Shown here: in pieces, positions 1 to 64,000 of the stretch | How the letters are laid out: each line of letters begins with the position of its first letter | Numbering within the stretch: the first letter of the stretch is position 1 | Source: an uncultured Acidobacteriota bacterium | GTDB taxonomy: Bacteria; Acidobacteriota; JAQAZP01 | Reading direction: 5' to 3' | Length of the DNA stretch: 64,000 bases | NCBI GenBank assembly: GCA_963836075.1 | Contig: CAWIIB010000009.1 | Span: forward strand, 1,728,001 to 1,792,000 | The notes under the pieces: generated by a model | Database searches by the model: none | Told to the model about the DNA's origin: nothing | Seen by the model: the letters and a program-made list of their open reading frames with translations, nothing else | Program-made: the position numbers and the translations under genes

Positions 1-161
1 TGGTGCTCACCGGCGGGGTGGTGGCCTACAACCCCGCGGTGGCCGAGATCCTGGCCGAGAAGATCGGCCGTGACGTTTCCGTCCCGCCCCACCCCCAGTT
101 CACCGGGGCCATGGGTGCGGCGTTGACGGCGCTGAAGCAGAGCTACGCGGGGTGGTCGTAG
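1..161 (+). CDS. 3' end of an acyl-CoA dehydratase activase / BadF-BcrA-type ASKHA ATPase (partial)
   Basis: Manual translation of frame 3: VLTGGVVAYNPAVAEILAEKIGRDVSVPPHPQFTGAMGAAL...*, matching the GG-V-A-N and PQ-x-GA-x-GAAL motifs of the family. Confidence 0.8.
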   Translation, partial: VLTGGVVAYNPAVAEILAEKIGRDVSVPPHPQFTGAMGAALTALKQSYAGWS

Positions 162-167
162 GGCCTC

Positions 168-210
168 TGTCATTGCGAGGAGTCAGCTTTGCTGACGACG
201 AAACAATCTC
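168..210. repeat. REP-like palindromic intergenic element (TGTCATTGCGAGGAG...GACGAAACAATCTC type)
   Basis: tgtcattgcgaggagtcagctttgctgacgacgaaacaatctc, with inner hairpin gtcagc/gctgac; resembles widespread GTCATTGCGAG...CAATC repeats. Confidence 0.55.
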
Positions 211-277
211 GTGAAAGGTACTAACACGAATTAAATACACCAATCCCATTCATACCCCACCACAAGGAGTGACTCCA

Positions 278-2356
278 ATGCTCGACGGACTTTTCTATCC
301 CCGCGGTATCGCCATCATCGGCGCATCGGCCAATCCCTACTCCATCGGGCATATCGTGCTCAAGAACCTTGCGGCCTACGGCTACAAGGGCCCCATCTTT
401 CCCATCAACCCCAAGACGCCGCAGATCCGGTCGTTCAAGTGCTTCAAGTCGGTGCTGGAAGTGCCGGACGTCATCGACCTGGTGAACATCTCCATTCGTG
501 CCGACCTGCTGCCATATGTGCTCAAGGAGTGCGGTGAGAAGGGCGTCAAGTTCTGCATCGTGCACAGCGCCGGCTTCAAGGAGGTTGGTGCCGAAGGGAT
601 CAAGCGCGAGCGGGAGATGGTGGCGCTGGCCCACCATTACGGGATGCGGATCTACGGCCCCAACTCCCAAGGGATCCAGAACAGTGACCCCGAGATCTCG
701 GTCTATGCCAACTTCACCTTCGTGCCGATGAAGCCGGGCAACATCTCCATCGTGGCCCAGGGCGGCGGCATGGGCGAGATGCTCAAGCTGCACCTGCACA
801 ACGTGGGGCTGGGCCACCGGATGTATGCCTCGTACGGCAACGAGTGCGACCTCTCCATGCCGGAGATCCTTCGCTACTACGGCGAGGACGAGGGCACCCG
901 GGTGATCATGATGCAGACCGAGAGCTTCAAGGACCCGCAGATGTTCCTCGACGTGGCCTCGAAGATCACCCCGCACAAGCCGATCCTGGCCATCAAGGCC
1001 GGCCGGACCCGTGAGGGATCGGTGGCCGTCTCCTCGCACACCGGCGCGCTGGTGGACCAGGCAGCGCTGGCCAAGGCGATGTACCGCAAGGCCGGCGTGG
1101 TGCAGTTCACCGATACGCACCAGATGATCAAGACCGCCATCGCCATGTCGACCCAGGAAGCGCCCACCGGAAAGAAGATCGGTTTCATCACCAACACCGG
1201 CGGCCCGGGCATCCAGGCGGTGGACGAGGCGGTGGACCTGGGTCTCGAGCTGGCCAAGTGGAGCGATGCGGGCAGGAAGCGACTGAAGGAAACCCAGTAC
1301 CCCGAGGCCAGCATCGGCAACCCGGTGGACGTGGTGGCCACCGGCGGCCCGGAGCAATACCAGGCGGCCATCGAGACACTGCTGGCGGAAGAAGATGTGG
1401 ACATGGTGCTGGTCTTCTTCGTCACCGCGCCCTTTGTCGACCTCGACGCCATCGCGGCCAAGATCAAGGAAGCCTGTGGCACCTCGAAGAAGCCGGTGGT
1501 GACGGTGATCGAGACCAGCTCCGAGTGGTATGGGTTAATGGACAACCTGCGCGAGGGCGGCATCCCGGTCTACGAGTTCTCCGAAGACGGGGTCCGTGCC
1601 CTGGCCGCCATGAGCCGCTACGCCGAACTGCGGGACCGCAAGAAGCAGAAGCCGCCCACGCTCAAGGTGAATGCGAAGAAGGCGAACGAGATCATCACCC
1701 CGTATCTCGGCAAGGGCAAGTACCTGCCGCAGTTCGAGGCCTTTGAACTGCTCAAGGCTTATGGCATCCCGGTGCCCAGGTACGCCGCGGTGAACGACTC
1801 GAAGGACCTGACCAAGGCGGCGAAGAAGACCGGCTTCCCCTGCGTGCTCAAGGTCGACTCCTCAACGGTGATCCACAAGTCGGACATGGGCGGTGTGGTG
1901 CTCAATATCGCAAACCGCAATGCCCTGGGCAAGGCCTTCAGCGCCATGGACAAGCGCTTCGGCAAGAAACAGGCCACCTACCTGCTGATGGAGCAGAAGC
2001 CGGCCGGCCAGGAGTTGATCATGGGTGCCGCGGCCTCTCCCGGCCTGGGCAGCCTGGTGCTCTTCGGACTCGGTGGCATCCTCGTCGAGGTGATGAAGGA
2101 CGTGGCCACGGCCGTCGCCCCCCTGAGCCGCCCCGAAGCGAAGGAGATGATGCAGGAGATCAAAGGCTTCGAGATCCTCAAGGGCGTCCGCGGTAAGAAG
2201 GGCGTCGACCTCAAGGCTCTTGAAGATGTCCTGCTCCGTGTCTCGCGCCTGGCCGCCGACTTCCCCGAGATCACCGAGATGGATCTCAACCCGGTCTTTG
2301 CCTACCCCAGGGGCAAGGCCCCGGCCGCGGTGGATGTCCGGGTGAAGGTGGGGTAG
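278..2356 (+). CDS. ADP-forming acyl-CoA synthetase / acetate-CoA ligase (fused alpha-beta)
   Basis: N-terminal CoA-binding fold (IAIIGAS, PINPK), GPNSQG, phospho-His motif SHTGAL, TNTGGPG, NPVD, C-terminal ATP-grasp (HKSDMGGV, EMDLNP); AAGGAG RBS. Confidence 0.92.
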   Translation: MLDGLFYPRGIAIIGASANPYSIGHIVLKNLAAYGYKGPIFPINPKTPQIRSFKCFKSVLEVPDVIDLVNISIRADLLPYVLKECGEKGVKFCIVHSAGFKEVGAEGIKREREMVALAHHYGMRIYGPNSQGIQNSDPEISVYANFTFVPMKPGNISIVAQGGGMGEMLKLHLHNVGLGHRMYASYGNECDLSMPEILRYYGEDEGTRVIMMQTESFKDPQMFLDVASKITPHKPILAIKAGRTREGSVAVSSHTGALVDQAALAKAMYRKAGVVQFTDTHQMIKTAIAMSTQEAPTGKKIGFITNTGGPGIQAVDEAVDLGLELAKWSDAGRKRLKETQYPEASIGNPVDVVATGGPEQYQAAIETLLAEEDVDMVLVFFVTAPFVDLDAIAAKIKEACGTSKKPVVTVIETSSEWYGLMDNLREGGIPVYEFSEDGVRALAAMSRYAELRDRKKQKPPTLKVNAKKANEIITPYLGKGKYLPQFEAFELLKAYGIPVPRYAAVNDSKDLTKAAKKTGFPCVLKVDSSTVIHKSDMGGVVLNIANRNALGKAFSAMDKRFGKKQATYLLMEQKPAGQELIMGAAASPGLGSLVLFGLGGILVEVMKDVATAVAPLSRPEAKEMMQEIKGFEILKGVRGKKGVDLKALEDVLLRVSRLAADFPEITEMDLNPVFAYPRGKAPAAVDVRVKVG

Positions 2357-2473
2357 GGGATTAGCCGGTAAAGACCGAGCCCAGTGCCCGGTCGAAGGTC
2401 ATCACTTTCTTGATGCCGTGACGTTTGCACACCGAGAGGTGCACCAGGTTGCGACCACTGAGTTGGGGGTTTG

Positions 2474-2809
2474 TTACCTGGCCAGGAACAATAGTGTCCC
2501 CACGGCGCCGCGGACCACTGAGATGGAGGAAACGAACAGATAGAACCAGTTCAACTGCGGAAATCCCAAGTAGACGATGGCCATGATGACGGCAATGATG
2601 ATTCCCTGATACGAGTCCGTCTTCTGGATGAGGGAGAGTTCCCGCTCATCCGGTGTGTGTTTCGCCTGAACCAGGACCAGGGCCACGAAAAAGGGGATGA
2701 ACCCGTACGCCACCCCCACGAGTCCGAATCGAGTGCAGGCGTAGTAAGTCCAGATACCGCTGAAAAACTGGATGATGAACATCAGTATGTAATTGCCTCT
2801 CACTTTCAT
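2474..2809 (-). CDS. small 4-TM membrane protein (DERE motif), coupled to the XRE regulator
   Basis: Four hydrophobic segments, PDERE motif, ATGA overlap with upstream HTH gene. Confidence 0.75.
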   Translation of the reverse strand: MKVRGNYILMFIIQFFSGIWTYYACTRFGLVGVAYGFIPFFVALVLVQAKHTPDERELSLIQKTDSYQGIIIAVIMAIVYLGFPQLNWFYLFVSSISVVRGAVGTLLFLAR

Positions 2810-3015
2810 CTCTCGTCTCCCTTTACAAAGAAGATGCTCTCCACGCTCGTCTCGAAGTATCGGGCGATCTTGATCGCCGATAACACCGACGGAACGAACT
2901 TGCCACGCTCGATGGAGTGGATGGTCTGACGGCTCAAACCCACCTCCTTGCCAAGCCGCTCCTGGGTAATGTCCCTACGTGCCCGCCACACTTTCAGTTC
3001 ATTTGTTAGTTCCAT
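2806..3015 (-). CDS. XRE/Cro-C1 family HTH transcriptional regulator
   Basis: NELKVWRARRDITQERLGKEVGLSRQTIHSIERGKFVPS...IARYFETSVESIF; GAGG RBS before ATG 3015. Confidence 0.9.
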   Translation of the reverse strand: MELTNELKVWRARRDITQERLGKEVGLSRQTIHSIERGKFVPSVLSAIKIARYFETSVESIFFVKGDER

Positions 3016-3241
3016 GCTCACCTCACGATTGATGTTATGGCCAATGTAAGCCATTGTTGATTAAAAGTCAAGTATGATTTACATAATGTCTCGTATAATT
3101 GTCGGACATATGGAGCATGAATTGGTGGCTGCTCATGGTATCGCCTGCCGCATTGTGATAGAGAAGATGGGAGAATCCTGCTCGTCGCAGTCGGGTGTAA
3201 GGCTGGATGTCGGGCTGATAACTGTTGGGAAAGGCAGGGAA

Positions 3242-5556
3242 GTGGCAAGAAGCAAGGTCAAAGACCGGGGGGATGCGGGCAGAGAACGCCGCAGTTCGAT
3301 GGCACCCTGGTGGTGGCTGCTGGCTGTAGCCGCGGCGGCCGTCCTGCTGCGGCTACTCGAAGTCCACTGGATCTCCGGCCACCCGTTCTTCGCCACGCCG
3401 GTGATCGATGCCTCCGAGTACCAGCAGTGGGCAGTGGAGATCGTTGAGGGCCTGCGGGCCGGTGAGGGCCTGAGGGCGTTCCTCTGGGACGAGGTGCCGA
3501 TCCACGGCCCGGTCTACCCTGCCCTTCTCGCCCTGCTCCACTTGGTCGCCGGTGGCTCGATGTTTGCTGTGCGGGCGCTCCAGGGGGCACTTCTCGGCGT
3601 CGGTCTCTGTGCGACGCTCTACCTGATGACCAACCGGATGTGCCCCCGGTTCGCACCGTGGGCCGGCATACTCGCCGCCGCTCTCTCGGCGACATCTGTT
3701 CCCCTGATCCGCTATGACGTGGAATTGCTGGCCACGTCAACCAGCGGGCTACTCATCGCTCTCGCCGTGCTGGCGCTGACCGTGAAACCGCGGGCGGGGG
3801 AGGACGACCGTCCGCTGCATCCGCCGGGTCCCTCGCCGACGCTCGCGGCAGGCCTGTTCCTCGGCCTGGCCGCGCTGACCCGCCCCAACGCGCTGCTCTG
3901 TCTTCCCTTTCTCGCGGCCTGGATCGTCTGGGCGGCATGGCGCGAACGGTCCGCCGTTGCGGGGATCGGTGGCGGTGCGAAGTCAATGGGGGCGTTCCGG
4001 TCCCTGGTCCCGGCGCTTCTCCTTCTCGCCTCGGCCTCGGTCACGGTGCTGCCGGCGATGCTCTGGAACGCCCACCTGGGGAGCGGCAGGCTGACCATGA
4101 TCCAGGCCAACAGCGGCCTCAACCTCTATATGGGCAACAGCCCCATAGCTACCGGGGTGCCGATCATCAGCCAGGGGACGGACTGGATCCGTCTGCTGCA
4201 CGCACCGCGCATCGGGGCCGGGGCAAAGAACCCGGCCGAAGAGGATGCCTACCACATCGCCAGGGTGAAGGCGTTCATCCGCTCGTCGCCGGGGCAGTGG
4301 CTGAAGCTGCTCTTGCGCAAGGCCGGCCTGCTGCTCCACGGCGGGGAAGTTCGCGGGGGCATCTGGGCCGCCGGCTACCCCGGAGACCCGCTGGGCCGTT
4401 TCCCGCTGCCCCGTTTCGGCTGGATCCTGCCGCTGGCCCTGGCCGGGCTGTTCGCGGCCGCTCGCGGGAGGCGGCTGGCCTCGCCCGCATCGGTGATGCT
4501 CGGTGCCTACGGCCTGACCCTGGTGGCGACGATGATGGGGGAGCGCTACCGGCTCCCGGCATTGCCGCTGCTCATGCCCTACGCTGCGTTCGCGGTGATG
4601 CTTCTCGGTCGCCGGCTGCTGGGGCGCGAGGGCGAGCAGGCCCGGCGGCGGGCACTGGTCATCGGGCTGCCCGTGCTGACCGCGATCTACCTGCTGATCA
4701 ACGTCCCGATATTCAATGTCCGGCCGCCGGATCCTGCCGAGGGTCACTACCTGCTGAGCCACGTCCATTACAAGAACGGCGACTTCGAGCTGGCGCTCGC
4801 CGAGGCCGAAGACGCGGTTGAGTACCGATAGTACCGTACGCCCTGGGCTGGTACCACCTCGCGCTCTGCCTGCAGCGGACCAGTTCCGGGGCGGGCCGAG
4901 GTCCTGCTGCCGGCCGGATCGAGGCGGCCTACCGCCGGGCCGTCGACCTGGCCCCGGATTACGCCGAGGCCATGGAGAACCTGGGCACCCTTCTGTTCCA
5001 GCAGGGCCGGCCCGCGGATGCGGCTTCCTGGTTCCGGCGCGCAGCCGGAGTCCGGCCGTTCCGGCCGCAACCGCATCACGCGCTCGGCGTCCTGGCCGAG
5101 CACGGGGGGGACGGCCGCCGCTTCTCCGCCGGCTGGGATGCCGTGGCGGCCGAGGGCCATTTCCGGAAAGCGGCGGAACTCGATCCTGGCTGGCCCGCTC
5201 CCCGCTTCGACCTGGGGGTGGTCCTCAGCCGGACCGGCCGCCACGCTGAAGCGACCGAGCAGTACCGGCAGGTCCTGGCCATGGATGACGGTCACTACCA
5301 GGCCTGGTTCTACCTGGCGCTGGCGCTGGAGCAGACCGGGGATTTGCAGGACGCGATCGGTGCCATGGACTACTGCCTGCGCCTTCGGCCCCGCGACCCT
5401 GAGGCCTGGTTTCATGCCGGGCGGCTGGCCGAGGCGAGTGGCGACCCTGCTGCGGCCCGGGAGCGCTACCGGCAGGCGCTGGAGTTGAATCCCGAGCACC
5501 GCTGGGCCGCGCAGCGGCTCGAGCGCCTGCGCAAGGTCAGTTCGCCTCCCCGATAG
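3242..5556 (+). CDS. GT-C (ArnT/PMT family 39-like) glycosyltransferase with C-terminal TPRs, interrupted by a stop/frameshift near 4830
   Basis: DASEY, PVYPALLA, LTRPN, NSGLNLYMGN and ERYRLP motifs in 3242-4831; TPRs continue in another frame (YALGWYHLALCLQ...RAVDLAPDYAEAMENLG) to 5556; start codon uncertain. Confidence 0.8.
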
Positions 5557-5779
5557 ACCTGGAGGTCGAAGGCGGACCGACCTCGGCCGCGGTGGATATC
5601 AGGGTGAATGTGGGGTAGTGGCTTTTCGAGAGAGATTGCCACGTCGACGACCAAGGTCGTCTCCCCGCAACGACCATGGGGAACAGCCCCACCTGCCCCA
5701 GCTCCCAGAACTTTCCCCTCTCTCCATCCGTCAGAGTACCGTCCGGCCGATTTCAAACTCATGAGGATGGGACTCGCCA

Positions 5780-6700
5780 ATGCTCAAAATCAGTCAGCTG
5801 GTGAAGGTGTACCCCGGTCCGGTGGCCGCTCTGCAGGGGATCGATCTGGAGCTTGCCAGTGGCATGTTCGGGCTACTGGGCCCCAACGGGGCGGGCAAGT
5901 CCACCCTGATGAAGATCGTGGCCGGTATCCTCGAGCCGACGTCGGGCGAGGTCTGGCTTGACGGGGTCAACGTTACTGCCAAACCGCAGCATGTTTGGGA
6001 AAGGCTGGGGTATCTGCCCCAGGATTTCGGTTTCTACCCCCAGCTCACCGGCCGGGCCATGCTGGCCCACCTGCTGCGGCTCAAGGGGGTGCGCGCTCCC
6101 GGCGGGGAGAAGAAACTGTGCAACGAACTGCTGGAGCGGGTCAACCTCGGTCACGCCGCGGGCCGCAAGGTGGGCGGTTACTCCGGCGGGATGCTGCAGC
6201 GGCTGGGCATCGCCCAGGCCGTGGCCGGCGACCCGAAGATCCTGGTGGTGGATGAACCCACCGCCGGTCTCGACCCTGAAGAGCGGCTCCGTTTCTATCG
6301 CATCCTGGCCGATCTGGCAGAGAACCGGGTGGTGCTCCTCTCCACGCACATCGTGGAGGACGTCGCGGTTCTCTGCCCCCAGTTTGCCATCATCCACCAG
6401 GGCAAGCTGCTGACCCGCACCACACCGGTGTCGGCCCGCGCCGGCGTTGCAGGAACGATATACCAGGGTGACGTCGAATCCGGTGAGCTGGAAGAGCTGC
6501 AGCGGCAAAACACGGTGATCCACTGCCTGCTCTTCGAGGGCCGCAACCGGGTGCGTATCCACCAGCCCCAGGGCGAGCCGCCTGCCAGCTTTACTGCTGT
6601 CGAGGCCACACTGGAAGACGCTTACGTCGCCGCTGTGCGCAACGGGGCCACGGTGCCACCCGAAATGGCCGACAGTTTGAACAGTGAGGCCGGGACATGA
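5780..6700 (+). CDS. ABC transporter ATP-binding protein
   Basis: Walker A GPNGAGKST, signature YSGGM, Walker B LVVDEP, H-loop STH. Confidence 0.95.
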   Translation: MLKISQLVKVYPGPVAALQGIDLELASGMFGLLGPNGAGKSTLMKIVAGILEPTSGEVWLDGVNVTAKPQHVWERLGYLPQDFGFYPQLTGRAMLAHLLRLKGVRAPGGEKKLCNELLERVNLGHAAGRKVGGYSGGMLQRLGIAQAVAGDPKILVVDEPTAGLDPEERLRFYRILADLAENRVVLLSTHIVEDVAVLCPQFAIIHQGKLLTRTTPVSARAGVAGTIYQGDVESGELEELQRQNTVIHCLLFEGRNRVRIHQPQGEPPASFTAVEATLEDAYVAAVRNGATVPPEMADSLNSEAGT

Positions 6701-9700
6701 GCCCGCAACGCCTCTGGACCATCTGCCGTCTGGAGCTGGTCACCACTTTTAAACGTCCCCTCTTCTGGATCTGGATCTTTCTCGTGCTGCTGCTGGCGAT
6801 GATCGTCTCCGCCGGGGTGATGAAGATCCACTCCGGCGAGGACATGGCCGGCGGCCTGCAGGCCAACATCACGTCACAGTTCGCCAATGCCTGGGAGATC
6901 GCCCTGCTGGGGGCGATGCTCTACCCGCTCTTCGTTGCCGCCCTGGCCGGGATGGGTGTACTGCGGGACGGCGAGCTGCGTATGGAGGGTCTGCTGCACT
7001 CAACGCCGCTCAGGCCGGTGGAGTATGTCTGGGGCTCCTTTCTCGCCGCGATGATCATCTCGCTGGTGGTGCTCGCCGTTCAGCTGGGGCTGACCATGCT
7101 TTACAAACATACGATGACGGCGGGGGCGCACCCGGAACTGGCCGGCGAGTTTGTCCTGGCCAATTACCTGGTGCCGGCACTCTACTTCGCCCTGCCGCTG
7201 ATCGTCTTTGTCGCCGGCGTGAGCTTTGCCGTTGGTGAACGGACGCGTAGCCCGATGATGGTCAACATGGTGCCGCTGGTCCTGCTGCTGGGCAGCGTCT
7301 TTTTCCTCTGGACCTGGTCCCCCGGCTGGCTCGCTCCGGGCTGGAACCGCTTCCTGATGCTGATCGAACCCACCGGTTTTCGCTGGCTCAACGAGACCTG
7401 GATCAAGGCCGACATGGGGGCCTCGTTTTACAACACGGCCCGGGTCACCCTCGATCCGGCATTCCTGCTCAGCCGCCTGGCCCTGGTGGGGATCGGGCTG
7501 GGCGCCGTCTTTCAGGCGCAGCGTCACCTGGCCCGTACCCTCCGCGGCGGAAAAGTGGGTCGCGCCGCAGTGAAAAGCGCCCTGGCCGCTCCCCGCAGTG
7601 AAACCGTCCGTCCGGTGGTTACCGAAGCGAAGCTGGGCGACCTGGGCATGACCAGCCGGCGGCCCGGGCTGCTGGCCAGCCTGCTGGAGGTCACCCGCCT
7701 GGAGCTGCATGCCCTGGTGCGGCACCCGGCCATCTGGCTGCTGCTCTTCCTGGTGGTGCTCAACTGCACCGTTGACGCGATCTATGCAGTGGGCCCCTTC
7801 GATGCGCCGCTGCTGCTGACGCCCGGGGTGAGCGCGGTGGGCTCGCTGGTGGAGCTGACCTTTACCCTCTGCCTGCTGCTGATGTTCTACACGGTGGAGT
7901 CGCTGCGCCGCGAGCGCAAGACACGGATCGACTCCATCGTCTACGCCACGCCCCTGCCTACCAGCGCCCTCATCCTGGGCAAGGCCCTGGCCAGCAGCCT
8001 GGTGGGGGTGATGACGCTCCTCGCCGTGTTCCTGACCTGCGCGGTGCTGCTGCTGCGGCAGGGGACCGTCCCCCTGGACCCGCGGCCCTACATCATCGTC
8101 TACGGCCTGCTGCTGGGGCCGGTGGTCATCTTCTGGTGCGCCCTGGTGGGCCTGATCTACTCGCTCACCGGCAGCCGCATGACCACCTATGCCCTCTCCA
8201 TCGTCGTGATGATCATCTCCCCGATCCTGCTGGTCACAAAAAAGATGAGCTGGGTCTGGAACTGGTCGCTGGCCGGTGCCCTGCGCTGGAGCGACATCGC
8301 GCCTTTTGAGATGAACCGCGCACCGCTGCTGCTCAACCGCCTGCTGGTGCTGTCGCTGGCCGCTTTGCTGCTGGTGCTCATCGTGCGGGTCTTCCCGCGC
8401 CGGGCTTTCGACGCCGTCCGTATCTCCCAGCGGCTGCGCCCCTCGGCCCTGGTGAAGACCGCGCTGATCCTGTCCCCACTGATCATTCTGCCCTTTGCCC
8501 TTGGCGTCACCCTGCAGAAGGGGGTCAACCGCGGTCTGGAGGGACGAAAGATCGAGCGCTGGTCAAAAAACTACTGGCAGCGCAACCACGCCACCTGGCT
8601 CGACGTCCCCACACCCGATTTGGTCTTCTCGGACATCGAGCTGGAACTCGATCCCGCAACGCGCTGGTTCTCCACCCGGGGGCGCTTTCAGATGGTGAAC
8701 GGGGGAGAGGAGGCGCTGGTGCAGATCCCGATCACCGGCGGGCCGCACTGGCAGAAGCTCAACTGGACTTTGAATGGCGTGGCATACGAACCCGAGGACC
8801 GCCAGGGCCTCTACCTCTTCACCCCATCCGAGCCACTGGCCCCGGGTGAGCACTGCTCGGTGGGGTTCTCTTTCGAAGGCGTCTTCATCGAAGGATTCTC
8901 CAAAAACGGGGGGGAGAACAGCGAGTTCATTCTCCCCTCCGGTGTGGTGCTCACCTCGTACTCGCCCACTGTTTTCCCGGTGGTGGGCTACCTCGAGGAA
9001 CTGGGGATCAACGAGGACAACGAGTACGACGCGCGGGAATACCCTGAAGATTTCCACCAGGGTGTGACCCCGGCGCTCTGGGGGCCGGACTCCCCGCAAC
9101 GCACCCGGGTGCGGATCACCGCTCCTGAGCGGTACACCATGAACTCGGTGGGTGTGAAGACCGGGGATGAGGTCAACGCCGGCAAGCGGACGGTCACCTG
9201 GGAGAGCGACTACCCGGTGAAAAGCTTCAACGTGGTGGGCGGATTGTGGGATGTGCGCCGCGGGGAGGGAACCGCGATCTTCCACTACCCCGGGCACACT
9301 TACAATCTCGATGAAATGATCGAGGCGCTGGACGGCGCCCGCCGTTACTACTCGGAGTGGTTCCACCCCTACCCCTGGCAGGAGCTGAAGCTCTCCGAGT
9401 TCCCGGCCGAGGCCAGTTACGCCCAGGGCTTCTCCACCAACATCACCTTCTCCGAGAACATGGGGTTCCTCGCCCAGCCCGACCCGCGGGCCAACGCTCC
9501 GTTCATGGTCACCGCCCACGAGGCGGCACACCAGTGGTGGGGCGGACTGGTGGTACCCGGGGAAGGTCCGGGGGGCAACATCATCTCCGAGGGGATGGCC
9601 CACTTCTCCACTGCGCTGCTTTTCGAGGAACTGCGCGGCCCCGGGCAACGCACGGAGTTCTGCAAGCGGATCGAGGAACGCTACCTCGACCGGCGGGTGG

Positions 9701-10293
9701 TCAACTCGGAGCGGCCCCTGGTCAGGACAGACGGTTCCCGCGACGGTGACAACACCGTGACCTACGACAAGGGCGGCTGGGTCTTCTGGATGCTGTTCAA
9801 CCATCTGGGGCGTGAGAACGCGCTGGACGGGCTGCGCTCATTCATCGCCCACTATTCCCGGGATCCGGACCACCCGGTGCTGCAGGACCTGGTGGGCCAC
9901 CTGCGCCCCTTTGCCTCTGATAAGGAAGCCTACGACGCCTTTGTGGAGCAGTGGTTTTTCGAGATCGTCCTCCCCGAATACACCCTGAACCGTGTCGAGC
10001 GTGAGGAGTCACCGCCCGGCAGCGGAAACTGGCTGGTGCGTCTGGTTGTACGCAACGTGGGCACCGGGCGGATGCCGCTGGAGATCGCGGCGGAGCGGGG
10101 AGAGCGCTTCCCCGGTGCCGAGGAAACAGCCTCCACAGAGCCGTTACACGTGCAAACGGCCTCGGTCACCCCTGGCCCGCGCGAGGCGCAGGAAGTGGAG
10201 ATCCGCTGTGACTTCGAACCCCAGCGGGTGGTTGTCGACCCCGAGGTCAAGGTTTTGCAGCGTGGTCGTGCGTCTGCCATACGCCGGTTCTGA
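6697..10293 (+). CDS. ABC-2-type permease fused to an M1-like (gluzincin) aminopeptidase domain
   Basis: Two multi-TM permease halves followed by a soluble domain with HEAAHQWWG...EGMA and YDKG; ATGA overlap with ATPase gene. Confidence 0.88.
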   Translation: MSPQRLWTICRLELVTTFKRPLFWIWIFLVLLLAMIVSAGVMKIHSGEDMAGGLQANITSQFANAWEIALLGAMLYPLFVAALAGMGVLRDGELRMEGLLHSTPLRPVEYVWGSFLAAMIISLVVLAVQLGLTMLYKHTMTAGAHPELAGEFVLANYLVPALYFALPLIVFVAGVSFAVGERTRSPMMVNMVPLVLLLGSVFFLWTWSPGWLAPGWNRFLMLIEPTGFRWLNETWIKADMGASFYNTARVTLDPAFLLSRLALVGIGLGAVFQAQRHLARTLRGGKVGRAAVKSALAAPRSETVRPVVTEAKLGDLGMTSRRPGLLASLLEVTRLELHALVRHPAIWLLLFLVVLNCTVDAIYAVGPFDAPLLLTPGVSAVGSLVELTFTLCLLLMFYTVESLRRERKTRIDSIVYATPLPTSALILGKALASSLVGVMTLLAVFLTCAVLLLRQGTVPLDPRPYIIVYGLLLGPVVIFWCALVGLIYSLTGSRMTTYALSIVVMIISPILLVTKKMSWVWNWSLAGALRWSDIAPFEMNRAPLLLNRLLVLSLAALLLVLIVRVFPRRAFDAVRISQRLRPSALVKTALILSPLIILPFALGVTLQKGVNRGLEGRKIERWSKNYWQRNHATWLDVPTPDLVFSDIELELDPATRWFSTRGRFQMVNGGEEALVQIPITGGPHWQKLNWTLNGVAYEPEDRQGLYLFTPSEPLAPGEHCSVGFSFEGVFIEGFSKNGGENSEFILPSGVVLTSYSPTVFPVVGYLEELGINEDNEYDAREYPEDFHQGVTPALWGPDSPQRTRVRITAPERYTMNSVGVKTGDEVNAGKRTVTWESDYPVKSFNVVGGLWDVRRGEGTAIFHYPGHTYNLDEMIEALDGARRYYSEWFHPYPWQELKLSEFPAEASYAQGFSTNITFSENMGFLAQPDPRANAPFMVTAHEAAHQWWGGLVVPGEGPGGNIISEGMAHFSTALLFEELRGPGQRTEFCKRIEERYLDRRVVNSERPLVRTDGSRDGDNTVTYDKGGWVFWMLFNHLGRENALDGLRSFIAHYSRDPDHPVLQDLVGHLRPFASDKEAYDAFVEQWFFEIVLPEYTLNRVEREESPPGSGNWLVRLVVRNVGTGRMPLEIAAERGERFPGAEETASTEPLHVQTASVTPGPREAQEVEIRCDFEPQRVVVDPEVKVLQRGRASAIRRF

Positions 10294-10443
10294 GTGGATG
10301 GGTTCCTGGTTGGCGGGGTGATCAAGGACGCCGGTCGGGCCGCGAGATCGATCCGGTGTTTGAATTATGTGGTAATTAGTTCTGCTTTGTGGTAATTGAA
10401 GCTGTATACTTTCTGCTCATCCCTGACTACCGCAAGGCGGAAA

Positions 10444-11985
10444 ATGACCACAGAGGCCAACATCACCCGTCTCCTTAACCTGGGCAAGCGGGTCCTCTCC
10501 GAGTCCGACCTCGATCAGGTCCTGACCATCGCCATCGACGAGGCCATCGAGATCACCGGGGCCGAACGGGGGTTGATCATCCTTTTCGACGAGGACGGGG
10601 GGACGCTCTTCCAGACCGCGCGGAAGCTGAAGAAGGAGGACCTCGATCATCCCCGTTTCGAAGTGAGCCGGACCATCATCGAGAGGGTCAAGGCATCAGG
10701 AGAGACGATCTTCCTGGAGAACGCTCTCCAGGACCGGCCGTTGAAAAACAGCAAGAGCGCAAGCCGCCTGGGGATCCTTTCCGTGATCTGCCTCCCCCTG
10801 TACCGGGACGGTGAAATCTTCGGTGTGATTTACCTTGATATCCGGTCAATCGGCAGGGCGTTCGGTCGGGAGGACTGCCGTTTCGTGGAGATGTTCGCGG
10901 ACTTCTTCTCGCTGGCCGCGCACTCCGCCCTGGAGAGCAGGAAGCTGCAGAGCCGGGTCAGCGAGCTGGAGTCCGAACTGCGCAGCAAGTATGACTTCGA
11001 GGCGATCATCGGCCACGATCCCCGGATGATGAAGATCCTCGAGCTGGTGACCCGGATCGCCGACACCGACGCCACGATCCTGATCCGCGGGGCCAGCGGC
11101 ACCGGCAAGGAACTGATCGCCCAGGCGCTGCACACCCACAGCAGCCGCAAGGAGAAACCATTCGTTCCGGTGAACTGCGGCGCCCTGCCGGAAACGCTGA
11201 TCGAGTCCGAGCTGTTCGGCTACGTCGCGGGCGCGTTCACCGGCGCCGTGCGGGACAAGCCGGGCTGGTTCGAGCGGGCCGAGGGCGGATCGATCTTCCT
11301 CGACGAGATCAGCGAGCTGGCGCCGGAACTGCAGGTCCGGCTGCTCAGGATCCTGCAGACCGGGGAGTACAGCCGGTTGGGCAGCACGGAGATCCGCTAC
11401 TGCGACGTGCGCATCATTGCCGCCACCAATCGCGATCTGGCCGAGTTGATGAAGGGAGGGAAATTTCGCGAGGACCTGTTCTACCGTCTTAACGTGATCG
11501 ACATCGAGCTGCCTGCGCTGCACGAACGAAAGGGTGACATCATCGTCCTTGCCCGGCACTTCGTCGCGAGGTTCTGCCGGCAGCACTACAAGGAGGAGAT
11601 GCAGTTGTCACCCCGGGCCGAGTCCTGTCTGCTGGCATACGACTTTCCGGGCAACATCCGCGAACTGGAAAACATCATCCGCCGCGCCGTGGTGCTGGCT
11701 GAGGGAACCACCATCGAACCGCACCACTTCCCGGCGGGCGTCAGGGGTGAGACCGCCTCCGGCCGGTCCGCCGATCACCCGTCCAGTTTCAAGGTAGCAA
11801 AAGAGCGACTGATCGAGAGCTTCGAGCGCGACTTCATTGTCCACTGTCTCGACGTCGCCGGCGGCAACATCCGCCAGGCCGCCCGGGAGGCGGGCCTGCA
11901 CTACAAGAATTTTTACGAGAAAATGGTCAAGCGGGGAATCGATCCCCACGATTTCAAAAAGGCGGATGATCGGAAACTGAAATGA
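10444..11985 (+). CDS. sigma-54-dependent enhancer-binding protein (GAF-AAA+-Fis HTH)
   Basis: N-terminal GAF; GASGTGKE, ESELFG, GAFTGA, FLDEI, FREDLFYRLNV, PGNIREL. Confidence 0.93.
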   Translation: MTTEANITRLLNLGKRVLSESDLDQVLTIAIDEAIEITGAERGLIILFDEDGGTLFQTARKLKKEDLDHPRFEVSRTIIERVKASGETIFLENALQDRPLKNSKSASRLGILSVICLPLYRDGEIFGVIYLDIRSIGRAFGREDCRFVEMFADFFSLAAHSALESRKLQSRVSELESELRSKYDFEAIIGHDPRMMKILELVTRIADTDATILIRGASGTGKELIAQALHTHSSRKEKPFVPVNCGALPETLIESELFGYVAGAFTGAVRDKPGWFERAEGGSIFLDEISELAPELQVRLLRILQTGEYSRLGSTEIRYCDVRIIAATNRDLAELMKGGKFREDLFYRLNVIDIELPALHERKGDIIVLARHFVARFCRQHYKEEMQLSPRAESCLLAYDFPGNIRELENIIRRAVVLAEGTTIEPHHFPAGVRGETASGRSADHPSSFKVAKERLIESFERDFIVHCLDVAGGNIRQAAREAGLHYKNFYEKMVKRGIDPHDFKKADDRKLK

Positions 11986-12129
11986 TGGTTCATTTGCCAT
12001 AATTATGGCAGTGCGGTGATCATCCGCTGCCCGCGTCCAGACTGTCAGCGGCACCTCCCCACCCGTTCAATTCACTGAATAAACATCGCTTCCGATCCGC
12101 GAAAACAATCCCACCCTTCCGTCGCAAAC

Positions 12130-12145
12130 TGGCACGAAGTTTGAT
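12130..12145 (+). promoter_or_regulatory. putative sigma-54 (-24/-12) promoter
   Basis: TGGCACGAAGTTTGAT versus consensus TGGCAC-N5-TTGC; lies just downstream of the enhancer-binding protein gene. Confidence 0.6.
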
Positions 12146-12239
12146 CTTTACTGTTTCCGACATTCAGAAGAAACCGTCTCCACAACAGGTGATTGGCAGG
12201 CATTACGGGGCGGCAAAACCCTGTCCGCGAGGCTGCATC

Positions 12240-12674
12240 GTGAGCAAAGCGTGCATCCTGATTTCCGGGTCGGCAGTAGGCAAGGATAAGCAGTTGTATG
12301 CGGAACTCCAGCAGAGTGCGGAGGTCCTTCGAAATACGGACAACAGCAAGCTTCAGGCGATCCTCTCCAGCCGCAAACCCGACCTGGTGATCATCGAAAT
12401 CACCGGCATGGGGCATGAGGAGATGGAGCAGGTCCGGCTGGTCAGGAACCGATTCCCCGGATTGCCGGTCATTCTTGTCAATGGTGGTGGAGACCAGGAG
12501 TTGATTGTGGCCGCCTTCGCCTGCGGGGTGAAGGATGCCTTCCGGAAGCCGTACAAACGCTACCTGCTGGCCGAACGGGCCAACGCGCTGCTGCGGCGGT
12601 CTTCAAGGCAGGGAGGACCCGGAGATCGAATAACTGGTGGAGACCTTTCACCCGGCAAGGGACCGGCCGGCTGA
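12240..12674 (+). CDS. single-domain receiver-like protein (atypical)
   Basis: KPDLVIIEI...FPGLPVILV...AFACGVKDAFRKPY receiver pattern; Glu at the phosphoacceptor position. Confidence 0.7.
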   Translation: MSKACILISGSAVGKDKQLYAELQQSAEVLRNTDNSKLQAILSSRKPDLVIIEITGMGHEEMEQVRLVRNRFPGLPVILVNGGGDQELIVAAFACGVKDAFRKPYKRYLLAERANALLRRSSRQGGPGDRITGGDLSPGKGPAG

Positions 12675-12733
12675 AATAGCAATCGCGGTTCACCGGCGAA
12701 TCATTCGCCACAACCCCCAAAGGAGGGAGTGCC

Positions 12734-14527
12734 ATGAAACGTCTTCTGATTCTGCTTGTAATGTTCACCTTCGCGGCCATCGGCGCCGCGGACACCATCT
12801 ATGTCCCGGACGATCACGGGACGATTCAGGGGGCGATCGTTGCCGCCCTGGACGGGGACACGATCATCGTCCGCCCCGCAACCTACGAGGAGAACATCGA
12901 CTTCCTGGGCAAGGCCATCACCGTGAAGAGCGAGCTGGGACCGGAGCTGACGATCATCGATGGCAGCGATCCGGTGAACCCCGACTATGGAAGTGTCGTC
13001 ACTATGATGAGTGGCGAGGGTTTGGATTCGGTGCTTGACGGATTCACCCTCAGCTATGGGACCGGAAACTACTATCCGGATTCCGACGAGACTGCAGGCG
13101 GAGGAATTATGATCGAGCTCTCCTCCCCGACGATTATCAACAATATCATCAGCGAGAATACGGCGGACGGTGGCGCCGGAATAAATTGCTATGACAATTC
13201 TTCCCCCGTCATCTCCAACAACACTTTCACGGCCAACGCTGCCGGGGGTGGTGGGGGAGGGATCTTTTGCTGGGAAGGGTCTTCGCCGCTGATCACGGGC
13301 AACACCTTCACCGAAAACACGGGCCTCGAAAATGGTGGCGGGGCGATTGGCTGCTACCTTTTTTGCTCCCCGACGATCGCCAACAACGTCTTCACACTAA
13401 ACGCCGCCACCGGAGAGTATTCCCTTGGGGGGGCGGTCGGTTGCATTGGCCAATGTGATCCGGTGATCAGTAACAACGTCTTCGACCTCAACTCCTCGCC
13501 AAACGAGGGCGGTGCGCTCGCCTTCTTGACGGCCTGCGATCCGACCATCGAGAACAACATCATCACCAACAACTCGGCAGGCGACGCTGGCGGCGGAATG
13601 ACGTTCTGGACCGGATGTCATGCGACCATCACCAACAACCTGATCAGCGGCAACACATGTCAGGCAGTTATGGGTAGCGGCTGGGGTGGCGGTATTAACT
13701 CTTACAGCAGCATACTGACCCTGGCCAACAACACGATCACCGGGAATTCTGCCGAGCTAGTCGGCGGTGGGATTAGCCTCTTGTCGAATTCAGCCGCCAC
13801 CATCAGCAACACAATCCTTTGGGCCAATGATGCACCCGTAGGATCTGAGGGCTATGTTGGAGAACAAGACGAACTCACCATCAGCTTCTCCGACGTGTTT
13901 GGCGGACAGGACTCAATAAAACTTGATCCAGGCGCTACTCTCAACTGGGGCGCCGGGATGATCGACGCGGATCCGCTGTTTTATCTTCCAGCAGACGACG
14001 ACTACCACCTGCAGCAGGATCCCTGTCAGCCGGGGGTGGTCAACCCCTGCGTGGACGCGGGGAATCCGTTCAGTCCGATGATCGCGGGGACAACCCGCAG
14101 CGACTGCGGTCCCGATGTGGACCCCGTGGACATGGGCTATCACTACGCCCTCCTCGATACGGTCTCGGCAGATCTCGGCTGCGTTCCCGATTCTGGCGTG
14201 CTGCCCTTTGCCGTCCAGCTCAGCGTGACCCTGGGCAACGTCGTCGACTACGACCGAACAATCGCCGGACGGATCAACCTGACCCTGGCCGGCGGTGCGA
14301 CCTACCAGAGCTGGCGGGCGGGATACACCAACCTCGGACCGAACGAAATGTTCGTCACCACCTGGATGCAGACGCTGCCGGCGCTGGGAAGCCTGGTGGG
14401 GGGCAATGTCTTCGTACTTCACGCCGAAGACGTGACGCCGCCGCCATTCAACCAGCCGCCATTCCCGCCGTCGGGCGACATCGACACGGCCAGCTGCACG
14501 GTGACGGGGGAGGCATCGACGAGATAG
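12734..14527 (+). CDS. secreted right-handed parallel beta-helix protein with conserved C-terminal module A
   Basis: Signal peptide; TIQGAI..A.DGDTI.V.P.TY.E start; repeated GGGI...P.I.NN.F..N turns; ADPLF...DYHL...PCVDAG; C-terminal module shared with genes at 27369 and 49770. Confidence 0.88.
   Translation: MKRLLILLVMFTFAAIGAADTIYVPDDHGTIQGAIVAALDGDTIIVRPATYEENIDFLGKAITVKSELGPELTIIDGSDPVNPDYGSVVTMMSGEGLDSVLDGFTLSYGTGNYYPDSDETAGGGIMIELSSPTIINNIISENTADGGAGINCYDNSSPVISNNTFTANAAGGGGGGIFCWEGSSPLITGNTFTENTGLENGGGAIGCYLFCSPTIANNVFTLNAATGEYSLGGAVGCIGQCDPVISNNVFDLNSSPNEGGALAFLTACDPTIENNIITNNSAGDAGGGMTFWTGCHATITNNLISGNTCQAVMGSGWGGGINSYSSILTLANNTITGNSAELVGGGISLLSNSAATISNTILWANDAPVGSEGYVGEQDELTISFSDVFGGQDSIKLDPGATLNWGAGMIDADPLFYLPADDDYHLQQDPCQPGVVNPCVDAGNPFSPMIAGTTRSDCGPDVDPVDMGYHYALLDTVSADLGCVPDSGVLPFAVQLSVTLGNVVDYDRTIAGRINLTLAGGATYQSWRAGYTNLGPNEMFVTTWMQTLPALGSLVGGNVFVLHAEDVTPPPFNQPPFPPSGDIDTASCTVTGEASTR
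14156..14527 (+). repeat. C-terminal module A, copy 1
   Basis: ADLGCVPDSGVLPFAV...WRAGYTNL...WMQTLPALGSLVGGN...AEDVTPPPFNQPPFPPSGD...CTVTG. Confidence 0.85.
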
Positions 14528-14680
14528 TCACGGGCGCCACCGTGGCGGCGGGGAGGTTGTAAATCGAGTCCAGCTCTTATCACGGACATCTTTGGCGAAG
14601 GGAGGTGGAAATCCCTCGGATTGAAGAAAGCAGGCGCTTTGGGAGTTCAAATATCATCAACCCTTGGAGGAGGACCTATC

Positions 14681-15808
14681 ATGTATCGCTCAACTTTTAT
14701 CCTGGCTATTGCCGTCCTGTTCCTGACAGTGCTCTCGCCCTGTGTGTCGGCTGAGATCCCTGACGGGACACAGGAAGTGCTCGGAGAATCAGATGGCGCT
14801 CTGTACGCCCTCTATCACCCGCCCTCGTGGAACGGTGACCTGGTGCTCTACGCCCATGGACACGTGTATCTCGACCAGCCGATCCAATTGCCTCAAGGCT
14901 TTGCGCCGACCCGGGACGGTCTTCTGGAACTTGGATACGCTGTGGCCTATTCCAGCTTCTCGAAAAACGGGTGGGCGGTCAAGGAAGGATTCAAGGAGAC
15001 CCGTCAGCTGCGCACGATTTTTGCCGAATGGTTCCAGATGCCGAACAACATATACGTCATGGGGCACTCGATGGGCGGACTGATCGCCGTGATGCTGGCC
15101 GAGAAGCACCCCAGCCTCTTTGCCGGGGCCGTCCCCATGTGCGGTGTGATCGGTGGTTCACAGATGGGGATTGACTATAAGTATGATATCCGCGTGTTGT
15201 TTGACTACTTCTATCCGGATGTGCTGCCCGGCAACGCCCTGGAGGTTCCGGAAGACTTTGATTGCTATGACGGTACCGCGTTCTTTGTTGCAGTCTACAC
15301 CAACCCCGGAGCGCTCTACGAACTCGCTGGCATAGACCAGGTTGAGATCCCGTATGCCAGCTTCGATGAGCTGGTCTGGTCGGTCATGATGAATATTTGG
15401 GGTCACTGCATGGGCTGCAATGGATATCTGGAGCTGATGAACAATCACATCTTCTATGACAACTCGGCCACCTACTACACCGGCTCCATGGATGACGAGG
15501 CACTCAACGCCGGCGTGGACCGCTTCGAGGGACATCCCGCCGGGCACAATTATTTACGGCGCTATTACCAGCCGACCGGCAGGCTGAACATTCCGGCCCT
15601 CACCCTGCACACTTCGGGCGACGGTGTGGTGCACCCGACGCATCAGGCTGCGTACGCGGCAATCGTTGCCGCGCAGGACAATCTGGATCAACTCGTGCAG
15701 CGTGAGTTTGACCGCTTCGATCACTGCACTTTCACCACTGAGGAGGAGATCGAAGCTCTCCTGGACGTGGTTGACTGGGTGGAGACGGGGGTGCCGCCAA
15801 CGCCGTAG
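14681..15808 (+). CDS. secreted alpha/beta-fold hydrolase
   Basis: Signal peptide; YAHG, nucleophile GHSMG, GDGVV (Asp), DHC (His); GGAGG RBS. Confidence 0.85.
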   Translation: MYRSTFILAIAVLFLTVLSPCVSAEIPDGTQEVLGESDGALYALYHPPSWNGDLVLYAHGHVYLDQPIQLPQGFAPTRDGLLELGYAVAYSSFSKNGWAVKEGFKETRQLRTIFAEWFQMPNNIYVMGHSMGGLIAVMLAEKHPSLFAGAVPMCGVIGGSQMGIDYKYDIRVLFDYFYPDVLPGNALEVPEDFDCYDGTAFFVAVYTNPGALYELAGIDQVEIPYASFDELVWSVMMNIWGHCMGCNGYLELMNNHIFYDNSATYYTGSMDDEALNAGVDRFEGHPAGHNYLRRYYQPTGRLNIPALTLHTSGDGVVHPTHQAAYAAIVAAQDNLDQLVQREFDRFDHCTFTTEEEIEALLDVVDWVETGVPPTP

Positions 15809-15840
15809 GGACTGAATTCGGTGAGAAAAGGAGAGACCTC

Positions 15841-17497
15841 ATGAACACCACAAAGAAATTTGTCTATTTGAGCATTGTCGGCTTCACGGCCATGCTGCTC
15901 GTTTTTCCAGTGACCAACCCGGCCGTCGCGGTTGAGATCAACAAGGATTTCGTTCAGAACTGGAAAGTGCTTGTCAGGGGCTCTCCGATTCACGGAGCCA
16001 ATGGCCTCGCGTTCGATAGTCACGACAGACTGCATATCGCCAGTGCCATGGGCCGCGAGATCGTTGTGATGGACCCCGGCACAGGCAAGATTCTCTATCG
16101 ACTCGGTCCGGCGGATGGCGTCGAGTCCCCGGACGACGTCACTTTCGGCCCGCCGGGTTCGGTGTATCAGGACGAACTGTTCTGGACGTCGATATTCACC
16201 GGTGAGGTCGGTCGGCTGTCCCCGAACGGGACAAAGATCACCGCCGGTCAGCTCTTTCCGGGGGTGAACCCGATCACCTTTTCCGACGACCTCCGGCTGT
16301 TCGCGGCGCACGACTTCTATGGGTTCGCCGGCCTGTACGAGATCGATCCGGACGGCACGCTTCCGCCGACCGAATTGGACCCCGACTTTTACAACCTCAA
16401 CGCGTTCGACTTCGGACCGGACGGCCTTCTTTATGGCCCGATCTTCCAGGAGAAAATTCTCAGAGTCGACGTCGATTCGGGTCCTCCGCCGCTTTGGTTC
16501 GAGGACGTCCTCAACCCGTTTGCCTCCGCTGCGGTGAAGTTCGACGCCGAGGGGTGCCTTCACGCACTCAATCTCGACCGGGTGGTGAGTATCGATCTGG
16601 GCACAGGTGCCGTCATGGTGGTTGCCGACGTCGGGCCGGGCCTCGACAACCTGGCGTTCGACTCGCAGGGGAATCTGTTCGTGTCAAGTTTCGTCAGCGG
16701 AACCATCTACCGTGTTCTTCCCAGCGGCGAGGTGCGCGAGATCAGCAAGGGAGGAATGATCGCGCCGGGTGGCGTCGCAGGTACTGCCTCGTCCTCTGGG
16801 CGGTGATTCCGTCTTCGTTGCGGACGTGTTTTCCGCGCGCGAGTTCAACGCGAAAACCGGACGGCCCGGGGCGTTTGCGGAGATGTTCGGCAGCGCTCTG
16901 ACCATCGCCCCGTATGGTGAGGGCCTGGTTCTCTCATCCTGGTTCACCAATTCGGTGGAGGTGCGGGACGGAGAGACGCTGGAGCTCATCTCTGGCCCGA
17001 ATCTCTTCTCTTTCCCGTTGAACGCTATTGCGTTTCAGGGTGACATGGCCGTGGCCGAGCTCGGCACCGGGAGCGTTGTCCGCGGCGATTACTCGCCAAT
17101 TGCCACCGGTCTTGCCGTGCCGACAGGCCTGGCAGCGACCGAGACCGACCTCTGGGTGGCCGACTGGGCGTTGGGGGCTGTATACCAGATTGTGGAAGAC
17201 GGCGTTCCGGTCACCCCCATCCTCGTTGCTTCAGGCCTGATGGCGCCCGAGGGGCTTGCCGTCAACACCGACGGCAGCCTGCTGGTAGTGGAATCCGGTG
17301 CCGGCCGTCTGTCGAGTATCGATCCTGCGACCGGTGCCGTGACGACGGTTGCCGAGGGGTTAGAAACTGGAGCGCCGGCGGCTCCAAATGCTCCTCCGAC
17401 CTGGTTTTTTAATGGCGTTGCAGTCGGGCCGTCGGGCCACATATATGTGACGGGTGACAGGGCAAACGAACTCTACCGTTTCAAACAACACCCGTAG
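15841..17497 (+). CDS. secreted SMP-30/gluconolactonase/NHL-like beta-propeller protein (frameshift near 16780)
   Basis: Signal peptide; repeated NGLAFD, PDDVTFGP, DNLAFD, PEGLAV blades; removing one G in gcaggta joins GGVA to VLPRPLGG. Confidence 0.8.
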
Positions 17498-17832
17498 CGT
17501 CCCGTCGCGCGTCGCGCACCACGCCTGCCCCGGCGTTCGAGCAGTATTGTCGGCGCCGGGGCAGCGATGCTTTTTTGTTCACATCCCGAAGCCCTGACGC
17601 CTGACAGAGGCCTTGGTTCCGGCAGACAGCGCTCCTGCCATTCATCTACATCGACGACGTTGGCCATTTCCAGGCCGGGGACGGTCACGACTCGGCACGG
17701 AGACACATCGACCTCTCAAATAAGCCTCATTCCCCTCTTGATAAAAAAACGCTAATATGGCAAAGTCACCTTACATGTTCCGGCGAGATCCGCAGAATGT
17801 CTCCCAGGAGACCGGAAGATCGGGTGGATCTG

Positions 17833-20304
17833 ATGCTCGGCCAGACCATCTCTCACTACAGGATTGTCGAAACCCTCGGCGAGGGCGGTATGGGCGTGGT
17901 CTACAAGGCCCAGGACCTGAAGCTCGACCGCCAGGTGGCCCTCAAGTTTCTTCCCACGCATCTCAGTTCGGATGAAGAGGTGAAGAAGCGGTTCATCCGC
18001 GAAGCCCGGGCCGCTTCGGCCCTGGACCACCCCAATGTTTGTCCAATACACGAGATCGACGAAACCGAAGACGGGCGGATGTTCATCGCCATGGCTTACT
18101 GTGAGGGCGAGTCGATCAGGCAGATGCTCTCCAGGGGCCCGCTGGAACCGGCGGCAGCCATGGATTACGCGCGGCAGGTGGCCGAGGGCCTGGCCCGGGC
18201 CCACGAAAAGGGGATCGTGCACCGGGACGTCAAGCCGGCCAACATCATCGTCTCCGGCGACGGCGTGGCCCGGATCGTCGACTTCGGCCTGGCCAAGCTT
18301 GCCGGGGAGAGCAGGGTGACCCGGACTGGCAGCACCCTGGGCACCGCGGCCTACCTCTCACCGGAGCAGGCCCGCGGAAGCGACGTGGACCAGCGAAGCG
18401 ACATCTGGTCGCTGGGCGTGGTGCTCTACGAGATGGCCACCGGGCAACTGCCCTTCAAGGGTGATCACGAGCATGCGGTGGTCCACTCGATCCTAAACGA
18501 TGACCCGTCATCGGCATCAGATATACGACCGGCAATTTCAGCGGAACTTGATGATGTGATCCACAGGGCGCTGCTCAAGGATTCCCTGGAGAGGTATCAG
18601 GACGCCGGGGAACTGGCGGCCGATCTGCGGCGGATCAAAGAGTGGGAATCGGGTGAGGCGGCCGCGCCTCCCGTGATCCGCAGCCCGCGAAAGGGCTACC
18701 GGAAACCGTGGGGCGAACAGCCGCGGATCCGGTCACCATGGGTAATGGTTCCGCTTGCCATTATCCTGCTCTCGGTGATTGCGCTCACCTCATACTTCGG
18801 CTTCGGTCGTCGAGGGGAACCGGCCGGGAGCGGTGGAAACGGAGGGCGGGCGTCATCGGCGGCAGCAGGGGCCGTAGCGGCAGTGGCAGGGGACTCGGTG
18901 CAGTGGGAGAACTCGATCGCGATCCTGCCCTTTAACGACGCCAGTCCGGATCGGGACCAGGAGCACTTCTGCCGCGGAATGGTGGAGGCGATCAGCGAGA
19001 AACTGGGCCGGGTCAGCAACCTGAAGGTCGTCTCGCCGCGGGTGACCATGAAATTCAGGGACGGCTCAACTTCGATCAGGGAGATCGGCAGGGAACTGGG
19101 TGTGAACACCGTGCTGGAGGGCAGCGTTCTCACCGACACGGCCAACATCCGCCTGGTGGTCCGCCTGGTGAACACGGCGGACGAGTCAACCATCTGGTCC
19201 GATACCTACACCCTTGAAGCAACAGACAGCTTTCAGGTCCAGGACGAGACATCGGTGACCATTGCCAGGGAAATGAAGTTCGCCCTGGATCCCAAACCGC
19301 ACCAGGCCTTCGAGGCCGGCTTGCCGGCCAACCCCGAGGCCTACGAATACTACTTGAGGGCCCGGCACTATATCAGCACGTACTACAATTCAGAGGACGA
19401 GCGGGACTACAACGCGGCGATCAGCATGCTGGACAAGGCGATGGAACTGGAGCCGGACTATGTGCTGGGCTACTGCGGTTACGCCATGGCCTGTTCGACG
19501 TATTGCGCCAACACCGGTGATCAAACCGATGAGATGTGGTCACAATTGACGCTCCATGCGGAAAAGGCCTACGAACTGAACCCGGACATAGCCCACTCGA
19601 ATGCACTGATGGGCTACATTCGCTGGAACGGGATGGATATCGACGGTGCCTATGGTTACCTCAAGAAAGCCGTGGACGCCGATCCGCTGCTCTTCGAATC
19701 CAACCATTTTTCGGGAATCCTCCTTTGGACCCTGGGGCTCAATCTGCAGGCGATACCGCACTTCAAGAAAGCCCTAAAGCAGGAACCGTTCAGCTACAAG
19801 GTCCAGCTCTTCCTCGCCGACAACTATGCCCGGATCGGCGACGAGGAGGGCTACTGGGAGCAGCTGCGGATCGCTGAAGAGATCGAGCCGGTCTCCGGCG
19901 ACCTGTTCATGCGCCAGGCCATCGGGTATGTCGAAAGGGGAGACTACGAAAAGGTGGAGGAAATCATCGCCCTGGCCCGCGAAAACGGCCTCGAAGGCTG
20001 GACAATCGGGGCGCAGGCGCTGATGTACGCGAAACAGGGTCGGCGGGAGGAAGCGCTCGCGCTGAATCAATCCTCCTTCGTCTATGCGCTGCTGGGAATG
20101 AACGATGAAGCGATCGAAGCGATCGAACAGATGGAACAATACAGGGGGGGATTTGGCTATGCTTACAGCCTGTTCGCCTCCTGGATGAGCCTGACCAACA
20201 GCCCCTTCTATGCCAACCTCCGTGACGATCCCCGCTTCCTGGAGATCGTCGTCCGGCAGCACGAAATCTACGATGAGCGGCTGAAGAAATACGGCGATCT
20301 CTAA
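17833..20304 (+). CDS. Hanks-type Ser/Thr protein kinase with TM segment, TolB-N-like domain and TPRs
   Basis: LGEGGMGVVY, VALK, HRDVKPAN, DFGLA, YLSPEQ, SDIWS; TM helix; SIAILPF..S TolB-like motif; TPRs; LRDDPRF. Confidence 0.92.
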   Translation: MLGQTISHYRIVETLGEGGMGVVYKAQDLKLDRQVALKFLPTHLSSDEEVKKRFIREARAASALDHPNVCPIHEIDETEDGRMFIAMAYCEGESIRQMLSRGPLEPAAAMDYARQVAEGLARAHEKGIVHRDVKPANIIVSGDGVARIVDFGLAKLAGESRVTRTGSTLGTAAYLSPEQARGSDVDQRSDIWSLGVVLYEMATGQLPFKGDHEHAVVHSILNDDPSSASDIRPAISAELDDVIHRALLKDSLERYQDAGELAADLRRIKEWESGEAAAPPVIRSPRKGYRKPWGEQPRIRSPWVMVPLAIILLSVIALTSYFGFGRRGEPAGSGGNGGRASSAAAGAVAAVAGDSVQWENSIAILPFNDASPDRDQEHFCRGMVEAISEKLGRVSNLKVVSPRVTMKFRDGSTSIREIGRELGVNTVLEGSVLTDTANIRLVVRLVNTADESTIWSDTYTLEATDSFQVQDETSVTIAREMKFALDPKPHQAFEAGLPANPEAYEYYLRARHYISTYYNSEDERDYNAAISMLDKAMELEPDYVLGYCGYAMACSTYCANTGDQTDEMWSQLTLHAEKAYELNPDIAHSNALMGYIRWNGMDIDGAYGYLKKAVDADPLLFESNHFSGILLWTLGLNLQAIPHFKKALKQEPFSYKVQLFLADNYARIGDEEGYWEQLRIAEEIEPVSGDLFMRQAIGYVERGDYEKVEEIIALARENGLEGWTIGAQALMYAKQGRREEALALNQSSFVYALLGMNDEAIEAIEQMEQYRGGFGYAYSLFASWMSLTNSPFYANLRDDPRFLEIVVRQHEIYDERLKKYGDL

Positions 20305-20310
20305 TGCTGC

Positions 20311-22971
20311 TCAGAAAGAGAACTTTAGTCCTGCCACGAAGGTACCGGCCTCCATCCAGGTGTCGGCCTCGCCCCAACTCTGGTTGTCATACCACACGCG
20401 GCTCAGCACGAACTGGTTGTTGGTCACGTTGTAGGCGTCAAGGGTCAGGCTCAATACCGTTTCACCGATATTGATGCCCTTGGTCAGCCGCAGGTCGAGT
20501 TGCCAGGCATTCCCCAGGCGATGGGAGCCGGGCCGGTCGACATGATAAAAATACCCACCGTAATATATGTTAAAAGCGCCCTGGGCAGTCCCCGGAAGGA
20601 GATAATCTTGAACATCACCGAGCCGGTAATAGGGTGTGCCGGTACGCCACCTGAAAACAGCGCCGAGGATGATTCCCCATGGCATGTGGTACGCGCCGTT
20701 GAATTTGACATGGTGGCGAATGTCCCAGGGGAGCTCGCCATAGTGGTTGAAGTAGCGGAGCTCGGCAAAGTCGCCGAAGGGCTGTGTGCCCTCGTGGTTG
20801 AAGTCACCCATTGAACCCTCGGCCCTGGAGAGCGTGTAGGCAAGGTAGAACTGGCTGTTGCCCGAGAGCCGCTTCCGCAGTTGCAGGTCAAGGCCCCGGT
20901 ACTTCCGTTTCCCATCCGGGAGATTGGTGAAGTAATACTTGATTGTTGTCTCCTCCCCGCTGCGGATGGCGTCTTCGTTGCCGATGATATCTTCGATCAT
21001 GTTGTCCTGCCAGGAATAGCTGAGCCTGATCGCTGCCGAATAGTCAATGGCGAACTCGAACTCGTACCCGGCGGTCAGTTCATCCTTGAAGTTTGCCATG
21101 AGGTATGGATCCACCAGGGTGAGGTTGTCTTCCGGAGTAGTGTGGGAAGTCTCTTCCCAATCGCCGGTCTCGTAGTCGCCCTGATATTGCCAGGACTCGT
21201 TCTGCCGGCGGTTCAGATTCTGGCCGAGATACGTGCCCACGGCGTCGAAGTAACGGCCGTAACCAAGATGCACCTTGCTGCGTCCGTCCCCCCCGATGTC
21301 CCAGACGATGCCCGACCGCGGGGCGATAAGGTTGTCCAGCCGGTAGACCCGCTCACCCAGGTCGTTCTCCTGGGTCTGGGTCTCCCAGCGCAGACCCAGG
21401 TTGAAGGTCCACTTCTCATTCCAGTTCCAGCTGTCCTGGGCAAAGAACGTGAGGATATCGCCGCCGTTGCTGTACAGAAGGTCACTGGTTCGATTCAGCA
21501 GGTCCGGGCGGCCGTTGGGGCGGTTGATGATGTAGCTATCGGGATAGATCTCGTAACCCTCCAACTCGAATGTTTGGTATTCCGCTCCGAACTTGAAGTT
21601 GTGCGCACCGGCCCAGTCGCCCCGGTAGTAGTTGAGGGTTGCGGAGTAGAGGTCACGGGGGTGTTTTTCTTCGGGTACTGGCGGAGATATTTCCAGAGAT
21701 AATACTTCCATCGCCATTCCGGTTGTCCACGATGCGGTCGTCTCGCACGCCGGCGGAGGCCGGACCAACGGTCAGGTTCACAGTGTGCGTGGCCATCCTG
21801 GCCTCAAGGAAGAGGTTTGGTGTGAAGATGCTGGTCCAGAGCAGTGATCCCAGGCCGCTGCCTTCCTCTTCTACCGAATAGGCGCTTTCCATGATATCCG
21901 GGTCCTGTGAGTCCTTGCTGTCGATGGTGGTGGGGGTCGCCACATACTGGCCAACGATCTTGTTGTTCGGGTTCACCTGCCAGCTCAGCTTGAGCAGCAG
22001 TTCCTCGTAGATCTCGTTCCGCTTCACCTCCTCTTCGAAGTTGTTGATCCCCGTGATTCGGCGGGTCAGGTTGTTGTATGAGGCGAAAAACCAGAGTCTG
22101 TCTCTGAGCACCGGCCCACCCAGTGAGATCCCCGGTTCGACCTCGTAGAAGCTGTCCTCCTCAACATTGGTGCGGTCGGCCTGCTGGTGACGTTTGAGGT
22201 CGAGGTTGGTGTAGTAGACCGGCACCGTCCCATGGAACTCGTTGCCGCCCGATCTGGTGACCACATTGGAAATCGCTCCAGTGGCTTTCCCGTACTCGGC
22301 CTCCAAGCCCCCGGTGAGCGTCGTGACTTCCTGAACTGCTTCATAGCTGACCTTCAACCCGAAGTTCCCTGATGCGCTGTCGGTGGTGTCCATGCCATCG
22401 ACGAGGAAAACATTGTCGAACCAGGAGGCGCCGTGGCTGCGGATGTTGTAGAAATCGGTAGCTACTATACCGGGGACCATGTTTATGGCGGAGAAATAGG
22501 TTCGGCCATTGGGGATGTCATCCATCAATTCAGACGAGATTGTGTCACTGATGGTGGACGCCTTTGTGTCGACCATCGGTGTCTCGGCGACCACGGTGAT
22601 CTCGTAGTGGCTTCCTGTATCTGCCGTCAGGGTGAAATCCGCCCGGGCCTTGGTGCCCATTTTCACCTTGATGTCGGTTTGGACTACCTTCTGGAATCCA
22701 TCAAGGAATACGGCAACCTGGTATCCCTGTCCCACCGGCACCAGGGGGATGCGGTAGATTCCTTCGGTATCGGTGACTGCCTGTTGCTCGCCCGGCAGGG
22801 CGGGACCGGTGATGGATATAACCACCCCAGGCAGGGGATCTCCCGCCTGATCAACAATCAGGCCGGACAGGCTGCCGTCCTGTGTAGCGGCAACGGTATC
22901 AGTCATGCCCGGAGGAGGAGGAGGAGAAAGAGGATCGGGAGCAACAGCCGGTGGACCTGCCTGGTCTTCAT
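20311..22971 (-). CDS. TonB-dependent receptor with carboxypeptidase-regulatory-like N-domain (frameshifts near 22910 and 21675)
   Basis: Signal MKTRQVHRLLLPILFLLLLL after GGAGG RBS; PLPGV, GGLEAEYG.ATGAI.NVVTRSGGNEFHG, QDSW...NLGLRWE, APR.G, C-terminal Phe (LKFSF). Confidence 0.85.
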
Positions 22972-23364
22972 GGTGATCCCTCCAAAGGGCTCCTCCTTTC
23001 AGACATGAACTATGATGGATGTGAACGGATTTAGAGGTGCAGGTGCAGGTGTAGGGGGCAGGAGGTGGCGCGTTCAATTGTGACGGCTCAAAGGTTCAAC
23101 AGATGTATGAAATAAACGTGCGACCTATGACTGTATTTGTCAAGTGGTAATTTCATTTCATTTGAGGTTATTCAATTAAGGTTTTTTATTGCAATGAATA
23201 ACATGATCATCCTTCTGATGGTTGGCGATCGCAACCTGACTCAGCTCGGTTCCCAGGCCCCATACTGAGTTCCCGTCCGAGGCGGTGCTAAAGTTCCGGC
23301 GGCAGTACACGGTGATGTACTGCCTGTGCTTAGAGGGCTCTAACCGCGTACGAATGTACCAGCT

Positions 23365-24888
23365 TCAGGATCCGCCACCCTGGCCGAGGAAGGTGATCGA
23401 GGACGGTGCCGAGGCCACGGGTTCGCCCAGGGCGCTCTGGCCAACAACCCGCCAGTAGAGGGATCTCTGCAGGGGGGGGAGATTCCAGAGCGCCTGCCAA
23501 TTGAAAAGCGCCGGCGTGTAGCTTTCGCCGCTGATCCACCCCGGGCCGATGCCGCACTGCGAGGGCATGGCCGCCACCGAGCCGCTGAAGTCGGGCTGCC
23601 GGCAGAACTGCAGACGGTAGTGGGAGGCGCTTTTGCTTTTCCAGACAAAGGTCGGCGGCTGGAAGAGGGGCACACTGGCCTTGGCCGAGGGGGCCAGCAG
23701 GACGATGTCCGCTTCTCCCACCGTGGCCCTTGCCGGACCATACAGGTTGCTGCGTCCTTCGAAATCGATATCTTGCAGCTTGTAGAAATATGTGGTGCCG
23801 GTGCGGACGCCGGTGTCCTCGAACTCATAGACCGCACCCCAGCTGACACCGCCCTGCGCCGGGATCATGGTGTCGGTGATCCGGGAATAGTCCGTTGACG
23901 CCACGTCGGTCCGCCAGAGGTGAAAGCCGGCCGTATCATTCTCGGAGGCGGTTTCCCAGGCCAGAGCCGCGCTATGTTCCCGCCCGTCTGCGGTGAAGGA
24001 GGCCAGGTCGATCAGGGTCGCGCCGCCGCCAAAGGTCAGGACGTCACCAAAAGTGATCGGGTTGTTCAGCGGCTCCGTGGTGCCCGGGTCCATCATCAGA
24101 TCCTTTTGCAGGGGGTCGGAGTTGGACCGCGCCGTGCTGTAGAACATAGCCAGGGGGGTATCGGGATAGATCAGCTGGTCGCCCGAGAGGTTTTTAAAGG
24201 CGATCAGCGGCACCTGCAGGTCGAACCAGGTACCTGGTTGTCCCCGTCGCACAGGTTATCGCCATCCATCCGCACCGTGACGTGGTTGTATGTCTGGACA
24301 CCGCCGCTGCCGGCAGCGACGAAGGTGTCCACCGTGTCGGTGGTCTCCTCGATGCCATTGCCCTCCAGGTCGCTGTAAAAAACCCAGAGCAAATCTTCAA
24401 CCTGTGAAGCCTCGGTGCCGTCAATGGCCAGGACGAACTCCTTGTATCCGTCGCCATCGATGTCGATCAGCACGTCCCACGTGGAACTGACAAAGCCCTT
24501 GGCCGCTCCATTTTCCGTGGGATCGGCGCCCACACGCAGGCGGAACAGCACGAAATCATCGTTCATGGTCGAGGGTGTAGTCCGGGTCGTATGGCGTTCC
24601 GCCGTCGTAGTAGGCCCAGAGCACGCTGGGTTGGCCGCCGGGGGCCGCGCCGTCGGCCGAGCAGGAGGCGATGTCTGCCGAAGCGGGCCGCACCGCCGCA
24701 CCGCCATTGGACGGGTCGGAGGACCCCTCGTGATCGGTGATTGCGACAAATCCTGACGTGTAGATGTTAAAGATCGGGAAACTTCTCCAGGGCGTGGGCG
24801 TATCCGTGGTGCCGGCGAAAAGGTCGGAATAACTGCCGGCAATCGTCAGCACAAATAAAATCAGCACTATCCCGTATGTGAATTTCAT
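23365..24888 (-). CDS. secreted hypothetical protein with Ig/FN3-like C-terminal domains (frameshifts near 24560 and 24235)
   Basis: Signal peptide MKFTYGIVLILF...; three ORF pieces join; LIDLASFTA...LAWETASENDTAGFHLWR...YEFED...YFYKLQDID Ig-like module. Confidence 0.7.
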
Positions 24889-25135
24889 ATACCCCTATCC
24901 TTTGTTGGAATTGGCCTGTTTTGTTACATCTGAAATACAATAATCCCTGACTCTTATCGGCATACTGCGGTATTTCAATCACCTGGAATCGCTTACCGCA
25001 ATCGGCGGCAGCTGAAACAAATCCCGCCATACTTCGTTGTATTTCATGTGATCACCACACCGGGGTCCACCTGTCTCCAGCGGACGATCCGCGGCGGTGG
25101 TCCCCCATTTCTTCTACGTTATCATGGAGGACGCG

Positions 25136-25612
25136 ATGAAACGAACGGCACTGGTTCTGGCCACTGTCTGTCTCCTTGCCTGGCCGCTCTGCGCCATGGG
25201 CGGAGAGGTGAGCGACGCCGACAAGGCCGCCATCAAGCAGACCGCAATGGACTATGTGGACGGCTTCTACTCGTCGAGCCCCGAGCGGATGGACAAGGCG
25301 CTGCACCCCAACCTGCAGAAGGTGACCCTGCACACCCTGCCCACCGGACGGACCCTGCTGGATTTCAACGGCGTGGCGGCCAACCTCAAGGAATACGCCT
25401 CAGCCGGTCTGGGGGGAAAACCTGAGGACGAGCGGCAAATCGAGGTCACCATCCTCGATGTCTTCGACAGCATCGCCACGATCAAGATCGATTCGGCCGA
25501 TTTTCTCGACTACGCCCACGTTGCAAAAATTAGCGGCGAGTGGAAGATCATCAACGTCCTCTGGGCCCCGCACCGCAAGGCGCCTGCGGGCGAAGCGGCC
25601 AAGAACGAATAA
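25136..25612 (+). CDS. secreted NTF2-like (putative lumazine-binding) protein
   Basis: Signal peptide; AI.QTAMDYVDGFY...RMDKALHP.L.K...DYAHVAK..GEWKIINVLW. Confidence 0.85.
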   Translation: MKRTALVLATVCLLAWPLCAMGGEVSDADKAAIKQTAMDYVDGFYSSSPERMDKALHPNLQKVTLHTLPTGRTLLDFNGVAANLKEYASAGLGGKPEDERQIEVTILDVFDSIATIKIDSADFLDYAHVAKISGEWKIINVLWAPHRKAPAGEAAKNE

Positions 25613-25630
25613 CCCCGGGGAGAATATGTG

Positions 25631-26221
25631 ATGAACAGGTGGATTGCTTTCGTGATGCTTGCCCTGCTGGCCCTGTTTTCTCCTCTCCTGGCCCAGGAGG
25701 AGGAGGCGAAGCAGCCGATCAAGCCGGTGCTGCTGGTGATCGACGTCCAGAACAAGTACATCCCGATGATGGACGAGAAGGAGCAGGGACCGGCGATGCG
25801 GATGGTCAACGGGGCGATCTGGCAGTTCCGGCAGTTCAACATGCCGGTGGTCCGGGTCTACCACACAGACCCCAAGTGGGGGCCGGAACCAGGGAGCGAG
25901 GACTTCGAGTTCCCTGAATCGGTGATCGTCACCGACGAGGACCCGAAAATCGTCAAGAACCACGCCAGCGCCTTTCAGGACACCGAGCTGGACAAGGTGC
26001 TGAAGGAGATGGAGGCCAACACCGTCTTCATCTGCGGCCTCAGCGCCACCGGCTGCGCCCTGGCCACCTATTTTGGTGCCCTCGAACGGGGTTACAACGT
26101 CTTCATGGTGGAGGGGGCGCTGCTCAGCGGTGACGCCGAACACACCGAGGTGATCAAGGACATCCTCGACTCGGTGACCTGGGGCGGGTTGGAGCTGATT
26201 CTCAGGGGGGCGTCAAGGTAG
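25631..26221 (+). CDS. isochorismatase-family cysteine hydrolase with signal peptide
   Basis: VIDVQ (Asp), KNHASAF (Lys), GLSATGC (Cys) triad; N-terminal signal ending LLA-Q. Confidence 0.85.
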   Translation: MNRWIAFVMLALLALFSPLLAQEEEAKQPIKPVLLVIDVQNKYIPMMDEKEQGPAMRMVNGAIWQFRQFNMPVVRVYHTDPKWGPEPGSEDFEFPESVIVTDEDPKIVKNHASAFQDTELDKVLKEMEANTVFICGLSATGCALATYFGALERGYNVFMVEGALLSGDAEHTEVIKDILDSVTWGGLELILRGASR

Positions 26222-26275
26222 TGGGAATGACATGTTTGTCATCGCTCTCTGAGCATGGAAAGTGCTGTTCCCTGC

Positions 26276-27138
26276 TCATGTGGCGGCGATTCGTTTTTTG
26301 ACCGCAACGATGTCAAAGTCCCGGGGAACGAAGAGGTAGTCGTTGGTATCTACGCTCTCCGGGCTCCACTGCTTGAGAATGATGCCGTCGATCGCTTCGA
26401 TACTGAGGGCGTCGTTGCGGTGGTTCAACCGGTAGAGCCTGTACCCCACTGATTCAGTTTTTCCACCATTGCATCGGCTCGCTGCTGCACATCGGGCAGG
26501 AACTCCCCGCTGTGGGCATCCAGCACTTCGCAAATGATTGCGGGCTGTTGCTGCGCCAGGAACGCTTCCATTCCGTCGAGGACGAGACTTTCCGCCCCCT
26601 CGACATCGATTTTCACCAGGGCCACCGTCTGGTCCTTCCAGAAGTCGAGCTCGTCGAAGCGGAAGACCGGGATGCTGGCAACATCTTCCTCCGCGTAGTG
26701 TCCCGGCCGGAAGTTCTCGATGATCGTGGCGCCCGAATCACTTTCGTCCGTGAGGTACAGCTTCTGGATTCCCGTGGTTCGAGAGAGCCCAACGGGGATC
26801 AACGTGGCCCTGGTGATCCGGTTGGTCCGGATGAGCGTGTCGATGTACGAGAGACAGTGCGCATTTGGTTCAAAGCCGAAGTAGTGGAGATCGTAAATAC
26901 TCTTGAACAGGAGAAGCGTCTGTCCCAGGTTTGTCCCCACATCCACAAATGAGCTCTTCTCCGGCAGCGCCATTGACTGCAACAGTGTTCCCATCCACTT
27001 CTCTTTTCCATAGAGCAGCGTCAAGCCGGTTTTCCGGATGACCGGAATTTTGAAAGTCCGGTTGTTGAACCGGGCCGGCACCGTGAAATTGAAAATCATC
27101 AACAGCGGATTGAGCAGTGCTTTTATCATGGCCTTCAT
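26276..27138 (-). CDS. FkbM-family SAM methyltransferase (frameshift near 26445)
   Basis: FVDVGTNLG, FEPN, VKIDVEGAE; one missing G in TGGGGT joins LNQW to GYRLYRL...NDYLFVP. Confidence 0.82.
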
Positions 27139-27368
27139 CGGTGCGACCCTCTTAGAAGCGGAGCTATCCGTTCATTGCATGGCAGAATCGAATCAGTTTC
27201 CTGGGCGCCTTCCCGGCACCTTTGCACCATGTTTTTTTTACCAGTATACGCTCTTCTCTCCTCATCCGTCTCATGGTTCAGGGGCTCGGTCCTGGAAGGA
27301 AGAGACCGCTGCAGCTCTCCCCAACACAAGGGTGAAAGTGATACACTGTCCCCGCAGGAGGTTCCACT

Positions 27369-29156
27369 GTGCGTTTTTCTCGCCTCATCGCCATCACTCT
27401 CCTCTTCGTCCTCGATATCCTGGTGTGTACCACCGGGGCGATTGCTTCCGAACCTGACATCCCTGACGGCATGGCCGTCGAGATCGTGCTCGACGACTTC
27501 GAGACCCAGTTCCCCGCTTTTCACCAGGGCACCCGCTACGATCTGGCCGGCTGGGACGCCGCCCGCTCGGTGGTGGGGCTGGTGGTGGACCGGGCGGAGC
27601 TGGAAGCGCTCCGAGAGGAGGGCTATGAACCGGAAGTGGTGGCCCGGGCCACGCGGGGCGGTGTCGATCCCGAATACGTGGATTACGAGGAGATCCTCGC
27701 CCGCCTGCAGGAGATCGAGGGGGACTACCCAGCCATTGCCCGGGTGGTCAACCTCAACCAGGAGCTGGGTACGCCGCTGACCAGCGAAGGCCGGGCGCTC
27801 TGGGCGCTGAAGGTCTCTGACAACGTCCAGCTTGCCGAGGACGAACCGGCCTTCGTGGTGGACGGCGTCCACCACGCCCGCGAACTGGTCACTCCACTGG
27901 CTGTGCTCGACATCGCCGAGACCCTGACCCAGCGCTACGGCGGCAACCCCAGCGCCACCGCCTGGGTCGACGGTTACGAGATCTGGCTCATCCCGGCGGT
28001 CAATCCCGACGGCCTGGAATATGTCTTCGACGTCTACGACATGTGGCGCAAGAACCGCACCTATTTTCCCCTGGTCGATGAATACGGGGTGGACAACAAC
28101 CGCAACTATTCCTTTCTCTGGGGAGAGTGCGGAGCTGTGAGCAGCGATCCGTACAGCGATCTTTTCATCGGGCCTGCTCCTGAGTCGGAGGCCGAGACCC
28201 GGACCGTCGAGGCGCTGATGGCCCGGGAAAAACCGGCGGTCTACGTCAGTTACCACAGTTACGGCCAGGAGGTGCTCTATCCTTACGTCTGCGCCACCCT
28301 GGCCGAGACGGCGCTCTACCATGAAATCCGCGACGGGTACGCTGGACAGATGAGTTATGGTACCCGCCTCGCCTCGGCCAGCGGGGAGAGTTTCGAGGAT
28401 GCCTACAACGAACACGGGGCGATCGCCTTCCTCACCGAAACCGCCACCTGGTTCCAGCCCGCTTTCAGCGAGGTGCCGGTGATCCTCGAGCGGATCCGGC
28501 CCGGTTGGACCTACCTGATGGAGCGGGGGCTCAGTTCTTCGCTCACCGGCCGCGTCACCTCCGCGCTCACCGGGGCCCCGCTTCCCGGGGCGACGGTGTC
28601 GGTGCAGGAGGTGGCCTTTGTGGAAGGGGAGCGGCGCAATCCCGAACCGCTCTTTGGCGGCTTCACCCGGCTGCTCCAGCCCGGGACGTATACCGTGGAC
28701 GTCTCCTGTGATGGATACCAGACCCAGGTCCACCCGGTAACCATCGGGGCGGTGCCCTACCGGTTGGAGGTGCAGCTCCAGCCGGTGTCCCTCATCGGCG
28801 CCGGGCTGACCTGCGCTCCGGCTTCGGGCACCCTCCCCTTTGCCGTATCCATCAGCGCCACGCTGCAGAACCTCTACCCCGGCCTGGCCCGGACCGTGGC
28901 CGCCCGGCTCCACGTCACCCTGGCCGACGGGACTCAGCTGCCCAACTGGCGGGCCGGCTTCACCAACGTCCCGGCCGGAGGCGAATATGTCGCCGCCTGG
29001 ACCACCCAGTTGCCGGCCCTGGGTGCGCTGGTGGGGGCGAACCGCTTCCTGCTTTTTGCCGAGGATGTAACCGCCTCGCCCTGGAACCAGCCGCCCTACC
29101 CGCCCTCCGGCAGCACCGGCAGCGCCCAGTGCCTGGTGACCGGCGCCGCGCCCTGA
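27369..29156 (+). CDS. secreted M14 zinc carboxypeptidase with carboxypeptidase-regulatory domain and C-terminal module A
   Basis: Signal peptide; HHARE, NPDG, WRKNR, GVDNNRNY, SEAET, SYHSY. Confidence 0.9.
   Translation: MRFSRLIAITLLFVLDILVCTTGAIASEPDIPDGMAVEIVLDDFETQFPAFHQGTRYDLAGWDAARSVVGLVVDRAELEALREEGYEPEVVARATRGGVDPEYVDYEEILARLQEIEGDYPAIARVVNLNQELGTPLTSEGRALWALKVSDNVQLAEDEPAFVVDGVHHARELVTPLAVLDIAETLTQRYGGNPSATAWVDGYEIWLIPAVNPDGLEYVFDVYDMWRKNRTYFPLVDEYGVDNNRNYSFLWGECGAVSSDPYSDLFIGPAPESEAETRTVEALMAREKPAVYVSYHSYGQEVLYPYVCATLAETALYHEIRDGYAGQMSYGTRLASASGESFEDAYNEHGAIAFLTETATWFQPAFSEVPVILERIRPGWTYLMERGLSSSLTGRVTSALTGAPLPGATVSVQEVAFVEGERRNPEPLFGGFTRLLQPGTYTVDVSCDGYQTQVHPVTIGAVPYRLEVQLQPVSLIGAGLTCAPASGTLPFAVSISATLQNLYPGLARTVAARLHVTLADGTQLPNWRAGFTNVPAGGEYVAAWTTQLPALGALVGANRFLLFAEDVTASPWNQPPYPPSGSTGSAQCLVTGAAP
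28788..29156 (+). repeat. C-terminal module A, copy 2
   Basis: AGLTCAPASGTLPFAV...NWRAGFTNV...WTTQLPALGALVGAN...AEDVTASPWNQPPYPPSGS...CLVTG. Confidence 0.85.
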
Positions 29157-29331
29157 CCCTCTCACAAACCCTTACATCGACACCCCATTGTGCCGAATAG
29201 AACTGTGTCAGCCGCAGTGTTGTGCTCCATCCGCTGACAGCGAAGATATTCCTGGCCTGGTCCCGCGGACGCCGCCGTGTGGCAGTGCTGCGGGCCGGAT
29301 TGACTGTACACGTGTGTGGGGGTGCGGCTGG

Positions 29332-31557
29332 ATGAACGAGAATAGCACGATGGAGGACCTGGGGTTGCTGGAGGATGTCCTGCTGCGCACGTCCCGGGGC
29401 CAGGCGTCATTCGAGGAGCTGGCCGAGTCACTGAACCAGCTGGAGAACGTGGTGCAGATCATCCCATCGGGCGAGTTCACCCGCTTCATGGGTGACATGA
29501 ACCAGGCGCTGAAGGACAAGGGCTATGGCAATGTCAACGCGAACGACGCCGAACAGCCGCGGGTGGCCGGGATCCGGACCGAGGACGGCCGCTTCGTCCC
29601 CTGGGTCTTCACCGATGATGCCATCGCCCGCGAGTTCGCCATCGCCAAGGGGATGATCCAGCCCGATGAGGCGCTGTCCCTGATTACCCGCCCGCCCGAT
29701 GTGGTGCTTTACGAGTGCCTGGCCGCCGGTCAGGCCGGCCTGGTGATCGACGAGGGCTCCGATCACAAGATCAATATGCAACGAAACGTGGTGGCCCGGC
29801 TGTACGGGCTGGTCACCTTCGGTCGCTTTGTTGCGCTGCCCGAATTGCAGGCGGTGATCCACGAGAACAAGGTCTTCTACCAGCAGCCCAAGCAGGGGGA
29901 GGGGCTGCAGGCCTTTGTCTACGACAGCACCGACGGGGCCATGGCCGGCATTGCCCGGATCCAGGAGAAGGCGCCGGCCATTTCGTTCCAGGCCGCGCCC
30001 ACCCTGCCGCACATCGCGAACCTGCTCAAGGCAGGAGTCACCCTCCTGGTGGTCAACCCGGCGCTGGCCAGCGAGCGGACGTACAACCGCGAAGACCTGG
30101 AACGCATGGCGTCCGCCGGTGAAGCCGAACCGCGGCCCGACCCCACTCCCGACTCGAATCTCAAATCCGATCCCGACCGGCGGGAGGCGGCGGGCAGCGA
30201 CCCGGCGCTGAACCTGCCGGAGCTGCTGCGCAAGGCCACAGCCTATCCCGCTTTCCCCATGGTGCCTCCGCCGGGGCGGGACGACCCGGCTTCCCAGGTG
30301 CGGTTCCAGGAACTGCGGCTCCAGGCCGAGAGCAAGGAGATCAACGTCTGGGAATACGTGGAAGCCCTGGCCTTCGACCTCGACGTTTACACCCCGGTGC
30401 ACGAACGGCCGGTGGACGGCCTCACCTGGCCGATGATCTACGCCCACCACTCGGAGGAGGGGAAGACCATCTCTTACGCCTACAGTGGTGAATCGCGGGT
30501 CAGGGAACAGCTGTCTGCCAACCCCGAGGAAGCGAGGAACTACCACCGTCTCTCGGGTATCGAGGCCATGCGCTGGGTTTGGGCCGCACCCAGGGAGATC
30601 CACGAGGTGGCGATCAATCTTTACAAGGATACCGATGGCTGGCTCTCCTTCCCCAGCTACTGGGCGGTGAGCGCAGCCTTCCCCCTGTTTTATGCAATTC
30701 CCGACCTGGGCCAGGTGTCCCGGGTGCCCCTGACCGGGATCACCGCCCTGCCCGGGGCTCGTGGCTTGAAGCCTGAAGTGGCCCGGGCGCTGATCGAGGG
30801 CTGGAAACTGCTGGTGTTGAGCGATGCCGGAGCGGCCAGCCCGGCCAGCCTGGTGGACTACCGGGGGCTGCACTGCGTGCCGCTGTTCTGCGACCAGGAG
30901 CAGTTTTTCGCCTTCCAGTCGGTCCACCCCGGAAACCCCTGCTCGGTTCTGGCCACGGGTGAGGAGCCTCCTTTCGAGCGGCTGCTGCGCGCGTCCGCCG
31001 GCTGCGACGGCGTCCTCCTCGACCCTGCAGGACCGCGGCCGCTGCTCCTCGAGCACGGCGACCTGCTGGCCCTCGCGCTCTGGGCGCGCAACAGCGGCCC
31101 TGCGCCACATGGGGGGGAGGTGGCGATTGAGACGGCCATGCTGCTGGGGGAGGGGGTGATCGATTCCGCCACTGCCGGGCGGATCGCGGCCTGCTGGCCC
31201 CGCTACTTTGCCGGACTGCACCAGAAGGAGGACGGCGGCGCCGAGCTGTTGATGACCCCGGACGCCGACCGCTGCGCGGTCTTCTCCAGCATGGAACTGG
31301 CCGGTGACTATATCGCCGCCAGCGAGAACCTGGGGCTGATCCCCCGGGGGACGATGAAGCCGGTGCCGATCCTGCACCGCTGGCAGTACAACATTTTCCA
31401 GACCATGGCGGCCAGTTTCACGCTGGGGGGCGTGATCGACCCGGTGGCCGGCGGAGGCGGGGGACTGTACCTCGACCCCCAGGCGGTGGAAGCGGCGATC
31501 CGTCACGTGGACCGGATGCTCAAGCCGCGGGTCGACGGCTTCGTGGCCGGGGAATAG
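29332..31557 (+). CDS. hypothetical protein with possible tandem SseB-like domains
   Basis: Long ORF with genome-typical codon bias; recurring (P/V)xF(T/S/C)D ... hhID/NP patterns. Confidence 0.65.
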   Translation: MNENSTMEDLGLLEDVLLRTSRGQASFEELAESLNQLENVVQIIPSGEFTRFMGDMNQALKDKGYGNVNANDAEQPRVAGIRTEDGRFVPWVFTDDAIAREFAIAKGMIQPDEALSLITRPPDVVLYECLAAGQAGLVIDEGSDHKINMQRNVVARLYGLVTFGRFVALPELQAVIHENKVFYQQPKQGEGLQAFVYDSTDGAMAGIARIQEKAPAISFQAAPTLPHIANLLKAGVTLLVVNPALASERTYNREDLERMASAGEAEPRPDPTPDSNLKSDPDRREAAGSDPALNLPELLRKATAYPAFPMVPPPGRDDPASQVRFQELRLQAESKEINVWEYVEALAFDLDVYTPVHERPVDGLTWPMIYAHHSEEGKTISYAYSGESRVREQLSANPEEARNYHRLSGIEAMRWVWAAPREIHEVAINLYKDTDGWLSFPSYWAVSAAFPLFYAIPDLGQVSRVPLTGITALPGARGLKPEVARALIEGWKLLVLSDAGAASPASLVDYRGLHCVPLFCDQEQFFAFQSVHPGNPCSVLATGEEPPFERLLRASAGCDGVLLDPAGPRPLLLEHGDLLALALWARNSGPAPHGGEVAIETAMLLGEGVIDSATAGRIAACWPRYFAGLHQKEDGGAELLMTPDADRCAVFSSMELAGDYIAASENLGLIPRGTMKPVPILHRWQYNIFQTMAASFTLGGVIDPVAGGGGGLYLDPQAVEAAIRHVDRMLKPRVDGFVAGE

Positions 31558-31757
31558 TGTGATGGGGCAGAGCGGGGTGTTCGAAAAACTGCCGGAGACC
31601 GGGATCGCCAGGGTGGCTGCCGGGGACGGCTTTTTCAACGCGCCGGCACAGGTCGTGATCTAGGAGAGAAAATAGGTTACAATAGGTCCACACCTTGACA
31701 GTTATTGCTCCATGGTCCTGTACAACAGGATATCTGAATCGGGGAGGATGCTGGGAT

Positions 31758-31922
31758 ATGGATGGTGAACGACTGCGGGAGAGAGAAGAGAACAGCTCGG
31801 ACCAGGAGACCCGGAACCCCGAGTATATTCCCCCGACAATCACCACGTACAGCAGTGAAGAGATCCTCGAGCAGGTGGGGCCAGCCCAGGCCTGCAGCCC
31901 CGCCCCCTGCGCGATTTTCTAG
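31758..31922 (+). CDS. 54-aa peptide, putative RiPP precursor
   Basis: GGGGAGG RBS; MDGERL...PEYIPPTITTYSSEEILEQVGPAQACSPAPCAIF; downstream hairpin. Confidence 0.7.
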   Translation: MDGERLREREENSSDQETRNPEYIPPTITTYSSEEILEQVGPAQACSPAPCAIF

Positions 31923-31958
31923 CCGGGACGCAGCCCGGTACGGGTCTTCGCGAGTGGA

Positions 31959-31995
31959 ATGCAACTGAATGGGGTCAGGCCCCTTTCTGTTGCAT
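31959..31995. terminator. hairpin downstream of the peptide gene (terminator or REP-like)
   Basis: atgcaac-tgaat-gggg tcagg cccc-tttct-gttgcat imperfect inverted repeat. Confidence 0.45.
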
Positions 31996-32158
31996 ATTCT
32001 ACGTACCCACATTTTCCAATGCCGTGGTTGGCGATGATCTGCGGTAGCGTTCTTTCAGTTTGCAGCCTGCCCGATCGTGATACACTGAATACCCCGATCG
32101 CCGATGCCAGAGAATTTTCCGACCTTTTGCCGGCCACCGTATAGAAGAGGACACCACC

Positions 32159-34627
32159 ATGAAACGCATCCCATTCATCGTCGTCATGATCCTGTTTCTG
32201 TTGCCCCTGTCCGGTTGGGCACTGGACACCGACACCAGGGTGGTCAGCCCGGTCCAATCGTGGAGTGAAGCGGACCTGGCCACCTTCCATGACGGGTGGA
32301 TCTACGTGAAGTTCGTCGAGGGATCCGATGTGCTGCTGCGGGACGGGCGGTTCAGCGACGAGAGCGGTCTCCGGCTTCAGACGGTGAACGGCCTGCTCCA
32401 GGCCAGCAGCGCCAGCGATGTCCGGCCCACCTTCAAAGGCGACCGCGACCGGTTCCGCCGGCTGAAAGCGTTTGGCGAGGCGAAGTCTGGCGTCACCGGC
32501 CCGGATCTCTCCCTCTGGTTCACTCTGCAGGTCCCGGGCGGCAAGGCCGCCCTGGCCCACACGCTCAACGCGCTCAACGCCGACCCGGCGGTGGAGATCG
32601 CCCACCCGGCGCCGCAGGTGGAACTGGCAACGGTCCGGCCGGACCACCCGGCCAAAGCCGCGGCGCCCGCGCCGGGCGGCACCCCCGATTTCACCGGCGA
32701 GCAGCACTATCTCTACGACCCGCCGGTGGGGCTCAATGCCCCGGCGGCCTGGTCGATTCCCGGGGGCAAGGGCGCGGGGATGAAGTTCATCGACGTGGAA
32801 CTGGCCTGGGTGGAAGACCACGAGGATTTCACGGCGGACAACCACTTTTACCTCGGCGGTGCCCCGGAAGATCCGGGGTACAACGACCACGGCACCGCGG
32901 TACTGGGCGAGGTGGTGGGCACACACAACAGCTATGGTGTGGACGGCTTTGCCGCCGACGTCCAGTTCGGCATGGTGGCCATCGACATCAACCAGTATCC
33001 CGATACGGCGCAGTACTTCCAGGAGGCGGTGGACAACCTCGATGCCGGCGACGTCTGGCTCATCGAGTTGCAGATGTACCCCTCGGGCCGCGACGCCACC
33101 CCCATGGAATACGTGCAGGTGAACTACGACGTGATATGGACCGGTGTCTTCTCCCGCGGCGTGGTCTGCGTGGAGGCCGGGGCCAACGGCAGCCAGGACC
33201 TGGATTCCGCTGTCTGGGGCGGGATCTTCGACCGCACGGTACGTGATTCGGGCGCGATCATGGTCGGCGCCGGCACCCCCACCGGACGGGTGGCTGAGTC
33301 GTTCACCAACTACGGCAGCCGGATGGATGTCCACGCCTGGGGATCTCAAATTTACACCACCGGATACGGGGACGCTTACAACGGCGGATCACTGCAGACC
33401 GAATACACCGCAAGCTTTGGCGGCACCTCCGGTGCCTCGCCGATGATCGTCGGCTCCTCGCTCTGCCTCCAGGGTATCGCCAGGGCCAACCTCCTGCGGG
33501 TGCTCGAGCCATTGGAGCTGCGGGCACTGCTCCACGATACCGGCATCGAGCACCTCGACCCGTCGCGGGAGATCGGCCCGCGGCCCGATCTCAGCGCAGC
33601 GGCGGCGATGGTGCTCAGCCTCGGCACACCGGTGGTGATCTGCGGCCCCGGACCAGGGATCGGCAACCCGCCGACGGTGCGACTCTTCCCGCCGGAGCAG
33701 GACGCCGGGATGTTGAGCGAGTTCCCGGCCTACGGCGCTTCCGGCTACGGGGTCAATGTGGACTGCGGAACGGTGGGCGGACTATCGGGCACGATCATTA
33801 CCGGTCCCGGCCCGGGGGACATCTACGGCCCCCATGTCCGCGGATTCACCGGCGACGGCACGCCGTTGCCCAGCCTCAGTTTCCTGGCCTACGGCACGCT
33901 GAAATTCGGGGTCAACGTGACCCTCGGCGACCTTGACGGAGACGGTGCCGCCGAGATCGTCACCGGTGCAGGCCCCGGTGCGGTCTTCGGCCCCCATGTC
34001 CGCGCCTTCAGCTACAACGGGTCGTCGGTCACCCCGGTGCCCGGAGTGAGCTATTTCGCTTACGGCACCAACCAGTGGGGGGTCAACGTGGGCTGCGGGG
34101 ACATCGACGGGGACGGCAGTGACGAGATCGTCACCGGCGCCGGGCCGGGCGCCATCTTCGGCCCCCACATTCGCGGTTGGAACGTGGACGGCGGTCCGGT
34201 GGCCACCATCCCGGCGGTGAGCTTCTTTGCTTACGGCACCAACAGGATGGGGGCCAACGTGGCCTGCGGCGACGTGGATGGTGACGGGATCGACGAGATT
34301 CTCACCGCCCCCGGTCCCTCCGGCGTTTTCGGGGCACACGTCCGCGGGTGGAACTTTGACGGGGGCACCGTGGCGGCCATCCCGGGGATCAACTTCTTTG
34401 CCTGGGACTATCCCGCGGTGCGGTTCGGTGCGCGGGTCTCTTCGGGGATCGACTACAACGGGGACGGTGGGGAAGACATGCTGGTCTCCCCGGGCCCCGA
34501 TCCGGAGGCTCCCGCGCAGCTCAAGGTCTTCGGCTACGACGGTTCCACCACATCGCTGCTGTTCTCGCTCAATGCCTTCGATACCGGGATCACCCACGGG
34601 ATCAATGCCGCGGGTGGAATGATCTAG
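32159..34627 (+). CDS. secreted S8 subtilase with C-terminal FG-GAP-like propeller (module B)
   Basis: Signal peptide; FIDVE, DHGTAV, AGANG, FGGTSGASP; module B from about 33626. Confidence 0.9.
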   Translation: MKRIPFIVVMILFLLPLSGWALDTDTRVVSPVQSWSEADLATFHDGWIYVKFVEGSDVLLRDGRFSDESGLRLQTVNGLLQASSASDVRPTFKGDRDRFRRLKAFGEAKSGVTGPDLSLWFTLQVPGGKAALAHTLNALNADPAVEIAHPAPQVELATVRPDHPAKAAAPAPGGTPDFTGEQHYLYDPPVGLNAPAAWSIPGGKGAGMKFIDVELAWVEDHEDFTADNHFYLGGAPEDPGYNDHGTAVLGEVVGTHNSYGVDGFAADVQFGMVAIDINQYPDTAQYFQEAVDNLDAGDVWLIELQMYPSGRDATPMEYVQVNYDVIWTGVFSRGVVCVEAGANGSQDLDSAVWGGIFDRTVRDSGAIMVGAGTPTGRVAESFTNYGSRMDVHAWGSQIYTTGYGDAYNGGSLQTEYTASFGGTSGASPMIVGSSLCLQGIARANLLRVLEPLELRALLHDTGIEHLDPSREIGPRPDLSAAAAMVLSLGTPVVICGPGPGIGNPPTVRLFPPEQDAGMLSEFPAYGASGYGVNVDCGTVGGLSGTIITGPGPGDIYGPHVRGFTGDGTPLPSLSFLAYGTLKFGVNVTLGDLDGDGAAEIVTGAGPGAVFGPHVRAFSYNGSSVTPVPGVSYFAYGTNQWGVNVGCGDIDGDGSDEIVTGAGPGAIFGPHIRGWNVDGGPVATIPAVSFFAYGTNRMGANVACGDVDGDGIDEILTAPGPSGVFGAHVRGWNFDGGTVAAIPGINFFAWDYPAVRFGARVSSGIDYNGDGGEDMLVSPGPDPEAPAQLKVFGYDGSTTSLLFSLNAFDTGITHGINAAGGMI

Positions 34628-34634
34628 CGCCGGG

Positions 34635-37600
34635 CTAGCCGAAGAGGTCGAAGTCGCCGCCGAGGACGCGGTCGATGCGGCCGGTGCGCCAGCCGTTCAC
34701 CCCGTCACGGACCAGCGGTGACGGTTGTTCACGGTAGCGGCGGACCACCGTGGCGTCGGACGGTTGCGCTTCGCCGAGGGCATCACCGGCCTGCTTGACC
34801 CAGTCGGCCAGGTTGTCCCCGGCCGGCTCGTCCGGTTGGGCGGCCACCCGGACCCGGGCCTTGTCGCGGTGGAAGCCCTTGCCGTCCTGGCCCTCCTCCG
34901 GGGTCTCGAAGACGTGCAGTCCGTGCTCCGGGGCGAGGAAACGGTGGGCGCCGTATCCCGATACCGCGGCCAGCAGGCGGTACGGTTCATCACCGTCGCC
35001 CGATTCTTCCAGCACCCTGAGTTCCATCCGGCGCACCCGGGCCCACTCCTTGTACATCGTGGCGATCCGTCGGGCGAAGCGGTTGTTGCCGCCGGCGGTG
35101 GGCGTCGTGTCGATGGCCGACTCCACCAGCAGAAAGGCGTCCCGCGGCTCGCTGTTGCGCACCGTCTCGCAGGCCGCGTCGAGGAGGAATAGCCGCTGGG
35201 CCAGGCGCTGGACCAGCTGGCGCGGCACCCGCTCGCGGATCCGCTCCCCGTCACCGGTGAGCCGTTGGAACAGCGAGCGGGCGGTGCCGAACCCGGCCTC
35301 GATCCTGTCGAGGTATTCCACCTCGCCGAGGATCGAGAAGCGGTAGGGTGTGGACCAGAAGTCCTCCTGGCCGGTGAGGTCCAGCGCCGCCTGCTTGGTG
35401 TCACGGAATTCGGCCGACTCCACCGCCGTCCTGATCCGCTCGAAATGGGTGGCCAGCAGCTCCACCTCGGCTGCCGTGCCCCGCGGGTCGAGCACCAGTT
35501 TGCCCAGGTCCCGGACATCCTCCTCACCGGTCATGGCCGGCTCAGGTTGGCCGGGTTCCTCTTCCGGGATGTCGGGAGCGTCCGGATCGACGAACTCCAC
35601 CTCCAGCCCCTCGGCACCCCGGCGGAGAAAGAGGAACTGGTCCCCCGAGGGTGCCTCGTGCCCCACGATGGCCGAGGCCAGCGGGGTGAGCAGGTAGCGC
35701 TCCACGGCCCGTTTCAGCGGCCGGGCGCCCAGCTCGGTGGTGAATCCCTTCTCCAGCAGAAACTCCAGGGCCGCCTCGTCCCAGACCACGACCCAGGAGC
35801 GGTTGCGCAGGCCGCGCCGCTGGAAGGCCTCCTCCAGTTCCTTGTTCAGGATGCGGCGGATCACCTCCCGGCCCAGGGGCCGGAAGATCACCACCCGGTC
35901 GAGGCGGTTGAGGAATTCCTTGCGGAAGGCCTTCTGCACCGCGTCCCGCACCTCCCCGGGGTTGAAGGGCGCCTTCTCGCCGGTGAAGCCGAGACCGCCG
36001 GCGCTGCTGATCGCCGCGCCGAGATTCGAGGTGAGGATGAACAGGGCGTGGCGGCAGTCGGTGGTCAGACCGCGCCAGTCGGTGAGCCGGCCGTCGTCGA
36101 AGACCTGGAGAAAGATATCCCAGACCCGGGGGTGGGCTTTTTCGAATTCGTCCAGCAGCACCACCGAGAAGGGCTGTTTGCGGATCTGCTCGGCCAGAGA
36201 GAGCCCGCGCACCTCGGACTGCTCCTCGCCGAAGATCCGGCCCATGCTGTCCGCGGTCTGCAGCTCGCTCATGTCCAGCCGGATCATCCGTTCCGGAGAG
36301 CCGAAGAGGAACTCGGCCAGGGTCTTGGCGATCTCGGTCTTGCCGGTGCCGGTGGGCCCGGCAAAGAGGAAGACTCCGAAGGGCCGGGTGGGATCGTTCA
36401 GCCCGGCCTTGATCATCGTCACCCGGTCCACCAGGCAGTCCACCACTTCGGGTTGGCCCACCACCCGTGAGGTGAACAGCTCGCGAAGACCGGTTATGTC
36501 CAGGGCCTGCCGCTCGTCCAGCAGGCTGGACGGCAGGCCGCTGGTCCGGGCCAGGGTTTCGATCAGGTCGTCGAGGGTCAGCGGCGTGTCGCAGGTGCCT
36601 CCCGGGCCGGCCACCCGGTGGCGGGTCTGCTCCAGCAGGTCCATCAGGCTCCCCGGAGCAGACCGGTGGGCCAGGTACTGGCGAGAGAGGAGCCAGGCCT
36701 CGCGGATGGTCTCCTCACTGAGCAGCGGTTGGCCCGAGCTGGTGGCCAGGCCGGCCGCCCACCGGCCGGCCAGCTGCTGCGCTTCCTCGGCCTGCATCGG
36801 CTCCAGGCGGAGGGCGTCGAAGGCGTCGGCACAGCGGTGGTGGGTCTGCAGCAGCTGTTCAAAGGCCCGGGTGGTCACCTCGCCCAGCACGGTGAACCGG
36901 CTGTTGGCGATCTGGGGCAGGATCACGTCGAGGACGCAGACCGGGCTGGCTGAGTGCTTGCCGGTGTAGGCCAGCATCTGGAAGGCGGGGACATACCACA
37001 GGATGCGGCGGCCGGTCAGCCGGTCGGTGAGCTGGCGCAGCCGTTCCTCCAGCTGGCCGATGTAGACCTGGCCGGCGAGGATGTCCGAGTGGTCCGCCTC
37101 GAAAATCACCCACCCCCGGGCCTGGAGCCGCTGGGCCAGGGTGCGTACCACGGTGGTCTTGCCGGTGCCGGCCTCGCCCACCAGCAGCATGGAACGGGGG
37201 GGCGTGCTCAGCACATTGGCCTCCAGCCGGTCCAACGCCTTCTCCAGCTCAGGTGTGCGTACCAGGCCCTTCGCCGGGGTGTCGCTCCAGACCCGGCCCA
37301 TGCCCTCCAGGAAGCTGATATCCACCGCTGTCCGCTCCATCTCCCGCAGCTCGGCAAGGAGCGGGTCGCCCAGCGAGCGGTCCAGCCGCTGGAGCAGTTC
37401 CACCAGCAGTTCCTTCTTCTCTTCTTCCAGCGGTCTGGTCAGCGAACCGAAGGTCAGTTTCTCACCTTCGGCCACCCTGGCGCGGGCCAGGTCCTCGAAA
37501 AAGGCGAAGGCCTGTGGATTCTGCCAGCTCTCCTCCATGGCGAGCAGGAAGGGGCCCACCAGCGGTTCGTCGGACGGCGTGTGGGCGCGCAGCATTTCCA

Positions 37601-38081
37601 GGCCGAAGAAGCGGGGCCAGGGGGCGATGTGGTTGAGCCTGGTGCGCACGTAGTCGTTCAGCTGCCCCCCGTCCGGCCTGCGGGCCAGCGATTCCAGGGC
37701 CATGCAGGAGAGCAGCTGGTTGTCGCCAAAGGCGAAATCGCGAACGTCGGTGATGGTGAAGGCCGAACTGAGCAGGTGGGCCACCGCCAGCTCGAACTCG
37801 TCGGTTCCCCGCAGGTCGGCCGGGTGGGCCGTGGACTGGTAGAAGCCTTCGATCTCCTGGGCAATGGTGTAGAGCTGGATCCGCAGGGCCACGGCGTCGC
37901 CGCGCTGGGGCGTGGGCGACGGCGGCTCCGGCTGCCCCTGCTTTCCCTCCAGGTCGGCGGGCAGATACGGTGTTTCCTGCACACTCCGCCGTTGCCGCGC
38001 TCTTTTGGCCAGGCGGTCGTTGACCAGGAACACGATGACCATGAACAGGATGCCGAGGCAGAACGCGCCGTAAAATTCCAT
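34635..38081 (-). CDS. ClpA/B-like double AAA+ ATPase with N-terminal TM and C-terminal peptide-release-factor-like (PCRF) region
   Basis: GEAGTGKT; GPTGTGKTE, RLDMSE, VVLLDEFEKAHP, GARPLKR; C-terminal MYKEWA...EHGLH...RRY...LVRD...VLGGDFDLF. Confidence 0.85.
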   Translation of the reverse strand: MEFYGAFCLGILFMVIVFLVNDRLAKRARQRRSVQETPYLPADLEGKQGQPEPPSPTPQRGDAVALRIQLYTIAQEIEGFYQSTAHPADLRGTDEFELAVAHLLSSAFTITDVRDFAFGDNQLLSCMALESLARRPDGGQLNDYVRTRLNHIAPWPRFFGLEMLRAHTPSDEPLVGPFLLAMEESWQNPQAFAFFEDLARARVAEGEKLTFGSLTRPLEEEKKELLVELLQRLDRSLGDPLLAELREMERTAVDISFLEGMGRVWSDTPAKGLVRTPELEKALDRLEANVLSTPPRSMLLVGEAGTGKTTVVRTLAQRLQARGWVIFEADHSDILAGQVYIGQLEERLRQLTDRLTGRRILWYVPAFQMLAYTGKHSASPVCVLDVILPQIANSRFTVLGEVTTRAFEQLLQTHHRCADAFDALRLEPMQAEEAQQLAGRWAAGLATSSGQPLLSEETIREAWLLSRQYLAHRSAPGSLMDLLEQTRHRVAGPGGTCDTPLTLDDLIETLARTSGLPSSLLDERQALDITGLRELFTSRVVGQPEVVDCLVDRVTMIKAGLNDPTRPFGVFLFAGPTGTGKTEIAKTLAEFLFGSPERMIRLDMSELQTADSMGRIFGEEQSEVRGLSLAEQIRKQPFSVVLLDEFEKAHPRVWDIFLQVFDDGRLTDWRGLTTDCRHALFILTSNLGAAISSAGGLGFTGEKAPFNPGEVRDAVQKAFRKEFLNRLDRVVIFRPLGREVIRRILNKELEEAFQRRGLRNRSWVVVWDEAALEFLLEKGFTTELGARPLKRAVERYLLTPLASAIVGHEAPSGDQFLFLRRGAEGLEVEFVDPDAPDIPEEEPGQPEPAMTGEEDVRDLGKLVLDPRGTAAEVELLATHFERIRTAVESAEFRDTKQAALDLTGQEDFWSTPYRFSILGEVEYLDRIEAGFGTARSLFQRLTGDGERIRERVPRQLVQRLAQRLFLLDAACETVRNSEPRDAFLLVESAIDTTPTAGGNNRFARRIATMYKEWARVRRMELRVLEESGDGDEPYRLLAAVSGYGAHRFLAPEHGLHVFETPEEGQDGKGFHRDKARVRVAAQPDEPAGDNLADWVKQAGDALGEAQPSDATVVRRYREQPSPLVRDGVNGWRTGRIDRVLGGDFDLFG

Positions 38082-38148
38082 AACTGAAGGATCTCCTACC
38101 GCATCCTAAGCTTTCACTGTGAGGGAAATCAAGGAAGGCTGGTGGCAG

Positions 38149-38229
38149 GCCCGGTCATGTCCTGTTGCTCCTGAGCGATATCAGGGAGCATAGCGACAGG
38201 AGCGCAGGAGCAACAGGACATGACCGGGC
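38149..38229. repeat. long perfect inverted repeat (25-bp arms), MITE/REP-like or terminator
   Basis: gcccggtcatgtcctgttgctcctg (38149-38173) pairs with caggagcaacaggacatgaccgggc (38205-38229). Confidence 0.8.
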
Positions 38230-38241
38230 GATATCGGACTC

Positions 38242-40917
38242 TCAGTCTCCGGTGCGGAAGAACTGTCCGCCGGCCACCCGTCCGCCGTGGGTCTGCCCGC
38301 TGATCGCGGAGAAATAAGCGGAGTAGATGATCTGCCCCGTGGCGGAGAGGCTGAAGTAACCCACGTTGCAACCGGTGCCCGGGTCCGGGCCCGGGGCCAC
38401 GATAAACTCGTCCGCACCGTCGCCGTCCAGGTCGGTGCAGGCCACCACGGCGCCGAAGTCGTTGCCGAGGGCGAAGAAGTTGACCTCGGACATGGGGTTC
38501 ACGGCAGCGCCGTCGTAGTTGAACCCGCGGATATGGGCGCCGAAGATCTCACCCGGCCCCGGTCCGGTGATGATCTCCGCCATCCCGTCGCCGTCGATGT
38601 CGCCGCAGGCCACGTTGACCCCGTATTTCAGCGTGCCGTAGGCGAAGAAACTCACTGCCGGGTTGGCAGAGGCCGGCGGGGCGCCGTCGTAGTCCCACCC
38701 GCGCACGTGGGGGCCGAAAACGGCGCCCGGTCCCGCGCCGGTGACGATCTCGTCGAACCCGTCACCATCGATGTCGCCGCAGGCCACGTTGACACCCCAC
38801 TTGAGCGTTCCGTAGGCGAAGTAGCTGGCCCCCGGCAGGGGGATCACCGGAGACGCACCGTCGTAATCCCATCCGCGCACGTGGGGACCGAAGACGGCGC
38901 CCGGTCCCGCGCCGGTGACGATCTCGTCAAAGCCGTCCCCGTCCAGGTCGCCGGCGGTCACATTGACCCCGTACTTGTTGGTGCCGTAGGCGAGGAAGGA
39001 GACCCCGGACAGCGGTGTGCCGTCCAGCTCAAAGGCCCGCACGTGGGGGCCGAACACCGCCCCCGGGCCCGGCCCGGTGAGGATCTCGTCGATGCCGTCC
39101 CCGTCCAGGTCGCCGGCGCCCGGGTTGGCGCCGTAGCGGTCAACCCCGTAGGGCACGATCTCTTCGCCCAACTGGTCGGTGTTGCGTTCAAAGGTCCGCA
39201 CCGCGCAGCGGTTTGTCCCGGCAGGGCCGGGGGCGACCACCGCCCCGCCAGTGCCTCTGAGCTTGTAGAGCAGCCAGAGGTCCGGGTCGAGAATCACTCG
39301 CGTGGGCTGCGGGAGCACGGCGATGGCATAGGTCTCGCTGGCCTGGTGCATTCTGACAGTCTCACGCTGCGTGCCCTCCGGCGTGACGATGGCCAGTTCC
39401 AGCGGCGTGTCGAACAGCGGGGTCTGCGCATTGACCTCCTGCACCTGGTCGACGGTCAGGGAGAGCACGCCCCCGGCCCAGCTCCACTCGTAGCGAAATT
39501 CGGGGTAACCGGCCAGGTAGACCCACTGCTGGAAGAAGGTCTCCAGGTCGAGACCCGAGATATCCTCGGCCGCGGCGATAAAGTCCTCGGTGGTGGCGGT
39601 GGAATAGGCGTGGCGAGTGGCGTACTCGTGGAAGATATCGGCGAACACCTCGTCCCCGGTCATCCGGCGCAGCATGTGCAGCACCCAGGAGCCCTTGTAG
39701 TAGACGGTGAGCCCAAACCAGTAGTCGGGGTCATAGAGCGGGTAGCGGCCCCAGGATTCTTCGTGGCTGAAATACTGCCGGCGGCGGTTCTCCATCCAGC
39801 CCAGGAAGCTGTCGCGGCCGTAGTGGTGTTCGTCGAACAGGGCGTCGAAGTAGGTGGCGAACCCCTCGTTGAGCCAGATGTTCTCCCAGCCGTGGCAACC
39901 AACCAGGTTGCCCCACCAGTGGTGGGCCAGCTCGTGGGCCACCACCCACTCCCAGTCCCGGGAGCCGGTGACCCACTGGGATTCCATGGTGACCATGGTC
40001 TGGTGTTCCATGGTGGACCCGGCGGCGGCCATGGCCTGGCCGAAGGTGGGATAGGGGTAGGGGTAGTAGTTGTCGGAGAAGAAGTCGATCATCTCCGGCA
40101 GGTTCTCCCAGTCGTAGACCGCGTCCTCCATCCGGTCGGGGTAGACGAAGTGTTTGAGCGGCACGCCGCCGGCAGTGGTCTGGGTGTAGTTGTCGTAGTC
40201 CGAGACGGCGAGCATGATCAGGTAGGTGGCGATGGAGTAGTCGTGAAAGTAGTTCCAGGTCATGGTGCCGTCGCCGTTGTCCACCGTGCTCAGCAGGTCG
40301 CCGTTGGAGGCCACCTTCATCGACTGCGGGGCGGTGATGTGCCCGCGGTACCAGTCGGCCCGGTCCTCGGGCAGGTCGCGGCAGGGATACCAGTAGCGGG
40401 ACCCTTCCGGCTCGGTGATCGTCCAGCAAACGCCCCCATTCTGGTCGTCGAAGTGCAGTCCGGTCACCGGTGTTCCGTGGTAGCTGATGGCGAACGACCG
40501 CTCCTCGTCGAGGCCCATGGGCGTGGCCGGCTGAATAATCAACGCCGCGTCGTTGTGATGCCAGGACACCGGGATGGCCCCGCTCTCCACCACGTCCAGA
40601 ACCGTCATCTGCACCAGATCGAGGGTAAAGCCGGTGCACCCCGCTTCCAGGCTGCGCACGCCCACGGTGCAGACGGCGCTGATATATTCCGCGTCGAAGT
40701 CGAGGGTGATGTCGATTTCGTAGGAGACCACATCGATGTTGTCGCTGGAAGAGCTCTCCCTGGTTTCGTGGTTGCGGTGTTCCCAGGCGGGTGCGGGCTG
40801 TGGACCCTTGCCGGCATCGAGGATTTCGTCAGGGATCCTCGCCTCCAGTGGGGCTGAGGGAAGAAGGCCGAGAACGAGGACAAGAAGAAGGACTGCTGCA
40901 CCGCTGCGATTGCGCAT
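38242..40917 (-). CDS. secreted M1 aminopeptidase with C-terminal FG-GAP-like propeller (module B)
   Basis: Signal peptide; (G)STMEH, HELAHHWWG...WLNEGFATY, YYKG; module B about 38242-39250. Confidence 0.9.
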   Translation of the reverse strand: MRNRSGAAVLLLVLVLGLLPSAPLEARIPDEILDAGKGPQPAPAWEHRNHETRESSSSDNIDVVSYEIDITLDFDAEYISAVCTVGVRSLEAGCTGFTLDLVQMTVLDVVESGAIPVSWHHNDAALIIQPATPMGLDEERSFAISYHGTPVTGLHFDDQNGGVCWTITEPEGSRYWYPCRDLPEDRADWYRGHITAPQSMKVASNGDLLSTVDNGDGTMTWNYFHDYSIATYLIMLAVSDYDNYTQTTAGGVPLKHFVYPDRMEDAVYDWENLPEMIDFFSDNYYPYPYPTFGQAMAAAGSTMEHQTMVTMESQWVTGSRDWEWVVAHELAHHWWGNLVGCHGWENIWLNEGFATYFDALFDEHHYGRDSFLGWMENRRRQYFSHEESWGRYPLYDPDYWFGLTVYYKGSWVLHMLRRMTGDEVFADIFHEYATRHAYSTATTEDFIAAAEDISGLDLETFFQQWVYLAGYPEFRYEWSWAGGVLSLTVDQVQEVNAQTPLFDTPLELAIVTPEGTQRETVRMHQASETYAIAVLPQPTRVILDPDLWLLYKLRGTGGAVVAPGPAGTNRCAVRTFERNTDQLGEEIVPYGVDRYGANPGAGDLDGDGIDEILTGPGPGAVFGPHVRAFELDGTPLSGVSFLAYGTNKYGVNVTAGDLDGDGFDEIVTGAGPGAVFGPHVRGWDYDGASPVIPLPGASYFAYGTLKWGVNVACGDIDGDGFDEIVTGAGPGAVFGPHVRGWDYDGAPPASANPAVSFFAYGTLKYGVNVACGDIDGDGMAEIITGPGPGEIFGAHIRGFNYDGAAVNPMSEVNFFALGNDFGAVVACTDLDGDGADEFIVAPGPDPGTGCNVGYFSLSATGQIIYSAYFSAISGQTHGGRVAGGQFFRTGD

Positions 40918-40996
40918 GATCTATCTCCTGGATGTGACGACCTCTGAGTTCCACATCCAGGAGTTTATCACGCGATGGATGCCGGTTCTCTCTTTC

Positions 40997-41605
40997 CTAT
41001 TCGTAGAACATCCAGCTGGCGTATTCGCCGGTGCGGTCCCACTCCTCCCAGCCGTTCTTGTAGTAGGCGATCACGTCCTTGATCTGCTGGGCCTGAAGAA
41101 AGCCGACGTGGACAAAGAGGGTGTGCCCCTTGGGCGAGTATAAGCGGTGCTCGGGCACGGTCTTGTACCAGAGTTCCGCCGCCACCACGCGCTCCTTGGG
41201 CAGGTTGAACCGGGCGGCCCACTCCTTGGCCGTGTCCACGGTGGCATGGTCGTTGTAGGCGTTGCTCTTGCCGGTCATCACGGTGAGGAAGACGATCTCG
41301 TCCCCCAGTTCATGCTCCACGCTCTGGGTCACCGGTGTCTGCTGGGCGCAGGCCGGGCACCAGGTGGCGGCATACTCGCACCAGACAAAGCGCCCCTCGA
41401 AGTCGGTCATCGAGACCCCGCGTCCCAGGGCGTTGGGCCGCGGTTTCTGCGTCCGTCCGGTGGAGTAGGAGTCGTCCCCCATGTTGCCCACCACCTTGTC
41501 CAGGTCCTTCATCTTGCCCCAGGAGCGTTTCACCGGCCCGTCGTCGCCGCAGCCGCACAGGGCGACCATCGTGATGAGAATAGGGAGCAGGCGTGCCTGT
41601 TTCAT
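40997..41605 (-). CDS. thioredoxin-fold (TlpA-like) lipoprotein
   Basis: Lipobox ALCGC; ATWCPAC; cis-Pro TVPE. Confidence 0.82.
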   Translation of the reverse strand: MKQARLLPILITMVALCGCGDDGPVKRSWGKMKDLDKVVGNMGDDSYSTGRTQKPRPNALGRGVSMTDFEGRFVWCEYAATWCPACAQQTPVTQSVEHELGDEIVFLTVMTGKSNAYNDHATVDTAKEWAARFNLPKERVVAAELWYKTVPEHRLYSPKGHTLFVHVGFLQAQQIKDVIAYYKNGWEEWDRTGEYASWMFYE

Positions 41606-41707
41606 GGTGCGCGTACCTCAACATTGATGATGGTGCTGATGGTGTTGTTGGGCCAAGAATGACGCGAAGCGGGCGGGGAGTCAAGCGGGACTGTACCGTG
41701 CCCGGGT

Positions 41708-42181
41708 TTATCCCCAGGACCAGATGTTGTAGACCGCTTCCTTGGGCAGCTTCTCGCCGGAGATGCGCATGCTGACCACCACCAGGGCGCGGTGGTGCGC
41801 TTCGTGGGCGATGAGGTAGGCGAGGAAGGTGGATGGCGGACCGTTCCAGCCTCTGACCAGCCCGGTGCGCTCACTGGCCTCGAGAAACGCGCCCATCATC
41901 TTGGCCGACCCGGTGAGCGCGGCGATGAGCAGGGCCCGGTTGGGCTGTGCTCCCCGCTCAAAGGTCTGCAGCTTGCCCATGAACTCCGGCCCCCGTTTGT
42001 TCAGGTGGAAGACGCGCACGTTGTGCATGTGGGCCAGCTGGGCGGCCACGGTCCTGGTCCGCGGCGAGTAGCGGTGGGCCAGCGACTTTTCCTGAAGGTG
42101 GTCCAGCAGGTAGAGATTGGCATCGGTGTTTCGCTGCCAGGCGGCAGCCATGCTCGATTCCCTGTCAGACACGTTGATCAC
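41708..42181 (-). CDS. DinB/YfiT family protein
   Basis: RTVAAQLAHMHNVR...YLIAHEAHHR His pattern. Confidence 0.82.
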   Translation of the reverse strand: MINVSDRESSMAAAWQRNTDANLYLLDHLQEKSLAHRYSPRTRTVAAQLAHMHNVRVFHLNKRGPEFMGKLQTFERGAQPNRALLIAALTGSAKMMGAFLEASERTGLVRGWNGPPSTFLAYLIAHEAHHRALVVVSMRISGEKLPKEAVYNIWSWG

Positions 42182-42960
42182 TTCCTTTCGCGCTGTTGCT
42201 CTTCCTCAAGTACGCATAGAGGGCTGTTGCCGCTGCCAGTCCCAGCAGGCTGATCAGCTGGGGCACCGAGACACTGGTCCATGGCGTGGCACCCTCAATT
42301 ATATACCCCCGGCCCGGTCCGCCGCGAAACAGTTCAACCACGTAGCGGATCACCGAGTAGTTGAACAGGTAGAGGCAGAAGACCTGGCCGTCGAACCGCC
42401 TGTGCCTGAAGGCCAGCAGCAGAACGCCGAAGTTCAGCAGGTCGAGAGCCGCTTCGTAGAGCTGCGTCGGGTGCACCGCCTCCAGGTGACCGGGAAACTG
42501 GACGGCCCAGGGCGCCGAGGACGGCCGGCCGAAACAGCAGCCGCCGAGAAAACATCCCACCCGCCCCACGGCGTGCATCAGTGCCGCGGCGGGGACGATG
42601 TTGGAGACCTTCCACAGCGGCAGCCCCACCTTACGAAGATACCAGATGGAGAAGAAGATTCCCACTATGTAGCCGCCGTAAAAGACTCCCATGCTCTTGT
42701 GTTCCAGCAGGGCGGCCCAGCTGACCGGCTGTCCGGCCAGCGCCAGTTCCACCGCGGTGAAAATCATCAGGTAGGCCTTGGCCCCCAGCAGGGAGGCCAT
42801 CACCAGGAAGAGGAGGTAGGTGGCGGTCTCCATCACCGGCAGGCCGTTCTTTCCGGCCAGCAGCAGGGCGACGCCCAGGCCGATCAGCATGGCCAGGGTC
42901 ACCAGGGCCCCGTAGCTGGGCACGGCGGTCTCACCGATCTGGAACAGGACCCGGGTGCAT
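42165..42960 (-). CDS. lgt: prolipoprotein diacylglyceryl transferase paralogue (one extra G after codon 3)
   Basis: ATG CAC CCG [G] GTC CTG TTC gives the canonical MHPVLFQIG start; FYGG, GRVGCFLGGCCFG, HPTQLYE, RYVVELFR, SVPQ. Confidence 0.85.
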
Positions 42961-43047
42961 CGCGATTCGCTCCGGGTGGAAAGTGTGCCGGAGAGGGGCA
43001 CGGCGTTTGATCGATAGTATGCCGGGAGCATGCCGCATGCAAGAAGA

Positions 43048-43080
43048 AACCCGGGATCCGCTGTCCGGGATCCCGGGTTA
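43048..43080 (-). terminator. GC hairpin between the small secreted gene and lgt
   Basis: aacccgggatcc...ggatcccgggtt inverted repeat followed by TTTCTT on the minus strand. Confidence 0.6.
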
Positions 43081-43128
43081 TCCGGTGCCGCTATTCATTT
43101 GTCCGGCCGGCGCCCTCCTGCTTTACGC

Positions 43129-43509
43129 TTAGAAGCGGATCGAGCAGTTCTCGGTCTCGTTGGCGTCGAGGCTGAAGGAGCGGGTGTAGACGTTCTGACC
43201 GTCGTAGGGGTTGCCATACTGGTCAATTGATGCATACACGGTGTAGGAACCGGTGCTGGCGTTGATCGTCTTCTGGTAACCGGCGCTGAGCAGGAAATTG
43301 GTGCGCGTAGGACCGCTGACCGTAACCTGAACACGGACGTTGGAGAAGTTCTGGACCGTGATGGTTCCCGTGGCATCGTCGGAACTGCCGCCGCAGCCGC
43401 TGTCATCGCTGGGAGACGTGGGACTGGCGGCGATGAAGATCACGCAGAGAACCAGGGCGCCGATGAACCGAATCTGCCGGGCGTTATTTTTAAGGATTTC
43501 TGTAAACAT
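43129..43509 (-). CDS. small secreted/lipoprotein-like beta-sandwich protein
   Basis: Basic N-region, hydrophobic helix, SDDSG-C-GGSS, then beta-rich domain; AAGAG/GGGG RBS. Confidence 0.75.
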   Translation of the reverse strand: MFTEILKNNARQIRFIGALVLCVIFIAASPTSPSDDSGCGGSSDDATGTITVQNFSNVRVQVTVSGPTRTNFLLSAGYQKTINASTGSYTVYASIDQYGNPYDGQNVYTRSFSLDANETENCSIRF

Positions 43510-43573
43510 CTCTTTTCCCCCTTTTTTCGTTATTATTTCGACCGTTCCGTTTCAGTTGACGCCCTGGTAATAG

Positions 43574-43589
43574 TTCAAGATCGGTGCCA
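43574..43589 (-). promoter_or_regulatory. putative sigma-54 promoter
   Basis: Minus strand TGGCACCGATCTTGAA, about 65 nt upstream of ATG 43509, preceded by an AT-rich tract. Confidence 0.55.
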
Positions 43590-43840
43590 GGTATCGATGC
43601 CTGTCTTGGAAGATCTTCTAAATAACTCAAATGATTCGACTTTCGATGTCGGTTGGTCGCCGGCCGCGCGGGGGATCGCTCATCCTCGTGGGGCAGGGTG
43701 TAAGAGGGTTTTACGGTGGGGTGCAGGGATTTTTGCGGATCAGGCCCGAAGCCGGTGATATTTGACCTGGCCGCGCCGGAGGACATATCCTGTAGCCAAG
43801 CGGTTCCGGGAGCATTCCCCGGTCGTCCCATCGAGGCAGC

Positions 43841-45304
43841 ATGCACTGGATTCCACTGGTCATCGTCTTTGTCTACATCTGCGTCCTCTTTGCCGTCACC
43901 TGGTGGGCCCGGCGGCTCACCGCCCGGGGCGGCGGGGGGATCGTCGGCTACCTGCTGGCCGGGCGCGGTCTGCCTGCCGGAGTCTCCGCCGCACTGCTGG
44001 CCGGGCTGGCCGTGGGCGGGGCCTCCACCATCGGCGTGGCCGAGCGGGCCTACGAGGTAGGGTTCTCCGCCGGGTGGTACAACGCGGCCTGGGCCGCCGG
44101 GGCGCTGGTGATGGGGCTTTTTGCCGCCCGCCGCTTCCGCCGCATGGAGATCACCACCCTGCCCGAGCTGTTCGAGCGTCACTACTCCACCACGGCCCGG
44201 GTGATCGGCGTGGCCGGCCAGCTGGTGATCCAGGTGGTGATCACCTCACTGCAATACGTGGCCGGCGGGGCGATCCTCTCCTCGCTGATGCCCGACGTGT
44301 TCAGCTTCCAGCTGGGGATGGCGGTCACCGCCGTGGTCTTTGTCGGCATCACCCTCATCGGCGGGTTCTGGGCCGCCGGCCTGACCAACGTGATCAACGT
44401 GGCGGTGATCTACCTCGGCATCGGTCTGGGGGCGGTGATGACCGTGGGCAAGCTGGGCGGGGTGGCCTCGTTCGCCGAAAAACTGCCCCAGGGGCACCCC
44501 GGGTTCGACCTCTGGGCCGTGGGGGGCGGGCTGATCGCGGCCTGGTTCATGGTGATGATCACCACCGTCCACTCCACCCAGTCGGTGATCCAGATCGGCT
44601 TTGCCGCCAAAGACGAGCGCACGGCGTCGAGGGGCTATCTCTACGGGGCGCTGATCATCCTTCCGGTGGGCTTTATCAGCGCGGTGATAGGCATGGCCGC
44701 GGTAGTGCTGCATCCCGGGATCCTGCCTGCCGAGGCGCTGCCCCGGGTGGTGCTTGGCCTGTCCCCGCTGGCCGCCGGCATCATCCTCGCCGGGCTCTGG
44801 GCCGCCGACGTGAGCACCGCCTCGGCCCTGCTGCTGGGCAGCGCCACCCTGGTCTCCAGCGACATCATCAAGCGCTTCTTCGCCCCCAACCTCAGCCCGG
44901 CCCGCGACCAGCTGGTCTGCCGCATCACCGTGCTGGTGCTCAGCGTCGTCACGTTCGCCCTGGCCCTGACGGTGAGCGGGATTCTGAAGATGCTGCTCAT
45001 CGGCCTGACCCTGACCACCGCCTACACCCTGGTGGTGCTGATGACCATGTTCTGGCCCGCGGTCTGCCGCCGCTCTTCAGCCAGCTGGACGCTGGTGGCC
45101 ACCATGGTCTCGTTGGGGCTCTGGCTCTCCACGCCGCTCTTCGGCCGACTGGCCGAGGGCTGGCCGGCGCTGGCCGGTATCTTCGGCAAGTGGCAGGAAC
45201 TGGTGGCCTTCTTCCCCCACCCGATCTACTTCACCTGGCTGGTCAGCCTGGCCGCCTTCTTCCTGGTCACCCTGCTCGATAAGCGGCGCATTAAGGTCCG
45301 CTGA
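43841..45304 (+). CDS. sodium:solute symporter (SSS) family protein
   Basis: YLLAGRGL, GGASTIG.AE..Y..G, TLPELF..., ~13 TM segments, AADVSTAS. Confidence 0.9.
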   Translation: MHWIPLVIVFVYICVLFAVTWWARRLTARGGGGIVGYLLAGRGLPAGVSAALLAGLAVGGASTIGVAERAYEVGFSAGWYNAAWAAGALVMGLFAARRFRRMEITTLPELFERHYSTTARVIGVAGQLVIQVVITSLQYVAGGAILSSLMPDVFSFQLGMAVTAVVFVGITLIGGFWAAGLTNVINVAVIYLGIGLGAVMTVGKLGGVASFAEKLPQGHPGFDLWAVGGGLIAAWFMVMITTVHSTQSVIQIGFAAKDERTASRGYLYGALIILPVGFISAVIGMAAVVLHPGILPAEALPRVVLGLSPLAAGIILAGLWAADVSTASALLLGSATLVSSDIIKRFFAPNLSPARDQLVCRITVLVLSVVTFALALTVSGILKMLLIGLTLTTAYTLVVLMTMFWPAVCRRSSASWTLVATMVSLGLWLSTPLFGRLAEGWPALAGIFGKWQELVAFFPHPIYFTWLVSLAAFFLVTLLDKRRIKVR

Positions 45305-46205
45305 CCCTGCGCCGGCGCCAGGCCGGCTGGACCGTTTGTTTCCGCTTCACCACCAGCCGGATCAGCCACAAGCCCACCGGCAGGGTGAGCAGGCCGGCCA
45401 GCAGCGACGCTTCGATGCCGAAGGTACCGCCGGTGAACCACGCTGGGCCGCTGGTGGAAGATACCAGCCAGCTGGGCAGGGTGGTGAGCCCGGAGTTGGG
45501 CAGGCCGAGGACGCCGTCCTGGCAGAAGTTCCAGCCGGCGTGGAAGCCCCAGACCAGCCAGAGGCGGCGGGTCAGGGCGAAGGCGGCAAAGAGCACCACG
45601 TCACCGACCACCAGGCCGGCAAAGGCCGCCGGGGTGATGTTCTCGTTGACCATGTGGGCCAGGCCGAAAAGGACCGCGGTGAGGCCGAAGGCGAGCCAGG
45701 TGCCCAGCAATTCCTCGCTGAGTCGAAAGAGAATAAGGCGAAAGATCAGCACCTGGATAAAGGCGCCGGAGGAAAAGAGGACCAGGGCCTGGAGCAGTCG
45801 CCAGGGGCTGTTCATCCCCTGCACGTGGAACGCGCCGGCGGCGAAAAGAACCAGCACGGTGCCGAATACCAGGGCGGCGGCCACGGCCAGGCCGCGGGCG
45901 AACTCCGGGGCTGCGCCGCTGAAGGAGAACTCGTGGGTCGGTCGTCCCTCCACCAGTCGCGTGTAGAGGCGGTAGAGCAGGAACATCAGCACCAGGTCCA
46001 CCGGGAACATCATGTCGGAACAGATCTCGAACCACGGGGGCTCCAGTTTTTCAAAGACGAAGATCATCAGCAGGTTGTGCAGGGCAATGGCCGGGGAGAG
46101 GGAGAGGAGCGCCACGACAATGCGCACCAGTGGGAACTGGATGATCTTGCCACCAGGGGATTCCGGCCTCCGGGTGGTGAACAGGTCGGTGGGGGTGATG
46201 CTCAT
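45291..46205 (-). CDS. CPBP (Abi/CAAX) family intramembrane protein
   Basis: LFGLAH, LW...GFHAGWNFCQ..LG, FGIEAS; the EE motif appears degenerate (IQVLIFR). Confidence 0.8.
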   Translation of the reverse strand: MSITPTDLFTTRRPESPGGKIIQFPLVRIVVALLSLSPAIALHNLLMIFVFEKLEPPWFEICSDMMFPVDLVLMFLLYRLYTRLVEGRPTHEFSFSGAAPEFARGLAVAAALVFGTVLVLFAAGAFHVQGMNSPWRLLQALVLFSSGAFIQVLIFRLILFRLSEELLGTWLAFGLTAVLFGLAHMVNENITPAAFAGLVVGDVVLFAAFALTRRLWLVWGFHAGWNFCQDGVLGLPNSGLTTLPSWLVSSTSGPAWFTGGTFGIEASLLAGLLTLPVGLWLIRLVVKRKQTVQPAWRRRRVSGP

Positions 46206-46840
46206 TTTTTTTGTCCCTCGGTGGTGGCGATCCCCCTGGTCAGCATCTGGAAATAGAGCCGGAGGTAATCGTCAGGGTTGAACCGGGCAAAGGAGTAGGC
46301 CGGAAACAGGGCCTTGTTCAGGGCCGTACGCAGGGAATAGGCGTAGTGGCTGATGGTCATATCCACCGGCAGGTCGGGACGCAGGCTGCCGTCCTTTATG
46401 CCCAGGCGGAACGCCTCGCGCAGGCCGTCGATGATTTTCTCGTTGAGCGAGGTGAAAGTGCTGAACAGCGAGGCGCCAACCCGTCTTTTGTCAATGCCGC
46501 GGTAGTCCCAGAAGACCTGGAGCCGCAGGTCGTGGGGTCGTTTGCGGGCGAAACTGAAGAAGGCCCTGCCCCAGGCCAGCACCTTGTCCAGGCCGCGTTT
46601 CTCCCGGGCCATGGCCTTCTGCTGCATGGCCCAGCGGTCGGCCAGCGCCCCGGTGAAGATGGCCAGGCAGATTTCGTCGCGGTTGCGGAAATAGGAGTAG
46701 AGCGTCCGGCGGGTGTACTCCGCCGCCCCGGCAATCTGCTCCATGCTGGTTTCCTCGACACCCTGCTTCTCGAACAGCTTCCGCGCCGCCTCGAGAATGT
46801 GCTGCCGCCGCACCTCGCGTTCCTTCTCCTGTAGTTTCAC
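46202..46840 (-). CDS. TetR/AcrR family regulator
   Basis: ILEAARKLF...G...TSMEQIA.AAEYTRRTLYSYF.NRDE. Confidence 0.9.
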   Translation of the reverse strand: MKLQEKEREVRRQHILEAARKLFEKQGVEETSMEQIAGAAEYTRRTLYSYFRNRDEICLAIFTGALADRWAMQQKAMAREKRGLDKVLAWGRAFFSFARKRPHDLRLQVFWDYRGIDKRRVGASLFSTFTSLNEKIIDGLREAFRLGIKDGSLRPDLPVDMTISHYAYSLRTALNKALFPAYSFARFNPDDYLRLYFQMLTRGIATTEGQKK

Positions 46841-46977
46841 CGCACCCTCCCGCCGGTTAAGATGCACAGTATGTGTAATCAGCTATACAATACGAATAGT
46901 ATTGAGATTTGTTCGGTGTTGTTCAGCGGATGAAGGGAGAGCGGGGGAGGGGCGCCGCCGCCCCTCCCCGGGGCTTG

Positions 46978-47364
46978 TCATACGGGCCGGGTCGACCGCC
47001 GCCGGACCACGGCCCGCAGGCCGAACCAGACCAGCGATGAGATCAGCAGGATGGTCAGCCCGGAAATCGTCGAGGTCAGGCACTGGGCCAGCCCCATGAA
47101 CACCAGTTTCGGGTTGATCACCGGGGCATGGATTATCACGTTCAGCGATTTGTAGTGACCCAGGACCTGGCCCCAGAAGCCGAGAATGGCGCAGAAGACG
47201 CCCCAGAAGAGGATGGCGTCCAGACCCCGTTCGAGCCCGACCCGGTCGGCGGCGCCGGGGCCGAAGACCTGGATCGACTTTGTAACGGTCAGGACCAGGA
47301 TGACGATCGAGATGATGACCATGATCGGGCCGCTTAGGCCCATCGAGGTGATGAAGAGAATCAT
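46978..47364 (-). CDS. small 3-TM protein, MotA/TolQ/ExbB-like channel family
   Basis: AILFWG...LGFWGQVLG...INPKLVFMGL...TISGL; ATGA overlap with upstream gene. Confidence 0.6.
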   Translation of the reverse strand: MILFITSMGLSGPIMVIISIVILVLTVTKSIQVFGPGAADRVGLERGLDAILFWGVFCAILGFWGQVLGHYKSLNVIIHAPVINPKLVFMGLAQCLTSTISGLTILLISSLVWFGLRAVVRRRSTRPV

Positions 47365-47900
47365 GGAGTTTCTCCTTTCGGGCCGTGCGATTTCCCGGTC
47401 TGATCTGGCCGGCCGGGGAAGACCACCCACTTGAAGGGCCACTGCTCGTGGATCCAGTCCCTGACGGCCTGTTCGAGGACCGGGTCGAGCCCCTGGTCAA
47501 AGGCGCTCTGACGCACCCAGAGAAAGACCGCGGCATCGGGTCCGCCGATGCCCTTGTTGATGTAGACGCAGCCGAGAACCCGGCTCTCGTCGGGGGTGAC
47601 CACGGTATAGGTGAAGCTGGTGTGTTTGGCGAAGTGCCGCTCCTTGACAGCCATGTCGGCGCGGTTCTGCTCAAGGGTGAAATTGGTCGGGGGCCAGGCG
47701 TCGCCGAGCAGCGCCTTGTGGATCAGGTCGATGCTTTCCATCACCGCTGCGTAGTCTTTCTCCGCGTCAGCGACAGTGATCGGGCGAATGCGGAACTGCC
47801 CGGTTTCCAGCCCGGGTGGGACCTCGAAGTCAGCGGGGACGATGGCGGGGTGGCAGCCGGCCAGGACGAGGACGAGGATCAATGGAATCATTCGTTTCAT
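47361..47900 (-). CDS. GNAT-fold lipoprotein (acetyltransferase-like)
   Basis: Lipobox LAGC; IRP...DAEKDYAAVMES...FTYTV...LGCVYI...WVR...WPF. Confidence 0.78.
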   Translation of the reverse strand: MKRMIPLILVLVLAGCHPAIVPADFEVPPGLETGQFRIRPITVADAEKDYAAVMESIDLIHKALLGDAWPPTNFTLEQNRADMAVKERHFAKHTSFTYTVVTPDESRVLGCVYINKGIGGPDAAVFLWVRQSAFDQGLDPVLEQAVRDWIHEQWPFKWVVFPGRPDQTGKSHGPKGETP

Positions 47901-47991
47901 TGGTTTTCTCTCGAAACAATGGCCCACCCGGCGAGGGTGGATCCGGTTGTCGATTTTTCTTTCGGACGGGGCGGCGGACGCCGCACTCCGA

Positions 47992-48732
47992 TCAGCGCTG
48001 GAGCAGCACTGACAGTTCCGCGTCCTCGATCCTCCGCACGCTGCTGATCAATGCGTACCAGATCAGCACGGTGATGGTGGCCGACATCAGGCTGACCACC
48101 ATGGTGGCCGAGCCGGCGGTGAGCCAGTGGACGAAGGAGACCGGTATGGGCACGCCGTCCTCGGCGATCCGTCTCATCCAGATGTGCAACTCGATGAAGA
48201 ACCCCCAGGCCCCGATGAACAGGGCGCCGCAACCGAGCAGCAGCAGCAACGGCAGGCCGCGGCGCAGGGTGGGGATTCGATGGTCCCTCTTGATGTAGAT
48301 CTTGTAGACCTGGGCCACTGAAAGCAGCAGCACCGTCAGCGACACTCCCAGCACCGGCCAGATATAGACGCTGGCGTTGCGGAAGAATTCGGCGCTGAGC
48401 ATCTCCTTTCCGGCGAAGAAGAGGACGAAGAGCAGGATGGCGATGAGGGTCAGCCGTTCCCAGAGGGTCTGGGCCTGCAGGGAGAGGGAGTCCATCCAGC
48501 GCTGGAACGGGGTGCGGTGGATGTGTATTAGCTCGGTGAGAGCCTCTTCCGAGACGGCGAAGTGCTCCCGCGCCCGGGCTTCGGCCTCCTGTTCATCGAG
48601 CCCCTGCTCGCGGCAGGTCTCGTAGAGGTCTTCCAGGTCGGAGGCCATCTCCAGCAGGATTCTCGACTTGGCCGGCTGGGGCAGGTCGAGGCGGTCGCTG
48701 GTCTGCTGCAGCAGGCTGACAAATCGGTTCAT
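47992..48732 (-). CDS. membrane protein with HAAS/permease-prefix-like N-domain (PadR partner)
   Basis: RILLEMASDLEDL...G.DEQEA...A.EHF followed by 4 TM segments; ATGA overlap with padR. Confidence 0.7.
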   Translation of the reverse strand: MNRFVSLLQQTSDRLDLPQPAKSRILLEMASDLEDLYETCREQGLDEQEAEARAREHFAVSEEALTELIHIHRTPFQRWMDSLSLQAQTLWERLTLIAILLFVLFFAGKEMLSAEFFRNASVYIWPVLGVSLTVLLLSVAQVYKIYIKRDHRIPTLRRGLPLLLLLGCGALFIGAWGFFIELHIWMRRIAEDGVPIPVSFVHWLTAGSATMVVSLMSATITVLIWYALISSVRRIEDAELSVLLQR

Positions 48733-49076
48733 GGCTCCACTCCTTCGACGAGGCCGGTAAAGCGGCGGTAAAATTCACTCCATGCCTCCCGCTGCCGGTC
48801 AAAGTAGCTCCGGCCGCGGGGGGTGAGGACGTAGGATTTGCGTTTACGCCCTGGCGAGTCGGGATGCCAGCGGCCCTTGATCAGCCCCTCCTTCTCCAGT
48901 TTGTGCAGGATGGGGTAGAGCGTGCCGTGGTTGAAACGGAAGTAGCCGCCGCTCTCCTCCTCGATGGCCAGGGCCAGCTGGTAGCCGTGACGCTCCCCCC
49001 TGGAGAGGATGGCGAGGATCAGCGCCTCGTTGCAGCTGCGGGCCAGGTTCTGGGTTTCGAGATTCGGTTCGGCCAT
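48729..49076 (-). CDS. PadR family transcriptional regulator
   Basis: LILAIL...HGYQL...GTLYPILHKLE..G...RKRKSY.LT..G. Confidence 0.92.
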   Translation of the reverse strand: MAEPNLETQNLARSCNEALILAILSRGERHGYQLALAIEEESGGYFRFNHGTLYPILHKLEKEGLIKGRWHPDSPGRKRKSYVLTPRGRSYFDRQREAWSEFYRRFTGLVEGVEP

Positions 49077-49296
49077 GGTCCGTTCCGCTCTATATGTCTA
49101 CTCTCGTTATATCGATACTCTATATATAGTCCCGGGCTGCCGTCCTGTCAATCGGTTTCGGACATACAAGGATCTCAGAAAGAACTTGACTTTACGACAA
49201 GACAAAACAATATTGAACAATAATGAACTATAGAGACCTTTTGTGCGTCATTAATACTGATTGAACCTAGGGCCTCATAACCGGAGGGATTGAAAA

Positions 49297-49608
49297 ATGG
49301 ACGAGTATCCGATGATCCTCACCCTGGAGCAGGCAGCGGAGATGCTCCAGCTCTCCGCCCGGACCGTGCAGCGGATGGTGAGCAAGGGCAAGATGCCTGG
49401 GCGCCGCATCGGCGGCCAGTGGCGTTTTGACCGTGACCAGCTGCGGGAGTGGGTGCGTGGCGCTGATGTGGAGCCGGCAGCGGCACCGGTGAGCCAGGCC
49501 GAGCTGATCGCCCGCGAGGCCCGGCGCATGGGTGTGGACCTGCCCCAGACGCTGATCGACCTCCAGCAGGCGGCCATGAAGCGGCAGGCGGACCGCACGG
49601 AGGAATAG
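49297..49608 (+). CDS. helix-turn-helix (excisionase/BldC-like HTH_17) DNA-binding protein
   Basis: ILTLEQAAEMLQLSARTVQRMV..GKMPGRRIGGQWRFDR..L.EW; GGAGG RBS. Confidence 0.88.
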   Translation: MDEYPMILTLEQAAEMLQLSARTVQRMVSKGKMPGRRIGGQWRFDRDQLREWVRGADVEPAAAPVSQAELIAREARRMGVDLPQTLIDLQQAAMKRQADRTEE

Positions 49609-49769
49609 CATGTGTTACCCCGAAGGGGGGTAACCTTCGGGTTTACTTTGCTCCAAAATTGCGGTATGTATAACCCAACGTGTACTGTTTCAATGGGATA
49701 TTGCCCATCGTTGAAATAGTTAAAATCCTCGGTCAACGTCTTTTTTACGTATCAAGGGAGGGATGATTC

Positions 49770-51785
49770 ATGCGGATGTTCTCACACGATCACCTCCGGC
49801 GCCCACTCAGCGCCTTGGGGGTGGTGATGCTTCTGGCCCTTCTCGGCGCGGCACCGGCCGCGGCCAGCGTGGAAACACTCTCCAACGCGTTCGCCGCCGC
49901 ATCACCGGGAAGCGGGTACGACACCCTGCTGGTGCTGGATGGGCAAAATATCTACACCGGTGGCTTAACCCTTCCCCCGGGTAACCACTGCATCCTGGGC
50001 AATGGAGCGGTCCTCAACCTCCAGGGCCTGAGCGTGGAAGCGGGCAACGGGGTGATCCTCGACGTCAGCGGCTGCTCCTTCACCAACGGCGTCATGGGCC
50101 TGGATTTCACTGCCGGTTCCATGGGCCACGTGGAGTGCTGCAATTTCATCGGCAACAATGACGGCCTGCGGGCCTGGGAAGGTTCGTCGGTGACCCTGGT
50201 CAGCAACAACTTTGTCGACAACAGCCACTACGGGGTCTACCGCCACGAGTATGGCGGGGTGTTCAACGCCTACAACAATGCCTGGGGCAACGCGGTTAAC
50301 GACTACGTCTACTATTGCCCCGGGTGAGGCGGCGGATCGGACTCCGCTGAGAGTCCGGTGCCGGGTACCGGCACCATTTACGCTGATCCGCTCTTCGCCA
50401 TGGAATACATCAACGATTTCCACCTCACCGCTCCTTCCCCCTGTGTGGGCACCGGCCTCGACAGCTACGACATCGGCGCTCTGCCGTTCACCGTCCGCGC
50501 CGCAGCCCCCGGCGGCATCTCTGCCACACCGGTGGGGGTCACCGAGGACTGTGACCTCGCCTGGACCAACCCGACCCACGACACCGACGGAAACGTCCTG
50601 GCATCGCTGGACGGGGTCAACGTCTACCGCAACGGCGAACTGCTGACCACCCTGTCCCCGGCCTCGCCCGGCCAGGCGATGAACCATACCGACACCGTTC
50701 CCATCTCCGACTGGTGCCGCTACACCGTTTCGGCGGTGAGCGGGGGCACTGAAGGGCTGCGCGGCAGCCACGCCGAACTATGGGTCGGCGGCGACGTCAC
50801 CGGGATCCTGGTCTGGAACCTCGGCACGCAAAAGGAGAACGGTGAAGCGGTGCGCGACGCCATCCTCAGCCGGTCCTATGACAACGTTGTGCGCCTGGTG
50901 GAACAGCCTGGCCGCTACCCGCTCTCCGACGGCGTGGACGCTGTCTTCGTGCTCCTCGGGGTCTACGGATGGAACTACGTCCTCGGAGACACCGAGAGCC
51001 AGCTGCTGGTGGACTACCTCGACATGGGCGGCAATGTCTACATGGAGGGGAGTGACACCTGGTATTTTGATCTGGCCACGCCCGTTCACACCTACTTCAA
51101 CATCAACGGTGTCGCCGACGGCAGTGCCGACTGCGCCACCGTGCGCGGTGCGGCGGGCACCTTTACCGACGGGATGAACTTCACCTACACCGGCAACAAC
51201 TCCTACATCGACCACCTGGCCCCCATCGGCTCGGCGTTCACCATCCTGAGCAACGTCACCCCGGCCTATGACGCCTGCGTGGCCTACGACAGCGGCAGCT
51301 ACAGGACCATCGGCTGCTCCTTCGACTTTGCCGGCCTCAGCGGCGGCTCGGCGAGGGAAACCCAGGCGGAGCTGATGGCCGCCATGCTCGAATTCTTCGG
51401 CCTGACCAATGGATATGTGGACACCCTGACGGTGGAGCTGGCCTGCACCCCGGACAGCGGCACGCTGCCCTTTGCCTTCCAGCTGGCGGTGTCGATACAG
51501 AACCTCACCGACCAGTCGCGGGTGATGGCCGCCCATCTCGATGTGGTTCTCGCGTCGGGCGCCTCCTATCCCAACTTCCGCGCCGGCTACACCACCATGG
51601 GGCCCGGCGAGACGTTCAGCACCAGCTGGATGCAGACCCTGCCCGCACTGAGTGGGCTGGTGGGAGCCAACCTGATGGTCCTCACCGGCCAGGATGTTAC
51701 GCCTGCGCCCTACAACCAGCCGCCGTACCACCCCTCGGGCGATACGGACGCCACCGCGGTCGAACTGTTCGGCATCCATCCCTAG
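49770..51785 (+). CDS. secreted beta-helix/FN3 protein with in-frame TGA (putative selenocysteine in CxxU) and C-terminal module A
   Basis: ORFs 49770-50327 and 50358-51785 share a frame and are separated only by TGA 50325-50327: YNNAWGN...YYCPG-U-GGGSDSAESPVPGTGTIYADPLF...DFHL..SPCVGTG. Confidence 0.75.
50328..50363 (+). promoter_or_regulatory. putative bacterial SECIS element
   Basis: Stem ATCGGACTC (50336-44) / GAGTCCGGT (50351-59), loop CGCTGA beginning 17 nt after UGA with G at position 2; lower stem CGGC/GCCG. Confidence 0.68.
51420..51785 (+). repeat. C-terminal module A, copy 3
   Basis: VELACTPDSGTLPFAF...NFRAGYTTM...WMQTLPALSGLVGAN...GQDVTPAPYNQPPYHPSGD. Confidence 0.85.
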
Positions 51786-51796
51786 TTCGCTACGCC

Positions 51797-51829
51797 GCCG
51801 GCCCGGCATTCCCGTCGGGCCGGCATTTT
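51797..51829 (+). terminator. intrinsic terminator
   Basis: gccggcccggc attccc gtcgggccggc followed by atttt, just after the stop codon. Confidence 0.6.
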
Positions 51830-51980
51830 CATGTACGCAATCAGGGGTGGCCACCAACAGCCTGTCAATTTCGTCCTGTCGCCTCTTGCTCAGTTGTATT
51901 AAGATGGGGTGCAGAACAGAATCAGACCGGTGAGCGGTATTCATCCGGACGGTCTGGAACCCACAAAAGGAGCAGCGCAC

Positions 51981-52091
51981 ATGGGCCGCGACAAGGGAAG
52001 TAAGGACAAGGGCAAAAAAGAGCAGCAGAAAGCTCCCAAACTCACACTGAAGGAAAAACGTAAACTGAAGAAAGAGAAGAAGAGCAAATAG
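51981..52091 (+). CDS. 36-aa lysine-rich small protein
   Basis: AAAAGGAG RBS; MGRDKGSKDKGKKEQQKAPKLTLKEKRKLKKEKKSK. Confidence 0.7.
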   Translation: MGRDKGSKDKGKKEQQKAPKLTLKEKRKLKKEKKSK

Positions 52092-52092
52092 T

Positions 52093-54306
52093 TCAGAATC
52101 GTCCTGCAGCCACCTTTGTCCCGTGAGTCCACCCTTCGGGGTAGGCCTCGAAGGAGAACCAGAGCGTGGCCTGCAGCCCATCGTATGTGAAGACCTTCAC
52201 CGGTGATCCCACTGTCGGATCCGGGCCGCCTCCCACCACGATCTCGTTCCGGCCGTCATCGGTGAGATCGGTGCCGGCAAAAATCTCGGCGCCGTATCGC
52301 GCCTGTTCCAGCGGCCAGGCAAAGAAGCTCAGCCCGGGCATCGGAGCCACCTCAGCCCCGTCGTAGTTCCAGCCGCGGATGTGGGCTGGGAAAAGCGCGC
52401 TCGGGCCTGGAGCGGTGATGATCTCTTCCATGCCGTCGCCGTCCACATCGCCGCAGGTTACTTCCACACCGAACTTGTTGGTGCCGTAGGCCATAAAACT
52501 CACTCCGGGTATGGGGTCGGTGTGCGGGTCGGAGGAGGTGATGAAGCAGTTCCAGCCGCGCACGTGGGGCCCGAAAACCGCCCCGGGACCGGCACCGGTG
52601 ACGATCTCGTCCCTGCCGTCACCGTCGATGTCGCCGGCGGCCACGTTGACCCCCCACTTGTTGGTCCCGTAGGCGAAGAAATTGACGCCGGGCACGGGGA
52701 AGGATCCGGTACCACCATCGCTAAGGAAGGCCCGGACGTGGGGACCGAAGACCGCTCCCGGACCGGGGCCGGTGATGATCTCGTCATGCCCATCGTTGTC
52801 GATGTCTCCGGCTGCGACGTTGACACCCCACTTGTGGGTTCCGTAGGCAATAAATGACGTATAGGGGACAGCATACCCGCTCGGTTCGAAAATACGGACG
52901 TGGGGCCCGAAAACGGCGCCCGGCCCGGCGCCGGTGATAATTTCGGGGGTATCGTCATCGAACAGGTTGCCGGTGGTCACATTGGCTCCGTAGTGTTGGG
53001 AGGAATACGCGTTGAACTCCTCCACCTGCAGCGGGTCCTGGCCCGGGATGAACAGACGTACCCTTGTCGGGTTGTCATATGCCGGACCGGGGCCGGTGAC
53101 CACGGCAGGGCCGTCGTTGGTGCTGAACAGGTCGCTCCACTCGTACTCCAGCCGCGGCGTGTTGCCCGGATCGAGACGCCCCTGGACCCAGATGGTCATC
53201 TCCTCCCGGCCGCGATACGCGACGCTCATCTTGTGCAGGCCGCTCGATCCCATCAGCGACCAGTGGCTCTGCAGGTCCTTGGTCCCGCCCTGGTCGTAGT
53301 AGTCGGCCATGAACTCGGCGCCCGCCGGGGTGTAGGTGCCGTCAGTCCAGGCGTTGGCGGTGAGCAGCACGTCGCCACCGAAGTAGGAGGCCTTGGGCGT
53401 ACGGAGGTCGTAGAAGCCCGAGTCCCGGCTGCAGGTGAAGACGCCGCCGTAGCCAACGGGTACGAAGCAGTTGATGAAGCTGCCGGTCCAGGTGTGGACC
53501 CCTTCCAGATCATGCCAGGAATCGTAGAGGTGTTCATCGATGGACGAAAACCAGTTTGGCTCGGTTGTAATGTAACGCGCCGCCGCGGTGCGCAGCAGGG
53601 CGTCGGCGTGGGGCACGCCGCCGGTGTTGTAGTCGTGCAGCGAGACCTGGGTGCCGTATTCGTTGAGCGTGGTGATGCCCACCACATAGCCGGCCCAGGA
53701 GAGACCCAGCCAGGCAGTGCCGTCACTGGGCTCCCAGGCGCAGAGCACGTGGTGGTTGATCGAGGTGTAGGGGCTGCCGAAGTCGAGGCGGCGGGTGGAG
53801 AGGGTTTTCACCGGCGGCTCGACGAACTGGCCCCAGCAGGAGTGGGAGCGGCAGGCCGGCGGGTAGCTCCAGTCGCCATACCCGTTGGCCACCTTGAGGT
53901 CCAGTTTGTCGATACTCTCCCCGGGGTACAGTTCGGCCAGGGCGTCCACCATGCCGTCCAGTTCACTCTCGATCACCACCGGCATCCAGGTGGCGTCGTC
54001 CATGGCCTGACGCATGGCGTCGTAGCCGCTGCCCAGGATTGACACCATGTCGTTGTGTATGGCAACGATCTCGTCGGCCAGCAGGTAGCCATGGGCATAG
54101 CCCATATCGTAGTGCGAACCCCAGACGTGGAGAACCGTGTAGCCCTTGCCCTCGGCGTCCACCTGCTGGTCGAGAATCACGCCGTTGACGGCCAGGGCCG
54201 GAAGAGCGGCTATTGAAAAGAGAATGAAAACGAAAAAGGCGATGCCGGCGGTGGACCATAACGAAGAGTGATCAATGGAGCGGTTCGGAATCTTGAGATG
54301 AGCCAT
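52093..54306 (-). CDS. secreted Ntn-hydrolase (C45/acid-ceramidase-like) with module B
   Basis: GSHYDMGYAHG, internal A-CRS putative autocleavage Cys, RRLDF, G.TTLNEYG; module B about 52093-53110. Confidence 0.75.
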   Translation of the reverse strand: MAHLKIPNRSIDHSSLWSTAGIAFFVFILFSIAALPALAVNGVILDQQVDAEGKGYTVLHVWGSHYDMGYAHGYLLADEIVAIHNDMVSILGSGYDAMRQAMDDATWMPVVIESELDGMVDALAELYPGESIDKLDLKVANGYGDWSYPPACRSHSCWGQFVEPPVKTLSTRRLDFGSPYTSINHHVLCAWEPSDGTAWLGLSWAGYVVGITTLNEYGTQVSLHDYNTGGVPHADALLRTAAARYITTEPNWFSSIDEHLYDSWHDLEGVHTWTGSFINCFVPVGYGGVFTCSRDSGFYDLRTPKASYFGGDVLLTANAWTDGTYTPAGAEFMADYYDQGGTKDLQSHWSLMGSSGLHKMSVAYRGREEMTIWVQGRLDPGNTPRLEYEWSDLFSTNDGPAVVTGPGPAYDNPTRVRLFIPGQDPLQVEEFNAYSSQHYGANVTTGNLFDDDTPEIITGAGPGAVFGPHVRIFEPSGYAVPYTSFIAYGTHKWGVNVAAGDIDNDGHDEIITGPGPGAVFGPHVRAFLSDGGTGSFPVPGVNFFAYGTNKWGVNVAAGDIDGDGRDEIVTGAGPGAVFGPHVRGWNCFITSSDPHTDPIPGVSFMAYGTNKFGVEVTCGDVDGDGMEEIITAPGPSALFPAHIRGWNYDGAEVAPMPGLSFFAWPLEQARYGAEIFAGTDLTDDGRNEIVVGGGPDPTVGSPVKVFTYDGLQATLWFSFEAYPEGWTHGTKVAAGRF

Positions 54307-54405
54307 TGTGCCCTCCGCAGGTTGGACGTAATCCGGAAGTAATCGCTTCATCAATGAGAGAATTTATATCACGATGAGAGAGGGCCGGCAACGGTGGGGT
54401 AGCAC

Positions 54406-54446
54406 AAAAAAGGGGACCAGCACCGGAAAGTGCCAGTCCCCTTTGG
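54406..54446 (-). terminator. intrinsic terminator
   Basis: aaaggggac...gtcccctttg hairpin with a U-tract on the minus strand. Confidence 0.6.
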
Positions 54447-54483
54447 GTTCCTTGTCCTGTTATTTCTCGTAAAGCAACCGTTC

Positions 54484-57400
54484 CTAGAAATCCCCTCCGG
54501 CGATCTTACCTCCCTGGACCAGTCCCAGGTCACCATAGGCGTCGAAGTCGATGGTGGTGATGGGCGTCGCCGTTCCGCCGTCCACGTTCCAGGCCCGGGC
54601 CAGGGCCGTCTGGGACGGGTCGGGTCCAGGCATGGTCAGGATCTCGTCAGTCCCGTCTCCGTCCACGTCCGCACCAGCCACCTGCGCACCGTAGAGGGCG
54701 CCGGGGTAGGCGAAGAAGTTGACTCCGGACAGTGAAGTCACCGTGCCGCCATCGTAGTTCCACCCCCGGACCTGCGGTCCGAAGACCACACCCGGTCCGG
54801 GACCGGTGATGATCTCGTCGATCCCGTCGCCGTCGATATCGGCACAGGCCACGTTGACACCGTATTTCAGGGTGCCGTAGGCGAAAAAGCTCACCGCGGG
54901 GATGGATGCGGCCGCGCCGCCGTCGACGTTCCAGCCGCGGACGTGCGGACCGAAGACAGCCCCCGGGCCGGCGCCGGTGACGATCTCGTCGTAGCCGTCG
55001 CCGTCGATGTCACCGCAGTCCACGTTGACCCCCCACTTCAGCGTCCCGTAGGAGAAATAGCTGATGCCGGGGATGGATGCGGCCGCACCGCCGTCCACGT
55101 TCCAGCCGCGGACATGGGGCCCGAAGACGGCCCCCGGGCCGGCGCCGGTGATGATCTCGTCATTGCCGTCGCCGTCGACGTCGCCGCAGGCCACGTTTAC
55201 TCCATACTTCAGTGTGCCGTAGGCGAAGTAGTTGACACCGCTCACGGGAGTGCCGCTGCCGCTAAAGGCCCGGACGTGGGGGCCGAAGATGGCGCCGGGC
55301 CCCGGCCCGGTGACGATCTCGTCGGTACCGTTACCGTCAAGGTCACCGACGGCCACGTTGACGCCATACCCGTCCGCGCCGTAGGCCGACCACTGGGTGA
55401 TGGCGGAAGTGGGGTTGGCGGCATTCCAGGTGCGCACCAGGGTGGGGTTCGCCTGGGCCTGGCCGGGTCCGGTGACCAGCTTCAGCGAACTGGGGGCGGC
55501 AGCGGTGGTGGCGCTGAGCATCAGTTCGTCGACCACGATACGCCCCTCGTCGGAGCCCCATGACGGGCCACAGTCGAAGCGGATCGCCGCCACGTTGGCC
55601 AGGTTGAGGCCGGAACCGTTGTTGAGGAAGTCGGTGAGCCGGATGCGGGTCACTTCCATCTCGTTGTGCCACCCGCTGCTGCGGTCGTAGGGCTGCTCCA
55701 GGCCGCCGCCATACGCCCCGATGTTGATCGAGCTGGTGTTGCCGCTGCCGTCGCGCAGGGTGACGCTGAAGGTCAGGTCGCCCATGACGGCCAGCGTGTT
55801 GGGGTGCCGTGTTCCCTGGGCCCCGCGGAAGGAGAAGTAGTCGTAGTCGGCAAAGTTGCTCAGTCCGGGAACGACTTCCCATTCGATGTAGTGGTCGGCC
55901 CCGGTCCAGTCGAAGACCACCCCCGCGCTGTCGTCTGATCCCTGCGACGAGGCCTGGGTCGCCCCATTGAACGGGTCGCTGGCCGACCAGGCGAAACTGC
56001 TGGTGCTGTCGTCCATACGGCCTTCCGTCACGTTCTCCACCGTGAAGGTGACGGCCCCCCCGGAGCTGCTGACCATGGTGGACGGGCTGCTCTGGAAGTC
56101 GTCGATATAGGCGGTTGTTGACGGGTCACCGTTGCGATACTCGTGGGTCACCACGATGCAGGGGTTGGTGACATCCACGCCGATGGGGTGGAAGCGTTCA
56201 TACTGCCGCCAGAGGAAGTCGTGGGCCGGGATGTTGCCTTCGATGTAGTGCTTGACCAGCGGCAGGAAATATCCCTGCTGGATGAGGTGCGTGTTCTCCT
56301 CGCCGATGGAGCAGGGCCCGGTGAACCAGGAAGTGCCGCCGCCGTCGTGGAACCAGCCGTGGCCGGTGCCCTGCACCACCGTCGACTGCCGGTGGCTGGT
56401 GGCCCGGTCGTGCAGGTGGAAGGTCTGGCAGAGGTCGCAGCCCGCCGAGCCGTCGACGTCCGCGTCCCCCGCGGCCGTCCAGAGGTGGTAGTTGACATCG
56501 TGGGGGTTGGAGCTGTTGGTCTTGAGAAAATCGGTGGGCAGCATGCTGCTCAGTAGTTTTATATCGCTGATGGTGAAGTTGTCCGGGGTGTACGCTCCGT
56601 CGAAGAGCCGGTCGTAGGCCCGGGCAATCCCCTCGCCGCCGCGGCTGTGGCCGATCCAGGTGATGGCGTGGGAGTTGAGGTGCCCGTCCAGCACGCCCCC
56701 GCCGATGGAGCCCTGGTTACCGATGATGTAGTCGGTATTGGTCAGCGTGGTGGTGGAGGCGGTCTCGATCCCCGGCCCGGTGTTGTTCTGGTGAGACATG
56801 ACGATGTAGCCATAGGAGGCCAGGTGGTAGCCGATGTGGTCATACCAAATATATTGGTGGCCGTTGCCGTGGCTGATAACCACCAAGGGCAGCTGGCCCA
56901 TGGTGGCGATGTCGGTGGGGTAGTAGAGATCCTGGCCGAGATAAGACCCGCCGCTGTAGATGATCTCGGTCACATCCAGCGGGCCGGGCTGGGTGGTGTC
57001 GTGCACCATGTAAAATCCGGCCTCGCTGCCGAAACCGTCGATGTAGTCCGGGTCGTCCAGCTGGCCGTTCTGGTTCATGTCGACGACCACGTCATACCCC
57101 ACGCCGAGGCCGGTGCCGGCATCGGCGTCGAGGGTGTCGGCCGCGGCCACCACCCGGCGGTTGTCCTGGATCGAGGCCCCGCTGAAGGTGATGGCCAGCG
57201 GTCCACCGGCCACGTCGGTCAGCGCCGGGTCCGATGTCCACTGGGCTTCGTCTTTCGCCTCGACGATATAGATGTCCGCCGTTTGACCCACGATGCCCGG
57301 GAAACGGAAGGGGTCCATGGCCACGCGCACTTCGGCATCGACGTTGATTGCCCTGACATACTCAAAATAGGGGTAGACGGGACTGTTGTTGCCGGCAAGC

Positions 57401-57507
57401 TCGGTTCGCTGCCCGGCAGGCGGAGGCGCAGCCTGGGCAATGCCTGTGGCGACGATCAGCAGCAAAGCCGCTGTGAGTAGTGAGGCCGTGAAGGCTCTAC
57501 ACACCAT
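54484..57507 (-). CDS. secreted alpha/beta hydrolase (chlorophyllase/PET-hydrolase-like) with module B
   Basis: Signal peptide; PLVVISHGNG, HLASYGYIV, GHSRGGE, D.DV, GTGHGWF; module B about 54484-55490; alternative GTG start at 57549. Confidence 0.8.
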   Translation of the reverse strand: MVCRAFTASLLTAALLLIVATGIAQAAPPPAGQRTELAGNNSPVYPYFEYVRAINVDAEVRVAMDPFRFPGIVGQTADIYIVEAKDEAQWTSDPALTDVAGGPLAITFSGASIQDNRRVVAAADTLDADAGTGLGVGYDVVVDMNQNGQLDDPDYIDGFGSEAGFYMVHDTTQPGPLDVTEIIYSGGSYLGQDLYYPTDIATMGQLPLVVISHGNGHQYIWYDHIGYHLASYGYIVMSHQNNTGPGIETASTTTLTNTDYIIGNQGSIGGGVLDGHLNSHAITWIGHSRGGEGIARAYDRLFDGAYTPDNFTISDIKLLSSMLPTDFLKTNSSNPHDVNYHLWTAAGDADVDGSAGCDLCQTFHLHDRATSHRQSTVVQGTGHGWFHDGGGTSWFTGPCSIGEENTHLIQQGYFLPLVKHYIEGNIPAHDFLWRQYERFHPIGVDVTNPCIVVTHEYRNGDPSTTAYIDDFQSSPSTMVSSSGGAVTFTVENVTEGRMDDSTSSFAWSASDPFNGATQASSQGSDDSAGVVFDWTGADHYIEWEVVPGLSNFADYDYFSFRGAQGTRHPNTLAVMGDLTFSVTLRDGSGNTSSINIGAYGGGLEQPYDRSSGWHNEMEVTRIRLTDFLNNGSGLNLANVAAIRFDCGPSWGSDEGRIVVDELMLSATTAAAPSSLKLVTGPGQAQANPTLVRTWNAANPTSAITQWSAYGADGYGVNVAVGDLDGNGTDEIVTGPGPGAIFGPHVRAFSGSGTPVSGVNYFAYGTLKYGVNVACGDVDGDGNDEIITGAGPGAVFGPHVRGWNVDGGAAASIPGISYFSYGTLKWGVNVDCGDIDGDGYDEIVTGAGPGAVFGPHVRGWNVDGGAAASIPAVSFFAYGTLKYGVNVACADIDGDGIDEIITGPGPGVVFGPQVRGWNYDGGTVTSLSGVNFFAYPGALYGAQVAGADVDGDGTDEILTMPGPDPSQTALARAWNVDGGTATPITTIDFDAYGDLGLVQGGKIAGGDF

Positions 57508-57825
57508 GCCGTAATTCTCCCTGCCGGATCTTTCTCTAATTGTGGTCACGAAGTTCTCCTTCTCACCTGTTCGAGGTTCCGGAGGGCATGGCCGGTGGCC
57601 CCCGGTGATCGACACCTACCTGATAGTTTGGAGACGATGCGCCTGTTCCTCATCACCGGGCTGGCTGGCACGCGGGGCAAAGTCCCCGCACCCCGCGACC
57701 GGTTCCCACCATGGGAAACCACCAGGCCGCGGAGGAAGGTGCCGTGCACGGCACCGGTGTCACTGACATCGCGGTGGAGGAAGTTGTGCAGGCGTCCGGC
57801 AAGAATAATAGCACACTGACGACAA

Positions 57826-57851
57826 AGGGCGCGGGGAAAATCCCCGCGCCC
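57826..57851 (-). terminator. intrinsic terminator hairpin
   Basis: gggcgcgggga aaa tccccgcgccc perfect stem, followed by TTT on the minus strand. Confidence 0.65.
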
Positions 57852-57884
57852 GTAATTTAAAAGTTAACTATGTGGAGATCGACC

Positions 57885-60365
57885 CTAGAAGCCTCCCCCC
57901 GCGACCTTGCCGCCGCCCATCAACATCAGGTCACCGTAAGCGTCGGCGTCGATCTCGGTGATGAGCTCCGCCATCCCTCCGTCGACGTTCCAGGCCCGCA
58001 CAACGGCACCAATGGTGGAGTCGGGACCAGGCATGGTCAGGATCTCGTCGAAGCCATCACCGTCCAGGTCGAGCCCCGCCACCCGCGCGCCGTAGAGGGC
58101 GCCGTCATAGGCGAAGAAATTGACACCGGACATCGCCTCCAGAGTGCCGCCGTCGTAATTCCAGCCGCGGATATGCGGACCGAAGATTTCCCCTGTACCC
58201 GGGCCGGTGAGAATCTCGTCGATCCCGTCACCGTCCAGGTCGGCGCAGCCCACGTTCAACCCCCACTTCAGTGTGCCGTAGGCGAAAGCGTTGATACCGG
58301 AGATGGGTGTGAGCGTGCCGCCGTCCACGTCCCAGCCGCGGACGTGGGGGCCGAAGACGGCTCCCGGTCCGGGACCGGTGATGATCTCGTCGAAGCCGTC
58401 GCCGTCCACGTCACCGCAGGCCACGTTGACGCCCCACTTCAGGGTGCCGTAAGCGAAGCCGTTGATACCGGAAATGGACATGGCCGTGCCGCCGTCAACA
58501 TCCCAGCCGCGGACGTGGGGGCCGAAGACGGCTCCCGGGCCGGCGCCGGTGATGATCTCGTCGTATCCGTCACCGTCAACGTCGCCGCAGGCCACGTTCA
58601 CTCCATACTTCAGCGTGCCGTAGGCGAAGAAATTTACCCCGTCCACCGGCGTGCCGTCGGTGCCAAAGGCGCGGACTTGGGGCCCGAAGACCGCCCCCGG
58701 GCCGGGACCGGTGACCACGGAATCGATGCCGTCGTCACCCAGAACACCGCAGGCGACATTGACGCCGTAATCTTCAGCGCCGTAAGCCGGCCACTCGCCG
58801 ATGAGGGCCAGGGAGTCGTTGGGATCCCAGACGCGCACCATCGTCGGATTGTCCGGCGCCGCACCGGGGCCGGTCACGATCAGCGGCATGGTTGGATCCG
58901 GTCCGCCGCCGGTGCTGCAATTGTAGATCTCGCAGGCCAGCGTGGCCCAGTCGCCGGTACCGTAAGTGACTCCGGTATTGCCCGGGCTGTAATAGACCTT
59001 GCGGTCCGCCCGCCAGGCCACGGCCAGGCTGTTGTCCGGGTTGCTGAACGTCCCGTCGGAGACCGCTCCGCTGATTGCCGTGCAAGCGTCGAAATAGTCG
59101 GAGGCGTAGGCGCCGACCCCCTCGTGCACGCAATCGGTACCATCCATGTTGTAGGCGCCACTCTGGTAGGCACTTGCGGTGATGGGGCAATAGGCCTCGG
59201 TCATGATCCTGCCTTCCAGCCAGTTGACCTGGGTGGTATGGAAGCACCACTGGCCCAGCACCACTACGCCACCGCCATCAACGTAGTCCGCGAGGTTGTC
59301 GCCGTAGGCGACGGCATCGGCGAAGGCATAGTTGCCCCAGACGATAACCATGTCATAGCCGGAGAGCGTGGCCAGGTCCGGCGTGGCACTGATCGCGTCG
59401 AAGTAGTCCACATCCACCCCGGTGCAGGCGGCAAGGTCGGCGCGGAAGGTCGCGTTGTCCGCTTCGGACGGAGCGTAGAGGATGGGCCCGCCGCCGGGTC
59501 CACCGTCATCGCAGAGGAACATCTGGCCGGACACCGCGGCCCAGTCTCCGGTGCCGTAGGTGACCCCGGTGTTGCCCGGGCTGTAATAGACCATGCGGTC
59601 CGCCCGCCAGGCCGCGGCCAGGCTGGTATCCGGATTGCTGAACGTCCCGTCGGAGACCGCTCCGCTGATTGCCGTGCAAGCGTCGAAATAGTCGGAGGCG
59701 TAGGCGCCGACCCCCTCGTGCACGCAATCGGTGCCGTCCATGTTGTAGGCGCCACTCTGGTAGGCACTTGCAGTGATGGGGCAATAGGCCTCGGTCATGA
59801 TCCTTCCTTCCAGCCAGTTGACCTGGGTGGTATGGAAGCACCACTGGCCGAGGACCACCTTGCCCCCGCCGTCAACGTAGTCCGCAAGGTTGTCGCCGTA
59901 GGCGACGGCGTCCAAAAAGGCATAGTTGCCCCAGACGATCACCATGTCGTAGCCGGAGAGCGTGGCCACGTCCGGGGTGGCCGCTCTCGGGTCGAAGTAG
60001 TCGACAGTCGCCCCGGTCCAGGTGGCAAGGTCAGCGCGGAAAGTCGAGTTGTCATTTTCGGACGGTGCGTAAAGGATCATCGGTCCGCCCCGGCCGTCAG
60101 GCGGGGTGAGGTCGTGGCCCTGGAAGACATAGGTCAGTGTTTCACCCGTGTTTCCCACCAGCGTCTTCGGCGTCAGGTCGACCACCGCTTGGGGGGTAAT
60201 CTCCTTCTCCTGGGCTGCGGGGATCCACACCTCACCCGTGTTCCCCACCTGCATCTGCGGCGTCGCCTTGTCGATGGTAGCGGCGGACACCGTGGCGGCC
60301 AGAACCGTAACGGCCAGGACCAGGATGCCGGCTACGGTGAGCAATCTGCGTGAGAAATGACTCAT
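57885..60365 (-). CDS. secreted protein with two tandem ~198-aa domains and module B
   Basis: Signal peptide; duplicated ILYAPSE.DN.TFRADLA...YDMVIVWGNYAF...DYVDGGG.VVLGQW domain; module B about 57885-58890; AAGGAG RBS. Confidence 0.85.
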   Translation of the reverse strand: MSHFSRRLLTVAGILVLAVTVLAATVSAATIDKATPQMQVGNTGEVWIPAAQEKEITPQAVVDLTPKTLVGNTGETLTYVFQGHDLTPPDGRGGPMILYAPSENDNSTFRADLATWTGATVDYFDPRAATPDVATLSGYDMVIVWGNYAFLDAVAYGDNLADYVDGGGKVVLGQWCFHTTQVNWLEGRIMTEAYCPITASAYQSGAYNMDGTDCVHEGVGAYASDYFDACTAISGAVSDGTFSNPDTSLAAAWRADRMVYYSPGNTGVTYGTGDWAAVSGQMFLCDDGGPGGGPILYAPSEADNATFRADLAACTGVDVDYFDAISATPDLATLSGYDMVIVWGNYAFADAVAYGDNLADYVDGGGVVVLGQWCFHTTQVNWLEGRIMTEAYCPITASAYQSGAYNMDGTDCVHEGVGAYASDYFDACTAISGAVSDGTFSNPDNSLAVAWRADRKVYYSPGNTGVTYGTGDWATLACEIYNCSTGGGPDPTMPLIVTGPGAAPDNPTMVRVWDPNDSLALIGEWPAYGAEDYGVNVACGVLGDDGIDSVVTGPGPGAVFGPQVRAFGTDGTPVDGVNFFAYGTLKYGVNVACGDVDGDGYDEIITGAGPGAVFGPHVRGWDVDGGTAMSISGINGFAYGTLKWGVNVACGDVDGDGFDEIITGPGPGAVFGPHVRGWDVDGGTLTPISGINAFAYGTLKWGLNVGCADLDGDGIDEILTGPGTGEIFGPHIRGWNYDGGTLEAMSGVNFFAYDGALYGARVAGLDLDGDGFDEILTMPGPDSTIGAVVRAWNVDGGMAELITEIDADAYGDLMLMGGGKVAGGGF
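58896..60083 (-). repeat. intragenic tandem duplication with 594-nt period
   Basis: 59041-59255 and 59635-59849 differ at 4 positions by manual comparison; flanks are more diverged. Confidence 0.9.
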
Positions 60366-60546
60366 CTTTACTCTCCTTTACTCTGGGTGCTTCATTGAGA
60401 AACGGTTGACACGCTGAGAGACAATTCCAACCCCCAACCATTCCACGGCAAAAGACAACCACTATTCCAACGCCAACGAAATCCTCACGGCCTCCACGGT
60501 CGTGAACACCTCCCGGAATGGCCATCGACTGCTCGCCAGTCCGGCT

Positions 60547-60562
60547 CGCACCGCCAATGCCA
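60547..60562 (-). promoter_or_regulatory. possible sigma-54 promoter
   Basis: Minus strand TGGCATTGGCGGTGCG (GG-N10-GC) about 180 nt upstream of ATG 60365, with an AT-rich region upstream. Confidence 0.4.
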
Positions 60563-61005
60563 TTACTTTCGCGACCGAACCAGAGCTCGATGCGATCGCA
60601 GATGTTGAAAAAAAGACGTGATGAGATTCAGATATTGCTTGAGATTATTATTACCTGCGCGTCCTGCGCACCATATACTTAAGATAAACTGCCCTCTGCC
60701 CGATCGTCAAGTCTATGTTTCAATTATTGAGCTTCCGGTGCTTTCTCCAATACGAAATTTGTTACGATTCTCCACAGGGCCGGCCGACTGCTGAAACGGT
60801 TTGACCCTGCCGGATCGCTCTTTACAGGGCACCATGCGCCGTTTTCAGCCCCGCAGCAGAGATTTGGTGACTATTGCCGGACGGGCGCGTGGTTGTCGCC
60901 CGGAAAGTAGTGTTAGAATCACCTTGTTGGCCTGCCGGACCGCTGAACCGTCCAGCCTGGAGGCCAAATCTCCACCGATCGGGTTTCCAGCGGCTGAAAT
61001 GGACA

Positions 61006-62364
61006 ATGAAAATACTTATCGTGCAAGCCGGGTTTGGCGGAATTGTCAGGCCGGTGATTGAACGCCTCAGAGAACGGGATGGAGCCGCCGGCATATACCT
61101 CTGCACGGCCTCGGGCGATTGGCGCTACAATTTTTCGGAGGAAGAGGGCCTCGCAGGCTTTCTCGATTTCAGCGCCCTGTCCACCCGCCAGTTGCTGCCC
61201 ACCATTCGACGGCTGCGCAACGAGCGCTTTGATCTGATCGTCGTTACCGACGCCCTGCTGGCTTCAAACCAGTTGGTGGCCAACATCTTCGCGTATTTCT
61301 GCCGCGGGCGGAGGGTGGAGCGTGTGGACAGCAGAACGGGTACGTTTCGCGTCATCGATCATTGGTCGGCATTCCGCAATCTGTTTCGCCGCCATTTCCT
61401 GGTCAAGTTCATCAACCAGTTCCTGGTCAGAGCCTCTCTGAGGCTGCGGCCGTCCCGAACCCTGGGGCAGCCGCTAAAACTTTTTCTCGAATCATGTTCC
61501 CTGTGCAATATCAGCTGTCCGGGGTGTCCGACAGGCCTGAAGAGCCTCTCCCGAAAGCAGGGACTGATGCCGCTGGAGAAGTACAAGGGGCTCCTGGATG
61601 ACTGCGGAAAGTACATCCAGGATATGAGGCTTCACCTCTTTGGCGAACCGCTGCTCAATGAGAACATCGCGGAAATGGTCGCCTACGCCAAAGGAAAAGA
61701 TATCCCGTTCATTGAGATCAGCACCAATGGAAATATCGCCGTTGATGACGAGTATTGCAAAACGTTGATCCGGTCCGGTCTCGACTCCCTGATCATCTCC
61801 ATGGATGGCGTTACCCCCGAGACATATTCGGTCTACCGCAGAGGGGGGAAGATCAGCAAGCTGATCCTGTTCACGGAAAAGATGGCCGCCATGAAGCGTG
61901 AACTGGGTGTTCTGCTACCGGTAATCGATGTGCAGTTTATCGTGATGAAGCACAACGAGCACGAGTTGGCCCAGGCCAGGGAACTGTCCGCCGCACTTGG
62001 TGCGGACAATCTGGTCACCCATTTTTTCGACGTCGGCTTCTGTCCGGAAGGCGTTGATGCGGCACAGTGGTTGCCGGAAAACAACAGCTACAGCCAGTAT
62101 ACGAACGATGATGACGGTTTGCGTGTCAAGGGTGAGAGGGCTGAAACCTGCAGTTCGTTGTGGGATACGTTGTATGTGACCTGGGAGGGCGACATCCTCC
62201 CCTGCTGCTATGATGGCCAGGCCAGGAATGTTCTGGGGAACCTGTTCACATCCGGCGTGCGGAGAACCTGGAACGGAGGCCGGATAAAGGCCTTTCGCAA
62301 ACAGGTCCTGAAAGACAGGAACAGCATCGAGCTTTGCCGGTCCTGCATTGCCCGCCCGCAGTGA
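61006..62364 (+). CDS. radical SAM protein with SPASM/twitch domain
   Basis: CNISCPGC (CxxxCxxC), FGEPLL, STNG, ISMDG, C...W.G.ILPCC.D...GN...C..C. Confidence 0.9.
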   Translation: MKILIVQAGFGGIVRPVIERLRERDGAAGIYLCTASGDWRYNFSEEEGLAGFLDFSALSTRQLLPTIRRLRNERFDLIVVTDALLASNQLVANIFAYFCRGRRVERVDSRTGTFRVIDHWSAFRNLFRRHFLVKFINQFLVRASLRLRPSRTLGQPLKLFLESCSLCNISCPGCPTGLKSLSRKQGLMPLEKYKGLLDDCGKYIQDMRLHLFGEPLLNENIAEMVAYAKGKDIPFIEISTNGNIAVDDEYCKTLIRSGLDSLIISMDGVTPETYSVYRRGGKISKLILFTEKMAAMKRELGVLLPVIDVQFIVMKHNEHELAQARELSAALGADNLVTHFFDVGFCPEGVDAAQWLPENNSYSQYTNDDDGLRVKGERAETCSSLWDTLYVTWEGDILPCCYDGQARNVLGNLFTSGVRRTWNGGRIKAFRKQVLKDRNSIELCRSCIARPQ

Positions 62365-63594
62365 CTACTGCTCCTCCGGGACTATTCCAAGCCACTGCAT
62401 GATCTTCGCCGCCCTGTCCCCCCAGCTGCAACTGCTGCGAACGTGATCGGAAACCGCGCGGTTGTCCTGGACCACTGCCCGGCGCAGCATCTGGTTGAAC
62501 TCGTGCCGGTTTTCGGCGATGTGACAGAATTGACCCACATCCTCAATACCGCTGGTTGAGGTCGCCACCACGGGCCGCCCCATTGACAGATATTCGTAGA
62601 TCTTCATCGGGCTGTTGTAGAGGGTGATTCTGTTTCTCCGGTGGGGCAGGATACCGGCATCGAAATGGTAGATATATCTCGGGACCTGGTCATACGGCCT
62701 GGGGCCGAGCCAATGAAGGTTCGGCGCTTCAAAATAGTCGATTTTCTCGATTGCGCCGATCATGACAAATGAGATCCCGGGGTTCTGCTGCACCAGGTAC
62801 TCCAGCAGCCCTGTATCCACGCGATTTTCAAACCGTCCCACATAGCCGGCAATCGGCCCTGGTATTGATGCGAGGTCTGCCGGCGGACCGAGCGCGGCCG
62901 CTCCGGCGGGGTCGAACAGATCGGGATCGACCCCGTTGGGTAGTTCCAGGATCCTTGATTGGTCAGCACCCAACTCGAGGAAAAACCTGGTCATCGGTGT
63001 CCCGTTGGAAATGATCCACACCCCCTCCCGTGCGATGCGGCGGTAACCGGCCAACATTGTATCGGGGCTCATCCAGGAACAGGCTTCACGGGTGATCAGC
63101 TCGCGGGCCATCTCGAGCCAGTTGTCTTCCGTGTCAAACACCTTGATCATTCTGGGGAACTGGTCGTACAAGCCAGCTTCAGCGGCATTGTACAACCAGA
63201 CGATTCCGGGATTTTCCGCTGTCAGCAGCCGGCCGGCACAGGATTTCAACCACGGGTGGAAACCGGCCGGTGTGCCTTTGTGCGCCCATGCGTTCAGGGG
63301 GTTGAGGACGCGCAGCCGGGCGTCCATGGCGGGTCGCCGGATGCCTGTTTGCGGATTGAGATACGGGGGAGTGCAGACGTTCAACAGTGCGTTTTTGAGC
63401 AGGGTCAGTGGTCTCTTGGGAAAGTAGTAGGGGTTTATATACACTATCCGCCCCACTGACTGGAAGGTGAGCAGGGCCTTGAGCAGTTGGCCGTTTCGGG
63501 TGGCGAAGCCGGAGGTGCAACAGGTCTGCCAGCCGTAGACCGACGCGATAACAACGTCGTAACCGGTGTTCTGTGGCAGAGTGTTCACGGTCAT
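62365..63594 (-). CDS. GT4 (TuaH-like) glycosyltransferase
   Basis: PNGVD, GYVG, LGPRPY, SPMKIYEYLSMGRPVVAT, SW..RA. Confidence 0.88.
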   Translation of the reverse strand: MTVNTLPQNTGYDVVIASVYGWQTCCTSGFATRNGQLLKALLTFQSVGRIVYINPYYFPKRPLTLLKNALLNVCTPPYLNPQTGIRRPAMDARLRVLNPLNAWAHKGTPAGFHPWLKSCAGRLLTAENPGIVWLYNAAEAGLYDQFPRMIKVFDTEDNWLEMARELITREACSWMSPDTMLAGYRRIAREGVWIISNGTPMTRFFLELGADQSRILELPNGVDPDLFDPAGAAALGPPADLASIPGPIAGYVGRFENRVDTGLLEYLVQQNPGISFVMIGAIEKIDYFEAPNLHWLGPRPYDQVPRYIYHFDAGILPHRRNRITLYNSPMKIYEYLSMGRPVVATSTSGIEDVGQFCHIAENRHEFNQMLRRAVVQDNRAVSDHVRSSCSWGDRAAKIMQWLGIVPEEQ

Positions 63595-64000
63595 TGTAAA
63601 TAGCCGATGGCCCGGAGCCGGGCCTGAATGTCGTCGCTGAGCCCGGAGCTGTTCCCCTCCAGGCTGCGCGCCAGCTGGTCAAGGGCCTCCACGATGGCCC
63701 TGGCCTTCTCCCCTCCGGGTGAGCCGGGAAGGGGCTGATTTTCCCCGGGGTCGGCAGCCAGGTCGTACCAGGTCTCACTCTCCTGAGAATCCATGATCTC
63801 GCGGATGCACTTCAGCTCCCCCTTCCGTGCGCTCAGGTGGCATGTCGGGCCGGGATAGAGATAGATCGAAGCCGCGGTGGATATGCGGTCGTCGAACCGC
63901 GGCTGCTCCTCCGGGCTCCGGATCAGCGGCCAGAGACTCCTGCCGGGCAGCCCCTCCAGCGGCAGGCCTGCGGCCTCCAGGACCGTCGGCGCCAGGTCCA
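63591..64000 (-). CDS. sulfatase family protein, C-terminal part (partial)
   Basis: Manual translation DLAPTVLEAAGL...GRSLWPLI...YDLAADPGE...RLRAIGYLQ. Confidence 0.82.
   Translation of the reverse strand, partial: DLAPTVLEAAGLPLEGLPGRSLWPLIRSPEEQPRFDDRISTAASIYLYPGPTCHLSARKGELKCIREIMDSQESETWYDLAADPGENQPLPGSPGGEKARAIVEALDQLARSLEGNSSGLSDDIQARLRAIGYLQ

Follow-up and report, generated by a model that had tools for sequence, protein, structure and literature searches.

A C-terminal module common to diverse exported proteins in an uncultured lineage labelled Acidobacteriota is a candidate address or docking domain

Three proteins with a common C terminus

The window analysed here, a stretch of 64,000 nucleotides, encodes a beta-helix protein, an M14 carboxypeptidase and a beta-helix protein with an in-frame TGA, which have only their last ~120 residues in common (module A; Table 1). 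These C termini are 47–53% identical, with BLASTP E values of 2e-27 to 1e-39: in whole-protein comparisons the C-terminal segment gave 2e-33 for copies 1 and 2, 2e-27 for copies 2 and 3 and 1e-39 for copies 1 and 3, and all segments outside the C terminus gave E ≥ 0.002. The alignment of the three copies has 124 columns, one 1-residue gap and 41 invariant columns, and copies 2 and 3 are 51–52% identical to copy 1. A profile built from the three copies, searched against the 879 six-frame stop-to-stop open reading frames (ORFs) of the window, matched only these three, with a next best E value of 1.6. By both the BLASTP and the profile E values, the similarity is thus far beyond chance and limited to three copies in the window, which confirms the near-gapless C-terminal alignment of unrelated proteins that was originally predicted. 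The profile envelopes start at 14156, 28791 and 51420 and each runs to the stop codon, in agreement with the coordinates first assigned; copy 1 comprises residues 493–613 of its stop-to-stop ORF.

The original prediction further held that two copies have a cysteine pair, which we found in copies 1 and 2, and that all three proteins have signal peptides. As judged by reading the N termini, copies 1 and 2 have signal-like sequences, whereas for copy 3 this requires readthrough of the in-frame TGA at 50325–50327, which would join an upstream ORF (49770–50327, N terminus MRMFSHDHLRRPLSALGVVMLLALLGAAPAAAS) to the ORF at 50358–51785. The TGA, at residue 186, recurs at that residue in an orthologue from another MAG.

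Table 1 Features of the window that carry or accompany module A
Feature	Positions	Strand	Description
ORF of copy 1	12734..14527	+	597 aa; Beta_helix/NosD (Pfam)
Cargo of copy 1	12734..14155	+	Signal-peptide-like N terminus and right-handed beta-helix (PF13229, NosD-like)
Module A copy 1	14156..14527	+	Last ~123 codons plus stop; profile E 1.5e-68; both conserved Cys
ORF of copy 2	27369..29156	+	595 aa; Peptidase_M14 and CarboxypepD_reg (Pfam)
Cargo of copy 2	27369..28787	+	Signal-peptide-like N terminus, Peptidase_M14 (residues 110–330), CarboxypepD_reg (391–470)
Module A copy 2	28788..29156	+	Profile E 1.3e-62; both conserved Cys
ORF of copy 3	50358..51785	+	475 aa; no Pfam family
Cargo of copy 3, if TGA read through	49770..51419	+	Signal peptide, beta-helix, CPG-TGA-GGG, beta-helix cap motif, unknown-family domain
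Module A copy 3	51420..51785	+	Profile E 2.1e-67; second Cys absent, N-terminal Cys kept
Module B on S8 peptidase	33638..34624	+	
Module B on M1 peptidase	38245..39240	-	
Module B on 753-aa secreted protein	52096..53100	-	
Module B on 1043-aa alpha/beta-hydrolase-like protein	54487..55476	-	
Module B on 826-aa protein	57888..58877	-	Cargo 52% identical to cargo of module A protein L069

Module A is a sharply bounded family of terminal domains

Module A is found in 499 representative proteins among 1.84 billion (E ≤ 1e-3), and the family boundary is sharp, with 462 of these 499 matches below E 1e-10. Two MAGs hold at least 52 and at least 32 module A ORFs, and the 3,516,849-base contig of the window itself accounts for 12 of the 120 matches listed. 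The abundance, terminal position and signal peptides predicted for the family were all borne out. The protein ends within 4 residues of the module in 234 of 241 retrieved proteins and within 2 residues in 81 of 84 locus ORFs, and 169 of the 220 module A proteins with an M start have a signal-peptide-like N terminus, as called by a crude regex; all signal-peptide assignments come from this regex or from reading of N termini. Among 31 complete-looking locus ORFs the regex failed on 6, and in at least 4 of these the start is over-extended and a signal-like segment lies downstream of it. Two full copies are present in 11 of the 241 proteins, and 4 have at least 15 residues beyond the module, including a CBM96-like domain in one. 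Lipoprotein anchoring was rejected, as only 4 of the 220 N termini are lipobox-like; so was a special linker, as the 30 residues that precede the module do not differ from the cargo in composition.

The lineage that carries module A is uncultured and publicly labelled Acidobacteriota. Carriage by plasmids or phages was rejected, as neither 72,556 plasmids nor 50,697 phage records gave a tblastn match. One module A protein (L070) comes from a 34%-GC genome. The cargo is diverse and Sec-exported: it includes C25 peptidases with propeptide, M14 and M28 peptidases, PAD (PAD_porph), beta-helix and propeller proteins, phosphatases, sulfotransferases and chitinase. The richness of the secretome in C25, M14, M28 and S8 peptidases suggests protein scavenging.

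Conservation and predicted fold

Across 338 distinct copies, 26 of the 120 positions are at least 90% conserved. Paralogues are ~50% identical, both within genomes (0.50) and between them (0.50), and nearly as similar on different cargo families (0.51) as on the same one (0.53); given the equal identity within and between genomes, we rejected both concerted evolution and co-evolution with a partner peculiar to each genome. Across 19 pairs of orthologues, module and cargo were 75.2% and 75.6% identical, respectively, so module A, which evolves no slower than its cargo, is not exceptionally conserved. A near-invariant loop, E-D-V-T-P-x-P-x-N-Q-P-P-Y-P-P-(S/A)-G, lies between the last two predicted strands, and Arg, Trp and Asn residues are also conserved. 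The consensus ends in S-C-T-V-T-G-x-A-P, in which a conserved Lys is absent, and the last residue is Pro in 220 of the 338 copies, mostly as x-A-P.

The alternation of hydrophobic and polar residues predicts an all-beta pattern of ~7 strands. Cys8 and Cys114 form the strongest coevolution coupling, which scores 4.70 where shuffles reach at most 1.53–1.71; 284 copies have both residues, 26 lack both and 28 have just one. This covariation points to extracytoplasmic folding and supports a Cys8–Cys114 disulfide within an all-beta fold. Fourteen coevolving pairs score above anything in the shuffles, among them a beta3–beta4 hairpin and a non-local beta2–beta5 ladder, and these robust contacts fit a Greek-key beta sandwich; Ig-type ladders hold 21 of the top 60 pairs, compared with 10, 10 and 15 in shuffles, which describes a partial topology only. 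The opening of the module, P-x-S-G-T-L-P-F, resembles the first strand of PKD domains.

No described family matches module A

As judged from sequence and profile comparisons, module A belongs to no described family. Searches against Pfam, NCBIfam and PDB sequences matched no characterised family, whether CBM, FlgD-Ig, CARDB or other. With Pfam at E ≤ 10, 41 members gave nothing beyond four single chance matches, none of them to PKD, CARDB, fn3, FlgD_ig or CBM models, and there was no match to dockerin PF00404 or SLH. Neither the window proteins nor the module matched the T9SS type A CTD (PF18962 / TIGR04183) at E ≤ 1 in Pfam and NCBIfam, and NCBIfam gave no match to the type B CTD (TIGR04131) at the same threshold. 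Consistent with these results, hhalign assigned a probability of at most 2% to any relation with 16 Por_Secre_tail (PF18962) and 18 FlgD_ig (PF13860) tails, two sets that it aligned to each other at 99.8% as a positive control. Nine further beta-sandwich families, represented by domains of these same proteins (CarboxypepD_reg, P_proprotein, Peptidase_C25_C, GEVED, LTD, BACON_2, InhA_MAM, DUF2341 and CBM56), gave at most 5.6%, which is a weak test with templates of only 1–4 sequences each. Module A has no hydrophobic helix or basic tail of the PEP-CTERM type and no curated NCBIfam sorting-tag match. In a search for other C-terminal sorting tags in the lineage, no curated sorting-domain model matched at E ≤ 1e-3 in the last 110 residues of 129 ORFs with neither module A nor module B (see below), many of which are cytoplasmic. 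The motif NQPPYPPSG and two of its substrings did not occur in a full-text literature search, in which we found no earlier report of a novel C-terminal sorting domain on Acidobacteriota secreted proteins, and the broader literature on such domains returned T9SS or unrelated work only.

It is possible that module A has no common partner and is a generic Ig- or PKD-like stabiliser or spacer, or a CBM-like module that happens to sit last. The all-beta pattern of ~7 strands, the PKD-like opening, the evolution of the module at the rate of its cargo and the CBM96-like domains that accompany it in two proteins (P0059 and P0110) would all suit such a role. However, spacer domains do not show a 97% preference for the last 120 residues of a protein, the PKD, CARDB, fn3 and CBM models remained unmatched, the peptidases, phosphatases, sulfotransferases, chitinase and beta-helix proteins have no common substrate, and 26 of 120 positions are near-invariant across these unrelated cargos. 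We regard this explanation as improbable.

A second module occupies the same slot

The same genomes encode a second strictly C-terminal module, module B, a ~330-residue FG-GAP propeller of the integrin type; all 32 of its 32 PDB matches are integrin alpha propellers (best E 5.5e-5). Module B replaces module A on near-identical cargo, an observation that is new here. At locus L053, two adjacent genes encode proteins that are 75.7% identical over 449 aligned positions (residues 44–491 and 47–492) and diverge exactly at the junction, where one continues into module A (497–616) and the other, from residue 501, into a 330-aa module B; the orthologous locus L057 has the same swap. More generally, 11 of 19 module B cargos have a homologue (E ≤ 1e-10) among 301 module A cargos, and none of 23 module B ORFs carries module A. 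Because the nearest solved relatives of module B are integrin propellers, an interaction scaffold, the slot of module A can evidently take a binding domain.

The relatives of the M14 cargo tell more about this slot. The nearest (P0241) bears module A; in the next-nearest, a Cys-rich repeat, a hydrophobic helix and an Arg-rich tail replace it; and in more distant ones, from KSB1, Zixibacteria, Eisenbacteria and Fidelibacterota, the C terminus is Por_Secre_tail/FlgD_ig. These tails suggest that tags for sorting or anchoring generally occupy this slot.

Modules A and B could also be partners of each other, the loop of module A binding the propeller of module B so that A- and B-tagged enzymes would assemble into hetero-complexes much as dockerin and cohesin do. 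Integrins recognise a loop on an Ig-like (fn3) domain, and integrin alpha propellers are the nearest solved relatives of module B. The two modules coexist in genomes but not within a single protein (0 of 23 module B ORFs), tandem A/B paralogues of one cargo exist, and a module B gene lies within 3 kb of a module A gene in 17 of 74 loci, the 64 kb of the window holding 3 module A and 5 module B genes. However, this adjacency may simply reflect secretome islands, and we consider such a pairing highly improbable.

Docking is favoured over export

A co-occurring translocon, sortase or scaffold had been proposed as a check on the original prediction, and none was found in a small sample of 174 ORFs near module A genes. 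NCBIfam searches and all-against-all clustering of these ORFs returned only module B (25 ORFs including those of the window), sulfatases (6) and Ser/Thr kinases (4) as recurrent families. No T9SS component (SprA/Sov, PorV, PorU, PorK–N) scored above cut-off with NCBIfam in the 174 neighbour ORFs or with Pfam in 42 window ORFs, which cover ~0.49 Mb of three genomes, a sample too small to count as absence.

Another explanation, unlikely in our view but with a real chance of being right, is that module A is an export or attachment signal, which a dedicated translocon of the outer membrane would recognise in the periplasm, perhaps together with a sortase-like attachment step; module A would then be a functional analogue or far-diverged relative of the T9SS CTD, and module B a second signal class. 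This would account for the C-terminal position (234 of 241 and 81 of 84), the dozens of cargos per genome and the Sec-like N termini, only 4 of 220 of which are lipobox-like. The coevolution contacts fit a Greek-key sandwich, and type A CTDs are described as 70–100-residue Ig-like 3+4 beta sandwiches (PMC11285876). The same source assigns functional importance to the C-terminal end of CTDs and describes in them one conserved loop and a C-terminal motif, with a Lys in beta7, that is required for T9SS export (PMC11285876); the extreme C terminus of module A is likewise conserved. The cargo also favours an export signal, because C25 with propeptide, PAD_porph and M14 belong to the classic cargo of the P. 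gingivalis T9SS, where gingipains, PPAD and CPG70 are the parallels (PMC11285876), and Por_Secre_tail sits at the position of module A in the distant M14 relatives. By contrast, hhalign and the NCBIfam T9SS models show no relation, and the beta7 Lys is absent from the C-T-V-T-G-x-A-P consensus, whereas the T9SS tails that we retrieved have K-K-x-x-L-L-K-type ends. T9SS genes are reported to be absent outside FCB phyla (PMC11285876), and the counts cited from PMC4793230 place T9SS in 60 of 97 Bacteroidetes and none elsewhere, whereas the present lineage is labelled Acidobacteriota. The lack of T9SS components among the neighbour ORFs points the same way within the limits of that small sample. 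Finally, tandem and internal copies of module A exist, and a 330-aa propeller is implausible as an export signal, yet occupies the same slot.

We consider docking or anchoring more likely than an export signal. Module A behaves as a cassette that is exchanged for module B on the same cargo, its tandem and internal copies are common among binding modules but would be strange in a terminal export signal, and module A is strongly constrained (26 of 120 positions; ~50% paralogue identity), whereas T9SS CTD identities are described as 'generally very low' (PMC11285876). Against docking, the ~97% terminal position and the conserved extreme C terminus are equally expected of an export signal, the cargo families match those of the T9SS, the neighbour ORFs yielded no partner and the module evolves no slower than its cargo. 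Module A probably directs exported enzymes to a common destination or partner. Our tentative best explanation, which we hold at slightly less than an even chance, is that it is a modular C-terminal address domain that docks cargo to a common extracellular or envelope partner. Family membership, terminal position, modular swapping, the covarying Cys pair and the lack of known relatives are shown directly, and from there we infer the fold class, the docking function and the loop as its site: module A would be a ~120-residue, disulfide-stapled, all-beta extracytoplasmic domain, fused as a cassette to the extreme C terminus of Sec-exported peptidases, beta-helix and beta-propeller proteins and other hydrolases, and would dock them non-covalently to one extracellular or envelope partner, leading to cell-surface retention or assembly. 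The near-invariant Pro-rich loop and the conserved Arg, Trp and Asn residues are the candidate contact site. A broader proposal, which we think rather doubtful, is that modules A and B are the cargo tags of a pathway, so far undescribed, that exports proteins across the outer membrane or attaches them, with 30 to 50 or more exoproteins as its clients in each genome: an independent invention, in a non-FCB lineage labelled Acidobacteriota, of the T9SS logic of a folded CTD as address.

Comparison with known systems

T9SS and cellulosomes organise secretion or surface display through a folded C-terminal domain on dozens of unrelated exoproteins. The same logic may operate here with an uncatalogued domain, in uncultured bacteria not expected to have a T9SS, and with a second, interchangeable module of the integrin-propeller type. 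If the partner is a translocon, this would be an undiscovered secretion or attachment pathway; if it is an envelope ligand or module B, a new enzyme-display system. The family merits a Pfam/NCBIfam model, which would flag the secretome of these organisms and supply a portable tag for experiments.

Similar to the T9SS type A CTD, module A is predicted to be beta-rich, lies at the extreme C terminus of very diverse Sec-exported cargo, occurs dozens of times per genome and is borne by C25 peptidases with propeptide, PAD_porph and M14 proteins. It differs in having no sequence or profile relation to CTDs, 120 rather than 70–100 residues, ~50% identical paralogues, a conserved Cys pair predicted to form a disulfide, an end without the beta7 Lys, copies that are now and then tandem or internal, and a host lineage labelled Acidobacteriota, outside the FCB phyla. 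Its ~7 strands, Greek-key-compatible contacts and attachment to secreted hydrolases recall PKD, fn3, CARDB and other Ig-like domains and the pre-peptidase C-terminal (PPC) domains of secreted proteases, but it matches none of their models, is nearly always terminal, has a long invariant Pro-rich loop and is sharply bounded as a family. Like the PEP-CTERM/exosortase, LPXTG/sortase and MYXO-CTERM tags, module A marks many secreted proteins of one lineage at the C terminus; unlike them, it is a 120-residue globular module that ends in x-A-P, without a hydrophobic helix or basic tail, and it is the helix and Arg-rich tails of the next-nearest M14 cargo relatives that are of this short-sorting-tag kind.

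Dockerins are well-conserved terminal cassettes on many secreted enzymes of one organism, swappable between paralogous cargos, and carry a duplicated Ca-binding segment, a helical repeat. Module A, by contrast, is predicted to be all-beta and has no PF00404 or SLH match, and no cohesin-like scaffold was found in the neighbour ORFs. As in dockerin–cohesin and SLH display, however, it is a conserved, swappable terminal cassette, and one shared partner would explain its conservation.

A C-terminal module shared by three unrelated proteins

Three window proteins, namely a beta-helix protein (copy 1), an M14 carboxypeptidase (copy 2) and a protein with an in-frame TGA (copy 3), end in the same domain of about 120 residues, module A. 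A 124-column alignment of the three C termini contained one 1-residue gap and 41 invariant columns, with copies 2 and 3 being 51–52% identical to copy 1. In whole-protein BLASTP, each pair shared a single strong segment restricted to the C terminus (E = 2e-33, 2e-27 and 1e-39), and all remaining segments had E >= 0.002. A profile of the three copies, run against 879 six-frame window ORFs, matched these three only (E <= 1.3e-62; runner-up, E = 1.6). The original prediction was therefore right about the three ORFs and their near-gapless shared C termini, as it was about a cysteine pair in two copies: copies 1 and 2 carry the pair, and copy 3 keeps the first cysteine alone. It had also placed signal peptides on all three proteins, which holds with the proviso that copy 3 has one only if its TGA is read through.

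Coordinates of features in the window
Feature	Coordinates	Strand	Description
Copy 1 ORF	12734-14527	+	597 aa; Beta_helix/NosD
Copy 2 ORF	27369-29156	+	595 aa; Peptidase_M14 + CarboxypepD_reg
Copy 3 ORF	50358-51785	+	475 aa; without Pfam family
Copy 3 gene, read through	49770-51785	+	TGA at 50325-50327 joins ORF 49770-50327
Module B	33638-34624	+	one of five window copies
Module B	38245-39240	-	one of five window copies
Module B	52096-53100	-	one of five window copies
Module B	54487-55476	-	one of five window copies
Module B	57888-58877	-	one of five window copies
ABC ATPase gene	5780-6697		directly precedes the next gene
ABC-2/Peptidase_M1 gene	6697-10290	+	1198 aa; ABC-2 membrane domain + Peptidase_M1 domain
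TonB-dependent-receptor-like gene	20314-21768 and 21656-23077	-	CarboxypepD_reg + Plug + OMP_b-brl_4; seemingly two ORFs, 112-base overlap
Radical SAM/SPASM protein	60874-62361	+	adjoins the next gene
Group-1 glycosyltransferase	62368-63594	-	

Around the TGA the gene reads Y-C-P-G-TGA-G-G-G-S-D, which resembles a CxxU motif, with beta-helix repeats upstream and a beta-helix cap motif downstream. An orthologue in another MAG (locus L032) has a TGA (1906-1908) at the identical residue (186), and its surroundings match. Downstream of the codon lie stable hairpins (dG -28.6 kcal/mol, z -2.36), and no tRNA-Sec or Rfam match was found within the window. A selenocysteine codon seems a better reading of the TGA than a broken gene. 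Elsewhere in the window, the split of the TonB-dependent-receptor-like gene may reflect a frameshift or wrongly set ORF starts.

Module A is a compact orphan family

A word-indexed search, capped at 8000 scored candidates, gave at least 401 module-A proteins with E <= 1e-3; the best 120 of these proteins were detailed. When 1.84 billion representatives were scanned exhaustively with HMMER, 499 matched at E <= 1e-3, and of these 462 reached 1e-10 and 375 reached 1e-30; the family is compact, almost without a twilight zone. Scanning one genome per GTDB species with two exact peptide patterns, by which diverged copies elsewhere would be missed, confirmed 112 matches. The 80 retained fall into 74 loci: 43 in one MAG (labelled Acidobacteriota bacterium), 30 in a second and one in a 34%-GC MAG. 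ORF filtering left 84 module ORFs in 72 loci, at least 52 and at least 32 in the two MAGs, in line with the many copies per genome that had been expected; at least 12 of the proteins among the best 120 lie on the window's own 3,516,849-base contig. A 515-aa FG-GAP_2-repeat protein of the 34%-GC MAG (L070, 1816-3363) ends in module A as well (44% identity), so the module extends to a genome of very different base composition. Affiliation with Acidobacteriota is label-based and weak: the window Lgt has tight relatives at 71–98% identity, then 51%, 45% (Candidatus Aminicenantes) and 37% (Vicinamibacterales), and among M14 homologues the closest with a label are called 'Acidobacteria bacterium'.

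Module A had no match at E <= 1 in Pfam or NCBIfam. At E <= 10, Pfam returned for 41 aligned members (alignment A2) no family beyond four single chance matches (best E = 0.085), and the best E value for a profile run against every PDB chain sequence was 0.38. Thus, none of these three collections contained the characterised-family match that would speak against an undescribed domain, and a full-text literature search for the motif found no paper.

Among 338 distinct copies, 26 of the 120 positions were at least 90% conserved (T1, P10, G13, P16, N27, R34, G47, W53, R54, G56, W70, P75, G82, N84, F86, D92, V93, T94, P95, P97, N99, Q100, P101, P102, G107 and A120), and the final residue was proline in 220, mostly as x-A-P. 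Hydrophobic/polar alternation suggested some seven strands, with a long loop spanning 94–110. In a mean-field coevolution analysis (Meff 278, three column-shuffled controls), Cys8–Cys114 was the top pair (4.70 versus shuffle peaks of 1.53–1.71); 284 copies have both cysteines, 26 neither and 28 only one. The 14 pairs above the shuffle maximum included a beta3–beta4 hairpin (36-60, 44-55, 43-49, 40-48), a non-local beta2–beta5 ladder (18-71, 20-74) and loop-to-strand contacts (35-95, 54-109), a pattern that fits a putative disulfide-stapled Greek-key beta sandwich. Expected Ig-type ladders made up 21 of the top 60 pairs versus 10, 10 and 15 in the shuffles, which does not establish the full topology. 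The module could also be an Ig-like or CBM-like domain without a partner, which we consider improbable. In a separate comparison, hhalign against nine other beta-sandwich families from the same proteins gave probabilities of at most 5.6%, a weak test because the templates held only 1–4 sequences.

Module A ends exported proteins of many families

Module A had been predicted to be always C-terminal. Among 241 module proteins the chain ended 0–4 residues past the module in 234, 5–14 in three and at least 15 in four, and 81 of 84 locus ORFs ended within two residues of it, but rare internal copies exist, one with a CBM96-like region downstream. Two full copies, in tandem or about 175 residues apart, occur in 11 of the 241. 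The claim that signal peptides always accompany it fared similarly: by a crude regex, 169 of 220 M-start proteins have a signal-peptide-like N terminus and the remainder fail. Complete-looking locus ORFs pass in 25 of 31 cases, and in at least four of the six failures the start is over-extended, with a signal-like segment further down; signal peptides were called by this regex and by eye. Lipobox-like N termini were rare (4/220), and no Pro/Thr-rich linker precedes the module.

In a Pfam census of cargo (E <= 1e-6) that covered 73 of 84 locus ORFs, we found beta-helix (10), FG-GAP types (8), BNR/sortilin types (8), Peptidase_C25 (7, several with Propeptide_C25), M14 (3), one each of M28, M23, Trypsin_2 and GH18, single other families (12, including PAD_porph+CBM56, CotH+LTD and arylsulfotransferase) and 21 without a family, consistent with precomputed Pfam lists of the best 120 matches. 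The relative closest to the M14 cargo, at 79% identity, has module A. Those ranked after it, at 62% and 59%, finish with a Cys-rich acidic repeat, a hydrophobic helix and an Arg-rich tail; these helix-tail ends matched no curated sorting model. Others have nothing beyond CarboxypepD_reg, and in distant relatives (labelled KSB1, Zixibacteria, Eisenbacteria and Fidelibacterota) Por_Secre_tail/FlgD_ig fills the C-terminal slot.

Median identity between paralogous modules was 0.50 both within and between genomes, and 0.53 for the same versus 0.51 for different cargo families. These near-equal values rule out concerted evolution and indicate old shuffling onto different cargos. Across 19 reciprocal-best cargo pairs from two MAGs, median identity was 75.2% for the module and 75.6% for the cargo, the module being the more conserved in 10; module A is vertically inherited, under constraint like that of an enzyme domain.

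Module A swaps with a propeller module

Five more secreted window proteins, including an S8 peptidase, an M1 peptidase and an alpha/beta hydrolase-like protein, end in an FG-GAP propeller of about 330 residues, module B (55–72% identity among 15 copies, commonly ending A-A-G-x-F). All 32 of its PDB matches were integrin alpha propellers (best E = 5.5e-5). The module-B profile matched 18 of 174 neighbour ORFs of module-A genes, across 17 of 74 loci; in complete ORFs it always lay 0–5 residues from the stop, and none of 23 module-B ORFs contained module A. That A and B dock with each other we regard as very unlikely.

For 11 of 19 module-B cargos, a set of 301 module-A cargos contained a homologue (E <= 1e-10). 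Two tandem pairs, with cargo 70–76% identical, end one in A and the other in B and split exactly at the junction: at L053 (1513-3363 and 3378-5870), identity is 75.7% over 449 aligned positions (44-491, 47-492), with module A at 497-616 and module B from 501, and L057 (1483-3363 and 3408-5912) behaves likewise. The shared cargo and the L053 junction show that A and B are interchangeable C-terminal cassettes.

A possible docking role

The data show module A to be a genuine orphan cassette with a predicted disulfide and all-beta fold; it closes exported cargo proteins in nearly all cases and can be exchanged for a propeller. The original prediction proposed an undescribed secretion or anchoring signal. 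An export signal, which we consider unlikely, has real support from the terminal position, the conserved C-terminal end (compare PMC11285876) and the parallel between the cargo families and gingipains, PPAD and CPG70. We tentatively favour a role in docking or anchoring cargo to a shared partner, because an interaction propeller can fill the same slot and because tandem and internal copies exist. In about 0.49 Mb of sequence from the lineage we found no T9SS component, no sortase and no unknown neighbour that recurs; a sample of this size is too small to indicate absence.

Comparison with T9SS bears on the same choice. PF18962 and PF13860 occur in none of the 73 scanned locus ORFs, nor in the precomputed Pfam lists of the best 120 of at least 401 proteins. 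Against the last 95 residues of 16 Por_Secre_tail and 18 FlgD_ig M14 homologues, hhalign gave the module a probability of at most 1.1% (A2) or 2.0% (338 sequences); the two tail sets matched each other at 99.8%. Docking is further favoured because T9SS is reported solely from FCB phyla (PMC11285876, PMC4793230), and because module A is conserved far above the level that PMC11285876 reports for T9SS CTDs.

Follow-up and report, generated by a model that had tools for sequence, protein, structure and literature searches.

The codon TGA at 50325-50327 of the window (the whole stretch of 64,000 nucleotides that was analysed) either ends a small secreted protein or is translated as selenocysteine (Sec) inside a much longer one. 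The evidence set out below indicates that the gene with this internal TGA very probably encodes a true selenoprotein, one whose family is new.

Reading frame and predicted domains

The upstream ORF on the + strand (49770-50327, 185 codons) starts at ATG 49770, with a Shine-Dalgarno-like GGGAGGG 7 nt 5' of it (49756..49762, +), and ends in ...DYVYYCPG-TGA. Its frame stays open past the TGA up to the TAG at 51783-51785, and the earlier statement that two ORFs share one frame and are separated by the single TGA at 50325 is confirmed. As a whole, the ORF 49770..51785 (+) comprises 672 codons with one internal TGA; its read-through product would have 671 residues, with the proposed Sec186 at 50325..50327 (+) and the sequence ...CPGUGGGSDSAESPVPGTGTIYADPLF...DFHL..SPC across the junction. 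The C-P-G-U motif opens with the TGC codon of Cys183 (50316..50318, +), which is conserved at 90% or more across the family.

Terminator-like hairpins lie on both sides of this unit. The first (49619..49641, +) follows an upstream HTH gene (49297-49608) and would delimit the transcription unit on its 5' side; the other, an intrinsic-terminator-like hairpin of 11 pairs followed by ATTTT, lies 3' of the TAG (51797..51824, +). A promoter-like or terminator-like site was searched for between the two halves of 49770-51785 and none was seen. The downstream half had been described as having neither a signal peptide nor a clear ribosome-binding site. With a crude heuristic, no signal-peptide-like N-terminus was found in it. 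The statement about the binding site holds in the window, where the only such sequence before GTG 50358 is a weak GAGAG, and fails in the orthologue of the same-genus species G002, where a Shine-Dalgarno-like GGAGGGG lies 5 nt before the GTG used by gene callers.

The product would begin with a putative signal peptide (about residues 1-32; 49770..49865, +) that has a conserved RR (HLRRPLSAL; RR in alignment A3), a hydrophobic helix (residues 11-26 in the AF2 model) and AAA/S. Its cleavage site is putative, as is a dependence on Tat. The signal-peptide heuristic used here discriminates poorly, as it picked out 135 of 200 domain-bearing frames (68%) against 162 of 400 controls (40%).

Residues 33-185 (49866..50324, +) are predicted by Pfam, AF2 and Foldseek to form the rungs of a right-handed beta-helix. 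The match to Pfam Beta_helix (PF13229) scored 25.1 bits, below the gathering cut-off of 25.9, and that to NosD (PF05048) 13.9 bits against a cut-off of 23.6 (E 0.037); PF13229 is the precomputed Pfam domain in 9 of the 12 full-length orthologue N-terminal halves. AF2 modelling of residues 1-260 with 66 sequences gave a mean pLDDT of 86.3 and a pTM of 0.80, and the rungs appeared as repeated short strands at pLDDT 89-98. The best Foldseek matches were PL6 alginate lyase, AlgG, pectin/pectate lyases and NosD, all with low TM-scores (0.3-0.4). Together these models predict a beta-solenoid fold for the N-terminal domain. NosD, of the NosDFY copper/sulfur maturation system (PF05048; PDB 7o0y, 7osf), is likewise a periplasmic right-handed beta-helix; among solved structures, its sequence alone matched the family profile (E 0.0057), with scores far under the family cut-offs. 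Unlike the window protein, it has no Sec and no C-x-C loop, and it partners an ABC transporter, genes for which are absent beside the window locus.

Strands were modelled on both sides of the junction, at pLDDT 80 for residues 181-190 and 84 for residues 191-200, and the beta-helix is predicted with confidence to run across the TGA. It would be closed by a C-terminal cap (residues 187-240; 50328..50489, +; pLDDT 80-93 over residues 181-230) with the motifs P-x-PG-x-G, DPLF, DFHL and SPC, the Cys225 of which is invariant in alignment A4. As stated earlier, an in-window paralogue carries this cap motif in a single chain: the Beta_helix/NosD protein at 12734-14527 has GAGMIDADPLF..DYHL..PC without a break, in agreement with a cap that is part of the beta-helix domain.

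The downstream half alone matches no Pfam family. Its first part (residues 241-340; 50490..50789, +) is a linker with a putative FN3-like module. The FN3-like domain proposed earlier found no backing there, with no Pfam match and an AF2 pLDDT below 50, and the ESM Atlas returned only weak look-alikes of the downstream ORF (DUF4960/fn3, score 0.81), a lead only. The middle domain (residues 341-547; 50790..51410, +), of unknown fold, shares 42-49% identity with four paralogues bearing PAD_porph or subtilase S8 heads, and the same downstream cassette stands behind one or other of these heads in all four closest paralogues. It is followed by a C-terminal Ig-like beta-sandwich (residues 548-671; 51411..51782, +), presumed to be a sorting or anchoring module; about 200 open frames of the genome carry such a domain, and it has no match in Pfam or NCBIfam. 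The T9SS type A sorting domain (TIGR04183 / PF18962) was not matched in P0001 and was matched in the distant homologues P0021 and P0033. AF2 modelling of residues 240-671 with 8 sequences gave a pLDDT of 41, the last 120 residues excepted.

Conservation of the stop and its exchange with cysteine

The orthologue in G002 has the identical 672-codon frame with one TGA and the junction CPG-U-GGGSD. Over the N-terminal 247 residues it is 79% identical to the window protein; the two genes share 81.6% nucleotide identity and 552 of 672 codons, with no frameshift and both halves intact. A search for related loci returned two records only, that of G002 and a short metagenome contig of identical sequence with the TGA present. 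Homologues had been expected to show TGA or Cys at the junction, and these two keep the TGA. Among 401 genomes of the phylum searched, the gene is present in G000 and G002 only; with the window gene as query no orthologue was found in G001, of the same genus and 91% complete, and tblastn against plasmids gave no match to the gene. At synonymous sites the two species differ at a rate of 31% gene-wide, and several stretches of the gene are more conserved than the surroundings of the TGA; this two-species comparison thus gave no unusual signal of synonymous-site conservation there.

Contigs from three public runs (X1, X2 and X8) span the site, and among the differences listed none changes 50325-50327, which bears on the earlier call for a check of the base calls. 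Among the runs listed for this stretch, none is an RNA data set. The divergent X8 contig, aligned by eye, has 3 nt fewer in the interval from the TGA to the former GTG and has GCG at GTG 50358. The frame is therefore kept in this contig, and no start codon is present at that position.

Full-length orthologue clusters of the N-terminal half (62-96% identity) stop at the junction in 12 of 12 cases, and 11 of them end in CPG. Their downstream halves are found in the databases as separately called proteins; for two of these, the longest contig is equal in size to that of an N-terminal half (4714 and 48306). The stop codon and the frame behind it were read as DNA in two species and close strains; in the other orthologue clusters and in all 45 distant truncated clusters, a stop was placed from the ends of the proteins.

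The wider family was collected by an exhaustive HMMER search, and the best 150 of the 207 cluster representatives were classified at the junction. Exactly at this point 46 of them end: 35 in C-x-x, 9 in C-x, 1 in C and 1 without Cys, so that Cys stands 0-2 residues before the stop in 45 of 46. The prediction that many homologues would be annotated as ending in CPG is thus borne out by the 11 of 12 close clusters and, with Cys within the last three residues, by 45 of the 46 truncated representatives. A further 57 of the best 150 span the junction, and in 19 of these a Cys is aligned to position 186. The closest small unbroken homologues are among them; they read C-G-C, C-S-C or C-D-C, with Cys aligned to the TGA, in agreement with the prediction of Cys at this position. 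Trp occupies the aligned position in 5 of the 57, including P0026, which has the same C-P-G context.

The two forms were mapped on a tree built from 74 N-terminal domains. By parsimony, 12 changes of the stop-after-Cys state are needed, and branches with an SH-aLRT value of at least 95 make 6 or more of them unavoidable. P0025 (Cys) and P0052 (stop), for example, are sisters with support of 98. With no fewer than 6 exchanges between stop and Cys, a single ancestral gene split cannot explain the pattern.

The Cys-containing relatives are small secreted beta-helix proteins without a name (P0025, P0027, P0038, P0042, P0068, P0081), with the same domain at 29-38% identity in A4; NCBIfam holds no named family for these C-x-C homologues. 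They share with the window protein the signal peptide, the rungs, the Y..xC-x-C loop and the PxPGxG..DPxF..DFHL..SPC cap in the same order. Cys stands in them at the place of the TGA in the window, with C-x-C spacing as against C-x-x-U, and their C-terminal modules are unlike that of the window protein, some (P0021, P0033) bearing T9SS type A sorting domains.

Selenocysteine machinery and hairpins 3' of the TGA

The genome was searched for the Sec machinery, as had been proposed earlier, and the components were found: matches to selA (SelA, 488 bits) and selB (SelB wing, 70.7 bits), tRNA-SeC(tca) on contig C1 and two selD genes with one in-frame TGA each. Further genes with an in-frame TGA encode a Prx (FTFVUPTE) and two thioredoxin-like proteins (WUPNC, UGGC). 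SelA is also present in G001 and G002. Scanning the whole genome by codon score for TGAs within frames proved too crude; the scan surfaced the Prx and Trx-like Sec genes and missed selD and the candidate itself. TGA is the commonest stop of the genome, ending 2485 of 3710 open frames of at least 400 codons (67%), and is not a general sense codon. Any read-through at 50325 would therefore be site-specific. At this frequency, the presence of TGA in two species is by itself weak evidence.

The published constraints for bacterial SECIS elements are a loop of 3-9 nt, a stem of 4-16 bp, G in the first two loop positions, a spacing of 16-37 nt and an MFE of -7.5 kcal/mol or lower. Hairpins within these limits lie 3' of the UGA in both species. 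The candidate hairpin 1 (50336..50359, +) has the 9-bp stem ATCGGACTC/GAGTCCGGT (50336-50344 / 50351-50359) and the loop CGCUGA, 17 nt after the UGA, with G at loop position 2, and folds at -12.8 kcal/mol. The 9-bp stem noted earlier therefore exists with its loop at the distance given; its register is not kept in G002, where 3 of 7 core pairs are broken and GCCCC-GGA-GGGGC is found instead, with its loop 20 nt after the UGA. A second candidate (hairpin 2; 50357..50375, +), absent from the preliminary description, is formed by GGUGCCGG-GUA-CCGGCACC with an apical GGUA. At -14.6 kcal/mol it is stronger than hairpin 1, and its loop lies 36-37 nt after the UGA, at the far end of the permitted spacing. 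From 50358 on it is identical in G002; since 50357 is A there, the stem has 7 bp in that species, not 8. Hairpin 2 overlaps the conserved P-G-T-G codons, and its conservation is also explained by this peptide, which is present in the Cys forms too.

When 3000 TGA sites drawn at random from contig C9 were put through a simplified bSECIS model that allows no bulges, 298 qualified (about 10%), and 29 did so at -14 kcal/mol or better; the hairpins are thus above chance but not unique. The SECIS elements of the SelD, Prx and Trx-like genes of this genome have a GGUC loop at +17 to +20, which neither candidate has. Covarying hairpins had been predicted. Between the two species no covariation was demonstrated, and hairpin 1 is out of register in G002. 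Rfam, at E up to 10, gave no match over 50200-50500.

Competing readings and relation to known selenoproteins

The alternative that the locus holds two adjacent genes would make the 185-residue beta-helix protein end at the TGA, with a 475-residue protein started at GTG 50358 (or at the ATG of codon 211), perhaps by translational coupling. Gene callers annotate this split in every source, TGA is the ordinary stop most used by the genome, the SECIS signal comes without Rfam match or synonymous conservation, and the GGAGGGG before the GTG in G002 is as expected for a separate downstream gene. The window, however, offers only the weak GAGAG there, and one related contig has GCG for the GTG together with the in-frame deletion of 3 nt. 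The stop moreover falls at the conserved Cys of unbroken homologues, with stop and Cys exchanged 6 times or more across the tree, and the part behind it caps the beta-helix in the AF2 model as it does in the homologues and in the paralogue within the window. A separate downstream product would be a presumed sorting cassette with neither signal peptide nor head, unlike 4 of 4 paralogues. Two adjacent genes are thus considered improbable.

Site-specific read-through of the TGA without Sec, by near-cognate decoding as Trp or Cys or through another recoding signal, would fit the Trp in 5 of the 57 junction-spanning homologues and the lack of the GGUC-type loop in both hairpins. The Trp of P0026, in the same C-P-G context, may equally reflect a change of TGA to TGG or a pipeline's use of another genetic code for TGA. 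The genome's full set of Sec machinery and its several further Sec genes argue against this reading, as does the Cys aligned in the closest unbroken homologues, the classical counterpart of Sec; C-x-x-U and C-x-U are, in addition, among the known Sec motifs of Table 1 of PMC13188914. Read-through of this kind is held to be quite unlikely. A once-continuous Cys gene with a recent nonsense mutation, or an artefact of base calling, would need only one base change, from TGC or TGT to TGA. It is contradicted by G002, which at a nucleotide identity of 81.6% has the same TGA between two intact halves, by the stop in all 12 full-length orthologue clusters and by the X1, X2 and X8 contigs, with 50325-50327 unchanged among the differences listed, and is scarcely credible.

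The reading of 49770-51785 as one gene, with UGA decoded as Sec, a 671-residue exported product and a SECIS stem-loop 3' of the codon, is held with good confidence. An exported selenoprotein of this length with a Cys/Sec pair, as suggested earlier, is supported by the machinery, the conservation of the stop and the Cys homologues. The case rests directly on these, on the frame, on the Sec/Cys pattern and on the predicted continuity of the domain; Sec insertion itself, and which hairpin is the SECIS, we infer. The SelA/SelB/tRNA-Sec system would decode UGA 50325-50327, directed by a stem-loop just 3' of it, hairpin 1 (50336-50359) and/or hairpin 2 (50357-50375). The product would consist, in order, of the signal peptide, the small right-handed beta-helix, the C-P-G-U loop after the last rung, the cap (PxPGxG..DPLF..DFHL..SPC), the linker, the unknown middle domain and the C-terminal Ig-like module. 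Sec insertion competes with the release factor at UGA; some 185-residue product is therefore probably made as well.

In a broad family of small secreted beta-helix proteins, the position would be occupied by Cys (C-x-C) or by a stop after C-x or C-x-x in the Sec forms. We lean slightly towards a large unrecognised family, apparently the first that is both beta-solenoid and exported, in which Sec forms (C-x-U, C-x-x-U), all mis-annotated at about 180 residues, outnumber Cys forms by about 3:1 among the nearest representatives, and the Cys/Sec dyad at the helix end, by the cap with its invariant Cys225, serves as an extracytoplasmic selenol redox or metal/chalcogen site in sediment bacteria. That Cys183 and Sec186 themselves form a redox-active selenylsulfide or a metal/chalcogen-binding site outside the cytoplasm is suggested tentatively.

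The fold had been called unlike that of known selenoprotein families, and this agrees with what was found. Table 1 of a 2026 catalogue of 119 prokaryotic selenoprotein families (PMC13188914) has no beta-helix entry, and NCBIfam, its selenoprotein models included, gave no match for the read-through protein. The word 'helix' occurs nowhere in the main texts of PMC13188914, deep-Sep and BSepDB, and a beta-helix selenoprotein was also sought in the literature, with no relevant result. According to PMC13188914, known bacterial selenoproteins are nearly all cytoplasmic, and most of the characterised ones are thioredoxin-like in fold. Thioredoxin-fold CxxU selenoproteins (SelW-like, AhpD-like, GrdA) have the C-x-x-U dyad in common with the window protein, and in them, according to the same review, it forms a redox-active selenylsulfide. 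Their fold and cell compartment are entirely unlike those of the window protein, whose redox activity is putative. Closer in setting are the extracytoplasmic selenoproteins of Table 1 in PMC13188914, which are likewise exported or located in the envelope and have their C-x-x-U or C-x-U motif outside the thioredoxin fold. Their prediction followed the line of argument used here, from a TGA, Cys homologues and a hairpin resembling a SECIS, and their folds are unrelated to the one described here.

If the Sec reading is correct, a Cys-Sec dyad on a secreted beta-helix would bring a new fold into selenium biochemistry and extend its reach to the envelope or the outside of the cell, and a sizeable family would be added to selenoproteome catalogues. 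The peptide CPGU and the RNA region 50325-50376 offer targets for direct tests. Dozens of public protein clusters appear to be cut short at the Sec codon, the remainder of each being called as an orphan protein, and the finding would thus mark a systematic annotation error.

A single frame interrupted by TGA

Direct reading of the sequence and the ORF listing confirmed that two ORFs share one frame and are separated by a single TGA (50325-50327, + strand). The upstream ORF (49770-50327, +) begins at an ATG preceded by GGGAGGG and comprises 185 codons, ending ...NDYVYYCPG-TGA. Beyond the TGA, the frame is open for 485 further codons up to a TAG at 51783-51785. When the TGA is read as U, a protein of 671 residues is obtained (...YYCPGUGGGSDSAESPVPGTGTIYADPLFAMEYINDFHLTAPSPC...). 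Terminator-like hairpins lie on either side of the candidate transcription unit (49619-49641 and 51797-51824), and no promoter-like or terminator-like site was seen between the two halves. Within the signal peptide is a twin arginine (HLRRPLSAL; window 49794-49802, residues 9-11) which is retained in most close orthologues, so that export may be Tat-dependent.

In the same-genus genome G002, the orthologue has a 672-codon frame, one TGA and the junction CPG-U-GGGSD, all matching the candidate. Identity is 79% across the N-terminal 247 residues; over the whole gene it is 81.6% at the nucleotide level, with 552 of 672 codons identical. The flanking genes also agree: upstream lies an HTH gene and downstream, on the other strand, one with FG-GAP repeats. 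Among 401 genomes of the phylum, the gene was found in G002 and the source genome (G000) only. In a collection of 5.8 billion proteins, the upstream half is represented by 12 full-length cluster representatives (183-185 residues, 62-96% identity). All 12 stop at the junction, one in SPG and 11 in CPG, the ending that the preliminary description had predicted for many homologues. The downstream half appears there as separate proteins of 475-476 residues beginning M/VPGTG. Two N-halves and two C-halves probably come in pairs from the same contigs, since their longest-contig sizes agree (4714 and 48306). Contigs of three public runs span the TGA, and none of the differences listed falls on it; a G>A change is present at 50328. 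A divergent contig from run X8 departs from the alignment past 50331; alignment by eye indicates that it lacks 3 nt between the TGA and codon 191, which leaves the frame intact.

Selenocysteine machinery and candidate SECIS elements

The source genome (6.2 Mb, 10 contigs, 64% G+C) was checked for selA, selB, selC and selD, as had been proposed. It encodes SelA, a SelB C-terminal wing domain within a 698-codon frame, one tRNA-SeC(tca) and two selD genes with one in-frame TGA apiece (C4:17381-18301, +; C9:892330-893256, -). The organism is a selenocysteine user; SelA is present in G002 too. The SECIS hairpins of the two selD copies are nearly identical, with a 9-bp stem and a GGU loop 20 nt past the UGA. 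The C4 copy may come from a second strain, because it lies on a 50-kb contig and contamination of the assembly is estimated at 4.6%. A crude scan gave in-frame TGA codons in genes for a peroxiredoxin (FTFVUPTE, C9:2241709, +) and a thioredoxin-like protein (WUPNC, C9:2706564, -), both with a GGUC loop 17 nt past the UGA, for a second thioredoxin-like protein (UGGC, C9:1104159, -; AGUUG loop at 16 nt) and for a possible membrane protein (GGASUGCS, C9:941586, +). TGA is also the ordinary and commonest stop, ending 2485 of 3710 open frames of at least 400 codons. A TGA stop is by itself unremarkable in this genome, and any candidate read-through must therefore be site-specific.

The bacterial SECIS model in section 5 of PMC13188914 specifies a loop of 3-9 nt with G in its first two positions, a stem of 4-16 bp, a spacing of 16-37 nt and an MFE of -7.5 kcal/mol or lower. 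Two hairpins in the window fit it. The 9-bp hairpin put forward in the preliminary description does exist (50336-50359; loop CGCUGA, 17 nt past the UGA, -12.8 kcal/mol); in G002 it is out of register, with 3 of 7 core pairs broken. Partly overlapping it is a stronger hairpin, GGUGCCGG-GUA-CCGGCACC (50357-50375; loop 36-37 nt past the UGA, -14.6 kcal/mol). This second hairpin also fits the model in G002 (-11.3), as does GCCCC-GGA-GGGGC (spacing 20, -7.9). When the model is simplified to allow no bulges, 298 of 3000 random TGA sites fit it, 29 of 3000 at -14 or better. The accepted Sec genes of the source genome have GGUC, GGU or AGUUG loops 16-20 nt past the UGA. The second hairpin shares their GGU(A) apex but lies farther from the UGA, whereas the first agrees in distance and differs in loop. 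Conservation of the second hairpin is also accounted for by the conserved P-G-T-G peptide, which the Cys forms have too. Synonymous sites near the TGA showed no exceptional conservation between the window and G002, and Rfam gave no match there. A candidate SECIS 3' of the TGA is plausible.

Beta-helix domain and C-terminal parts

Residues 1-260 were modelled by AlphaFold2 with U as C and 66 family sequences (mean pLDDT 86.3, pTM 0.80). The pLDDT was 89-98 in the rungs, 80 and 84 within residues 181-200 and 93 at residues 201-210, with strands at 177-183, 190-193, 209-211 and 216-219. In the model, a single domain takes in the sequence on either side of the TGA. Foldseek returned only generic right-handed beta-helix enzymes with low TM-scores, namely PL6 alginate lyase (E 6e-4), AlgG, pectin/pectate lyases and NosD. 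NosD was the sole match of the family profile among solved structures (E 0.0057), and Pfam Beta_helix scored 25.1 bits, below the cut-off of 25.9. The protein at 12734-14527 in the window clearly belongs to Beta_helix/NosD, and its helix continues into GAGMIDADPLF..DYHL..PC in one chain, in agreement with the preliminary description.

For residues 241-340, the FN3-like domain proposed earlier found no confirmation in Pfam, ESM look-alikes or AlphaFold2, and these gave no confirmed fold for the middle domain either. Four paralogues (L004-L007, on C1 and C9 of the source genome) share 42-49% identity in their C-terminal parts with residues 341-671; one is headed by a Porphyromonas-type peptidyl-arginine deiminase and three by subtilase S8. 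As these paralogues carry heads before the shared cassette, the downstream half alone would be a cassette with neither head nor signal peptide; no signal peptide was seen on it, as had been noted before. The last part (residues 548-671, window 51411-51782) is predicted as an Ig-like beta-sandwich (pLDDT 75-89; CARDB-like and macroglobulin-like Foldseek matches). The domain spans about 120 residues, ends ..NQPP(Y/F)xPSGDT.. and recurs in some 200 open frames of the genome (e.g. window 14147-14497). It has no matching model in Pfam or NCBIfam, and its likely role is sorting or anchoring, as an undescribed domain specific to the lineage. Two further matches to it contain TGA within the matched stretch, C4:26634-26987 (+) with one such codon and C1:1736789-1737133 (-) with two; either may be a pseudogene, another recoded gene or an overrun of the alignment.

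Probable Sec/Cys exchange in the family and alternative readings

Residues 1-260 were searched exhaustively with HMMER against 1.84 billion cluster representatives, giving 207 matches at E <=1e-3; junction classes were counted in the best 150 of these. Forty-six end at the junction (35 in C-x-x, mostly CPG; nine in C-x, mostly CG; one in C; one without Cys), 57 span it in a single stretch and 47 are fragments or partial matches left unclassified. Cys at the TGA position, expected earlier for homologues, is found in 19 of the 57, including the closest (P0021, P0024, P0025, P0027, P0028, P0038, P0041, P0042, P0058, P0062, P0068, P0081, P0087 and P0099). These read Y..xC-G-C, C-S-C, C-D-C or similar, followed by the cap PxPGxG..DPxF..DFHL..SPC in a single chain. 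For distant members, known from proteins alone, the stop codon and the downstream frame are presumed.

For a maximum-likelihood tree, 74 N-terminal domains were aligned over the columns preceding the motif; proteins >800 residues, the duplicate P0007 and rows whose first matched stretch does not cover query 60-176 were omitted. By parsimony the stop-after-Cys state changes 12 times, and at least six changes are forced by branches with SH-aLRT >=95; P0025 (Cys) and P0052 (stop), with support 98, are one of the sister pairs. Sec/Cys replacement classically shows itself as repeated stop/Cys exchange at a conserved position; judged from these sequences, a single ancestral gene split could not have produced this pattern.

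This interchange, together with the continuity of the domain through the TGA, contradicts a reading as two adjacent genes, in which the TGA is a true stop and the downstream ORF starts separately at a GTG. TGA is indeed the usual stop of the genome, and an SD-like GGAGGGG precedes the GTG in G002. The downstream product would nevertheless lack a signal peptide, and the X8 contig has GCG in place of GTG 50358, the gene callers' start codon. Read-through without selenocysteine is favoured by the Trp found at the TGA position in five spanning homologues among the best 150 of 207, one of them in the same CPG context, but is less likely given the Sec machinery and the Cys counterparts. P0026 spans the junction as ..ENCPGWGS.., its nearest relatives (P0046, P0072, P0088) stopping at ..ENCPG; its Trp may reflect a TGA-to-TGG change, or the source pipeline may have used a different genetic code to translate a TGA. 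A pseudogene or sequencing error is ruled out by conservation.

The main point of the selenoprotein interpretation is supported: the candidate gene very probably does encode a selenoprotein. Its family, apparently large and so far undescribed, comprises small secreted beta-helix proteins with a C-x(1-2)-U/C dyad, which may act as a selenylsulfide with redox activity or as a metal/chalcogen site. Decoding follows the known mechanism, and the novelty lies in the fold, the cellular location and the family. No model in NCBIfam release 20 matches the candidate, and a full-text literature search gave nothing relevant on a beta-helix selenoprotein. The word 'helix' is absent from the main texts of PMC13188914, the deep-Sep paper and the BSepDB paper. 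Table 1 of PMC13188914, a 2026 review, has 119 prokaryotic selenoprotein families and subfamilies with no beta-helix or NosD-like entry, which its supplementary family tables could contain; nearest in spirit in Table 1 are envelope proteins, e.g. the FCYXU-type TonB receptor and UshA-like selenoproteins.
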